From assembly GCA_905178155.1 (NCBI GenBank), contig CAJINV010000005.1, positions 736,564-800,563 on the forward strand: a stretch of 64,000 nt of DNA. The letters are read 5' to 3'. The DNA is from Amoebophrya sp. A120 (taxonomy: Eukaryota; Protista; Dinoflagellata). The notes below the pieces were generated by a model, which was given only the letters and a program-made list of their open reading frames with translations, did no database searches and was not told the origin of the DNA. Shown here one piece after another: positions 1-64,000 of this stretch; positions within the stretch are counted from its first letter, which is position 1, and every line of letters starts with the position of its first letter. The translations under genes were made by a program, and so were the position numbers.

Positions 1-403
1 GGCGACTTCGGATGGAGGTTTGGGCCACGCGATACCCGACCTGTTGCAGCCTCTGTTGCACCCGGCGCTGCGACCTCTCGTTGCAGTGCTGGAGCACGGT
101 TCGACCCACGTCTGTGGGCGGACAAGTGCGACGCCCGTAGCCACCTCTGTGGCGCGGACGTCGCGGCGCGGTCCCTGCTGCACGCCTCGCTGCTGTATCT
201 AGTAGAAGTACACAAGACGCTGCGAAGCAGCGCAGATACGCCTTTACTTATACAGAGCCGGAGTTCCACCACTGTGAAGGGTGTGACCTTTTGAGAACAT
301 ACGAAGTAAAAAAGCTGGCAGCCGTCGAGGGGCGCCAGCGCTTTGGGGATTTGGGAAGAAGTTTGTGTTCCGCCACGACATAGCAAATTCTACCCAAGTG
401 ACA

Positions 404-715
404 TCATGGATCAGGTACCAACAGGGCTGGAGGTGGAGGTGCTCCTCTTTCAGATGGAGTTGTAGATGAGGTAGGTCCAGACACCTCCTCTTCGTCATCT
501 GTTGATGACCAGCTGCTCTCGTTGTCGCTGTCGCTTTCGTGCGCGCAGGATCCGCAAAGCGTTAGACCACTAGCCGAATTAATATGCTCGTCCTGTTGCG
601 GTGGTGTAATTCTCCTGCTGTCCAAAAATCTTCCTGGCTGATGTTGCGCAGCCTTTATTCGTTGTCCTGCAAAGGTCGCAACAAACGCAAGGAAGAACGC
701 AAGAAAGGGGGTCAT
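404..715 (-). CDS. Possible secreted hypothetical protein (exon; may continue downstream)
   Basis: Hydrophobic N-terminus MTPFLAFFLAFVATFAG followed by an acidic/Pro-rich tract; no family motif recognised. Confidence 0.35.
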   Translation of the reverse strand: MTPFLAFFLAFVATFAGQRIKAAQHQPGRFLDSRRITPPQQDEHINSASGLTLCGSCAHESDSDNESSWSSTDDEEEVSGPTSSTTPSERGAPPPPALLVPDP

Positions 716-1341
716 CTTGTCAATGGGAGTGGCCTGTGGTCTCTACGCAGCCTGGTGTCGTGTGATCCTTTCGGCATCCGCTCTCACTCGCTCAGCTGAC
801 GAACCACCGGGCCTGTGGCCGCGGTCCCATCACTCATCCTCTCTGAGGTTAGAGTTGTGCACAATCATGCAGCTAACATGTATAATGGCCCTCGTTGACG
901 TTTGCGGACCAATAAAACTTTTGTTCCCCCCACTCGCGCGCAAGGCTGTTGAATTCTGATTCTGAAAATTGCAGCCAGTTTCTATGCATTTCGACGTCGC
1001 AGTCCAAAATTTTTATCCACTTCTTTGGAAACGTCTGTCTGCGTCCGGCTCTTGTCGAGCTGAGAAGGACGGACGTGCCGTGGGAATGGGCTATGGCCCG
1101 CCACTTCCGGAAATCAATGCAGCTGCTCGCGAGCGTTCATTTTTGAAAACGTAAATCATTCACAGTCGGTGCACAACCGCTAAAATCTTTATTCTCAAGC
1201 ATGAAAGATCGTGATGGACTTTGAAAACTTTACGCATGCAGCGTCTTCTTGGCACTACACACCCGCAGCTGAAGATAAAGCAAATGCGGTAGACGTAGAA
1301 CCGACCTCGATACCTCCCAGTTGAAGACTATCATCCGTCTT

Positions 1342-3966
1342 CTACTCATGCACAGCTTCAGAGGTGATCTTTTTCCCATCGCCAAAATTGTTCCCGTCGC
1401 GGTAGGACCGCAGGTTTTTCGGGAGCAGCTTATCCATGTCGAATGTTGATGCTTCCTCCTCGTCCCCGCGACCAGTTTCTCGTCCCGCCTTTATTCCAGC
1501 TGTAACTTCGTCTCCGACTAGACTTTTCGGTAGCCTTGCCAACGGAAAATTCTTCTTCGAGGGAACTAAAAATAATGTCGGGGGTAGCATCCGAAAATGC
1601 CGGTTCATCAACAGGGGCTTCATCGAATCCGACAGCGTCAGCTCGCAGCGCTGCCGTCTCTGCTGGGGCTTTTTCACAATCTCCAGCCACCGCTCCTTCA
1701 CCTCCCGCGCCGGCCGCTCACAGTGGTTGCTGATGTAGATCCAAGGGTCCCCGAAGTTTACGTCCCAATAGTGGTATTCTGTTGACACTCGTATCGTACT
1801 TGTAGTCATCGATTTAGCAGCTGCATTGAAGATTACACACAATAATTCCGAAGTTGAGAAAACTTTCTACTGCCGTTATTTTGTACGTAGACTACGTACG
1901 TACGAGGATGGTTTTGCAATGCATAAGTCGCACGACGCTTTTAGCGCGTCGTCCATCTCGTCCGTCCAGGGAAGTCCCTCTTTCGCGTACTTGCGGCCGG
2001 CAAACACAGAAAGCTGGTTCTCGGAATACACTTCTTTGGGAAACATGCCGTGGTTAAATTCGGTCAGAAAATGGATCAACTTCCTATAACCTGCTCAGGT
2101 GTTACAATCTCAAACGTTACCAATAGAATCTGGAACCTGCCTTGCATGCAGAGAATGAGGAACGTACAGAGTCTTGCGCTTTTCGCAATACAAATTTCGC
2201 CAGATGATTCTAGTGCGGTTTGGCACTCCAGAACTTGTCATGCGCAACCCTGTGCGAGTTGGCTAGATCATACACTTGCTTCTTGCAGCACAAAATCCAA
2301 ATTCTATTGTAACAGTTGAGATTGTAATGTCTGAGTGGGTCATACTTCCGCCGCTGCGCACCGGTCAGCCCCGGGATGCGCATCACCTTTTTTTGTCAGA
2401 TATCATAGTTTCCTACGCAGGGGCTACTTGTCGTTTTTTACCGTGCTCCAGTAGTTCTTAGGCCTATTGAATGGTAAAGGTGTAGACCAGGGCCCCTGGG
2501 ACCAGGGCCCCCAGGACCAGGGCCCCCAGGACCAGGGCCCCTAGGACCAGGGCCCCTAGGGGCTGGGGCCCTTACGGACTGGGGCCCCTACGGACTGGGG
2601 CCCCAGTCGTGTCTCAGAATCTGGCGTCCCGGAATCTGGTGTGCCGGCGTCTGGATCTGGAAGAGTTGGGGCGTCCCTCTACGTACAAAAAAAGCACAGC
2701 TCGACTTTCATGGTGACAATTTGAGATGTCTCTCGTTAGCACTTTGAGCTGCATCCCTGTCCACTCAAGCAGTGCTTTTGCTGGGAAACATTTCGAATAC
2801 AAACGGCGCCCGTCGCATTGTAAATAGATCTGGGTCTGCACAACTAAGAACTTGTGACGCGTGTCGAGGAATTATATAGAAAGCGAAAGAGATGCTCTGG
2901 GTAGTCAGCAGACTGCGTCACGTATTACGTGTGGCCTGCCTTCTTCCACCTCCTGGCCCGATGCTAGGACTTACATGACACGCATACTTGGTGGCCCAGA
3001 TACGCTGGCAGACAGCTCCGGTTCCGGCCGCGCCTCGCCGTGTGCCAGATTTTTCCGGGACGCCGTTCAGTCCGTAGGGGCCCCGGTCCGTAGGGGCCCT
3101 GGTCCTGGGGGGCCTGGTCCTGGGGGCCCTGGTCCCAGGGGCCCTGGTCTGAGCAGGGGCCCTGGTCTACCCGGATACCCTATTGAATACCCGATGCTCC
3201 TACCATCGTTCACCCGAAGGAGCAGCGCAGAATCTGGATCTGTCTCGAGGGAGTACTTTTATTGATTCGCGTACTACTTGCACCCAACGCAAGTGGTTGT
3301 AACTCAGGTTTCAAAACTATGACTATCGAGTTCGAGGACATATTAGTACGACGAAAATATTTTTAAACTTGTCTATACCTCTTTCTGATCCATGGAGGCG
3401 AAGTCTGCCCAAGACCCGTGCGGGGGGTCGAACAATGCTGCCACCTCTTCCAACTGATTCTCATCCTCCTTGAACAGGTCTGGGATGGCTTTCAGGAACC
3501 GCCGCACGTCCCAGCCTTCGGGCGGCGGCTTTGCGTATTCCCGTCGCACCGCGGACACTTCGGCCCGGGACAGCTCCTGCTTTTTCTCGGTAAGCCGCCG
3601 CTTGAACGCATGCACGTCCAAATACTGCTTTGGGTAGCGAACCCGAGGGTCGACCTCCGACTGCTTCGGATATTCCACGGTGGCAAAGAACCTGGTTGCA
3701 CGGGTGGTACACCTTGTCGTCCGGGCCGCTCGCGATAGCACAGGACAGCGTTTATCTGATACCGGTCGCCTAGTTGTACTTGTACGGTCAACATCAAAGC
3801 CACATGAAGATGGCGTCGCAAAGGCGGAGGACGTAGCCCGGGTGCAGTTTGGCAAACGGGGGATCAAACGTGGTGGACAAACATAGCGGCCTCGATAATG
3901 GAAAGGTCCACTGCTTGACGAGGAGCAGGAAGACGACGAGACGCCCAAACTAGTGCCCGCTCGCAT
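1342..3966 (-). CDS. IGR/SAM-like plus Myb-like protein, probably mitochondrial (FYV4/mS41-like); multi-exon
   Basis: Spliced reading ...WDVRRFLKAIP...WADFASMDQKE|VMRIPGLTGAQRRK|LIHFLTEFNHG...PWTDEMDDALKASCD|YWDVNFGDPWIYISNHCERPAREVKERW; Arg/Ser-rich presequence-like N-terminus; one GT-AG intron and two introners. Confidence 0.6.
1775..1925. mobile_element. Decayed TIR introner (family E-like)
   Basis: TAT...ATA termini; TSD agtgg/agtcg; removal gives in-frame CD|YWD. Confidence 0.65.
2085..2344. mobile_element. TIR introner (family G-like)
   Basis: ~50-bp imperfect TIR; perfect TSD cttcc; in-frame join RRK|LIH. Confidence 0.9.
2473..3179. mobile_element. Non-autonomous Mutator/foldback-like element inside a GT-AG intron
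   Basis: 9-bp TSD ctattgaat (2464-2472, 3180-3188); GGTA...TACC ends; long inverted arms built of ggaccagggcccc tandem units. Confidence 0.8.
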
Positions 3967-5668
3967 ACTTTCCCGCCTCCGGGTTCTGTCCTGTCTACCT
4001 CGAATCAAATCGGTACAACTTTGAACAAGAAGAAGCTGCGAATTGGGCGGCGGGCCCAGGCTCCGTCGTCGAGTACAATAATTCAAAACAACAAGAGGAA
4101 GAGCGCATGGCTATCTGAATTAAAGCAATTGCAACTACAACACTTGTACAATGACATACATTCTGGTCAAAGATGCAAACGACGCACAAGAAGAGCTACA
4201 ATCGCAAGCAACACTTATATAAAACTTGGAACATAGTAGACGACCGCTTTCTCATGCTCCTGGGCTACTCCTGTCACAGTAGGAAAAGGGCTTTCGAGCT
4301 GCAGATATCCTTCATCTCAGTGCAATTCAAGTTCAACAAACATTGAATGACCTTGTGATCATCATGGACATGGATTTGTGTGAGAGGTTGCAAAAGATAA
4401 AACCACCAGTGTGAAGGTGGAAGATCGTACTATGCGTGATTTAGACGTACATCATGAAATTCCCTTCAACGATAGTGAGTACTGCTACAGCTAAATTTCT
4501 GGATAAAGATTTTAGGTGCGCCGTGCGTGCGAAATCTTGTCCTGTTCCTGTTTGGCAGATTTTTTGTAAATACAGAGCAATATTCTTCTGCCCATGCGAG
4601 GTACTACTTTTATCTGTCGTACGCTGTATTGACCATGGTCATTCTTGCATATTCCAGAGAGCCTGAGACGGAACCCTCTCCTGCGCAGGGGTGCAGGCTT
4701 CCGACACAGAGCCTCAAATGCACCTGAAGCACCGCCTGTGAACGTCGGAGCATCCTTATGAGAATGCTGGAGTCGCAGTTTAAAGAATATAGCGTGTGGT
4801 TTCGATTATCTCCAAACTTGCTATGAAAGTACTAAATCGGTGGATCCCAAAAAAAAACCTGCGCGTAACAAACGGTTGAACCAAGTGGCTCTGGATATTT
4901 TGATGCATGGCTTTTCTTTCTCCTGTATTAATCTGTAAAAATCTCGTTCAAAACTAAAATTATTGCCACCCAAAAATCGGCGTGCCGTGATAAGATACTC
5001 AAAAGCACTGAGCGTTGCTATCTACAGCGAAAAAAAACTGACTGTAATCCTCAAAAACTCTGTATTCTTTAACTTTATCTTTTTTCTCGCAGGAAATATG
5101 ACGAGACCGTGACACTTCTTTATTCCTCGTACATTTCTATGAGGTGAAATAGAAATTGTTTGACAAGCGACAACACGAAAATACGTAAAGACTCGCGCAC
5201 ATCACAAGTCTTTGCCTCGAAGCGAAAAAAATTATTGGCTTTAGTGGACCCAAAAATTCTGTTTGTTCTAGGAAGCGGAAGTTGCCGCTCTCGCAGAGTC
5301 GCATGTCATTCTCTAGTGAGACAGTATTGCGCGCAGAAGTACTTATTCTCATGAGTTGCGATCTCCGAGCTTCTTGCACAGGTATCTGTACAACATATTC
5401 TAGCACGATCGGCCCTGAAGGTTTTCGCAGTTTTTTATGCCGGATTCTCTTGCTGCTTTCGCCTCAACTTGATTGGATTCACGACCAGCTACTTACATTA
5501 CAACTGTTTTCCGTCCACATTTATGAAGCACACTGAACCTGAAGGCCCGATTTTCTTGGAGCAATTCAAAAAATTATTTGTATCGACGGACGTAACACGC
5601 ACTACTGCTCGAGCCCTGATGAAGCAGTTCAACCGCATGCGATTCCACCCGACTGTGAATGATCGTAC

Positions 5669-5930
5669 TATCAAATGTAAAAATGTCTGGGTCTGGAAGG
5701 TTGGAACTTGTGATGCCAACTTTGGACTCTAAAAAAATCTGTATTGCATGGCCAGCAATAGGAGCCCAGTTTTTGCTACGCAGGGAGGGTATTTGTCATG
5801 CGCAATAGGCATCAGGAAGGCCTCTAAAAATTTGTGATGCCAGATCATGCATTACAGACATCCTGAGTCACGTGAAATATGCATGACAAACCTGGCAACC
5901 TTCCAGACCCAGACATTTTTACGTTTGATA
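5669..5930. mobile_element. TIR element family A1 (3'UTR or intergenic copy)
   Basis: TIR tatcaaatgtaaaaatgtctgggtctggaaggttg; perfect TSD cgtac; 262 bp. Confidence 0.95.
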
Positions 5931-6013
5931 CGTACCACGACACTGCAAAAGACGACCGGGCAATTCCGTAATTCCATTGGTTGTTCTTCCTTCTTCCGTG
6001 AGAACTTCGCGCT

Positions 6014-6861
6014 CTACTGCGGTTGCTGGCCAGCGGTCCCCGGAAAACCCGAGAAGGCCGCCATCGCCAACCCTTGCACGCCCGCGCTCAGCACACCGAG
6101 TGTGGCCATGCCCCGCCACATGTCCGCCGTCTCGCGTCTGGCCGCCTCGCGCTCTTGCGCCTGCGTGGGTTACGTTTTTGTTTGGGTTTTAGTTTTTCTA
6201 CTTGTTGTATTTTCATCCATTGTAAATGTAAGCGCCGCAACCCCTTGCTAATACTTCATGCAAACTTTAATGTGTTCTTTCACGTGTTGCACAGCAGATT
6301 GAAAAAATAAAAATAGAAACATGAAAAATACAGTCAATTCCCGGGCTGGCTCCACCTGGCGCCTCTTGCAGGACAAGCAGCTGAGGAATCCCCGGCGAGA
6401 CGGCTCCTCTGGCTCGGCATTCTTGGCGAGTGACTCGAAATGCTCCTCGGTCTTACGCGGAGCGGCACGAGAGCTAGAACCTGGAAGAGAGGTTTTACAA
6501 ACTTTTAGCAGGAGGAGGTAGAAGATGCTATTTGTACAAATGCTGCATCTTCACACAACACTTTTCTTTCCCCGAAAAACTCAAACTGCGACTGAAGATC
6601 CTTATTACCGGGCTCCGAGTTGCTGTCGTCGCTGTTATCCACGAAGCTGACCACCTTGCCGTCGTCCATTCCGGATAAGTTTGGATTGGACCCCGGCGCC
6701 TCTGTGGACTCCGTTTGGAACGAAGGAATCTTCCGCAGGTCACCGCCGATCGGGGAAGCGGACGTCGATTTGATATTACCGTCATCACGCGCTGGGCTGT
6801 TGGAGCGGTTGCGGCTAGTCATATTGGAACGGTAACGCAGGCCGCCCTTTCTTGGGGTCAC
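6014..6861 (-). CDS. Hypothetical protein, multi-exon
   Basis: ORF 6505-6861 plus downstream coding-like segments ending ...AFSGFPGTAGQQPQ*. Confidence 0.45.
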
Positions 6862-9385
6862 TGGCAGGGAGAGGTCGGCATCTGCAGTTTTATTTCAAGG
6901 AAGAAGTCGTGGAAAATTTGCATCAATTTACTTCTGATCGTGGTAAGAAGCTAGCACTTTTCGGAAAAAAAATCGCATCTACTTTCTTATTGGCGGAGCA
7001 GACCCGCAAAATCGCCTACCTCCTGGAACGGCAGCCAATACGCTGGTGCAGACCGCGGCTCCACACAGGACGAGGTTGCGAAAGACAGCCATTTTTTGGA
7101 ATACTTTTTGCAAACTACAAACGAATTTCAGAATTTGAGTGAGGCACAGGACTTGCTTAGAAGGATTTACTCTTGGCGTAAACGTAAAGTCGTGCACTGA
7201 ACTCTACAATTACTTTTAGTATGATCCTCAAACTGAAAAATAAATGCGTATAAGGAGGCCAACTGCAACTACTACGACCGGCCAGTGAGAACCATAAAAA
7301 GCACTGAAACTGTCTAGCAGAAGCTCAAGCTGTATAACATGCGATTAAGACCAATCAAACTTGGACTGTTTTTAGTTTCAGCGAAAAGTGAAATAAAGTG
7401 TGAAGAAGAAAAGCGCAACATAATACACGCGCTTCGAGGTGCTTCGACAAAGAGTTCAGACAGACTTTCCACTTCCGTCACAAGCGGCACGATAAAACAT
7501 ATAAATTAACCAAGTGCCTACTAAATACATTGGATCTTTTTGTCGTCGACGCAGGCATCTGATCTCGCAGGATGGAAAATGAACCTTGCATTGACAGCAA
7601 GACTTGTGAGCAGCATGGGAAAACAAAAGGGAAGGACCTAGTGAGGGACCAGAACAACATCTTCAATCTGTTTATCGCAGTTTTTCTTTTTAATCAAGAT
7701 CTCTGGCAATGCGAGTTTCAGGTTGAACATACGAGATAAGCAAGCGAGGGGCCGACTGTTGCGAGACTTACTACGTTGTACTGCAAGTCAAGACTTTATT
7801 TTGATGTTGTCTCGAGATACAACTGCATCTGCAACAACAGGTTGGTCTGTCCCAAGTTCTCAACACCAACAGGCATTTTTCCAACTATCGACAATAAATT
7901 TCTTTGAAGTTCCTTCTGAGCACGACAGCTGCTCGACCTTCAACTTGCCGGAGCTATTGCTATCGACAGAATAGATTCGAAGTATCAACAAATAGGCTTA
8001 CAAGTAACTGATGAACTTTTGCTATTGTGCAACATCACATCAAATGCATTTTTACAGGGCATCATCATCTTCACGCGAGACGCTCCATCGAGCGAACGAA
8101 CAAGGCTCGCCGGCGCGTGGAGTGGTGGTGCTAGAATACAAGTTTAATTTTTTGATAAAAGTCGCTATATACTTGAAACCCAAACTATGCGTAAGAGATC
8201 GTATATCGAACTTGGTTCATGGCTTCATCAGTGCTGCACTTTTACAACGGTGGTGGCGTAGTTCTTTGTGTCATCTACTTACTCTTTGGATCCTGCTCCA
8301 TCCCCTCTTTCAATTACTGTTCTCGACGGCACGAAGCGTGTGTGTTTCGGTTTATTCATACTTAATCTCGATACGCAAGAAAAGCCAAGTCAACTAGATA
8401 GGATTTCTGCGATCGGAAGTGACATTCCACGTTTTTTCGTGTTTCTACCAGCAACCGATACTCAAATTACCCCGTGTAGCATCCATTCCAGTACGAGTCA
8501 GTGCCATTTGCATTAAGCCGCAACCCGTGTCCTTGATATAAATATGGTTGTATATGTGATAAAATTTAATTCTTCCCCCGCCACCGCGAGTTCGTTTTGT
8601 CTCTCCCTTCCCCCGGTTGGCGTGCTTCGTAGTTCTAGTTGTTTTCTTGGTAGTTTGTTACCCATCCTCATGAAGATCACCCTATCCGTTCATGATTCTG
8701 TTTTGGCACCATCGTTCCTCTACTTCTACAGCTGCTTGTAAAAATTCCAATCGATGCCGTGCGTCGAGGTCTAACTTAGACCTGGAGCTGGGGACGATGA
8801 TCCTGCCGGCTGACTTCTCGAGCTCGGCGTTCGATCGGGTACACCACGTTCGATCGGTTATACCACGTTTTATCTCGCGGCAGTTCGTTTTCCGTATCAT
8901 GTTCCTGGTCCGGATGTTATTTCCGTGGCGCGGGCACCACAATACTGGGCTGTGCTGTCATGGGTCTCGCAGCCGCTGTCGTTTTGAATTTGATGATGGT
9001 TCGTTCATCCGTTTCTCTACTTTGCCAAGTTAGTAGTTCCTAGTTGTTGTAGTACAGCATAAGGCAGGCGCGGGGTTCTTTCTTTCTTCTTGATCTGTCC
9101 TGGTCCTGGGGTGGAAGTACGAGTACGACCAAGAAGAACTCCATAAAAGTCTTCCTCGTTGCAATGTTCTTGAGGTAGACGTTGTACTAAAGGTCGTACG
9201 TACTGCAACAAGTCCTGCTCGGGGGTTTGGTTTGGTACAAAGGAGCATGCAATGTCCGCCGTAGAAGAAGTCCTCGACGTCCTCCCGCGATCATGAACGA
9301 AGACACCAATTTTTCAAGCAGCATCTTCGAAAAGAACGCCGGAAGACACGACAGTCCCCACGACGGCCCCTTTTTCTGTTCCCTG

Positions 9386-12366
9386 TCACCCGGGCGTGAC
9401 GTATGAACTGCAAAAGTATCGTACTCGTATAAATGCATTACAAATTTCCTCAGCATGAGAAATCAAATTTGTAATGCAGATTTGACTTGGAAACAAGATT
9501 TGTAATGCAAGACCTGCATTAGCATTTGTACGAGTACGATACTTTTGCACAGGATATGACGTTTTCCACGACCATTTCCCCGGCTTCGCCAAACCTATGG
9601 ATGTGTCAGAATCGAAATGGACAAAATCGAAACATTTGTGATGCATAAAATGTAGACAATAGACACCCGTAATAGCTCGTAGTACCCTGTCATCTTCCAC
9701 CAAGTGAAACATCAATGGTGAGGTGCCCAGGGCCCCTGGAGGTGAGAAACGAGGGTGGCACCTATAGTCGACCATACCAAATGGTCAACCAGGAAATGAG
9801 GAAGTGGGTAAGGAACACAAATGTCCCGGGATAACAAAAACTGAATATCCCGCACAACCTCTGCCAACCACTGCCCTCGATTTCACAAATGAAAAGGCTA
9901 AGAGCCAATTCAACTCCGGCTACTCTTCCCGAAGCAAGCTCAACCACCTCCCACCAAGAGCGAGCAACGGGGCAATGCCCTGAGGGACCGTAGAGAATCT
10001 CCCCAACGCAGACGTCATGTGGCTTCAGCTCTTAGAGGCCGGCTGACGAATGAAAACGCACACCTCCGGCTGCAGCGGCACAGACCAGAGGGGCAGGGGC
10101 ATAGGAAGAATCGAACCGCACATCCAACTCGACCCAGGTAACCCAGAGAACCCATGAAATGTAGAGCAGTGAAGGCCTGCATTGGGGAGCAGGCATATGA
10201 GACCGATTGCAAGCCTGTTTAGGGGTATGCAATGTGATGCCAGAGTAGCATGACAGGAGCAGTTTTCTTCGCCCAAACAGCATGACAGACTGGATTTGGG
10301 TGCTCCCGAAATTTGATATGCGCCACTTGGAAACTGAGTCTCCAACTGGCATAGATTTTGCGCATCACAAATTTTTGGATTTTGTCAATTTTGATTCTGA
10401 CACTTCCATAAAAGCCCTCCGCCACGTAGTCCACCCCCAGTGAGAACCACCAACCGAGATCGTGCGGACTGTATCAAGGTGAAAAATGCCTCCACCCCCG
10501 AACTTGGGAGCATTTGTATTGCAAACCTTTTCAAATGAAACATTCGCTCTCTGGCACTTATCAGCATCACAGATTCCCAATCGTGAATAGCAAACATTTG
10601 CATTGCAAAAGACCCCAGCGAGAGTGGCGCTTGTCATGCGAGCGATGCGATACACGCCTAGAGTCTTTATCAGAAAGATTCATACTTCTTTTATGCATGA
10701 CAAAAAGTTTGCATTATTTGGAAACTTCGCATCACAAGTTTTTGCGACTTTGGTTGTGGGGGCATTTTTTCCTTGTGATAGACTGCCCACCCGGTTCACC
10801 TCCTTCATCAGGGACCCAAAGGTTTTGCTGAACCCGCTGTGCTCCATCTCCTGCGGGCGGCAGAGGAGTTCCAGATGGGTGACCGGTTTGCACAGGTAGT
10901 TGTACTCCTTTTCCATCAGGTCGACGAACGTCTTGTCCGGATTCTCGCGGTCGAAGTAGGCCTCATTCTCCACCCAAATGCGCGGCCGGTCCTTCGTCAG
11001 CAGCTGCTTTGCGCCTTTCACCACCGCGATCTCCATGAATTCCACGTCGATCTTCATGAAGTTAATTTTCTGGTCCGGCTTCAGCAACTTTTTCTGCCTC
11101 AGCGCTTCGATCGCGGTGTCCAGCGTCTTCACATCCACCAACTCCTTCCGCTCCTCCGCCTGGTACGCCAGGTGCTGCTGCTTCGCCTCCGCGCCCACCT
11201 TGTACTGTTCGGCCACGCGCATGGCGCTGGGGACGGACAACTTGGTCAAGTCCGGCTGGTACAATTCTAAGTGGTCGTTCGACTCCCCAATCGCATGCTG
11301 GAACGTGAAGCAGTTGGTCAGCCCGTTCAACGCGACGTTCGCGGTGAGCTGCTGAAACAGCAGTCGGAAGGGCTCGAACGCGAACACTTTCCCGCTCACC
11401 CCCACTTTCTCGGCCAACGGCACGGTGAACCCGCCCACGTTCGCGCCGATGTCCAATACCACGTCGCCCTCGTTCAGAAACGACTGCATCGCGTACGACT
11501 GCGCCAGGTCGAACGTGCCCCAGTGCCGCACCGCGTTGCCCACATTCATGTCCATGGCCGGGGCGAGGAAGTGGTGGGGCACGTCCCTTTCGATTTTCCC
11601 CAGGCAGCACGTGTCATAAGTGAAAAAATCGTCGAAGCAACCGGAAGCGGGGCCGGGTTCGCAACAAGATCGGACGTCCAGATGCGTGCCCCCCGGCCAG
11701 CACTTGTCTTGCCACGTTCGGGAGATCGGCGGCGTACGGTGGTTGGAAGTGAGAACGGTCGGGAAATGGACGCCACCGACCTGCGAATGCGATAGATTGA
11801 TTTTGCGATAAAAAATTAAGTAGCTTTTTCGTGTAAGTACGTATCTCTCACTCTAATTATTCATGGGGTACCCGTACCTGTGGTCTTCACCAACATGGAT
11901 GCAAGAGCAGCATACAATCGACCTTTACTTGTACACTGGGATCGAGAGGACCCTCCAACACCTTATGCTTATCCATTCTGGCTATGACTATGTGTTCTTA
12001 AACCAGAAAAAGTACCGCCACGCTCTTCCGATCCTTTCCCTCATCCAACTTCCCATTTTTCAACTCTTCCACGCAATTCGTGTAGAAATTGATGAAGTCC
12101 CCGCTCGTCCACGCGGAACCGAAGTTCTGCTGCGTGAACTCCGCGGCGCGGACCAAATCCAGGCAGTTTTCGCGACTGAGAAAAAACTGTTCCGGGTGGT
12201 CCAAGATCGCCTTGGCTCGATCTTGCCACGCGTTGTGGAGCGGAGCGTCAGCCAGCACCGACTCGACTGGGGACAGGCAGAGAATCTGTTGCACTTGTTT
12301 CGCGAACAGGAAAAACGCGGTGGCAAAAGGTGGCCTTGACGGTCGCTTCCTGCTCGGGAAAGCCAT
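9386..12366 (-). CDS. FkbM-family SAM-dependent methyltransferase (Methyltransf_21) with Cys-rich N-terminal region
   Basis: VVLDIGANVGGFT, VFAFEP and FMKIDVEFMEIAVVKGA motifs; C-terminus rebuilt across three introners (GS|PHDLGWWFSLGVDYVAEGF|GEAGEMVVENV|TPG*); link to exon 11998-12366 is inferred. Confidence 0.85.
9402..9556. mobile_element. TIR introner family E
   Basis: TIR tatgaactgcaaaagtatcgtactcgta; perfect TSD tgacg; 155 bp. Confidence 0.92.
9596..10410. mobile_element. TIR introner family C carrying a ~500-bp nested insertion
   Basis: TIR tatggatgtgtcagaatc/gattctgacacttccata; TSD aaacc/aaagc; other C copies are 308 bp. Confidence 0.85.
9657..10152. mobile_element. Nested insertion of unknown type
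   Basis: Flanked by cat(a/g)aaatgtaga duplication at 9644-9656 and 10153-10165. Confidence 0.6.
10472..10780. mobile_element. TIR introner family D
   Basis: Perfect TSD gactg; TIR tatcaaggtgaaaaatgcc/ggcattttttccttgtgata. Confidence 0.92.
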
Positions 12367-13144
12367 TTTGATGTCCAACTTTCTTCGGGAAAAAGGGGTT
12401 CTTCAGTAAAGTGGCGAACGCTTTCGCGTCCGAGGTGGTCTAGTAAATGAATTTTTTCATGAAGACTTATTTGCGACCCAATTTTTACGTCAGAGGTGAA
12501 GACGAAACATCAACAAACCAACATCAAAAAAATCTTCTTCGTGGAAAAGTAAAGCGAAAACGCTAGTCCGAGAAAGCGAGAGCCCAACCATGAGTGATGG
12601 CCACAAATGGGATGAGAAATGAATAGATACTAAGCAGAGAGTCGTGGAAGTTCTTAAGTCAAATTCAAATAGGGAGAGCGGCCTTGAAGGCATTGATTAA
12701 GTAGGTGTCATTTTTTTTCTTGTTAAACTTTGCTATTGCTCTACTCACGTGTAAATTTAACCAAAAGTGAAGCAGTGCTTCCAATTTAGTCTTTTCTTTT
12801 TCCAATGTGAAAAAGTACTTAATTGAAAGAATACACGATTGATGATGAATCGGTCACGATGATACGGCTTCTTCCCAAAACGACCCACAAACCCTCGTCA
12901 CACGACGAACAGCACGAATCGAAATTCAGGGCAAAATCTATCTCGCTATCAGCTCCGCCACCGCCGGCGAGCAATTGGTGATTGCGATCGATCCAAGTAT
13001 TCGTTCTTCCGAGTATCATCAAGATTTTGATTTTTTATGTTCTGCATACACAGTTGGAAGGCTTTTTTCATTTCGTCCTGGCAGCTAATAGTACTGCAAT
13101 GGCGATATTAGCGCTAGCGTAGACAACTTCACCAGAGTCCATCT

Positions 13145-15629
13145 CTACAATTCCTTTCGACTGCTTCTCCTCTTCCCGTACATAATGTCCTCCATGGCCG
13201 CAATGTCCGTCACGTTCAGTGGCGGCAGATCCTTGACCGCCACTGCCTCCTTCACGTGCTGCGGGTCCTTGCATCCCGTCAGCGGCTGCCCGCCGCAGCT
13301 GTCTGGATCGAAAGGAAAAAATCCCCCGTAACCCCTCCTACCGAATAGTGGGAAATAATTCGTGCTGCCGACGTGTAGTAGTCGTGTGCGTGTACTACAG
13401 TACAAATCAGATCTGTATTGCTGCAAGGCACTTCAGTACTTGGTTGGTGCTAGTTCGCCTGTGCAGCCGCGAAACGACTAGCTATTTGTTCTTTTGACAG
13501 ACAGGTGCTCTGCTATCTCCCGAAAAGAAACGGGCTGCGACGAAAAGCGGCCCTCGCCGGTCCTTTATCGTTTATGAAAATAGAATGACGCGTGCGCTTC
13601 TCAAGGTTTATGAAAATAGAAAACATCTTCATGACAATGACTTAGACTTTCTTGCGTACACAGAACTAAAATCCGGCATCACAAATTTCCTTTCCGATGA
13701 GGGGTGGGGGCACTTTGCCTCGCAGTAGTCCAGGATGTATCGGTAAATGATCTGTGCGGGGGTCGCCTGCAGCCGCTGAGCGAGGCTCTGGACGGGTGGG
13801 GAGCCCATCAGGCCAGGGTTGGCGGTCAGAGTCCAGAAGGATTGGTACCTGATTCCAAAAAATGGATTTCGATTTGGTTTCATTCTTCAACAAGCTCGGA
13901 GTTCCGTTCGTTGCAATGTGCAGTCGAAGATCTAGATGAAAAACGATACACCAAAACGACATGCTCGTGTTGAGAAGCATCAATCACAATCTCATCAAAC
14001 GTAACCGAGAATTCTTGGGGAACAATTGATTGATTTGCAATAACAGAAAAATTGCGAACTAGTCGTAGTACCGTATCCCGTGTTCCTGGCAAAAGCTGCG
14101 TAACTCCCGGTCAAAACCGGTGTCGCTATAAAAGCGGTTCTGCAGCACGATGGGCTTGTGCTTGGCCTCCTTGAAGAGGTACTGGAAAAAATCCAGATCG
14201 TAGATGTTCGAAGCGCCGAGAAAACGCAGCTTTGTCCTGTGTAAAAAGCGATAAGCAGTACCCATACTAAGTACCAAATACATAGTCAAATAAATTGGAA
14301 ATTTCTATGATATTTCATCCCTATTTATACAAGTCAGCATGTTGTAGATGTTCTTGCGCATGTTGACAAGGTCGGGTCCGTAGTGTAGTAGCATGAGAAG
14401 TTTCGTCCGGGAGATTAGAGCACAACCAATATTCGTACACAAGTCGTGGAAATAATGCGTGCCCCCTCGTCCTCTCATGGTGCCCTTACGTATCAGAAAC
14501 ACACTCCGCTACTGCTTGCTTCTGAACATGCAAATTTGCATGACAAATCTGGCGGAGATGTGAGCACTACTACGTTTCTACACAGGATAACCTTGCCCTC
14601 GTCGACCGCGGTTTCCATCGCTCGCCACGCTGTCATGGTCAAATCCGCTCTCCCTTTCACCGGGCCGTGTAGCACGAGCGAGTCGATCACTTCGATGCCG
14701 AGGTTCTTCCGGCTCACCTCTACCGACTGCGCCACCTGCTCGTCCAGCGGCGCATTTTTGTCGTAGGGGATCCGGTTTTTGTCCTGTCCGTCCAAACTGG
14801 TAAACTTCGTCTGAATCCACACGTCCTCCCGAGAACAGAGCTTTTCCTCGAATACCTCGCGCAGAGCCTTCCCGAAAATATCATGTGAAATTCTGATACC
14901 CATACTCTACGCGGGCTGTTACCGACACTAAGACTCGCATGGGCCGCAGGAATATCTTCTGAAAGGAAGTGGAACGCATCTCCTCTGCCGAGACAGAAAA
15001 GATTTCCGGTCGTGTTTATTGTGCTGTGGAATCCTTTCTACAAATGCTGTAAGTACACAGTAACAGGGTATAAAAACAGGTGGCCGCTTCGCGACGCGCC
15101 CGTGGTCCTTCTCCTTCCTACGCAACAATGCCCTGCGGAAAGAAATAACTCGTCATGCGTGCTGCCTCCCCATCATTCAAACTTTTGGGTTTGTGTTGTC
15201 GAGTTCCGAACTGGAGTATGGGTATCGGCTGATTTTGCTCAGAATAGACTAGATGTTCTTGGTAGTGCTTCGGCTGGCAGGCTGTGTCTACCGCCCGGAA
15301 CCCGGCCTTGTATCCCACGAAAAAAGTGTTACAGTTACACATTTGTTGTCAATTCAGCAACACAAATTTCTCTGCATGAGGGAGAAAACTTGCAATGCAG
15401 AAATCCAAAGGGAATAAAACACCTATGAAACGAAGCTCCTATGCATATCCGGCATGACAGCGCTGGTCTCTCTTGCTTGGCCTGCAACACAATGTGCAAC
15501 TGTAACACTTTTTTCCCAGCATAACTTGAAGGCTTTCTTCACTAAGTCCGTAGTTCTATCCTCTTTCCACGCGGTTCCGTACAGCATCGCAATCTCGCGA
15601 AAAGGGATTTTGCACACACCGGGGATCAT
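13145..15629 (-). CDS. Aldo-keto reductase family protein
   Basis: LYGTAWK, GFRAVDTA, REDVWIQTKF, IDSLVLHGP, GK|VRFLGASN, VLQNRF and TPAQIIYRY motifs; four introners and one GT-AG intron. Confidence 0.92.
13306..13727. mobile_element. Strongly decayed TIR introner (B/D-like)
   Basis: TSD gtctg/gtcca; residual gaaaaaatccccc and gggggcactttg ends; in-frame LD|SCGGQPLTG. Confidence 0.55.
14233..14589. mobile_element. Decayed TIR introner (family I)
   Basis: t(g/a)tcctgtgta TIR; TSD agctt/acctt; restores GKVRFLGASN. Confidence 0.8.
14879..15246. mobile_element. Decayed TIR introner
   Basis: Inverted gatacccatactc; TSD gaaaa/gacta; restores EHLV|GKAL. Confidence 0.75.
15311..15523. mobile_element. 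TIR introner family F
   Basis: Inverted aaaaaagtgttacagtt; TSD ccttg/acttg; restores AFK(A/S)GFR. Confidence 0.88.
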
Positions 15630-16439
15630 GTTGTTTCGAAAGTTTCCTATGCAACTAATACTGAGCTTAGTAAGCGAAAGAGAAAGTAGCGATAAATGAA
15701 GTGAACATAAGGTCGACTTAGGAACCCTAAATTGAAGGCGATATCGATGATGAAAAGTGTTTCTTCTACTTGGTTGCGCCAGGAGCTTCTTCTGTTGTTG
15801 CTCTCGCGCGATTACACATAATTAGAAGCACTCACCTCGTTTCATCTTTTCTTAGCAGTAAAAATGTGCTCTCCTATAAATCTTCACAGAGAGCAAGGTG
15901 AGGATCATATCTTGTGAAGGGTTAGTCACTGCAGAACAAGCGGGCAACAGGCGTGCTGCTGTACCACAATCGAGCTGCAGAAAATGATGTACGATGATCA
16001 TGTGACCACGGAAGGGACAAAAGTGCGCACTATTACTTTATACCGATCATTTTGAACTTTTTACAGAGTCGGACTTTCATCTGCATCACGACCGACCCCT
16101 AGCGACGCGTTCACCGTGGGACCTCTTCTATCGTGTGAACACAAGAAGAATCGCTGACGGCAAGCAACCAATCAACGCGCGCTTTTGGACTTCTTTTGCC
16201 AGCGGCACTAGCAGCTGGATCTAGGTAATTCAGCCAGGTTTTATTACGGCTTACAGTTGCTTTTTTGTCGCCTGAGCAAGGGTGATATTTCGGGTAGTCG
16301 CTGATGAAATCTTCTGGACAGAAGAAGTTCTTGTGGGTCGAAAAAGTTCTTTGCCGTGACAAGGCAGTAGGAAGTAAGATGATTGAAGAAACGAAACTTC
16401 TACACCCCTACATATAACATTCGGCTACCATACCTTTCA

Positions 16440-17864
16440 TCACACCAACTTGGCCTTCACAAACTCTTTCAAGTTTTGCTCCGATGGCGTCACTGTCATC
16501 CTCGTTCTGTTGGTCCCGTGTTCCAGCCAAAATGCCGGCAATGTCGTCACCTCGTACTCGGACGTGATCTCCTCCAATTCGTCCACGTCGATGACTACAA
16601 ACGCCGCGGTGCTGTGCGCAGCAGCCAGCTGCGCGAAGACCGGCTTCAGTTTCTGGCAGGGTTTGCACCAGCTCGCGGTGAAGTCGAGGACCATCGGTCG
16701 CTGTTCTGCTTTCTTCCGCAAAGCTTCGAACTGCTCCTCCGACTTGCAGTAGGTATCAAATGCAAACATGTAGTTTCGGTCTGGAGGGAAGTTGTCATGC
16801 TGACCATGATTCGCGGAATATGGTGTTGATGATCAGCAGGTACTATAAATATATAAACTCTCGGGTTACAATTTGATGCTCGCAAACATGACAAAGTATT
16901 CTACTTCTAGGGGCTCTTTTTTTTCCGCGCGAGCGGTCGCGGCACTTCAGCAACTATACAGGCACCTCGCGATGTTCATCTTGAACCTGTTGCCGTTGCG
17001 ACGTCGTGTGTGCATGAGAAACTTCACAGCCGTCTTGTCCGACAAAAATCTGCAATGCAAAAAATCGTTCAACCAATCTACTTCAAAAGACAAAAATCTG
17101 CATAAGTAATTGTAAATCTTGCAATCTTCCAGTTCCAGACTGAGATCATATTTGCGATGCCTAGTAGACCACCTCACCAGCTACCCAGTTGTCTTCCTCG
17201 TCCGACACGCCGGAGGCCGTGCTAGCCGCGGAGGAGTTTGGCTGCTTGTTTTTGTTCAACCCTGCAAGTTCCACACCGTCCGCCGATCCTTTCATGCTGC
17301 AGGTCGAAACCCCGGAGGCGGGGCAACACGTCGAAGTAGTAGAAGACTGTTGCTTTTTGCCTCCTCCGCAAGCGGCACTCGGCATGCCGTAGAAGAGGAA
17401 CTTCCGCACACTGGTGGGCAGTAGGTCGAGCACCGGCTTCACCCAGGGGTAGCATTTCGTGTCCCAGAAGGATATCCTGAGTAAAAACGTACCCACGCCA
17501 GAGTTGTAATGCAGATTTGCAAAGAGAGGAAGACTTGTAATGCGCATCCCCATGAGAGCCATTTCCAGTCGTGTTTTGGAATTTGTGATGCTGTGAACAG
17601 GATGAGCAGATGAATCTGTGATGCGGCTGCACTTGCTAACCTGCACTACACTGCATAGTGCAATTTGTCATGCGTGACTCACAAAACTCCTAGGTTTGTG
17701 TTGCAAAATCCCCATCCTGACTCTGGTGTGGGTGCGTTTTCACTCAGGATACAGGACTTCAGATCCTTTTTTCGCTCCTCCGGAATGTAGTTCCACAACG
17801 GCTTCAGAACGAGAAAAATCACCGGCCAGATCGGGCAGCAAACCGGACCGAGGCAGATGATCAT
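16440..17864 (-). CDS. Thioredoxin with Cys-rich hydrophobic N-terminal extension
   Basis: VLDFTASWCKPC active site; joined in frame to MIICLGPVCCPIWPVIFLVL... through two introners. Confidence 0.85.
16754..17163. mobile_element. Decayed TIR introner (A-like)
   Basis: TSD gtagg/gtaga; in-frame EVVY|CKSEE. Confidence 0.7.
17473..17751. mobile_element. TIR introner family I
   Basis: TIR tatcctgagtaaaaacgtacccacgccagag; TSD aagga/cagga. Confidence 0.9.
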
Positions 17865-19503
17865 TTTTCAATTTCCGGATTGATACACGTCGATCGAATA
17901 GCCGATCTTTACTAGTACTGGTGTGTACTTATTTATTACTCACGACCTGTGGACGTCGCAAGAGGTGGTCGGTGCTATGCAAATTTGTATAGCATGCTTT
18001 TTTCAACACCGTTTACTTCTAAGGCAGGGAGGTGTATCTGTCGTATTGGGAAAAAAACTGAAGTCTACTTGGGTTTGGTTCGATTGGCACGAGGTCCTGC
18101 GAAAGGAATCGTCGAACAGAGGTAAAACAATTGACACGAAACAGGACCTAAATACAGCAGTAATGCATGATGAATCCGAGACCTTCCCAAAATTATTTAA
18201 CTCACTCTTCGGAATCGGATAGGAAATCATCTTTGCTCCATACAAGACGAGAGGATCATTCATGCCTGTGAATTTCTTTTCGTACGATCGACGTTGATTT
18301 GTTCAAGGGTGGAAATGCGACGGAAATCAAAGTTGTCTGCGTTACGAGTATGAAAAATCCTTCATGACAAGCATTAATTTGTGCTGTCAAACGTGTTTCA
18401 AAAGTTGTTCTTTACGGTTTTGCGAACCATGGAACACAATGGATTCTCCAAGCAGAAGGGAAACCGCACACCTGGCACGCTCTTCGCGGCTTTCTTTTTT
18501 GACCACATCAAGACCTTGTGAGTTCAATAACCGAGCATCTGTCAATAGACTCGCACTAGCGAAACATCCGAGCGTGAAGGAGGTTTTTGCGCCACAACGA
18601 ACTCAGAAGATTCCACCAGTTCAACTTCGATAATAGACGTAAATGTAATGCTAGCCGGTCTAATATGTCATGTCCGAGTTTTTTCATCCAAACTAGCGTC
18701 ATACAGTCTCACATGGCGGTCGTTTTTTTTTCTTGCTCTTGCTTAACTCGTGGACTACAAAATTTCGCTCGCAGCATACTTATTCAAATAGTACAACCAT
18801 CACAGTCCTCAACAATACCACGGTAGCGAAGAAAGTTGTGCGCAAGAGGACTATATATTTGGAGCGATGATCTTTCAATCCCGCACGAGTTTAGTAAATT
18901 TTAGTCGCTTGCATGTAGTACGTTTATATTTTGTGTGCCTGCGGCTTTTATCTCAAGGTGCTTAGAGCGCCTCCTCCTCTCCCGTGTTGTGAAAATTGCT
19001 GACGAGCGGACCCTTGTTGCAGCAACAACCGGGGACGCAAGCGCAGAAAAGAACGCTTCATTCGCGGGAGACGAGAGAAGGCGATCTGTTAAAACGTGCT
19101 GCATCTAGCCACGGCATACATCATAAAGAGAATTTTACTTGTAAAATCTATATCTATTTTTTCCTTCTATTTCCGGTAGTTCGATAGCTGAGATCGAGTT
19201 CCTACCCGAGGGATCGCACTTGTTGGCCCCAAATGAATCTACCCTCGTCTCACTTGTACGAATAAAATGGTAGTACTGTGTAGCCATGCGCAAAAAAATT
19301 ATATACTTACAAAGGTCCAGCATGTGTATTTTTCAAAAGAACAACAATACAGCATGGTACTTGAAGTATGACCTCTCAACAGGTCGTTGCAAAAAAAGGC
19401 ATCATGATCATATTCTGTACTATCTTCCTTTGGTGCTCTTCCGCCTAATACCACGTAAACCTCGGGCTCTTGTTCCACGATGGAGGAACGACCTTCGGTT
19501 CTC

Positions 19504-21049
19504 TTAGTTCGAGTAAGCCCCGGTGACTAACTTGTTTGCGAAGTCCTGCGCACTGGAGGGGGGGCATCCTAAGTAAAAACGTACCCACCCGAGAGTCAAG
19601 ATGCAGATGTGAAGTGTGCTAGAGAAGTCGAGAAGTTTGCTGGACTCCGCATGACCAGCTTGGCGCATGTGTAGACGAGGAGGAGCTCAGGCGTTGTTAT
19701 AGAGCCACATGACAAATCCACGCAGGACACTATCCTGGTTGGAGCATGACAAATTTCCCAATAGGACTACAAAACGCGAAACGCCTCCCATGGGAACCCG
19801 CATGAGAGATGTGTGTCCTGGACACGACATGGAAAAACGTATGACAAATATGGGGAGGTGGGTACGTTTTTACACAGCATAGCGGGTTAGCCTTCATCAG
19901 CTTCATGTTCGAACCCGTCTTCTTGTATGCATTGCAAATATCGATGTTGGTCATCTGGACGGGTGATGCGAGATCTGAAGGAAAACCAGATCTGTAAAAA
20001 TGTAGGAAAAGGAATACGATTGGCGGCCTTACTTTTTTGTCGTCCTGGAAGGCAGTTTGTCATGCGTTTGATACTAACAGTACGAATGACTCCGCTACAA
20101 GCCTGAACAACTACTTACTTACTCACTTGTGGTGCTAGTCTGCGTTCTTGCGGGTAGCACCAATACAATTTTCCAGACCACGAAAACATATTTGCAATGC
20201 GTATCTTCGCCAACTCGCCGACATCCCCTCCACACTGGTTGTACAGATCAACCATGGCTTTCACAGCGGCCGGGTCAGCGGCGCCCTGATAATTATTTGA
20301 AAAGTGTAAGTGCGAGCAAGAATTATACCTGCAGGCTGCGAACCCAAACATCATCCATGATGATTTTCTATCAGGTGGTGAAAGTTTTGCTTTTGGATTC
20401 TGACAGAAGCCCTGCGCTTCTAAACATGATACTGATAGTAGCTACATCTAGTACCCGTCCATTGCATCGAAGATCCTATGTAAGTATATGTTTCAACTTT
20501 CGCTAATATTGGTTACTGTTCAACACCTAGTAGAAGTACCGACTAGACTAAATTGCCATCTAGAAGTAGTACGCACTAGACTATACCACATGCCAGTCAA
20601 TAAATCGCAACATTTTTACCGATCCCTGCTTCGTCTTGACGCCCCAGAGCTGTCCCTTGGCGTTGGCCAGCGTGTTGGGATCCTTCATATCGCCCTCGAG
20701 TATGGAAGTCTCAAACGTTGCATGAACCGCTGTTACACGCTTCTTGCGTGACGCCATCGTGATCATTTGTCATTGTCACGCAACACCTGGACTTGTATGG
20801 CGCTCCGCATGAAGATCGCGCTGCTTGTGCACGTGACAAGTCTGCGCCGCGCTGCACGGCATGCAGATCCGTGCCAGAGTTGCAATGCAAAAGGCGAAAA
20901 ACCATGCCACCTCTTTCTGTTTCCATAAATTCCTGCATGATCTTCACAACAAGTAGAAGTATGTTGTAATTCATGTACTTAACAGATGTCCACGCAACGC
21001 CTGAGAAGGCCATATCGATGAGGCGCTTCTTGCAGCACATGTTTCCCAT
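19504..21049 (-). CDS. Small (~95 aa) protein with predicted N-myristoylation/palmitoylation (MGNMCC)
   Basis: Rebuilt MGNMCCKKRLIEGDMKDPNTLANAKGQLWGVKTKQGS|GAADPAAVKAMVDLYNQCGGDVGELAKKTGSNMKLMKANPPSSAQDFANKLVTGAYSN* through three introners and one GT-AG intron. Confidence 0.7.
19565..19881. mobile_element. TIR introner family I
   Basis: Inverted gtaaaaacgtacccacc; TSD ggggg/gcggg. Confidence 0.8.
19926..20203. mobile_element. Decayed TIR introner (A-like)
   Basis: ta(t/c)gcattgcaaatat TIR; TSD tcttg/tcttc. Confidence 0.8.
20701..21014. mobile_element. Decayed TIR introner (G-like)
   Basis: tatgg...ccata ends; TSD tcgag/tcgat; in-frame RLI|EGD. Confidence 0.75.
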
Positions 21050-22240
21050 CTTGAAAAGCTTTTTGGGTGGGTCTAGCTAGTCACAGCTCTTTTGGTACCA
21101 GACCGGCCGTGGTTCTTGTTGCACAAAAAGTTTTGTCCGATTACAGGAGCAAAACTTGTACGGTGCGAGTGAGTGAGCGGTTTGAAAGTTCTTTACTTGT
21201 GGGTTTGAATTTGATCAATGAACCCGACTGAGTTATGATCAGACGATTGGGGTCTCCTTATCCTGTTCTGATCGTCAAGCGGGAGGTCATGTATCAAATT
21301 TTCAAATTGGTACCCTAAATTTGTGGTACGGACACGACGACCACTTATTCATATTCTTAATCTTACGCTACGTCAACATATAAAAATTTTGTGTCCAGTT
21401 GTTGAGAGCGATCGAGCATGCAGACAAGCACAACACCGAAGCCATCTTCCTTTCATCGCGACCGACGTCGTCGAGTCAGTGTATTTTTTGGCACAGCTTT
21501 GTTTTCGCCGCGCTAGCACTGCACGAATTTTTATTTTACCGATTACTATACCTTTGCGAAACAAACCGACTTTTCAATTTGAGTTTTGCGCGAGTTTTTG
21601 ATTTATCCGAAGACTGACGTCGCAGCTCAGGGCAAACCGAAATGGGATCATGACACAAACTGTTCCACAGGAAACGAAGCGACACCGATGCATGTCCCCT
21701 TAGCCACCAGGAAACTGAATCCAGAGCAGAAGATGTAGAAGATGCTCGGGAATTGTAACACGGCCCAGGCGAGTCGGACCGGCCGAAAAAAAAAAGCACT
21801 GCACGTGGGGCTACGAAACACAGCTCGACGTTTGTCAATCAGAAGTGTTGCCAATTGCATTGAGCCTGGTTATCTGTATGCGCATGCTGGTGTAAAAAAC
21901 AAATCGAGTAGCTCGCATTTTTCGTCTTTTGATTCGCGACGAATGATTCGAATGAGGGGGCAATACTGGTTTGTTAAATTGCAGAAGAAGCCATGTTTGA
22001 ATGAGGAAACAGCAAAACTGTTTCGAATTTTGATACCTCAGAGCAGTCTTGCATCAGTGTGAGTGTCAACATCAGAGCTGAATACTTTACACGAGTTCGA
22101 TTTCGATCAGTTGCGCATATAAATGCTTTTTCTTATTTGGTTTCAGTGTTGCAGCTGCACACAAATTCATGCCGAAGAGAAAAACGACTACCGACGTGGA
22201 TGTAGCGGTCCACCGAGTCTTCGACGTCCCCTCGGAGTTC

Positions 22241-23338
22241 CTACGCTCCTCCCTGCGCCGAAGCAGCTTCTGCAAGCCCCTGCTCGAAGGCGAATTGCAA
22301 GACGTCCTGGTGCCCGGAAATCGCTCGGCCCAGCAACCGGCGCAAGACGTCCTCGGTAATGGTGACGGATTCAATCTCTAGTTCATCGGCGTTGCCCACT
22401 CCGAACTTCCGCAGGATTTCCAAGGCTTTCAGCGAGGTGCTTTCGCACAGTGTCAGGTCGTTGGCAACCAGAAACTTCGTCAGTGAGTGGAAAACTTTGG
22501 GCACCGCGGCACCACTGTACGGCTTGATCATGACTTGGGCATTGTGATTCACATTCGAATAGAACAGCAGAGCTGGGAACACCTCCTCGGATGGCAGCTG
22601 CCCCGTGAACGAAGCAGTTTCCCACTGCCCCGAACTGAAGAAGTCGAACTCCAGCTGCTTCCTACCATTGCCATTGCTTTTGCCATACCGCATACGCACG
22701 ACCCGGCTTGCTGCGCCAGGAAACGTTTGTCCATTTTGCAAGTGGAACGGCGTGCCATTGTCGCCATTTTTGCTGTGTAAGTACAAACCGCCAGGTGTCA
22801 AGTACAGGAAGAAGCCCTGGGAAAATGGTGATCCTCCATTTTGCACCAAAGTTCCAACATCCGCGCTGTCCGATGGAAAAAAGCCCATCATCACGTTGTA
22901 ACTTTGCCAGTACTGGTAGTCCATAGAGAGCTCGAACTGATCCACTTTACTGAAGGCGACCCCCTGCCAGCTCCCGGGCACTTGACCAACAGTGCATTTG
23001 AACTCTTCACCGTTTACTACCGACCGCTGACTCACATACCGCGAGTTCCCAACAACGGCCAATTCTGTCGCGAGCCACGTCTGCGACTTTCCTTCCGCAA
23101 TAGCTTGCAAATCCAGCGGCTTTACGGCGGTATCCTGCTCCTTCTTGCCAAGAAACAGTGGCGCCCGGACCCTGTTCACCGAGCTTTGTAAATTTCCGAA
23201 GACCCCACAACCGGCGGAACTCAGCCCGACCAGCGACCCGAGGGGCGCTTTCAAGGTGCCCGTGAGGAAGTCCGCGAAGTCGCTGCCCGACTCCACGAAC
23301 ATCACCTTGCCGTCCTTTTTGAGAATTTCCACTTGCAT
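22241..23338 (-). CDS. DUF674-like protein with inserted SPRY/concanavalin-like domain; intronless
   Basis: N-terminal KVMFVESGSDFADFLTGTLKAPLGSLV...GNLQSSV and C-terminal FLVANDLTL...ELEIESVTI resemble DUF674; beta-rich middle ends in VFPALLF. Confidence 0.6.
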   Translation of the reverse strand: MQVEILKKDGKVMFVESGSDFADFLTGTLKAPLGSLVGLSSAGCGVFGNLQSSVNRVRAPLFLGKKEQDTAVKPLDLQAIAEGKSQTWLATELAVVGNSRYVSQRSVVNGEEFKCTVGQVPGSWQGVAFSKVDQFELSMDYQYWQSYNVMMGFFPSDSADVGTLVQNGGSPFSQGFFLYLTPGGLYLHSKNGDNGTPFHLQNGQTFPGAASRVVRMRYGKSNGNGRKQLEFDFFSSGQWETASFTGQLPSEEVFPALLFYSNVNHNAQVMIKPYSGAAVPKVFHSLTKFLVANDLTLCESTSLKALEILRKFGVGNADELEIESVTITEDVLRRLLGRAISGHQDVLQFAFEQGLAEAASAQGGA

Positions 23339-24008
23339 TTTGATTTTTCGTCTTCGACTGTTTGTTCTTGTTGCAACGAAAGAAAATGGGTGAAAATCAA
23401 TCCTGGTTGACAGCTGAAGTAAAATCAAACCTCCTGTCGTGTAGTACGCGACCTGAAAACTACTTTCTTGGTTTTGGAGGATACTCAAATCGATATGAAG
23501 GCTTACACTGATAGACCAGAGGCCGCAAGAGCGAAGCACACTCCTGCTATGATGGTACTATCTCAGAAGCAATATTGAACGCTGCTCCCTCGTCGAGAAG
23601 ATCCAAACAGATCCTCTTGGCCAGACAATTGTCAGCTTCTTGTGCTTACCGCACCATTCCACCAAATTGATGATTCTCGGCTAAACTATGGCGCGCATGA
23701 TCGTAGGTGAGTGGATTATAAATGCACCCGGAATCGAATCTCAGTATGCCACTGAGCGTTCTTCGGTGCCACGACCTGCCTCTAGTCATCATCGGCGAAC
23801 AGCCGGAAATGGATCCAACTTTGCGCCCAACTTATAGAGTTAGAGAACACGCAAACTTTTCATAATTATTCTTTGCGTCATCGCACATCGACATCAACCA
23901 GAGCTTCTATACTGGTCGCCCGACCAAACAAATCAAGTAGAGACGCATTTCAAAAGCAAGTTCCTAGTATGCAGATATTAAAGCAGTAATTCCTTATTCT
24001 GCTAAAAA

Positions 24009-24443
24009 TCACGTCAAAGTGATCGGCTTTGGCGGTTGTTTGTACCTTTGCAAGGCTTTTTCCATGGCTAATTTACTCTCGTCCGACGGCTCGTCCAGTT
24101 TTTGCAACTGCTGGTAAAATTTCAACTTTAGCATCGTGTCATCCTTTTTTCCGGACACGATTTTTATCTCCTCCAGCGCTTTCACCAGTGCTTCCCGTAC
24201 CATGTAATCCAGCACCTCACTCTCCTTTTTCGCCTCCAGCGGATCTCTTGGCAAGGGCAGCCCACAGGTTTCGCAGTAAAAGGTCTGCCACACGTTCTGC
24301 GAAAACCGGTCGCTGGCGTCCGCCAGGACACCGGTCGGCGGGTACTGCTTCGGAAGAGTGGAGGTGGCGCAGTAGCAACTAGACAATTTTTGCGGCATCA
24401 CCTCCTGCAACGTGGGTGGGGCCCTAGTACTCATGTTGTCCAT
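24009..24443 (-). CDS. Hypothetical protein with CxC and CxxC motifs
   Basis: Coding-like ORF containing CYC and CETC. Confidence 0.55.
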   Translation of the reverse strand: MDNMSTRAPPTLQEVMPQKLSSCYCATSTLPKQYPPTGVLADASDRFSQNVWQTFYCETCGLPLPRDPLEAKKESEVLDYMVREALVKALEEIKIVSGKKDDTMLKLKFYQQLQKLDEPSDESKLAMEKALQRYKQPPKPITLT

Positions 24444-26222
24444 TGAAGACAGTTCCGACGGAGGTCCACGTGAGAAAATGACGTAGAAAGAATAAAGGCG
24501 GTGATGAAGGTCGGCGAAATAGAAAGAAGAAAATGTTGACACCCGCCGTCTACCTCTACGTATGAGATGGTTACTTATGGTACGAATATAAATGACGAGA
24601 TCTGTAAAAAATAAATAGAACAAGAACCAGGAGCTCAGCAAGGAGTTAGCATGCTGCTTTAAATAAAAGTCTATTAACTATTTTGAAAAAAAGGGGCGGC
24701 GGTGGCAGGAACCCGCTCGGGAAAGGGAACTGCAATAAAGGAGATGACGATCTGCATATACGTGAAGTGCGCAGAGAAACAAGGTGTACAGTTTGAATTT
24801 GAAAACTTAGTGTGAAAATAAATAGCTAAGAAACGAAACCGCATTCGTGTTCATTTCTACGAGTTCAAACTACAACAGGACGATTACTTATTTACTTTTT
24901 GTGACAAGAACGAGGAAAAATCTGAACAGATGCACGAGTTCTTAAAAAACGACCGATTGGCTGTTTGGCTTCTCGATACGACTATAGCGGCTGCAAGGAC
25001 AGACGGAGACGAGTGCAGTTGTACAAATATATCATGTTGTACCATCAACGTAAGGACAATTGGTACTGGACAGGTAGATGCAAACTGCTTGGCATGTAGG
25101 CACAAAAAAATCGAATGCGCATACGTTCCTGACACCAAATGTGCACGAGTGAGTTGCTCTCCATATTCCTCGCCAGTCGGTCTTCGTCTAGTCCTCTTGG
25201 GGGACGCATCATCTGAGAACCAAAAACGAAACCCGAGCGCAACTGGTTCTCATTGAAACGCATAACAACACAAGTGCTACGAAAACCTCTTCTGCGGTGC
25301 GATCACATACAGAGTCCACCTCCTTGCGGAGGGATACCTACCGTGAAATCTGCACGGTACACGACAGGGCGACCAAGAACAGCACAACAGGCTGTCTGAG
25401 ACGACAGGGTCATAGAAAGAGAATTAGAACCGACATCAAAAACTACTCGCGCGCGAACAAATTCGTTCCATTTATTCGGTCACACACTTAATTTGGGACT
25501 TTGAAACAACATTCTGGGGTCAAATTGTACAAGATAGATGAAAGAACGTCGAAAATTCAGATTGATTGTAGTCATCTTCGAAAATTCTTGTGTCAATCAT
25601 CTTCGAAAAGTTCTGAGCTCCAAGAAAAACAACTGCAACTGGTACTGCTTTTCGTTTTCGACCGACCTACTTTACAGACTATTTATTGCTGCAGTTCGCC
25701 CAGGAAGTGTCTTCAAGGGCTACAACCCCGAGATAGAGATTGATATTTTTGGGTGTTGTTGCTTCCGTGTAAAACTGCAAAGAAACGGATTAACTGAAAC
25801 TAAGCTTGAAACTCTCTTGGCTCGCACGTAGAAAAGAGTCATTATCTCTCTCCTACCGCACTCCACGCGGTTTTATGAATTAATTTTTACGAAGTTTTGT
25901 ATTTCAATATCTCGCGGTGCTTTCACCAGCAAAGCACTGCAGCTGGAAGCGATTCTATTGATTTTGATTTGTGAATTTTTTCTACGAAACGAAAACTGAA
26001 AGAACTAATCGAGTCATTCATTCGTTCACGCATTCTACGACTTTCTCATTCATTCGGCAATGCCAATGGGCGTGAATATCATAGTTGAAAGGATTGATTT
26101 TGATACCACGTACAACTCGTAGCGAGAGAACTAAGCGGTCCCCGCCTGGTCGTACGAGATAGTGATAAGTATTTTATTTTGATGCGTCAGTGGTGGAAGT
26201 ACTAGAAGTTGAATCCTTTTGA

Positions 26223-29200
26223 TTAGACGACACCGAGTGCGGCCGCAGCGCCCATGGTCCACATCGCCAAATGCAGGATTCCGCTCGGCCCCAGCATCCC
26301 GAGTTGTATCAGCGCTGGCTGTTCGATCACTTTCGCCGGGCCCTTCTTTTGCTTCTTCTGCAGTATCCTCCGTGAAAACGTCCCCAACTGTTCGGTCACG
26401 ATTGCATGAATTCTGCTAGACAAATGTGCAAGTCTCAGGCAACATCCCACTGCGCGACAAAATCTACTAGACAAATCCGCAAAGGGCTCGCTTGGCCGCA
26501 TCTATCAGGAGGCAGCTTGCTGATCGTGCTAGTTCGAGCATGAAGTGAGGAGCACAAACTTTGAATACACAACTAGAAAGTGTATGTCTCTCCTGGAGAG
26601 CCGTATCATCATGAGCCGCATGAGAGACATGAAAATGAAATGTCAAATCTCTTGCATCAAATTTACAGTATTTGCGTCACACATCCAAGTAAAGGCGTGG
26701 GGAGGTTTTTACACAGGATATGCAGCCGAGGAGCTTCATTTGTACAACTGGAGGCACAAGCAGTATCCTGGAGGTGCGCAGCAACATTCTCTATTGCCGC
26801 AGTTCCATTTCTCCGCCGCTGCTCTGCATGATGGTTTTCCATCATCAAACTCTATTATGGATTGCAAAAGTATGCCTGCATCTTGTGGAAGGTGGTGAAG
26901 ATAGGCTGTGAGTATCAAAGGGCGGCCTCGTCCACCAGGCAGCCGAGCATGACAATTTTTGATCTGCCAAGTCAGTGCTGCGTAACATTCAGTATGGGAA
27001 CAAAAGAAACGCAAACTGCGCTCTCGCATAAAAGGCAAAGAATCTTTACTATCTGCTCCGGCGACAGGCGCTATCCAACCAACCAACGTGCTGCAGCCTT
27101 TTTGTTCCACCAGACCCAGGCTTATCAAATTTGCAGTGCATACACTCGTTGAACCGCATGTCTCGAGGTACTTCCGCAGCGGCCAGACCCCGTAGTGACA
27201 CGCGGCCTGCATGGATACGAGCTTGAAAACGTGGGAGTACATGTCGTGATATGCCTCGGGTAATGCGTAGCAAGAGCACCTCACATTGTCCACCAGCAGT
27301 TCCCCACTGGAAGTCAAGGGACAGTAAAACCCGCGCTCGTAGACCTCGCGCACGGTCTTCACGCGGAGAAAGGTTTGTTTCGTCCTAATGCGGCGCAAAG
27401 TTGATGTTGTAGTTGTTGGCGAAGGAGCCACCGTTTCTTCGCTCCGCCCGGTCGGTGGTGCAGCTAGTGGTGTGCTGACAACTGCTCCTGCACTGATACC
27501 TGTCGGTCCCCCCGTCCTCGCGCGATGGTCAACACCCTGGACGAAAGGTCGTGCTGTGCTCTTGGACGAAAAGCCCGCGTTTCCTTCTTTCTCTCGCTGC
27601 GTGTTGGTCCACCAGCTGCACAACTTCATCTGCTCCTCGTCCTCGCCGCCCAGCACGTGAACCCGATTATCATTTTCGCATCTCCCGTCTACTACTGCAA
27701 TCACTTCCAATTCGGATTCAGCAGGGATCAGGTCCTTCGCGCGGACGAACTCCCCCCGGTCGGCGCTGAAAACCAGGTGCGCGCGGGAGGTCCGAAGCCT
27801 GACTGGCATGCTGTAGTTCTTTCCGAACCGTGGTGGAGTTGTAAGACGTGAGGACAACTGTTTTCTCCACGCTCGTCTTGGAGACCTGGTCGTATCTATG
27901 AAAGTGCACACGAACTCTCCTTCTTTTACGACCCGGTCTCATTTCTCATGCAAGACACGACCTCCACCATTTCTTGCCTTTTGTTTATCACTCTGCAAGC
28001 CACTTTTCCGAAGCCCAAACGAGGACCGCACCAACGACTACAGTCGGTGCGTGCGTTTGTCATGCGGAGGCCACACGTGCATCTCTCCTAGTACTTGATG
28101 TTGTGTCGCTGTAGTTTAATAAGTATGCGTTTGCAAATGAGCGTGGGACGACGGGGACGAGAAATTGTGCAATCTCATAGAAGAGGACGAGTACGTTCTC
28201 GAAGTCGTCGTCTCGCAGGACTCGTATGTTCTTGCACTATTATCGGCAGCAGAAAAAGGTCCGTCGTCACCGGCGTCTACTTTCCCACTTTCGTCGGAGC
28301 TGAAGAGAAATTCGGAGCCCAGTGCTATCCTGTGCAAAAACGTACCTCATTGTCCAGCTGGGAGTAAAGAATTTTGCTAGTACACTACAACCGTGGTACT
28401 CGAGCTGCAACGGTACTATCGGGAGTCAGGCATTACAAAACAGCACTCGCCAAATATCCGTAAGTAAAAACCGCCTAGCGTGGCCGCATCAAATGACACG
28501 TGATCGTTGCGTATGCATAAGTAAAGGTATCGGTATCCTCATGAGCGCATGACAACTTGACTTCTCAAACACAGATTCGCATGACAAGTCCCGATTGGCG
28601 GTCAGTTTTTCGACAGGATAAGATCCGGCTGAAGTTCAACCTCGAGGAAGCAGCAATCTGCCGTCTTGTTATGCATTGCAAATATGTTTGGATCTAGGTA
28701 CTTAGAATAAAGACCATGTTGTAAACTTGTGATGCTACCTTGTTGCTTATGCTGGCGCTGGCTGACACGACAAAAGCAAAACATGAACATCAGAGTCCGT
28801 GGTCTTGCATAAATTAATAGCAAAGTCTGTCCTCTTTGTGTGACGACCGAAAGACGAGGGGAGCTTTGCTCATACCGGAAAGGTACGTATCTATGGGAGA
28901 GCATTCGTAACTCTGTAAGAATTGTTCTTTGCGCTGTTTATTTTCAGAGCTCGTCGGTCGGAGCAAATGCAAATGCGACATTCTTTCCTCTGCAGCCTTC
29001 CGGACCTAAACACATTTGCAGTTGATACTCGTCCCGGTGCAGCCAGCAGAGAACCTGGAGAGCGGGAAAAAAAGTGATCAATCTCAGAGGCCAACCGCAA
29101 CGCACGAACTTCTCTTGCATAGATTCTTTTATGAGTATCGAGAACAAGATTATATATACAACACAAGGACCCAAAAACTAGCAAGACAAACCTTGGGCAA

Positions 29201-31954
29201 GACCTTATCGAAATAATTAAACGGGAAGACGACGAGCCGGCAGCGCAACGAGCTGCACGACTGTATGTCTAGGATCGTGTGACAAACTCGGACTCCTGCA
29301 GCAGCATGAAAAACTAAATCATACAAGACATACTGTCGAAAGAACAAGTAAGTACCTTCTCCCATTTCATCTGTCCATCGCTCGTCTTCCCCACTGCTAT
29401 CTCGTCCCCCACCGCCAGCTCGCGCATTTCGACCTCCGAAACTTCGTATTCCGTCGTGCTTGGAGTTGGACAGCAGGGAGGTGATACATCTTCGAATGCC
29501 GGTGCGCCGTGACAACAGGAACCTCCAAACCTGTTGTTGCTTCTGGCTCGCGGCGTGGTTCTTGTAGAAGTCACCTTGGACGAATGGTTCCCGAGCTCCT
29601 CCTGTGTTAAAAAACCACAACTGGCTTCTGGATTTTTTCCAGCTCCCGCAGCGGCCTTCTTCCTACCACCGGAGGATTTCTGCATCTTCTCTCTCCGCAC
29701 CAGCACCTTGGCGCTTCCCGCAAAACACACTGTGTCTTTCTCCCAGAATATCCCACGAAAAAACTGCTTCACTGTGATGATTTTGCAAGATCTGCATCAC
29801 AAGTTTGTTACACATGACACAGAAAATTTGCCATGCGCGCTTTCAAAGGGCAAACACCTCTCAAGAGTCAAGGTCTTGCAGGTGTAGCAAGACAAATAGT
29901 TCTGTGTTCCATTCTATGCATCACAAGTTCACAGTGAAACAGTTTTTTCTTGCGATACAGAACCAGCCGAAGGTGTTCGTGCAGTGCTTGGTGCAGTCGC
30001 GCTTTTCATCATCTATCAAAAGGAAAAATCCCCCCTCCCCATATCGAAATGGAAATCTGTGATGCGGGATTTGTGTACACAAATCGCCTTTGTCTTGCCG
30101 TACAAGACTGCAACTAGACACAAAGCCGGAGTAGGGGCGTTCTGGTGTAGGCGCCTAGCAAGGGAGGAACATCCTCCGTAGGCCATACAGCATTACAAAT
30201 TGCCTGCAGGAGAATGCGGCGGAGTTTTTGGATTTGCCTTCTTGCAATACAGGGGCGATTTGTGGTCTCAAATCAGCATCACAAATTTTCAGAAGTATCC
30301 CGTTTTGATATGGGGAGGGGGGATTTTTCCTCACAATATCATCCGCGGACTTGCCCCCCATCAGGTCCTGCGCAGATCCCATCGCACCTTTGGCGGCCGT
30401 AATCGTTATGGTGTTCTCAAACGTTCTCAACTGTTACATAATTTGTCATGCAAAACTCTCATCAGAATCTACACCATCAAGTAAGTTGCTTCGCATGATA
30501 AATTTCGGAAGGGCTAAACAGCATCTAAATCTGTGCCAAACCTGTATTGCAAGAGGCGCAATGTTCCCCCTTTCTCTTTCACTCTTGCTATTTGTGCATC
30601 ACAAATTCATGTAACAGTTGAGAATGTAACGTTTGAGGACGCCATAATCGTGCCCACTCCCTTCGAAATAAAGTCGCCCTCCCCGCCGGCGGCCCCACCG
30701 ATCTCCGCGGTCGCTTCCTTCGTCGCCCGGGCTTTTTCGGCCTGCCGGTTCAGGACGGCTGGGCAGGAGGGTGAGGAAAATCAAAATTGTATGTGTTTCA
30801 TTCTTCAAAACTCTTCATGCGATCAGACATGCATTCGAATTAGACAACCACCTGGGCGGCCTGACACTAGACAGATACACAGATTGATACGCGAACTATC
30901 TTGATGCGTATTAAAGAACAAATATTTACACATGTAGTAGTACCAATATCGTCGAAGAGCATTTCACACGCCTGGTTGCATTCCTTCTTATCCTTTCCGG
31001 TGTCGTACAGCTTCCCGTCGATCATGTACGAGCTATCCTAAAGAAAAGTACTACACCCATAGTAAAAAAGATCATTGAACAAGCTTGTCATGCTGCTCTC
31101 TGTATCATCGCGTTGGCTGTCCAGCATGACAAATTTTTTGGAGAACTTTTTGTTAGTCTTAGTCATTGTCATGCTAGTCCGCATTACATTCTCCATTTAC
31201 CACGACGAGGATATTGACTCTGTTGCGGATCAGCGGTTTGATGTGAACGAATAAATAACCAGCAAAGCAATGTTCATTATGGGGGTACTTCTCTCTGGGA
31301 TACGAGCTTTGACTCGAAGACGTCGCCTCCTCGCCCAACACGGGAGCTGCCATACCACCGCCCATTCCGCCGCCTCCGTTCATGCCTCCACCATTCATGC
31401 CGCCGCCGTTCATGCCGCCGCCGTTCATCCCTCCACCATTCATACCGCCGCCACCCATGCCGCCGCTGCCCATAGAAGTATCCATGCCGCCGCCTGCCAT
31501 AACTTTGTTGAAAGTCAAAGTATTAAAAGTGAGAAGACATAAACATGCTGTTCGCATATGGAATGTCAATGTGCTCATTCTTATTGCAAACATAAAAACC
31601 CTTCTGTACCTTGAAAGCTGGTTGTTTTGCCGCGCAGATCAACAAACCTGGTTTGCAGTCCATTTCCACGGCCATTTTTGCCGCCACGGCCCGGATGAAC
31701 ATCTTGCGATTGCTCCGAGTAGAAGCAGGTGGTCGGTAATTCCTGGTCCGGTCTCCTGCTCGTCTTACTTGCTTCGCGGCTGTAATCCCAAGGGAAATTC
31801 GACGGGTAGGATGGCGTGCGCCCAGAGCCCTGCAGCGCGGTGTACGTTGTGTCCAGGTGGGAGCGCAGCATCGTCGTATTTTTTGTCCTCCCTCAAAAGA
31901 TGACAATGAGTCTGATAAGGACAATGAGTCTGCTTCTAAAACCGAATGCTGCAC
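26223..31954 (-). CDS. Hog/Hint (hedgehog-intein) autoprocessing domain protein with Gly/Met-rich N-terminus and C-terminal hydrophobic segment
   Basis: CFAGSAKV, MRELAVGDEI, VLCWLHRD, RTSRAHLVF, FVRAKDL and GFYCPLTSSGELLVDNVRCSCYA; nine introners and at least three GT-AG introns, all in frame; start uncertain. Confidence 0.85.
26364..26720. mobile_element. TIR introner family I
   Basis: Perfect TSD tgcag; tatcct..gt(g/a)aaaac TIR. Confidence 0.85.
26853..27142. mobile_element. Decayed TIR introner (A-like)
   Basis: TSD aactc/cactc; in-frame join. Confidence 0.7.
27897..28179. mobile_element. Strongly decayed TIR introner
   Basis: tatga.a.tgcaca TIR; TSD diverged (gtatc/gaaga); in-frame join. 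Confidence 0.55.
28326..28620. mobile_element. TIR introner family I
   Basis: tatcctgt..aaaaac TIR; TSD agtgc/agatc. Confidence 0.75.
28670..29027. mobile_element. Decayed TIR introner (A-like)
   Basis: TSD cttgt/ctcgt; in-frame HRDE|TADCCF. Confidence 0.75.
29749..29957. mobile_element. TIR introner family F
   Basis: Perfect TSD cagaa; inverted aaaaaactg(c/t)ttcactgtga. Confidence 0.9.
30014..30338. mobile_element. TIR introner family B
   Basis: TIR aggaaaaatcccccctccccatatc; perfect TSD tcatc. Confidence 0.95.
30407..30646. mobile_element. TIR introner family G
   Basis: Perfect TSD atcgt; TIR tatggtgttctcaaacgtt. Confidence 0.92.
31034..31302. mobile_element. TIR introner
   Basis: Perfect TSD cgagc; tatcc.a.aga.aagtac TIR. 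Confidence 0.85.
31350..31500 (-). repeat. Coding 15-bp tandem repeat encoding (GGGMN)n
   Basis: ggcggcggcatgaac-type units inside the Hint gene. Confidence 0.85.
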
Positions 31955-32583
31955 TTGAGGCAGAAAAAATTTTCTCCAGCAATAAAGTAGGAATCGTCTC
32001 GTTGTTCCCTATGAATTTAGTACGGGAAGATGTCCGACGAGTCCGATCACGTGAGAAAGGCAAAAGTCGTTTAGATTGATAGACTTCGTGATCTGAAAGG
32101 AAGGCGTTTAGATTGATAGATATTAGACGACCAGCGACACACTCCAAGAACTGCCATAATCCCTCAACGAAGTGATAGCGAAAGCGAACTAACTACAATA
32201 CGGACGCAGAAGCCATCGCTCGTAGCGAGCGACTGTTCCGATCACAAAACGACAGCGAAAATTAATAAACTCAGCTGCAATGCGTGCCGCGGTAGCTCGT
32301 TGTCAGTGCTGGTGCAGAAATGCATGAACTACGAAATCACTTCACGGCAACGACGTTAGCACTCCCGCGAACCTGTAATGCAAATCAACTCCACTGAACA
32401 TCAATAACAAAAACAAACAGTAAATGCGCGCACGCAGTGGTACTACTTATTAGTACCGACACGACCAAGACCGCCAAATCGTTCCGCATAAGCGTCTAAC
32501 TATCTTTCCTGCCGCGTTTTACCTTCAACCACGCTCCTCATGGTGAAGAAAATCATGCAAGGACAGCACACAACAACGTCCTG

Positions 32584-35500
32584 TCAAGCAGGCGCGTATT
32601 CTTCACTATACGCTTCCCGATGGAACCACGCGCCGCGTTTCGCCCTCAGCGTGACCTCCTCTGTGCCACGTAATCTTTGGTACACTACCCGCCAAAACAG
32701 CTCCTGCTCCGGAAAGTGAAATACGTTCACCGCAACCGGGCCGACTCTGCAGTTTGCGCGCTCGTACTGTGCGTACCGATACCGGTCCCGGTCCATGTGG
32801 AGGCCATGCATTGAAAAAGGATCGTGCACATCATAGTAGAGACACATAAATTTTTTCAAAACCTCTGCGCCCGGATAAGTCCATCTAGAAATACTCATCG
32901 TCGAGTTTCGGGCATCAAGAAACCGGATCTGTCACCATGCAGTGCTGTCGCAACTAGTATGAGTAGACGATACCTTTGCATCGAGGATAAAGACGGTGCA
33001 GAGACAAAATCGGCACCGGATACTTGTTATGAAATGCAGACATACCTGGGTCTGGGTCTGGAAAACAGGAAGTACTGCTGGCGTCTCCATGATGAGAAAC
33101 GGAGGCGGACTTCTGTACCCACCTCGACGCACCACCAGATTTAGGATTTTTTTTCCGAGGTCGGTGCTACAGAGTGCAGCGTCAATAAGGCACCAATAGT
33201 AAGTATGAGAAGTCTTCGCATTTTGCTATAACAAGCAGTGTCATGTGGGGAGCCATCATGAGCTTCATGCATCCCAGATCTTACATGCCCCATGCCCATT
33301 CATCGCTAAAATGCGCATAATGTCACAGATAAAGCCTAGTTCCATTCTTGTTCCAGACCCTGAGGACCCAGACGCGTTTGCAACTCATACTTGTACCTTT
33401 CCCGGTCCCAGTTCAAAAACGCGGATAGCGCTGCAAACGCGGTCCACCCGTCGGACCTCCTGGTTGTCGCAATTATCGCGGCGGCCTGCGACAACACGTA
33501 GGAATCATACAGCGTCGCGTAGTCGCCACTTTGCTGCAAGTGCGGCCTCGCAGATTGGTAGTTCGCCTCCCCGAACAGCGACTGCCCGAGAGTCGTCGGC
33601 GTGAGCACGGTCACGTTGAGCTTCTGAGCGAGGAACCGCTGGTACGCCAGCAGGTGTTGCTCGGAGTCGCCGACCAGGACCCAGGGAATCTTGGCGAGGT
33701 GGGAGGACACCGCTTTCTTCTGACTCTGCGCGATCTCGGTTAACTGCTTGAACACTTCCGCACGCAGCCACAGGTCGTGGTCGTTCGTATGCTGCAGGTC
33801 ACCGACCCGGACATGGAGGGCGAAGTAAGGAGAGGATGCCTTCTTGTTGGACGCTACCCGTGCTGCACTTGTCGCTCGTGCTTCGGATCTTGTTTGCAAA
33901 GGAGATGTAGTATTTTCCTGCTCTTCATGCGGATTTGCAGCAGGAGAACCAAGCTCACTCCGCCCGTCTGTTGAGGTTGAGGATGTTGTGAAGAACGCTG
34001 TCACGTCCATCTGCATTTTTTATCCCACAGAAAAAAGCTGGCAGGGCATATTTGTAATGCAAAAACAAATACACAGAAAAATTTGTCATTGGCGGCCTCA
34101 TAGCATGCGACTTAGGATATGCAATGCAAATCTTTTCGTCTATTTATTTTTGCATTACAAATATGACCTGCCAGTTTTTTTCTGTGTGATATTTTTGAAG
34201 CGAAGAACATGAAGCGCTCCAGAAAACACAGGTAGTCATTGCCAAAATACAGCCGCCCCCACTCGGTCCGCCGCCACTCCCAGAACCGCTTCTCCGGGTG
34301 TGAGCCGTGCTGCGGGGGGGACCACAAGTCAATCTGCGGCATCAGGTCAAGGAGAAGGGGAATTGCGCGCGTGTTCGGTGTCGCGGAGTATTTGCTTGCA
34401 GTCGTTTGTTCGGGTTCATGCATGGCTCCCTTGCTCGGGAAACTTTTTTCGTCTCGTCCGGATAGTTCTTGTGAAGAAACTTCCTCTTTGATTCCTTGTA
34501 CTTGTTCAAGAGCCGCATCCCCATCAGCGTTTATAATTTTCTCAATTCCAATTTCATTCCCGCCTGCTGTCATGCCCGCGTACATCTTGCCGAGCTCACT
34601 TGGGGGCGGCAAAGACAGTCGCAGCATGCTCTGGAAATACGCCGTACTTACCTCCTCCTAGCACAAATTGAAACTCAAGTTCTTGGGAGCTCGGCAAGAC
34701 GATCCCGGAAGTTCTTTCGGAACCATCACACGACATGTCGCGGGACAACATGCAGAACAGACTGTGTGGCGTCAACGCAGCAGCCGTGCCTAGTTGGTCT
34801 AGCCGCAGGAGAAACCCGCCAGTACTCCCTTGTCGTGCTGATCATAACGCGAGCGCGTAACAAATTTACAGACACGACAACGCAGATTGATCCCCCCCCT
34901 GAAGCAAATCCGCATTAGTGGAGGCGTTTTGGGAACAATCAAAAATGCACATCGCAATATTGTGCAGAAGGGTAAGATGAACTAGTTACGTTTTTACAAA
35001 GGATACGCACCATGAGCTCCTCGTCCGACATGCTCTCGACGGGGCGACCGAACCTTTCGCCCAGTTCGTACAAGAATTCCTGTTTTTTGATTTGAAACCA
35101 CCGCTCCTTCGGCATGTACTCGGTGCGCCAGTCGTTTGCCACGTTGCTCCGCGCGACCAACTTGCTGTCGCCAAGGTAGTCCCGAAATCGACCGAAAAAC
35201 CGGCTGCGGCTGTTCGGACCTTCATCGTCCAGCACTTCCCACATGTGCTTCTCGTCTCTCAGGAAAACAATGTTCTTTGGGAGCTCCTTTTTGAAAACGT
35301 GGAAGAAGCTGTCCCGCTTCAATCCACTGTGGATGGACGATTCATCCCAGTAAGTGAGGACTTGGACGCGGAAGTGCATCTTTATTGCCGAAGGGTCGAC
35401 GTTATGCACGTGCAAAAGTATAATCGTACCAGTACCAATTTATCTACGAGAAGATATGGAGTTTGGAATGCATGATTTCGATCATTAGTACCAGCATGGA

Positions 35501-36638
35501 ACAAGTAGATCCTTTGCAGTGGATAGTCGTCGCCGCTTTGATGAAGTCTTTCGTCGAAAGGTACGCCTTCCGGAGATTCTCCTGAGTGCAAAGATGCCCG
35601 CGAGGATAATGATGCATTCGTCCCGTTACTCTTTTGTTCGTATTCACCCAAATTTGTTGTACTACTAGAAGAAGCTTCTTCTTGAACAGCAAGCAGTACC
35701 CTCTCCTTCCAAGCCTTCCGCATGTTTGCCTGAAACGCTGCACTGGACTCCAGAGTCAAGGCCACGGTCGCGGCGTCGAGTAAATGCAGCAGCCGATCCC
35801 CCAGTCCCGGTGGTCGCTGCCCATCGTATACGAGGTACTGCACAGTGATCACGTTGTTCTCTTGCAGCTGCTTATGCTCCTTTGCATCGTCCACATTATC
35901 TTTCCGCGCGTTGCCCCCTGCTGTGATCGTGTCTAGTTCCACCTGCTGGTGGTACTTCTCGTACGCCGCTGTGCACTGCTGTTTGCGTTCGCTCGCCTCG
36001 AAGTCGACCGTGTAGACGTGCTGCAAAATTTCGTTATACTCTTCCATGCCGAAGCCCCATTCCTCGCAGAATTCGTTTTCCTGCCACAGGAACAGTTTTT
36101 CCTGCCCGTTGATGTTGGTAAAATCCTTCCCGATGAAGCGCGAGTAGATGTGGTCCTGGAGGATAACTCGGATCTCCTCGTCCGTCATGTTCAGATCCTT
36201 CAGAGATTTGGTTCCCACCGCCTTCCCATCCAGGTTGTGCTTCTTGAACCAGGCCTCCTCCTCTTCCGGCGTCAGATCCGCGCGCGCGAAATGAAAGTGT
36301 AATTGAAGATAAAAGGGCGCCAGCTTCAGAAGGAACAGGAGCAAGAACGCTAGATAGGTCGTGGCCCACCGAATGACTGCTTGCCCTGCTATTTTTACCC
36401 GCATGCAAGGCCACACTGCACACGATGCCCGCGGACGAGGTGCAGCACTCGGGGAGAACCGAATTGATGATGCAGCCCGAGTTATAATCATCTTCGCGCG
36501 CTGAAAACCACAATCCGCCAGCCCGAGAAAGGCGAGGACACCTCGACATTTTTTCAGCAGGTTTCCTCGTTTCCCCACTAAGCATACGCGCTGCCGCTCG
36601 AAACTCTCGTGGTGCGTCGAGACAGGAGCAGGAGGCAT
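32584..36638 (-). CDS. GT-B fucosyltransferase-like protein (GT11/GT23/NodZ-like), type II membrane
   Basis: PGLGDRL, ALHVRVGD, VLVGDS and DSYVLSQA motifs; N-terminal TM; at least four introners; gene ends uncertain. Confidence 0.7.
33028..33389. mobile_element. Decayed TIR introner (A-like)
   Basis: Perfect TSD cttgt; gggtctggaa/ttccagaccc. Confidence 0.82.
34021..34191. mobile_element. TIR introner (F-related, long hairpin)
   Basis: TSD ttttt; ~50-bp TIR; in-frame ASK|MQMD. Confidence 0.9.
34625..35005. mobile_element. Decayed TIR introner (family I)
   Basis: TSD cgcag/cgcac; in-frame MVR|LSLPP. Confidence 0.6.
35403..35525. mobile_element. Decayed TIR introner (family E)
   Basis: TSD gacgt/gtcgt; tat.cac.tgcaaa TIR; in-frame GDD|DPSA. 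Confidence 0.75.
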
Positions 36639-37669
36639 CGTCGTTCCGCAGGTCGTTCCCGCGGACGACCGTCATCGCCCTTCGGGTTGGTCCACCAAAG
36701 GAGGTTCTCGTGGAACAAGATGGAGCGACGACATCATTTGCAAGCCGACGCACTACGCTACTTGGTCTCTCTTCTGGTGCGGCCTCATGTTGGTGCACGA
36801 AGAAAAGTTGTAAGTAGAGCATCTTCTCAACATGCACAGAATTCCTTTATCACGTGCTTCCCGAAGTAGATCAAAATTACGTCCTTGTCTTTGATCCTGC
36901 TCGGAGCTATGGTCTGATAAAAATTAGTACTCCGTCCCCTAAGTATCATGTGGGTGAGGGGACAGCTTCTCGAGACGTGACGACGGTGCTGCCGTGGTGA
37001 ACCTCAAAAATGTTGACCGCCATCGCACGTCCTCGAAAAGCGCTGAACATCACGGTTTTCGGTGTCTGAGATTTATTTTCCAACCTGATTTGGAGTTGGA
37101 GCCATCGCATAGATAGCATGGTAATAAGCTTTCAACAAAATTCATTTCTCATCTCACTCTCAGAAAAGAAAAGCTCGCAAGAATTAAAAGCATCTTGTAT
37201 TTCTGTTGCAAAATCCCCATCCAGGGTGGTGTCAAAAACAAGAAACGCAGTTAATCATAATCACCTACAAGTAAGTTCATCAGTACCGTCCAAAAAGATG
37301 TGAAGTAGGTATCTGCGAGGGTTCCAGTTCTCATCTTTCAAGCGTAGAAGCATTCAATAGTTTCTCAGTAAAATCATACAGAGAGGCACACGACGAAAGA
37401 GCTTGTTGATGCTACTTCTCGTTGTTCTCACTCGCATTCCTTATTAAATTCAGTACTAGGCAGCAAATCCAAAAATCATTCATTTTTTCCTTCGAAAACC
37501 TCCGCAGAAGGCACATAAACGCTATTGTATTTGTATTTTTAACAGAGAAATCAAAGAATCAACTCAAAAAACTTTTTCCATCCCATTCTGCATCTCCATC
37601 TTCTGCATCTGAGTGAAGATAAACATCCCGCATCAAAGAAAAATCGCTCTGCAAAACAGCGCTGCGTCT

Positions 37670-38863
37670 TCACGACCGCCACCCAGCACCGGGCACCAGC
37701 ATCGGGACCTTCCGTTTCCACTCCGCAAACTCCTCTCCGTAGCGGCTCAAAGACTGTTCCTTCTCCGGAACTCCGACCACCACCGTAATGACCAACAGCC
37801 ACACCACCGGGATCCACGCGTACAGATTCGTGGCGCCCGCGACGACCGTCATTCCCAACCAAATCAAGATCTCGCCAAAGTAGCTCGGGTGGCGGACGAC
37901 GGAGAAAAATCCGTCGGTGATCAATCTCCCCGGGCTGTATTTCAGCTGAAAGTACTTCTGCGCGTCCGCGGCGTAGTGAAAGAAGCTGCCAACCGAGAAG
38001 AAAAGGCAACCAACGGTGATTTCGAGCCAGGTAATTTCGTCGCGTCCCACTTGCTGCTGGTTTGCAAGATGCTCAGCCGGCAAAGACGACGAACTTGTAC
38101 TGGATGCAGCCGTACTCTTCGCATCTTCTGCTCCCGTATGGTACAGCTCATTTTCGCTCTTGTTCTCGCAACAGCTCACGATCGGGTACAGGAAGTAAAC
38201 GCCGATAAGACAAAACTTGCCGACGTAGTCAAGAATCCCTTGGATCTTCGCTTTCTCCGAATTGTAGAACTGCAGGTCCGGGAACAAATTGCTCTTCAGT
38301 ACCCAGTTCACACCATACGCCCCGAACAATCCCGCCATGAGCGCCGGACGGGTGGAGAAGTTGTCAGTGATCAGCATGCAGAGTATCGCGACCGGGAGCC
38401 ACAAGGCCTTGTGCACCTCCAGCAGGTTCCCGAGCGAGGTGTCCTCAAAGAACTTGTTGTTGTTCCCGGTTGATGTTGTTCGTGCGACGTTCAAGCGACG
38501 CCCGAGGTGGTCGTAAAGAACGGAGGTCGCTGTGGTAGCGCCTCCTGCGTCATGTTTGCCGTCATCGTCGTGGTGGTCTAGCTGTGTGCAACTACGCTCG
38601 GCCCGGGGATAGCCCGACTCCTTGTTGTTGTTTTCAATTAACGGTTCTTGCAGGAAGGGTTTCTTCAAGTTTCCGGCAGTCGCGGACGACATCTTTGCCG
38701 GTGAACAATCCGTCGCTAGATTTTGCGCTGCAAGGCTTGGAGCGGTTTGGGTCAGCAAAATTTGTCGCACAAACCACCACGACAAGGCCGCGACGGCCAC
38801 GACCAGGCCGAGAAACGGCAAGATGCTTTGGGTCCCAGGGTCGGACAGGAGGGAGGGCGTCAT
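37670..38863 (-). CDS. DUF1295 / steroid 5-alpha-reductase-like polytopic membrane protein; intronless
   Basis: ADAQKYF and LITDGFFSVVRHPSYFGEILIW motifs; several TM segments. Confidence 0.85.
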   Translation of the reverse strand: MTPSLLSDPGTQSILPFLGLVVAVAALSWWFVRQILLTQTAPSLAAQNLATDCSPAKMSSATAGNLKKPFLQEPLIENNNKESGYPRAERSCTQLDHHDDDGKHDAGGATTATSVLYDHLGRRLNVARTTSTGNNNKFFEDTSLGNLLEVHKALWLPVAILCMLITDNFSTRPALMAGLFGAYGVNWVLKSNLFPDLQFYNSEKAKIQGILDYVGKFCLIGVYFLYPIVSCCENKSENELYHTGAEDAKSTAASSTSSSSLPAEHLANQQQVGRDEITWLEITVGCLFFSVGSFFHYAADAQKYFQLKYSPGRLITDGFFSVVRHPSYFGEILIWLGMTVVAGATNLYAWIPVVWLLVITVVVGVPEKEQSLSRYGEEFAEWKRKVPMLVPGAGWRS

Positions 38864-39722
38864 CTTGATGCCTTCTTTCTGGGAGAAACAGATCCCGCTG
38901 TGTTATACTAGACGAAAGAAGAGTGGTCCGTCTATTTCCACGGAGAGAGCAACTACCTCTGCTTCTGATGTACTGCCTCGAGAACGAGTACGAGATGGAC
39001 AAAAACACCCGGAAAAATTAACGAACAGGTTATGGATGAAAAAACTGACAAACTAGGCTTAGGCAGTAACAACGCATGCTCTTTTTGTCCACCACACTGG
39101 ATCATACTTATCTCAGTACTTCTCGTACAGCTATAACAATACGCTAGTTCACAGTCCAATTTTCATCTCTCATTTTCGCTGTTGTCCACTGCCACTCTCG
39201 ATGTCGTTATAGCAACTCGTACATAAATTTCAACCTCGAGCTTCATCTTTTGCTTCATTTCTAATCAACTGTGTCGAGGAAAGGGCGGCTGTCTGTGCGA
39301 TTGTAAATCAATTGGGTCGACGAACAACGACTGTGGGGCATTCGAAAGTGGAATCCCCCTCCCACTACGGCGGTGTAGTAGCAGCACGACCCCCGTCTGG
39401 ATCCGGATACTCATCCAATTTTGGCTACTCACTCTCACTTTTTGCTTTTCCTTTATCCACGTGGGGGGCCGGACCAAAACCAGTAATCAAATACAAATGA
39501 TGATGAAACCACTATGTTGATAAAACTGAAATCTTCAAACGGGCATCCAGAGAACCCACTTTTCATCTATGTCTATTTGTATTTACTAGTACAATGTAGT
39601 CGGGTCGCATAGAGACTCAAGACATGGCGCGAGGACGACATCGACCTTTATACAACCGGTAAAAAAAAACCACTTTATTAAGCGAGCACGGGGATCATGA
39701 AGGGCAGAAAGCAGGGTCACTT

Positions 39723-40577
39723 CTACACTCGCCACTCTGCGGCTAGGTGCGTTGCTGGCTTCCGCCGCCTGCGGTCGGGCAACTGTTCGCGGCAGGAGGC
39801 GACCATGAAAAAGCCGAAGCACTTGTCTTCCGGGTCCTCCATGCCGAGAAACTTGGCCATCTCCGCGCTGTCTCGCGCGGCGCCGTGCCACGAGCTCCAG
39901 TAGCAGGCCAGACTGGGAAATTTGGTCGCTTGCACGTGCATGTTCTGCACTGCGCAGGCCGTTGCGGCCGCCTCTTCCCACTCCTGCATGCGCTTCTTCG
40001 GACTGGCTTGCCGCCGCATGACGATGGCGATCATGTAGGACACCGGCCCCCAGCGCCGGGAAATCTCGCCCTCGGTCATTTCGCGCCACTTCTCGTAGTC
40101 CGCCTCGGTTCTCTCCTGTCCGGCGGGAACTTTGTTCGCACCCGGAAACCCCGCCTCGCGCCAATTTTGGTCGTAGAACGCCAGCGTGAGCCGCTGCATC
40201 TCGACCATGGCGTCCTTTCCCAAGACGACGAAACGCCAGGGCGGAACCGGACCGTGGTAGGGCGCCCACATGGCCGCCTGGAGCAAGGATTCAACGACGC
40301 GGGGTTCCGCGGGTTTTCCGCCTTGCACATAATCTTTCGGGAACACCGAACGGCGGTTGCGCAACGACGGAAGAAGGGCGAATTCGGAGTTCTCCTCGTC
40401 TTCGGTTCTTTCCCCGTCCTCGTCCTCGCCCTTTGCTCGTCTCCTTCGCCGCTGTTTCCTGGCTTGCCAGTACGAGACGGAAGCGGCCGCGAGCGCAAGA
40501 GTCGCGAACCCTAACAGAGCTGTTGTGGCACTGCTGTGGGAGGATGAGGAGCTACTGTTGCCACCAGAGGAGACCAT
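39723..40577 (-). CDS. Nitroreductase family protein (YdjA-like) with N-terminal anchor; intronless
   Basis: RRSVFP, AAMWAPYHG..PPWRFVV and AATACAVQNMHVQAT motifs. Confidence 0.9.
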   Translation of the reverse strand: MVSSGGNSSSSSSHSSATTALLGFATLALAAASVSYWQARKQRRRRRAKGEDEDGERTEDEENSEFALLPSLRNRRSVFPKDYVQGGKPAEPRVVESLLQAAMWAPYHGPVPPWRFVVLGKDAMVEMQRLTLAFYDQNWREAGFPGANKVPAGQERTEADYEKWREMTEGEISRRWGPVSYMIAIVMRRQASPKKRMQEWEEAAATACAVQNMHVQATKFPSLACYWSSWHGAARDSAEMAKFLGMEDPEDKCFGFFMVASCREQLPDRRRRKPATHLAAEWRV

Positions 40578-41215
40578 TTTGATTGTAGAGTGCAATGAAT
40601 AAACTTTATACTCTACACATAAATCTATAAACGTCCGACACAACAGGTTGCAATGTGATAACAAGTCAAGCTCATTGTCGAAACTACCTCGGATGAAGAT
40701 GGTGTTGATTTGATCATCGGGGTGCCTGAATCACTCTTTTACTTTTTGCTCCACAACTTTCGCCTTGGTAACTTTCGCTTCTTGCGCCCATACCTGCTAG
40801 AGAACTTCAAATTACATACTTGGTCAATGAACTTTCACATGCGATATCATGGCCTTCTGAGTCGCAATATTCTGAAAGTGAAAATATTTCCATTATTTAT
40901 GCTTAACATTTTTGCCACATATGTTGTTTTTCCAGATTCAACATGTCATCTGTATCTGTGATTTTCGTTTCAATCATAATCTTATTTTTCACTTTGATTT
41001 TTGATAATCGCCAAAGAAGATAGGTCAGCAGCAGAGTGAAAGAAAGACGAGACTAGCGAAATGAAGTTTCGACTCAAAAATCCATATTATTTGTAGTTTT
41101 TATTCTCATACATTTCACCAAATCGAGCTCCGAAATGGTAAAGAATCCGAATCATTGTCATTAAGTGTTAGTGTGAATGTGATATTAAGTGTCTATGAAA
41201 TGCAAATCTTGTGAC

Positions 41216-44200
41216 CTAAAGAAACGAGCTCGTGACGCGTTTGTACATCCACCTCTGCATCACGCAGCGGTTGTCAATTTGCACCAGCTTCAAGAACAAA
41301 AAAAACTTCATAACCTTGATGAACCGGTTGGGATCATTCGACACCCGCGCGTACACCCGTCCCAACTTCGCCTGTGCGCCCTGTGCATTTTCCGACTCGA
41401 ACCACTTGCCCCCGCCGCCGCCCTCATCGAAGAGGACACCAAACCTGTTTTTTATTTCTGTTTCACTTCCACTAAGGCCTACGCTTTTACTTTGACTAAA
41501 AGTAGACAGGCAAAGACGGAGACCACGGTCGTGAACGCGGCACACGCATCTGATTATCCTTTTCCTTCCGTAGGAACGAGCCAAGCGCATTAAACCAAGA
41601 AAAGTTTGGCATGTTGTTGCTCGTGTCTATTCATCGATCAAGTACAGTACCCCTTCGCCATTTCCTTCGTGAGCACAAACTCCCGGAGGTAGTGCCGGTG
41701 CACTTGGTCAAACGCCAGCCGGTGCTCCCGGTTATAAGCGTACAACAGTGGGAACAACGCGTCAGTATGGAAGCGTCAGGTTTGAAATCGTCAGAGTTGA
41801 AATAGTTTGTCACGCATAAAACGGATACCAGTTAGACCCACAGTTTGTAGTCGGTGCATGACAAATTTTCCTGGTCCTGGAAGCGAGTCTGTCATGCGGT
41901 TTAGGGCAAAAGAGCTACCTTCTGTCATGCTAGTCAGCAGTCCAACTCTTGACCCTTACCAGGACTATAATCCGCCGCCCGTGCGTTCTCTGCAATGGAG
42001 TCACTTTTTGTATCGCATTTTATGCATGACAAATCATTTCAACTTTGACGATTTCAATCCTGACACTCCCATAGTCAGAAAGCAGGTAGTAAAAAAGCAG
42101 CAGCATCGGGTCGTCCACCGAAGATGGGCGGACGTGCATGTGGTTCAGTGCGACATTACAATGAAACATGCCCCCACCCCCAAAGTTGCAATGATTTGTG
42201 ATGCAAAGTTTCCAAATGAAAACTTTTTGTCATGCATGAAAGGACTATGAATCTTTCTGATGCAGAGTCTCGCCGTATATCGCATTGCTTGCATGACAAG
42301 CGCCGCTCTTGCTGGGATCTTGCGCAATGCAAATTTTTTCTATTCACGATTGGAAATTTGTGATGCTGATAGATGCAAGAGGGCGAATGTTTCATTTGCA
42401 AAGGTTTGCAATACAAATGCTCCCAAGTTCGGGGGTGGGGGCATTTTTCATTGTAATACGCGAGGCGCGAAAACCGGTTGACTTGGGACTGGAACATCTC
42501 GGTGCGCTGCATGGTTTCCTCTAGGTACCACGCTAACACTTCTTCCGCACGGGCAAGAAGAGCGACCCGGAGGTGGCACACGGGTTGGGAGGTAGAAGCT
42601 GCTGGAACATCAAGCTCTACTGCACTACTTCTGGAAGCACTTGTGTAGTATGCCTCCTTGGTGATGTTGAAGTCCATCGCCTGCCACCAGTCCGGCCAGC
42701 GGTAGAACTCCATGTCTGGCGGGGACACGGGAAAGGTCGCGAGAAATTCGGACTTGTAATTGGGCGCGGACGTCTGCAGCTGCGTGAACACCCGGTCTGC
42801 TAACAGCTGCAGCAGCGACTGCTGCTCCTCGGTGTAGCCGGTGGCCATCCTCTGCGGATCCCCTTCCGCCTCGGCGTAGATTTCTTCGATACTGCTCAAT
42901 TCTTCCAGCAGCTTATCTGCCGACGCGAGGTTGATGGCGTAGTCCCCCTGCGAATTTCGCCCGGCCTGCTGCAGCTCCGCCATGCGCTCCTCGTGGTGCT
43001 TCTTCTCCGCGTCGGTGGTGTCGTTTTTGTAGCCCAGGATGTGCGGCCGCAGATGGACATAGTTCAACCCGTAGGAGTAGGACGAGGTCGCACTAGTACC
43101 TTCTTCCTTTGTCGCGTACGCAGGGAGGTAGAGCTTGCGCAGCGACGGGTAGATGTGGCTGTCGTCCCGAAGATGTTTTACTTGAAAGGACGTGAGCCGC
43201 TGTTCGTCGTCTTGAAAATGACCACTTGCAGCTCCCTTGCTAGTAGTCTCGTCCTGGTCAGAAGAAGCAATGATGGCAGTACTCTTGAGAAGGTCTTGCG
43301 CCGCACCAGCTGTCGTACTTCTACCGCTTGTCTTGCTGAGGAAGTTCAACTGCAACGCGTTTTGACAGTCCCGGACGAAATTCCGCGTCCAGTATTTTCG
43401 TTGCTCGATGCTGACCAGCTTGCGGTAATCCTTTAAGGCCCTTGGCCCTGAAACCGATTTCAGGTTCAAATCCTGCAAGTTCGCCAGGTAGAGGATCGGG
43501 ATCAGGAAGTTCGCTATCAACTGCAAAAATGTCGGGGTCTGGAAACCTGTGATGCAAGTCCGTGAACAATAAAGTGCTCTGTAATGCGCCGCCAAGCATT
43601 ACAAGTTTTTTCGTGTTTCTGTGCTGCGTATCTCGCATGAGAAACTGCGTTTTTGCATGACACACAATAGGACCAGGACCTCTTCGCGGGCACGCAATAC
43701 AGAGCTTAGAGTCATGCCACACGAGCATGACAAATCTCGCAATCTCCCAGACCCAGACATATTTGCAGTTCATATTCTCGTCCTTGTCCTTAAACGCCAC
43801 GTCCCCCCGTTCGTACTCTATCAAATGTAAAAATGTCTGGGTCTGGAAGGTTGCCAGGTTTGTCATGCATATTTTACATGACTCAAGATGTCTGTAATGC
43901 ATGATCTGGCATCACATATTTTTAGAGGCCTTCCTGATGCCTATCCCGCATGACAAATGCCCTCCCCGCGTAGCACAAAGTGGGCTCCTATTGCTGGTCA
44001 TACCATACAGATTTTTTTAGAGTCCAAAGTTAGCATCACAAGTTGCATTCTTCCAGACCCAGACATTTTTGCATTTGATATATTCCGCGAAGAGTTTATG
44101 CCGGTCTTCCAAGACGGCGTTGTCGTGTAACGCGACGTGGTGTTGCCACGGAACCGCCAGCGCTTCGGCCACGACTTTGATCAGTTTCCGCCACTTGTTA

Positions 44201-47200
44201 CTGAAAACGAGCCGGACCAAGCCGTCCCGCAGTGTCGGCGTCCTCCCGTCGATGATCCCGGGGATTTTTCTCTTGTCGTACCGTTGCGTTTCGAAAGCTA
44301 GATTCGGCACGGTTTTCAGCTCCACAAAGTTGTCGTACACCAAAGACAAAAACCGCTTGAAGGAGATCGGGCCTTCGTCGAGGTTCAGTACCCGCTTCAA
44401 CCACAGCCCTAAACCCCGGAAAACTTCCTCCTCCTCCTTTTCTCGCTCGAGACGGGACGCCCTTCCTGTGTCAACGATGTCTAAAGATTCATCATTCTCA
44501 TCGTCGGGCCTGAGGAAGATGTCCAGTGTTCTCTGCAGGTAGCTGTCAGAAGCGACCACCTCGGTGCAGCTGAAGTGAGGTACGGAGGTAGAAGTACTCC
44601 CATGAAGATCTTCCGGCTTATTTGCAGAAGATTCTGACTCGGCGCGGGCGGACGAAGACTCTTCATGTAGTGCCGTCGTACTTGTGGTCGTTGTTGATGT
44701 ACTTCTTGTGGATATAATTTCTGGTTCTTTCAACACATCGCTTTTGCTTTTCCCAGCTATCTGTATCTTTTTCCCATACTCCTCCTCCCGGCTGAGTTGC
44801 TGTGCAAACACCGGGTCGAATACCGTGTGCAGCCGCAAAGTCGCCGCTGGGTCGTGCACCTTGGATGGGTAGACCTCTTCGACGCTGTTCGCCCGATCGA
44901 TCTTCGCTTTTTCCTCCAGGCTGGGTATCACATTGATTTTCTTTGCAAAATCGCTGGCGGGGCGGCTCATCGCGTAGCGGTAGTGGTGGATGCTCAAATC
45001 GGCCATGCGACTGATGTGCAACTGCGTCCCGACCCGGCCGCGCATGCACCGCTGCCCGACCAGCAGCATCTCCCCGGGGCGCACGGCGGTGCTCTTCATG
45101 CTTTTGCGGCTCCCCGCGGCATTGGCCTCCTTGATCGGGCGGTACTCATCCGGAGCAATGACGGTGAGGCTCTGGAGAAATTCGCCTGCCAATTTGTTTC
45201 CGTTCTCTAACTTTTCCAGGCCGATCTGGTGCACGCGGTCGCGGCTGAGATGGCATACACCGCCCTGGGTTATATTGGTACTACTTACGCCGTCATGGAA
45301 CATCCTCTCCGGATCTTCAAAAACAAACCTCGGCACGCCGTCCTCGTGCGTCGTTTCGGAGAGGATATTTGCTTTTTCGCCCCCCGTCGTCTGCATCACC
45401 GTTTGGACGGAATACGGCTCGCCGAATTCCCGCTTCATCATGTTCAGCAGCATGTGTCCGTGCGGGAAACTGCTTCCAGTCTTGCTGCCAAACTTCTCCA
45501 GACTCGTTTTTTCATCCTCTACTTTCGGCCCACGGGGAAACACGAATTCCCGCACCGGCGTTTTCGGGATCGGCAGGCGGAAGGACCAGCGGTCCCAGGG
45601 CGTTGGCCAGACTTCCGACACGACGTCAAAGTCGGTCAGAACCTTGGTCTCCGCGTCCGGAATTTGCTCCACTTTCTCCACAAACAGCGGCTGCAAGTCA
45701 TCGGGGCCGCCGTAGGTGATCTCCTGGATGTAGACGCCGGAGGTGACGGGCCGAGGGAGGGTAATGGCGGACTCGAAACCTATTTCTTGGTGCGGTTGGG
45801 CGGCTGAAGATGCAGCTCTTGATGCCACGTTGACAGCAGGAGCGTCATTACTAGTAGAGCCTGAAAAGACTCCTGGGGGAATCTTGCACTCCGCCGTTTT
45901 CCTCTCCGCGTACCCGACGGGCGTGGTGCCTATCAAATGTAAAAATGTCTGGGTCTGGAAGGTTGAAGCTTGTGATGCTAATTCTGGATCATACAAAAAT
46001 CTGTGTTGCAAGAATGCCAAAAGTTGCCCGCTTTTGACGAAGTTGAGAGGAAGTTTCTCATGCAGGATAGGCATGATAGGGATCCCGCAGAATCTGTCAT
46101 GTTAGGTTCTGCATTGCAGATGACATGGATCATGGAAAATCTGCATGACAAGTCTCGGAATCTTCCAGACCCAGACATTTTTGCATTTGATAGTGCCGAA
46201 GTAGGTGCGAAAGCGCTCGTGAAAAGTAGTTGGGCGGGTTTGTGCAGTAGTTTTTATCACAAGGAAAAATCCCCCCTCCCCATATCAAACGGAAGTTTCT
46301 GACGCTGGATCTGCGTATACAAATCAGGTTTGTCTTGCAGTAGAGGACTGCAGGCTCCTGCCAAGCCTGAGTAGAGAGGTTTTGGCCTAGGCACTTAGCA
46401 TGAGAAACGTCTATGCTGTAGGCCCAACAGCATCACAAACCGCCTGCATAATGCGGCAGAGCCTGCGGAGTTGTCTTCTTGCACGACAGACGTGATTTGT
46501 GGTCTCAAATCAGCAAGACAAATTTTCGGAAACATACCTTTTCGATATGGGGAGGGGGGATTTTTCCTCTCAATAGTTTCAGCTACGACTTTATTTTTTG
46601 TGCTTTGATCATTTTCATCCCACGTGTACCGGCTCCCCGGGACCATTGCCTCGTCCAGATCCGTGTACAGAAGCCAGTCCACGTGGCGATTCCGATAGAG
46701 GCAGGCCGTGTTCACGAGTCCCTGCGCGGCGACCAGGTCCCACTCCATAGACGCGCTGTTGATCCGGTCTTCACAGTACAGAGTCATCAGCTCCGGCGCC
46801 ACGCGGTAGAGCGAGAAGCTCTCGACCTTAGTCATTTTGCTTTGCTGATGGTTCATCTGTGGCCGAAGATTTTTCGTTTTCGAATCACTCGACGTGCTGT
46901 CATTGTCAACATCATGTGGAAGTTCATGGGACGCGGCTGCGTCATCTTCCCCTAAGATCTCTCGCAGCTTTTCCAGGTCCGGCCTGGCCGTGTCCGGCGG
47001 ACCGAGCTCGTACATGGAGATCTGCCGGGGGGCGATTTGCGCTTTCTGCACTTCCGTCCACTGGTTCAGCAACACTCCCTGCTGCTGGAAAATGCCCGCT
47101 CTGCGGAGTCCGAACAACCCTGGCAGGCAGGTGCCGAACTCCAAGTGCTGCTTGTCAATTATACTCTTCGGACTAGTCAACATGCTGCCTTTTCTACTAC

Positions 47201-50200
47201 TAGCGGATGTCGTTTGATGTTCCAATTCCATCGCTCGGCTCCATAAAACGTCAAAGGCTGGGCGGAAAACGTCAGCAGCGGTTTTGATCACCACCTTCTT
47301 CCTCTTTCTTGCATCTCCCTCGTCTAATAATCCAGGTTCGTCTGGTGGTTCTGCTATCCGGCATACCGGCACAGCGAACAGGGTGGTCATCCGGTCGCTC
47401 ATCATGCCGAAGTTGTTCTGGTCCAACACTTTCGACAGGTAGTTCGGATCCGTTTCCTTGAGCTTCTGCTTCACAATGTTCAACTTTTCCAGCTGATGCA
47501 GAAAGAGCTTCACGTGGTGGCCCTGCACCCCACTGTATTCAAACGTCAGGCTGAAGGAGTCGATGGAGAGAAACTGCGTGTCTTTCTTCGCCAATTTTCG
47601 CGCGATTTCCGAGGTTTTGGTGGAGATAACGCACTGGATCACGAACCCGGGGAGACTGGCTCGGGGAAAGAACCTGCGCATTTGCACCTCGTTGACGAAA
47701 GATTCGTGTTTGATGACCGAGCACGCCGTGTTCTCCAGCCACGCCCGGTGGTAGCCTGCACCGTAGAGCAATTCGCACCGGGAGGGGGTTTCGATGGACA
47801 GTTGCGCCGCACCGTTCACGGAACGAAGGGCGAATTCGAGAACAAATTTATTTTCGGAGGGTGGTGAAGTGGTCTCTACAACTCCTGCGTCGGCAGAAGC
47901 TGTCGGAACTACTCTCCTCCTTCTCAAATCTACGACCTTACCGACTCCCAGCCCCAGCAGGATCAGCTCGCTCGGGTAGCCTTCCACCGGCAGGCGCAAC
48001 GGGCCACCACACAAGCGGTACTGGTCCCAGAGGACGCAGCTTTCGAAGTTGTGGTCGAGATTGGCTTTGGCAAGATTTTCATCCGATTTGACCATGCTGA
48101 CCGCCTGCCCGAGGAGTTGGTCTGAAACTACCGGACACGTGGTCATCACCTCATCGTTGCGCAGGACGCTTTGCAGGGCGAAGTCGTCATCTTCGTTCTT
48201 GCTCACCTCCCGCTGACTCTTTCTATTTGCTGACGGTGGTGGATCTGGATGTGTGCCTTTTTGTGCTGCTGAAATGTTGTCGTGTTTCTCGTCCTCGACA
48301 TTGATACTTGAAGTTTTCGTTTGCCTTCGCCTTCGCCTTCTCCACGCCGCCACCGTTTTCTTGTCGAGAATGATATCCCGGACGGCAACTCTGCTAATGT
48401 TCGGATTCCCGGCGGGCTATGAACTGCAAAAGTATGCATCGTACTCGTATAAATGCATTACAAATTTTCTCAGCATGAGAAATAAAATTTGTAATGCTGA
48501 TACAACTTAAAGGAAAGATTTGTGATGCTAAAACAACCGCACCGACATTGCCATTGTCCATTATCACTGGGGAAGCAAGCCTCCGCAGGCGCTGGAGCGG
48601 CATAGGGTCAGAACCGCGAAAACATCGCGAGTATTTCTTCATCCCCGGGCACTCTTATATTTTTCTGACCATACTTTGCGCTCACAACTGTAATAGAAGC
48701 AGACAGGGAATCCGTGATTGGATTACACAGACCCCCAGAAACCTGCTATACAATGAGATCAATGTATGGAAGCTAACAGACCCAAGCCGTATGGTGATCT
48801 CGTAGATCTACAGCAAGGGCGTTTTAGAGCTTCCACGCAGTGCAACTACAGGACATAGATGCGGAAATTGAAGAACTGCGGCCCTTTCTGTGGACTGGGG
48901 GGGACGAGAGACCTTTGCCGGGCTCTGGCGTGTCCTTGCCGCTGGTCTATCCGCCGCGCCACTCGTTCCTTCTACCACTTCGCTGGCTGTCGCCGCTGGG
49001 GCAAATGCTTGGGGCCGAGGAATTTGCAGCAACGCTTCTGTTGTTGAGTGCCCCTACACATCTGTTGTTGAGTGCTACGGGAGTAAGCCGCCTGTTGGGC
49101 TTACCGCTGAAAATTCCTCTAGCCCTGCCGCATTTGAGGAGACTCCTACCGTTCCATTCCGCTCTGTGGTAGCCGACTCTCGCCTCCCCGGATTGCGGTT
49201 GTACGGCACGACTACTATTTACCGCTCCTCAGGACACCCGCAGGACGGTAAACGGCGACGCCGCGAACATGGAGAAGTTGCTGCCCATGCCCGTCAGGCT
49301 AAGCGAGGACCTTGCTGCTGCGCAGGATGGTGCGTGGACGACTGCTGCAGGATTCAGGCACCGTGTCCGGGCGGGGAGGAGGTCATTTTTAGGAGGGGTA
49401 CTCGGCAGCACGGGGCGCTGGTTCTGAGATCTCGGCTAGTGTAAAGGGGGGCCTGAGATCTAGTAGGCTACTATAAAGGGAGGCACAGCGGACCCGCCAC
49501 GCTCGGGTGTTTATCTACTTCTTTCGAAACTCCTCTTCAGGGAGTCGGGGGAGATACCGACGTGGTGTCAGTGGTGGTAAAATGATTGTGAATTATCGCA
49601 TCTTCTACTCTACGGCATAGCTCCCCCTATTCTAGATTTGTTGGATCTCAGGCAACAAGGAAAGATTTGTGATGCAAGACTTGCATTTATACGAATACGA
49701 TACTTTTGCACAGGATACGGGCACGGTTTTGCGCATGATCGAATCGAACAGCCCGACCGTATCAAATGCAAATATGTCTGGGTCTGGAAGAATCCAGGCT
49801 TCTCATGCTTGTCTGGCATGACAAAAAAGTTTGTGATGCGTGTCCAAGAAGAGACCCTTTTCCGCCCTTTTGCCTGTCATGCAAAAACGCAGTTTCTCAT
49901 GCGAAAAACGTAACATAAAGGACTGCAGATATTTCTCATGCTTGGCTGCGCATTACAGAGCATTCACTATTCCCAACACAGCATCACAAGTTTCCAGACC
50001 CAGACATTTTTGCATTTCATAGACCGCCTGCGCGGCCAATTCAAACGTATGGCTCCAGTCGTCGTCGTGCCGGGATGTTTTTGCTGCGCTCCCCCCCGCC
50101 ATGACCAAAGCGTTTAGTCTCTCCCTGCGGAAGAAGCTGTTGCCGAGAATCTGGGAAAAGAACAACATCAGCCACTGTAGCAGATTCAGCATGCTGGCAG

Positions 50201-53200
50201 AGGAACCTAAGTGGAGCGTGGTGGGAGAGGTGAGAATTTTCTCCTGAACGGCGAATACTTCTGGGTTAACAGCTGCACCAGCTGCAGCTACCCGGCGTAG
50301 TTTTTCTTTACTTCTTGGGACAAGCTTCCTTTTCTCCGCAGCAGCAGGTTCCTCTTGCTGTGTGCTTGAAGAGTCTCCTTTCGAAGACTGGTTCTTGTCG
50401 ACGCTCGTTTCAGTTTCTGCAACAAGTGCTGGCTTCGCTGGATTGATCTTTTTCTCGCTGGTCACACTGCGCTTCTTCCGCGGCCGGATGGAGGCCTTGT
50501 ATTTGGACTGCGAAGTAGGTTGATCCGGAGCTGTGGTACGGTCATTTTGCAACGTGTCGGGTTGTTCCACTTCCTGTTCGTGTTCCTTCAGTGTTGTCGA
50601 GTCATCTGAGCGTAGAAGTTCTCCATCTTCTACAAATTCGCCATGATGCACATCAGCCGGATTATATTTCTGCAATTTCTGCAAATCGATGCCCTTTTTC
50701 ATCTCACTCTGCCGCAACAGTGCCGGAATGCAGACCTGGTCGCGCCATTTCTGGTAGTGGGCGAACGCCTTGTCTTTCATGGCTATGTAGGCGAAGAGGA
50801 ACCACGCCATCCCGGCTGCCTCCAGCAAAACCAGGGCTCTGCTCAAGCACTGTGCGTGAATCGCACTTGCCAGGTCGCCACCGATCGCGAGCTCGACCAC
50901 CTGGGCTGCTGGAGATTCTTCTTCGGGCTTGTACAGGTACTGCACCTGGGTTTCGTCGCTTAAGCAGTCGAACAGCTCTTGTTGTTCCTGGCCCCTGGGA
51001 CGAGATGAAATTCTTGTAGAGGAGGAGTAATCTTCTTCACTCGAAGATTTATTCTCTTCGAGAAACTCCCGTAGCGCTTCCTCTGGATCCAGCTTAATAT
51101 TCTTTCGGTTTTTTGCGAAGTCGGCAAAGGAAAATGATGCCCTCTCGGTTTTGATGTGGTCCTCGTCCTCAGGACTTGTTGTGGAAGTTCCGACAGATCC
51201 TCGGCGTTGTTGTTCCTTGCGCAACTTACACCCCTTTCCGGTCACCACCGCGCCGACGTCCTTGGTGACGACGAGCCGGCTAATCACGTTTACCCGGTCC
51301 TCCACTTCCTGCTGTGGCATCAATTTGGATGGAGGCGGCAAGACCAGCAGTCGGTCCATGATCTTTTCGTACATATGGAAGTGTCAGATTTGAAATCGAC
51401 AAAGTTGAAATAACCTGTAATGCATAAAATCGATACCAGTTGGAAGCCTAATTTCCAAGCGGTGCATGACAAATTTCGGGACCGTCCAAATCCAGTTTGT
51501 GATGCTGTTTAGGGTCAGAAGGCGTCTTTTGCCATGCTACTTTAGCAGCTCTATTTCAAACCCTAAACAGGCTCACAATCGGCCTCACTTGCCATCCCGG
51601 CAAGACAGGCACTCCATGCCTTGCATTTTATGCATGACAAATCATTTCAACTTTGTCGATTTCAATCCTGACGCTTCCATAGTACAGGTACTGCCCGTAC
51701 AAGTCGTAGCTGTAGGGCATGTAGATGAACAGGTACATATCGAAAGGAAACATCCCCCCTCCCCATATCAAAACGATATTTCTAATGCTGGATTTGTGTA
51801 CACAAATCAGGTTTGTATTGCAGAGAGGCATTGCGGCCAGATCCCCAAGCTAGGTAGGGGCGTAGGGGTCTAGTTGTTCAGCATGGCAAACGGCTCAGCT
51901 TTAGGCCCAACAGCATGACAAATCGCTTCCATAATGGGGCGGAAGCTTCTGCCCTTGTCTTCTTGCAAGACAGAGGTGATTTGTGACCTCAAATCAGCAA
52001 CACAAATTTTCGGCAACATACCTTTTCGATATGGGAAGGGGGTATTTTTCCTTTTGATAGTACAGCGGCAGCATGAACTCGAACTCCGGCATCGTGTACT
52101 GCATCGAGCGGAACACCACCCTATCAACTGTAAAAATGTCTGGGTCTGGAAGAATTCATGTTTGTCATGCTTGTCTGGCATGACTCTTAAATCTATCTGT
52201 CATGCACGTTACCCAAGAGCTCCGTTTTTCTGTGATGCAGAAGCGCAGTTTGTCATGCAGAATAGGCAACACCTAGAAGCTCAGAAACTTGTCATGCTGA
52301 GCCAGCATCTGTAGCCTCATCATGAGACGCCACCCAGCATCACAAGTTTCCACCAGACCCAGACATTTTTACATTTGATACACCCCCGCCAGTGGGCACT
52401 TCGCGTTGGTCGCCAGTTCGAAGTAGTCAAACACCCGCGTGATTTTGTCCCAGAACCGGAACTATAAAATGCAAAAATGTCGGGGTCTGGAACATTCTAA
52501 ACTTGTGACGCTGTCTCTGGATTCTAAAAAAATTTGTATTGCAAGACCAGCAAGAGGACTCCACTTTGTGCTACGCGGAGAGGGCATTTCTCATGCGGTA
52601 GAGGTATCGCAAAGCCCTCTAAAAATCTGTGATGCTACGGCATGCATCACAGACGTCATGGCTCATGGAAAATATGCATGACAAATCTGAGAATCTTCCA
52701 GACACAGACATTTTTGCATTTGATAGGAACCGCTCGTCTTGCAGAACTTTCTTCGGGTGGGCGAGGAGAGACTCCCGCAAGTCCGCCACCGCGAATTCCT
52801 CCAAGCCTAAATTGTGAAATGTTTCGTTCCTAAAAAACGTGCTCGTCAATTGCGGCAGTCTTTCGCCTGGCCCGAACGGTTGGTGCCCCTGGTGGTCCGC
52901 CCAGTGCTCGAACGCCGGCCAATCGCCGCCCTGCGCGGCCGCGGCCAGCACTAGTGGGAACGGAAAATCGGTGAGGCAAGCGAAAGGGTCGACCATCGAT
53001 TCGTCCGCATTGCCATTTTCGTCGACTTCCAGTCTCATAGCGCGGACGTTGCTGTAGTCGTAAAGGTGCTTCTTTATTGCGCCCTGCCCATTGCGGAGAA
53101 ACGGGTTTTGGGTGGTCAGAGAATCTTGTATCTCTCTTCCTAAATTTCTGATATCCCCTATTTTCTTCTGCACCGCCAAAAACCCAAAGGTTTTCCCAGA

Positions 53201-54463
53201 CCGGACCAAGTCGGTGGCGTCGACGAGGCGAATCGCTTGCCAGAGTTTCGTGTTGCGGTTCGTGGTCGCTGTCGGGCAGGAGAATGTTGATAGTACTTCT
53301 GATGGCAGTGGCACTTCTTCAAAGGAAGAGGATTTTGTTATTTCTAGCGCGGGCTTTACGTCCACGCTGAGGTAAAAGTGCATATTGTACATGTCGGCGA
53401 AGAATTTGAGTAGGTGGTGGAGTTTCTTCCGTAAGTGCTCTGCGAGTACCGGGTCTACTTGATCTTCTTGCCGCTGGTCAGAATTCATCTCGGTACTAGA
53501 AGTTGTCCTTGTCGTGCCACTAGCACCACCAGCTGAAGTTTCTATCCCGCAGCTCGCTGTGTAGACGGGCAAGACGCCAACGAATTTGGGAAAGATGAAC
53601 TTGTGCCTGACAGAACTTTGCAAAACATCCTCCACGTCTTCCACTTGCGTCCTATTCTGGCCCCGGTTTGGCGACTGTTGGCTAAGAACAAATTTGTGCC
53701 GGAGCTCGCCCCAATCATCTGCTGGGGACAAGGATCTTCCGTGTTCACCACCTCCACGACCGCCGTGGTGCCGGTGTGCTCGTAGTTGCTGCTGCAGTTC
53801 TTCTTCCGTGTGGATTGGAACCGCTTTTGAGTAGGCGTACGTGGTTCCCTGGAAAACCGCATTCTCTTCCCCTTCCCGGTGGAAGGCATTGAAGACGTAG
53901 GCAGTGGCCGCTTCGAGAAGCGTTTTGTAGTAGGCATACTCTTGCACCGCGGGATCGGTAGTTGCATGTTGTAGTCCTGGCGCTGCTCCAGCTCCTCCAC
54001 GTCCGCCTGCCGACGGAGTATAATTTTCATTGTCACCTTCGGCATCAAGCTCTCCCCCTGCCTCTGCAGCGAGCGAAACCACGAACACCTCCGGGTGCTG
54101 GGACAAGAATTGTTGGGATGGTTCTCCGTCATGATTGATAAGCACTCCGCTCTGAGCCACGGACGATGTGGCGTGGAAGAACTCGGTTGGACTTTCTTCA
54201 TGGGCGTGCCTCACGCCGCTCTGCCCGTCTGCAAACAGCTGCTCCTTTTCGAAACGAAGTAACAGCGCCTTTGTGGCTTTCGCATGAACGTAAAAATGCA
54301 GAGAAGCCACATATTGTTCATAGAGACACAACACATCGAGACAAAATAATGCAGAAAGTAGACATCCAATTTGTACGTGCACCAATGTCAAGGATCTGCT
54401 CAGGGATCGAAACAAAGAAACCGACTTTCCGCACGAGTAGGGCTTGACACATTTACGCGTCAT
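41216..54463 (-). CDS. Giant (~2849 aa) protein containing a GT92/DUF23-like glycosyltransferase motif
   Basis: 12 introners plus GT-AG intron 41445-41650; spliced length 8550 nt = 2850 codons; motifs AQGLVNTACLYRNRHVDWLLYTDLDEAMVP and SIHHYRY; N-terminal hydrophobic segment. Confidence 0.8.
41766..42073. mobile_element. TIR introner family C
   Basis: Perfect TSD gtcag; 308 bp. Confidence 0.95.
42154..42458. mobile_element. TIR introner family D
   Basis: TSD tgcga/cgcga; reverse orientation relative to the 10472 copy. Confidence 0.92.
43515..43774. mobile_element. TIR introner family A2
   Basis: TSD ttcgc/ttctc; 260 bp. Confidence 0.92.
43819..44080. mobile_element. TIR introner family A1
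   Basis: TSD tactc/tattc; 262 bp; closely similar to the reverse complement of 5669-5930. Confidence 0.95.
45931..46192. mobile_element. TIR introner family A1
   Basis: Perfect TSD gtgcc; 262 bp. Confidence 0.95.
46255..46575. mobile_element. TIR introner family B
   Basis: TSD gtttt/gtttc; 321 bp. Confidence 0.93.
48418..49717. mobile_element. TIR introner family E expanded to 1300 bp by a nested insertion
   Basis: Perfect TSD cgggc; the two halves match 9402-9556. Confidence 0.9.
48529..49656. mobile_element. Nested ~1.13-kb insertion with 19-bp TSD (retroposon-like)
   Basis: aaggaaagatttgtgatgc duplicated at 48510-48528 and 49657-49675. Confidence 0.8.
49760..50021. mobile_element. TIR introner family A2
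   Basis: Perfect TSD gaccg; 262 bp. Confidence 0.95.
51374..51681. mobile_element. TIR introner family C
   Basis: Perfect TSD gtaca; 308 bp. Confidence 0.95.
51738..52059. mobile_element. TIR introner family B
   Basis: Perfect TSD gtaca; 322 bp. Confidence 0.95.
52122..52380. mobile_element. TIR introner family A2
   Basis: Perfect TSD caccc; 259 bp. Confidence 0.93.
52463..52725. mobile_element. TIR introner family A1
   Basis: Perfect TSD ggaac; 263 bp. Confidence 0.93.
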
Positions 54464-55078
54464 ACTGAGTTGTAGACCTACCTGGTTTCTGCAGCCTTGG
54501 GAGCTCTTTTGAGGATATACGACAAGAATCAGATCATAGGGTAGTTAGGCACGAGACGCAACAATTTCAATTTATTTGATTGGGAAGAAGCAATTCCCAG
54601 TCCGTACCCCTCTCAGCACACCAAACCCTTAGCCAAAGACTCATACTTGCATTTTCTGCAGTGCGGTAAGTCGTGGTAACATTTGAATGCTACAAAATAT
54701 CAAAAACAAAAATGGCATACAAGCCGCGCCGAGATGGTTGTAAACTGCCGATCCTACGACCTAAAACGGCCGAGACACGGTTTATTTACTTAAATCAGAG
54801 AAAAAGGCGCGAAAGTGAGAAGAGCGGTCTGACGGTGGCAGGTGCTCGGGTTTCCCGAAGAAGCGGCTCGGTACCCACGGCCGAGGAGAAACTAGGCATA
54901 CAAATGGTCCACTGAAAGACCGGCGGCTCAGCAGCCTGGATACGAAGTGGCCTAGGATCAACTTGTTGAACAACGACAAACTTATTCCCTATTTCTAATA
55001 TCAATCTCCACTCAAGACCAGTCATCATCACAGAAGATCTTCAAAACTTTCTTTCATTTCAAGCCCTTATGGTGTCTT

Positions 55079-57377
55079 TTATTTCTCTTGGAAATCCCAC
55101 CACATAGAGCTTCTCTGTGCTAAGTGCGGGAGGTGGTCGTGTTGGTGTTCACAATATTTGTCCGTATCAAAGTAGTGGCCGCACTCTGGATAGCCTTCCC
55201 ACGTCATTCCGAACGACTTTTGGATCAAAAGCCCGAAAGGTGTCAGTGGCGTGACCCAAGGAACACCTTCCACATACCGCACTAGCTTCAGAATAACGGG
55301 CCAGAAGGGTAGCGCTTGCACAGTGAGCATGGCAAGAATTTCGGTCGCAAACGAAAGCCGCGGAAGCATCAGGCTCGCCGACTGCGGAACCAAGCGACCG
55401 CCCTCGAGATAGGCCGCAGCGTGCGGGCGGTGCTCAGCTGGACGGACCTCCGCATGTCGAAACTGGACGCAAGCGACCAGGACAGCGAATAGTAGCGAAA
55501 AACCCCAACCGAGAAAGAGCGACACCACCCGACCCAAGTAACAGCCCCGATACGCCTGCGCCCAGGCAGTTCGGGTCTCCGGCCTTGCGCATCGCATCGA
55601 CACTCGCTAATCGCCGTGTGTGCGCCACTCGTGTAGCGCCTGCTCGTCCAACGGATCCGACACCCCAAACAGTGCACCGGAGATGTCGACCCGCTCGCGG
55701 ACCACCTGCCGCGTTTCGAAAATCAATCGCAGCCCGACCGCGGCCAATACGGTGGTATGAAGCGCCTGCGACCATATCCGGGTATCTTCCTCGTGTATCG
55801 CCGACACACGAGTTCGGACTGTGCTCCTTCCCGAACCTGCTGAATCTCCTGCCGTCGTCGTCGGGGCTGCATTCGGAGCGTTCGCCCTAAAACTGTTGCT
55901 CGGCACGGCAGCCGTGATGATCATAAGGACGGACGGAACTATCAGCCAAACGACACGAAGCGCCAGATCGATCATGTGCTCGGTGGATATGACATCCAGT
56001 TTCGTTTCCAAAACGGTGTCGTAGCCGCTACAATTGTGATCGTACACGATCAGCGTGTAGCGCGAGAGCAGTGCGCAAATTTCGGCTATAACCAATCCCG
56101 CAATAAAGATCTTGCCCTCCGTGCTATCCCCTCGCTGGCACACACTTGACAAAGTCCCTTGCTCGGCGAAATCCCATGGAAGCAACCAGTATTTTTCCCG
56201 CTTCGCCGATGGTGGATTTAGGCGGTCGGCCGAAAGAGGGTCTGCTTGCTCACCACCTGCAAGGGCGGTCGCTTCCTGCTGCGGCCCCGCAGTGACATCT
56301 TCGCCACCCGCTGATTCTTCCTCTGGGCAGTACTCCCTTGGGAAAAAAACCAAGCGAATGGGCAGCGCTACGACAATGAGCGCAGCCGCGAACCCGGAAA
56401 GGAGGCACACCACAGCGGCAACGTAATCCATCCGCCATATTCCGAACGTGTGCACCATCAGCAATCCAGTCAGCTCCTCCACGGTTCCCCCGGCGTGGCG
56501 CACATCTGTCACGCTGTTGGCGCAGGCAGTGGCGTTCGCCTCGAGCATTGCAATCTTCTTCTGCGTCTCCGTCTCGAGCGTCGAAATCTTCTGCTGCATC
56601 TCCGTCTCGAGTATTGCCATCTTCTGCTGCATCTGGCGAAATTGCTGCTCCGTTGGGAAGCGTAGCTCCTCCTTCTGCGCTCCCGTGGCAGTGGCCCCCA
56701 CTGCCATGCTTCTCTTCTCCGATGTAGGGTACGCTCCAATCTGAAGCCACTCCCGCTGCTCGTGGTCCGCAGAGTTTCTACCCAGACCTTCGATCGACGT
56801 CGCTTTCGTCGGTGGGGGACGGGGTAGGGGGAGTTCTCGTCTGTTCGCGTTCCTGCTGCTTCTCGTTCCCGACCCGCGTAGCCGGTAATTCTTCAGGTGC
56901 GTCCCGTGTCTCAGCACTGCTCTGCAGAAACTCTTCCACTGTATCAAACTGCGCGCCGTCCTCGAGTAGCGGAGGCCCACGTGTCTCGTACTGGAAAAAT
57001 GCTGGCACCACGACCCCAGTCTGTAGCTCGTCCTGCACCTCCCCACCACTTTTGGGCGCAGGAGCGCGGTCGGAAAGCAGCTGCGACTGTTCGCCTCCAG
57101 GATGTTGTTGTACACCGACCAGGTTGCCATCTTCGGCTGCTAGTGTATGCCCTCGCGCACTTCTACTAACTTGGTGGAACTCGAGCGCGTGCTCCTCGTT
57201 GGCCTTCACTTCCTGCACCATTTCACTCCCGCAAACAAGGAGCAACGCCCCCGCAAGCGTTGCTCCGGTCGCGCAGACCATGAGTTGTGCGGGCAGGGAG
57301 CGCGACAGCCGCGGCCACCTCAAGAATAGTAGCAAATGTGACCACAACTCTGACACTAGTGCCCGCAATGACGACAT
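55079..57377 (-). CDS. Polytopic membrane protein with signal peptide and coiled-coil repeat; apparently frameshifted (possible pseudogene)
   Basis: Best coding reading switches frame near ~56795 and ~55610; several TM segments. Confidence 0.55.
56538..56635 (-). repeat. Coding 33-bp tandem repeat (three copies of QQKxxxLETE)
   Basis: atcttctgctgcatctccgtctcgag-type units. Confidence 0.75.
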
Positions 57378-57929
57378 GGGCGGCCTGGCCTTACTTTCAG
57401 AAAGAAAACACACATGTCGTCTCTATCGGTATCCTTGAGAAAAAATGGTTACGGCAAAGCCAATCATGGAAGCGAGTGTGCAGGTCTCATGTGCGAAATC
57501 TCCTATCCAAAAACAAAAGCTGCTTCTTCAAGGAAACAAAAGATCTTCGCTATGGGGGGCACAAACCAGGTTGCTTCACGACTGATCCTGGTCACGAAAG
57601 ACAATCACATGGACCGACATAAATAATTCCGAAGATCAGAAAAAACCCTAAATGAACAGCGGAGAAACTGCACCCAGTCCGCACCCTGAACAGGAATCTG
57701 CTCTTCGTTTCACACATCACTGCAGAGAAAACTCTTTTCATCATTTCTTGCCTATCACATTTTTGGTCGCTGCGTAGAATGTGGAATGAGTTGTAGTTCA
57801 CAACTGTCGTTTTGGAACGCAAAATCAATTATGCTTTATTCATTTTCCGCTGGTGTAGATTCGAGTGCTATGTGAATATTTTTCGGTATGGGCTTTAATA
57901 CAACACTCACCGCACCACAAACTCCGTCT

Positions 57930-60472
57930 TTAGAATTGAGCAAAGGGATTGTTGTGGTTGTTTGTGTATGCCCTTCTCTTCGGAGCAGCAGGCGCACCAC
58001 TGTGATAGTACACAGCACCGCCACGACTCGACGCTGCTGCTGCCCCGCCCGCGCGGTCCCGCGAGCGGGATCGAGATCGGGAATAGGAGCGGTCATCTTC
58101 ATCACTTTGGTCGGCGTGAAACGGGTTATTTGCAATATGACTGCTGCCCTTGCGATTTCTTCTAGTGCGCTGCTGGTTCTTTCGATTGGTCGATGAGCCT
58201 GGGTTGACATCAAAGGGTCCCTGCGCATACTGGACGTTGCTTTCGCTTTCCTCGGCGCGATTGTCGTAGTGACTTTGCTCCTCTACCACAAGGTTGTTGC
58301 TTCCGTTTCCAACCTCGTCTTGCTCCCTACTCGTTTCCAGCTCTGACTCGATCTCGTCCGCATCCGAAACAAATCGCTTCGTCTTGTACCCGTCATTCGC
58401 AATATCAAGTGTAAAAATGTCTGGGTCTGGATACTTGTAATGCTGCGTTGGGAATAGTGAATGCTCTGTGATGCACAGGCAAGCATGAGAACAAGTATCT
58501 GCGCTTCTTTGTGTTGCGTTTTTCGCATGACAAACTGCGTTTTTGCATGACAGGCAAAAGGGGCTCTTCTTGCACACGCATCACAAACTTTTTGGTCATG
58601 CCAGACAAGCATGACAAATCTCAAAATCTTCCAGACCCAGACAACATTTTTGCATTTGATACGCAAACCCCATCGGCAATCTTTGGGGCGACCCCGCGTT
58701 TTTCAGGATGCCACCGGGTTGACGGTTTTTCACGCGGCTTGAGGAGGAAGCGGTGGCCGCGCGACCTGGTTTTTTGAGTTGTTAGTTTGTGTTAATACAA
58801 AGATAGTTGTGCTGCTGATGTCAGTGCGGCCACGCCATGTCTTCTGCAAATGTCAAACTCAATTGCTCCATCTGTACTTATTTAATTAAAGTATTCGCAT
58901 CAAGAATAAATTAGAAAGTGACAACACTAATTCTACGCCCAAGAGCGGGAGCTGTTTACCAGTTACTATCTGACGAGTTCGACTATCTTCTCTGTAATCG
59001 CGATCGGGATAGCGCACTTGATGTCGACGCACCAAGGTGGACGTGGACGTGATTATAGGGGAAGAACCGTCTATAATACCTCCTACTCCACCCACCCCGA
59101 ACGAACTGAGGTCCTCAGCACTCTCGTCCCTGTCCTCGTTGGTTCCCATTTGCGGAGGTGCCCAGTCTCTTAAGCGCATCAAGCATTTGACATGCCGTTT
59201 TTCCTCCTCCCGCTTTTCCGCGCTGTCCAACCCGTACCCATCCGCCTCTTCAATGGCCACCCCGTTTTTCTTGTCCTCCGCCCTCTTCGCGTAGTCCCGT
59301 CGGATGCGGTTGTAGGATCGGGTCGTGAGCAAGGACAGCTCCTCCGACATGTCCAGGAACGCGGCCACCTTTTCCGCGTCGTCCGCGATCGTTTCGCCGA
59401 AGAAGGGATGCAAGTTGTGGTCGTCTGGGTGGGCCAGGGGTAGCTGTCTCTCTTCATCCATGGGCAGGGCCGTCCGGGCGACGACGTTTCGCGTCTCAAT
59501 GATCTGGTCCAGCGCGTCGACGCAATCCACCAGGTGCCGCTTCTTACACTTGTTCCTCTTCCCATTCTATGGATTGCAAAAGTGTCTGGGTCTGGATCTG
59601 GAAGAATGCAGGAGTCTGTCATGCAGATTTTGCATGACCCATGAGGTCTGTGATGCATGCCCTAGCATCAGAGATTTTGCGAGGGCTTTCTGATGCTCAT
59701 ACTGCATGAGAAATGCCCTATCCGCGTAGCACAAATTACACCTCTTTTGCTGTTCATGCAATACAGTTTCTATGTAGATTCCAAAAGTAGCATCACAAGT
59801 TGTATCCTTCCAGACCCAGACATTTTTACATTTGATACATTCGCCCGCGCGTGACTCGTGTCCCAGTACCGGAAGACCTTCCGCAGGGCGATATCAAACG
59901 GCAAAATCCCCCTTCCCCATATCGAAACGAAATTTCTGATGCTGGATTTGGATACACAAATCAGATTTGTGTTGCAGAAAGGCATTGCGGCCAGATCCCC
60001 AGGCTAGGTGGGGGTGTATGGGTCTAGTTGCTCAGCATGGCAAACGGCCCCCCTTTAGGCCCAACGGCATGACAAATCGCCTCCATAGTCTGGCGGAAGC
60101 TTTTGCCCTTGTCTTCTTGCAAGACAAATGTGATTTGTGACCTCAAATCAGCAATACAAATTTCCGGAGACATACCTTTTCAATGTGGGGAGGGGGGGGT
60201 TTTTCCTCTCAATAGGCGACGCCGCTGTCCACCTGCCACCCGTTCGGTTTGCGGCAGCACAAGCAGCGCGGACTCCAGTGATGCGAGTTTAACACGTTCA
60301 CACCTTCGTCCTCCGGCGGGGGCAGTTGCATCACCCAGGGCGCAACGGAGTATGCCTTTTCTTCCTCGGTAAGGAGCCGGTCCAGGTCGCGGGACTGGTT
60401 TACTATGGAGCAAATATCCCGCCAGCACTGGGTCTTGCCGCTCTTCTTGTTGCTCGAGGAGGAGCCCGGCAT
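57930..60472 (-). CDS. Cys/His (Zn-finger-like) protein with RS-rich tail; paralog of 61373-62761
   Basis: WSPRCLCCRKPNGW...VA|LRKVFRYWDTSHARAN|GKRNKCKKRH; three introners plus GT-AG intron 58766-58959; RSRSRSR tail. Confidence 0.8.
58403..58661. mobile_element. TIR introner family A2
   Basis: Perfect TSD cgcaa; 259 bp. Confidence 0.95.
59568..59837. mobile_element. TIR introner family A1
   Basis: Perfect TSD cattc; 270 bp. Confidence 0.93.
59892..60214. mobile_element. TIR introner family B
   Basis: Perfect TSD ggcga; 323 bp. Confidence 0.95.
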
Positions 60473-61372
60473 GATTTTCGAATTCTTAGGGATAGGGTAT
60501 CTATAGAAAAAGGTAAAGTCACTTAAGAGTACTGTCGTTGTCGCGTTTTTATTGAAGATGCTTCTTCTAGGGATGAAACCGCAACCGAGGGAAAACTACA
60601 AATCATCATGGTTGATGTACTAGCGGTTGTCATTGGTGTAGTTCCTTTTATCCTTCTTTCTCGTTCTCTTTCACTTTGTATCAGCGCGAAAAAGCTCTGC
60701 GAAAAACAATACAAACAAGTGATTCAGGTCAGGATGCCTGCCAGCATGGACGTTAAGTACAGCTCAGAGACCATTACATTCCATCCGCTCGTGAGCGCAG
60801 AATTTCCGAACCGGGTGGGTCTCGTTCGGGTTCCTATTCCTATCTAAAGCTGTGCATGATCCTCACAGTGATCAAGTGCGGGCTGCAAAAATGCGTATTC
60901 TCTTTGTGCTTCCAGTACGATTTCTATTCGAAGTAATACATAGATCAAGCACCCACACAAACAACAGTGTGATCCTTCATATTCTTTTGAAAAGAACTGC
61001 GCTCCGACACGCGGCACGGAACCTTGATTAGAAGTATGTCCAGTTGCTAAAAAGTAGATCATCCAGGTGGTTTCCATTCGATCTTGCGGTGAAAGTGGTG
61101 GAACACAAAGGCCATGACGAATGAATCGGCGCCAACACAAAAAAAGGAACAGGAGGACAAAGTTGATTCATTCTGGAGCGATACACAATGTACAGATCGG
61201 AAATGGTCGCATTAGATAGTTGTGCCAGGAAGGGATCACTGTCTCTTGCAATACGTACGTGTCGTCGGAAGCGGAACGGGAAGAATATTCATCTATCACT
61301 TTCGCTTGACTGTTTGAAAAAAAAGAAGTCTGCGTGAATCTGAATTCTAGTTCAACTTGACCGAATAACAAT

Positions 61373-62761
61373 CTACCGGGGGCGCACAGGACCACCTCCA
61401 CGATTACTCGACGAGGCCCCAGGACCACCGGGGTTGTTCACTCCGTAATTTCTGCCCCCTCGGTTCTTGCCCTTGCCGCCCCGTCGCTCCTCTAGGGAAC
61501 GGGAACGGGACCGGGGGCGCCGGTAGGAGGAAGATGAGGACGCGACGTTATTGCGGCTGTTGGCGCTGGTTCTATTGTTCGCATTTTCATTCCCTCTAGA
61601 GGATGAAGGTGCGCCACTTCCCGCTTGCCTCAAGTTTACTGATCCGTAGTGCACCTCTCGGCGCGGTTGTTGCTGGTTGCGCATGTAGTATCCCGGCGGC
61701 TTACTCGAGGACGTGGAAGCAGCAGAGAAGGTCTCTTCGTTGCTGTTCACCATAAACGGATTTGCTGGCGCTTGCTGATAGAAACTCGAAACAGACGAGA
61801 TTCCCGCACGGACCGACGAAGCGACCGACGAGATTCCCGCACGGAGCATTGCAGCAGACATAGCGCCCGCGCTGCGGATGCCGCTGGAGCTGGGCGTCAT
61901 CGGAACGGATCGGAGGTCGATGTCCTCGTTGAATTCATCATCCGGCTCCTCCTCTTCTTCATAGTGTGCATCTATGTCTTCATCCTGTGCGCTATCATTG
62001 CCACCACGGGGCCCATTGTTCATATGCAGTAGCTCGAATTGCTCCTCTTCTTCGCCGGGTTCTTCGTCGTATTCCTCGTCCACCATATCTGTCGTCCAGG
62101 GTCGGAGCCGCAGCAGAATCCTCGCGAACCGTTTCTCTTCCTCGAGCTTCTCCTGCTGATTCCACTGGGCACCGTCGGCCGGCTCGTTTCGGGTCAAGCG
62201 CGTCCGGATCGACGCAAAAGACCGGCACGTCGTGGCGGACAAATCGTCGGCGATATCCAAGAACGCAGCTCTGTCCGGCACTTGGTAGTTGTGGAAGAAA
62301 GGGTGGAGGAGCTGGTTGTCGGGATGACCCAGGATACTATTTTCACCCTCTGCGCCCACAAACTCCTGATCCAGCGCCAAAACCTCCGCCCGGATCTGCA
62401 GCAAGTCATTCATCGTCTCCACGCTGCCGCTCGCGGTCTCGTTGGCGCTCCTGGCAAAGTGCCGCCTTTTGCACTTGTTTCGTTTGCCGTCTGCGCGCGC
62501 GTGCGCGGTGTCCCAGTGCTTGAAGGCGGACAGCAGCGCGACGCCCTCCGCGTCCCAGCCGTTTGGCTGCCGGCAGAGAAGGCAACGCGGCCCCCACCAC
62601 TTCCTGTCGTGGAAGGAGTCGGCATCTTGTGGGAGGGTCAGAATCCAGGGCGCAAGGTAGAAACTCCGCTCAGTCTCCGTGAGCAACTGCGCCGGGTTGC
62701 CGCCGTTTCGGCTCGCCCGGTCGACTTCCTTTTTGATTTGCTGCTTGTTCATGATCGCCAT
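61373..62761 (-). CDS. Cys/His (Zn-finger-like) protein with acidic and RS/RGG-rich tail; uninterrupted ORF
   Basis: 462-aa ORF; WGPRCLLCRQPNGW...VALLSAFKHWDTAHARADGKRNKCKRRH; RPRSRSRS and RGG tail. Confidence 0.85.
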   Translation of the reverse strand: MAIMNKQQIKKEVDRASRNGGNPAQLLTETERSFYLAPWILTLPQDADSFHDRKWWGPRCLLCRQPNGWDAEGVALLSAFKHWDTAHARADGKRNKCKRRHFARSANETASGSVETMNDLLQIRAEVLALDQEFVGAEGENSILGHPDNQLLHPFFHNYQVPDRAAFLDIADDLSATTCRSFASIRTRLTRNEPADGAQWNQQEKLEEEKRFARILLRLRPWTTDMVDEEYDEEPGEEEEQFELLHMNNGPRGGNDSAQDEDIDAHYEEEEEPDDEFNEDIDLRSVPMTPSSSGIRSAGAMSAAMLRAGISSVASSVRAGISSVSSFYQQAPANPFMVNSNEETFSAASTSSSKPPGYYMRNQQQPRREVHYGSVNLRQAGSGAPSSSRGNENANNRTSANSRNNVASSSSSYRRPRSRSRSLEERRGGKGKNRGGRNYGVNNPGGPGASSSNRGGGPVRPR

Positions 62762-64000
62762 CCGATGCTTTCCATGAACTTGAACACAACAGCTTTAGCT
62801 ATGTACACTAGAGGCACGACAGCAGTGTCACTGGTAATTCTAACTCCTGCAACTCCTGCTCCTTCGTACTACTTCGTGTTATGAAGCCACAAACACAATT
62901 GTTGCTGACAAGAAATGTACATGAATGGGGATGAGCCTGAAATTGTCGGACTTGGGGGAATTTGGTGACACTATGAATGCAGGTTTATCCCGGACCCACT
63001 TCTCCTTCTCACGTCTGCTCCTCCTGCACGTGGATTCGTATATCCAACCTATCGCTAGTCTCCGGAGAACGTCTCAAGAATCATCTCTGACAGTACATAG
63101 AACGACCTGCTGCTTCTTGCGAAAATTGTACGAAAACGAAAACCATAAAAACGAAAAGTCAGAAGGACGAATCAGAAACCAGCGCACACCCACATAAACT
63201 CTATCAACTGAGTCTGAGAATGACTTCCCGCCCGGTACCTAGCATAATAAACACTTGATTAACCCACGCATACGCAATGTCTGTGTGCAGGAACGAATCG
63301 ACTTGGACGACTTCAAGAGCGCTTACCCTTGCCCTTCTTCGCCCGACTATAAAACAAATGTACGTACGCAGCTGCGACTACGACGAACACCCTCTTTGTC
63401 GAGTGAAGAAATGTTGAAACCCCTTTACCTTCTCTTACCGGTGCGGGAAAAAATTATTCCAAATTTCATGTCAGTCCGGACGCTTAAATAAGTACATCAT
63501 GTACAGTTTGCTATGGTGGGTCAGGTCGTGTTTCCTAATATGGGTCCCAAAAAATGATGAACCGCGTTGCTCGTTCATGCTCCGCCCCTGGTGCTTCGCT
63601 TGTAGCATCGCAAATCCAACATGTGGTCTCACTTCGTCCCGTAGCCAATATGTAACATGATCGCTTCTTGTCAAGTGTGTCTAATAAGTAGAGTAAAAGT
63701 CGCTTAATTAAATGGAAATGAAATGATGTCTATTTTTAATTTTTCTTTTACAGTAGAAGGGCCGCGTGTACTAGTGGGGTTTGGGTTGTGTTTGCTACTT
63801 GATGACATTAACCTGTGTGCATTTGGTGTGGTACATTTGCATAATTCTTGCTGGCCTAGGTGGAGTGGCCGTCAAGATTTATTTCTTCATGGGTATAATG
63901 TACTCACAAGTAAAACCGCCCTGAATCTGCTACAGTGTCATGTTGGGGTGTGGCACGAAATTGATACTGGTAACAAAAACTGCTATACGTAAATTAGATT

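Follow-up and report, generated by a model that had tools for sequence, protein, structure and literature searches.

Introner elements in the window

The window (the whole 64,000-nucleotide stretch of DNA that was analysed) holds 44 inverted-repeat elements that read TAT...ATA between 5-bp target site duplications (TSDs), together making up 14,039 bases or 22% of its length. Window exons match annotated Amoebophrya sp. A120 proteins at 98-100% identity, confirming the host genus named in a preliminary description of the locus, and the elements are those described as introners in A120 by Farhat et al. 2021 (PMC7789003). Forty-three of the 44 lie within minus-strand reading frames and the remaining one appears to be outside coding sequence (Table 1), which fits the coding location first proposed. 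The aldo-keto reductase, thioredoxin and Hint domains previously read from the restored frames were all confirmed by Pfam.

Table 1. Inverted-repeat elements, canonical introns and host genes or frames in the window
Region	Strand	Gene or frame	Elements	Canonical introns
1775..2344	-	210-codon restored frame; open frame only	1775-1925, 2085-2344	
5669-5930		Single copy apparently outside coding sequence; 262 bp, exact TSD	5669-5930	
9402..10780	-	Near 3' end of 390-codon restored frame; open frame only	9402-9556, 9596-10410 (815 bp, contains ~500-bp insert), 10472-10780	
13148..15629	-	Aldo-keto reductase gene P0001	13306-13727, 14233-14589, 14879-15246, 15311-15523	13849-14071
16443..17864	-	Thioredoxin-domain gene P0026	16754-17163, 17473-17751	
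19565..21014	-	Open frame only	19565-19881, 19926-20203, 20701-21014	
26226..31871	-	Hint-module gene P0027, 792 aa	26364-26720, 26856-27142, 27897-28179, 28326-28620, 28670-29027, 29749-29957, 30014-30338, 30407-30646, 31034-31302	29055-29355, 30759-30943, 31494-31609
32587..36638	-	935-aa gene P0024	32805-32989, 33028-33389, 34021-34191, 34625-35005, 35403-35525	
41445..54544	-	2804-codon restored frame	41766-42073, 42154-42458, 43515-43774, 43819-44080, 45931-46192, 46255-46575, 48418-49717 (1300 bp, nested insert), 49760-50021, 51374-51681, 51738-52059, 52122-52380, 52463-52725	41445-41650
58403..60214	-		58403-58661, 59568-59837, 59892-60214	58766-59079

The total of 44 combines an inverted-repeat scan, relaxed scans and comparison with annotated proteins, in line with the at least 43 copies counted earlier, and the lengths are likewise 123-422 bp apart from two enlarged copies of 815 and 1300 bp. 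A scan that left the ends unspecified found 30 pairs of inverted repeats flanked by an exact 5-bp repeat, 19 with TA..TA ends, compared to 0-2 in five block shuffles. A profile scan of the window gave no further convincing whole elements, and the same scan missed 27897-28179; decayed copies beyond the 44 may remain uncounted.

The 5-bp TSD and TAT...ATA ends stood up to closer inspection, as the TSD is exact in 22 of 44 elements and matches at four or more of its five positions in 38. An exact 6-bp flanking repeat occurs in 0 of 42 window elements, and among 456 candidates in a related assembly exact repeats of 5 bp were found in 221, of 4 bp in 1 and of 6 bp in 1. The ends carry the inverted-repeat motif TAT, seven variable nucleotides and at least three A, with A at position 13 in 85 of 86 ends, and they fold together in 38 of 40 elements of up to 500 bp (counted without a shuffle control). 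In A25, introns start TT- and the repeats start TTA. By interior similarity, 42 elements divide into six multi-copy families (20 elements) and 22 singletons, and the 8-10 families of the preliminary description hold only as terminal classes. Near-full-length relatives of 24 of 42 window elements were found in related loci L001-L130, with no exon sequence common to the window and these loci. The window elements are short, non-autonomous MITE-type transposons with terminal inverted repeats (TIRs), a TSD of constant length and no coding capacity.

Elements are absent from RNA and protein

Direct support for removal was obtained for 27 of the 44 elements, 20 from annotated proteins and seven from RNA-type contigs, and the other 17 are supported by open frames only. 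The predicted loss of each element plus one TSD length was borne out by both sources. All 20 elements in the genes of four annotated proteins are missing from the protein products, and removal of the element plus 5 nt fits 20/20, while removal of the element plus 2 or plus 8 nt was rejected because it never fits (0/20). RNA-type contigs skip the element plus 5 nt at 41766, 42154, 43515, 43819, 48418, 49760 and 58403-58661, and contig gaps of 188, 39, 37 and 102 nt equal exactly the prediction from these seven elements plus two canonical introns. This evidence spans 41001-60600, takes junction sizes from contig pieces and presumes that the contig set is RNA; two raw RNA runs placed only 3 and 2 reads on the window. 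Removal also restores the 2804-codon frame across 11 elements counted as frame breaks, plus the last exon boundary, and a 946-codon frame across five. Taken alone, a crude frame test (n=42) favoured the additional 5 nt in 26 elements, tied in 3 and did not favour it in 13.

As first noted, most elements have no usable GT-AG pair, with one possible inside the TSD in only 2 of 44 (8 of 156 in the related assembly), and the GT/GC...AG ends of U2-type introns are not a property of the window elements. Six canonical GT-AG introns are also present, in four of the checked genes. Genome-wide, the non-canonical class accounts for 29,850 of 66,565 RNA-validated introns (45%, versus 35% canonical), so the claim that it is the "main" intron system is right in the sense of the largest class and not beyond it.

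The preliminary description had also raised removal from DNA, by life stage or template as with ciliate internal eliminated sequences, with transcripts then made from clean genes. TIRs with direct repeats resemble DNA excision substrates, the contigs are only guessed to be RNA, and clean DNA junctions could lie among 710 joints beyond those listed. However, the RNA-type contigs also lack canonical GT-AG introns and so act as spliced RNA, all eight listed pieces of a DNA-like run pass from exon into element ends at an even depth of about 42-46, and A120 introns were validated by RNA-seq against genomic DNA (Farhat et al. 2021, PMC7789003). We regard DNA-level removal as very improbable.

Introns appear to be cut at one position beside the hairpin

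Imperfect duplications make the cut position readable at 15 junctions, 12 called from annotated proteins with pipeline-made borders and three from RNA contig edges. A cut after TSD base 4 fits 15/15, compared to 11 for cuts 3 and 5 and 7 for cut 1, which suggests a single, fixed cut site next to the hairpin. At element 14233 a GT-AG pair is available at cut 3, yet the protein has V, which requires cut 4 or later, and the A25 orthologue P0002 agrees. Element 27897, whose TSD has decayed to 2/5, still loses the additional 5 nt and is cut at position 4 or later. In the cut-4 register the 3' dinucleotide is AG in 3 of 44 elements.

It is rather unlikely, in our estimate, that the cut instead varies within the TSD, for example as a mix of cuts 1 and 4, and that a small sample or the annotation creates the impression of a fixed register. 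For family 2, the borders annotated across the genome are symmetric (69% xT at the 5' end and 68% Ax at the 3' end), which looks like such a mix; we read it as aligner choice within perfect duplications, although it could be real. Since 3' Ax is equally enriched in family 2, we dropped Table S4 of Farhat et al., in which the nine top A120 classes are all xT-, as clean support for cut 4. The Fig. 3 legend of the same paper calls splice sites variable (PMC7789003), and testing the register by GC polarity in the relative gave mixed results (positions 2-3, 10:3 against; position 4, 3:0 for; position 5, 3:0 against). Against variation, cut 1 is incompatible with 8 of the 15 informative junctions (p about 0.004 if the two cuts were mixed 50:50), of which one was read from the edge of an RNA contig and two agree with the A25 orthologue, and a uniformly placed cut would fit all 15 with p about 1e-4.

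The 5' end is conserved on the sense strand

The sense-strand 5' TA is changed in 0/44 window elements and 0/156 in the related assembly, whereas the last two 3' bases are changed in 6/44 and 8/156, or 14/200 together (Fisher p=0.007 for the relative by itself and 1e-4 for both sets together). Such conservation tracks the transcribed strand, which would be unexpected for removal from DNA. Changes at the third base are T>C in 4/4 cases in the relative and 2/3 in the window. Because the 5' TA is kept and the cut falls after TSD base 4, the introns start N-U-A-Y, like the local canonical G-U-A-Y: all six canonical introns in window genes start GTAC or GTAT. With the cut-4 register assumed, the +2 U and +3 A of a U2-type 5' site are present in 200/200 elements. 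No invariant branch-point A was found in the relative (n=156), where a candidate A fused at -7 was weakened by changes in 2/156.

A hairpin-guided spliceosome as the likely removal route

We propose that removal of the elements is probably the work of a modified U2-type spliceosome, for which the terminal hairpin would serve as a ruler replacing G+1 and the 3' AG. Insertion, probably by a DDE transposase supplied in trans, duplicates the 5-bp target N1-N5, as observed, and the element plus 5 nt is lost from RNA and protein, as seen at 27 of 44. The predicted intron is N5-TAT...ATA-N1N2N3N4, beginning 1 nt before the hairpin and ending 4 nt after it, with a 5' end that would equal the canonical site save at +1 and whose TA is the one end statistically preserved. 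Paired TIRs would join the two ends and fix the 3' cut by distance, and U2/U5/U6 machinery would carry out catalysis, with U1 lost or diverged. A120 retains U2, U4, U5 and U6 as well as 83 of 89 spliceosomal proteins, and no U1 was detected (PMC7789003); Amoebophrya sp. Kv possesses U1, and its introns are of the GT/AG type. Exon insertion would be nearly harmless because an element supplies a TAT end whichever way round it inserts and its removal restores any 5-bp target, and this could account for the spread of the elements.

A less probable but serious alternative is that a separate, non-spliceosomal endonuclease and ligase identify the introns by their TIR hairpin, cutting 1 nt upstream and 4 nt downstream of it. 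The register is fixed relative to the hairpin independently of G+1 and AG, and the undetected U1 and the rarity of AG at cut 4 would also suit such enzymes. Nonconventional introns of Euglena need inverted repeats and may leave as circles, with non-spliceosomal factors suggested (PMC12501133). On the other hand, the preserved +2U, +3A and +4Y are the signal of A120's own canonical 5' sites, a purely symmetric hairpin cutter is not expected to preserve the sense 5' end alone, and the evidence from Fritillaria, as reviewed, favours a modified spliceosome (PMC11282704). A sequence-specific nuclease could also preserve the 5' TA, which counts against the spliceosomal reading.

Extending the spliceosomal reading to the genome, we lean towards the view that A120 processes tens of thousands of introns without G+1 and a 3' AG, reading only U+2 and A+3 and measuring the 3' cut 4 nt from the hairpin, that A25 likewise uses +2U and +3A, and that the published "no clear splicing signature" is an artefact of ambiguous alignment in TSDs. 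The register with its N-U-A-Y signal turns a seemingly rule-free class into a precise, testable code that tells where lariats should be sought and which bases to mutate, and guides how the roughly 30,000 ambiguous borders are re-annotated. A spliceosomal route, if correct, would indicate how far RNA structure can stand in for G+1 and the 3' AG, and why exons could be so densely occupied by a transposon.

Origin of the elements

Shared termini and TSD length make a single transposase lineage behind all families plausible. No Pfam transposase or integrase matched 21 frames from the enlarged copies and inserts, and no autonomous partner with the same ends was found in the 64-kb window plus 536 kb of related loci; Farhat et al. 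found no transposase in A120 (PMC7789003). Searches of the window against Rfam and of a TIR 30-mer against viral contigs gave no match. The suggested likeness to IS3EU holds for the TA..TA termini and not for membership: assignment to IS3EU/GingerRoot was rejected on the TSD, given the exact 6-bp repeats in 0/42 window elements and 1/456 in the relative.

Comparison with known systems

A120 introner elements and their non-GT-AG removal are already published (PMC7789003; PMC12130899 supplement), and the window elements are the same in having TAT, seven variable nucleotides and a run of A, direct repeats of 3-5 nt, a length of about 240 nt, RNA validation, no internal transposase and repetition in families. 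The supplement of Gozashti et al. 2025 (PMC12130899) gives "5-bp TSD, TA/TA Termini" for A120 introner Family 38. The published accounts leave the border variable or unknown; we add a single cut register and the strand-specific 5' TA constraint, which we did not find in the A120 introner literature examined and which make no difference in kind.

IS3EU/GingerRoot elements (PMC10045372, PMC12730594) have TA..TA termini in common with the window elements, and some window families start TATGG, as in fungal TAYGG..CCRTA, but the TSD is usually 6 bp there and 5 bp here. The Euglena introns (PMC12501133) are likewise non-GT-AG with TIRs and direct repeats and occur beside canonical introns; their terminal motifs are CAG/CTG, whereas the window introns keep canonical +2U and +3A at the 5' end. 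Fritillaria borealis (PMC13326754; review PMC11282704) also has MITE-derived introns with TIRs and TSDs and a changed spliceosome, with AG-AC/AG-AT ends, U1 present and U2AF duplicated, in contrast to the N-TA starts, free 3' end and undetected U1 of A120. The introners of Micromonas and Aureococcus (PMC11282704; PMC9860276) are likewise short non-autonomous DNA transposons turned introns that, as in A120, draw one splice site from the TSD, but they supply or co-opt GT/GC and AG, and the A120 elements require neither.

Inverted-repeat elements in the window

A scan of the window that made no assumption about element ends found 30 inverted-repeat pairs bordered by a perfectly matching 5-bp repeat, of which 19 had TA..TA ends. 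Five block-shuffled controls yielded 0 to 2 pairs. Relaxed scans brought the catalogue to 42 elements. Two further elements, whose duplications have decayed, emerged from comparison with annotated proteins, and the full set of 44 occupies 14,039 bases (22% of the window). All but two are 123-422 bp long, the others being 815 and 1300 bp, and the target duplication is exact in 22/44 and matches at 4/5 bases or better in 38/44. Of the 42 elements whose interiors were compared, 20 group into six multi-copy families and the other 22 are singletons. Host frames, once restored, run along the minus strand, and insertions occur in both orientations. Reading frames contain 43 of the 44 elements, compared with a coding share that was generously put at 0.63. 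Among elements up to 500 bp, 38/40 fold their ends together, a count made without a shuffle control. No clear target preference was seen apart from one shared 5-bp target. Unpaired TIR-like ends outside the catalogue are possibly decayed copies freed from splicing selection.

Three window exons match Amoebophrya sp. A120 proteins at 98, 100 and 100%, and a fourth protein is matched by a window exon at 100%. For A120, Farhat et al. (2021; PMC7789003) described introner elements whose inverted repeats open with TAT, followed by seven variable positions and a run of A, and which have direct repeats of 3-5 nt. Their count is 29,850 elements from 1,954 families, out of 66,565 introns validated by RNA (canonical, 35%). 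Among the 58 A120 rows of supplement file 8, Gozashti et al. (2025; PMC12130899) listed most families as TIR DNA elements of unknown superfamily. The preliminary description, of TIR transposons serving as non-GT-AG introns, therefore concerns a system that is already known.

Features of the window and of the related metagenome assembly (loci with the prefix L)
Position	Feature	Observation
2463-3188	Foldback element, unrelated	15-bp GC-rich unit arrays in both inverted arms; 10-bp flanking direct repeat
9596-10410	815-bp element, 59-nt TIRs	308-bp-family host plus ~500 bp bounded by a 13-bp imperfect repeat
14233-14589	Element, aldo-keto reductase gene	
14879-15246	Element, aldo-keto reductase gene	
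26226-31871	792-aa protein, C-terminal Hint module	Glycine/methionine-rich repeat region; split by 9 elements and 3 canonical introns
26856-27142	Element	Extra ATA between element end and downstream duplication; annotated cut exactly at base 4, yielding GT-AG; one serine apparently added
27897-28179	Element, Hint-module gene	
48510-49675	1128-bp insert in a 155-bp-family element	Bounded by an exact 19-bp direct repeat; DNA depth ~3x single copy; no Pfam match
51369-51373 / 51733-51737	Identical 5-bp target	At two neighbouring elements of different families, ~50 bp apart
58886-60595 and 61373-62794	Neighbouring genes, paralogue-like by eye	Elements in frame of the first, none in the second
21292, 40846, 41194, 54698, 57430	Unpaired TIR-like ends	
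L026:5001-5972, L058:3185-4229, L070:1547-2930	Enlarged copies (972-1384 bp)	Exact 5-bp duplications; transposase domain absent (Pfam)

Removal from RNA and protein

RNA evidence spans 41001-60600 only and comes from run X3, classed as RNA by automated guess. Between their genomic pieces, three X3 contigs leave gaps of 188, 39, 37 and 102 nt, equal to the genomic distance minus the element plus 5 nt at seven elements and minus two GT-AG introns. The 1300-bp nested copy is one of the seven, still skipped in its entirety with its 1128-bp insert. In the DNA-like run X1, the exon continues into the element ends in all 8 pieces listed; excision of the elements from DNA is very improbable. Raw RNA runs X9 and X10 placed just 3 and 2 reads and carry no weight either way.

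Removal of the element plus 5 nt fits all 20 elements in four annotated proteins, and deleting element plus 5 nt regained frames of 2804 and 946 codons. A crude frame test alone favoured +5 at 26/42 elements, with 3 tied and 13 not favouring it. A GT-AG pair is available inside the duplication at 2/44 elements. Removal of +2 or +8 nt was also tried in the four proteins and fitted 0/20.

Cut register

The cut position is unplaceable in perfect duplications and readable from the retained base in imperfect ones, which gave 15 informative junctions: three RNA contig edges and 12 of the 20 protein junctions, the other 8 being uninformative. Cutting behind base 4 of the duplication is consistent with 15/15; cuts 3 and 5 fit 11, cuts 1 and 2 fit 7 and cut 0 fits 3. 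At element 14233 a GT-AG pair is on offer and unused, and the resulting V is common to the orthologue in the second strain, A25, as is L-V at 14879. The rule persists at 27897 though its duplication is only 2/5, so the cut distance seems to be measured from the hairpin and not from the repeat. The remark that the commonest A120 repeats lie four bases upstream of the 5' end (PMC7789003) is compatible with this register.

Whether the cut instead varies within the duplication is partly a separate question from that of the machinery. Annotated family 2 borders (xT in 69% on the 5' side, Ax in 68% on the 3' side, genome-wide) and a mixed outcome of a GC-polarity test count against a fixed register, and the Fig. 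3 legend of Farhat et al. describes variable sites and an unknown border (PMC7789003). However, cut 4 fits every informative junction and cut 1 only 7, and we consider a variable cut unlikely.

Strand-specific 5' TA

In the window, the first two sense-strand bases, TA, are unchanged in 44/44 elements and the last two are changed in 6/44. A search with a TIR pattern yielded 130 loci of a single metagenome assembly, in which the window's families recur at best identities of 77-97%. In this relative, a profile blind to the terminal three bases gave 456 candidates, among which the 5-bp repeat is exact in 221; 256 had a good duplication, 246 of these were oriented and the coding strand was confident in 156. 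Applied to the confident window cases, which had also served to train it, the orientation method was correct in 35/35. None of the 156 shows a change in the 5' TA, and 8 show one in the two final 3' bases (p=0.007; window and relative pooled, p=1e-4). All 5' third-base changes in the relative were T to C (4/4), and the six canonical window introns start with GTAC (5) or GTAT (1) and end with CAG. Element-introns thus begin N-U-A-Y, in parallel with canonical G-U-A-Y. In A25, introns in seven rows of Table S4 all start TT and repeats start TTA (PMC7789003), so A25 introns would share +2U and +3A.

No account of a fixed register or strand asymmetry was found in the searched portions of the literature, which included passages of PMC11282704, PMC11453091, PMC9860276 and PMC13326754. 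The figures of Farhat et al. (Fig. 3, S19-S25), Roy et al. (2023, Curr Biol) or bioRxiv supplements may already show them.

Removal machinery

The simplest reading of element removal is an altered U2-type spliceosome, which we regard as probable. Such a spliceosome would accept any +1 base and would place the 3' cut 4 nt beyond the TIR hairpin. A120 keeps U2, U4, U5, U6 and most spliceosomal proteins, and Farhat et al. reported both U1 snRNA and transposase as undetected (PMC7789003). U1 is present in a related Amoebophrya whose introns are GT/AG (PMC12005148). A25 reportedly has a U1-70K homologue (PMC12787238), so U1 may have diverged rather than been lost. Cyanidioschyzon offers a precedent for U1-less splicing (10.64898/2026.05.17.725761). 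The main rival is a hairpin-guided nuclease and ligase like that discussed for Euglena (PMC12501133), which we hold as less likely.

Affinities of the elements

A Pfam search of 21 frames from enlarged copies and inserts found no transposase. In size, the 815-bp element matches families 38 and 196 of Gozashti et al. (808-811 bp). Their supplement labels family 38 'Ginger, 5-bp TSD, TA/TA Termini', contrary to their main text, which gives it no Ginger homology (PMC12130899). In behaviour the elements resemble MITEs of a putative integrase-type TIR transposon. They have TA..TA ends in common with IS3EU/GingerRoot, whereas the duplication is 5 bp here and usually 6 bp there (PMC10045372, PMC12730594).
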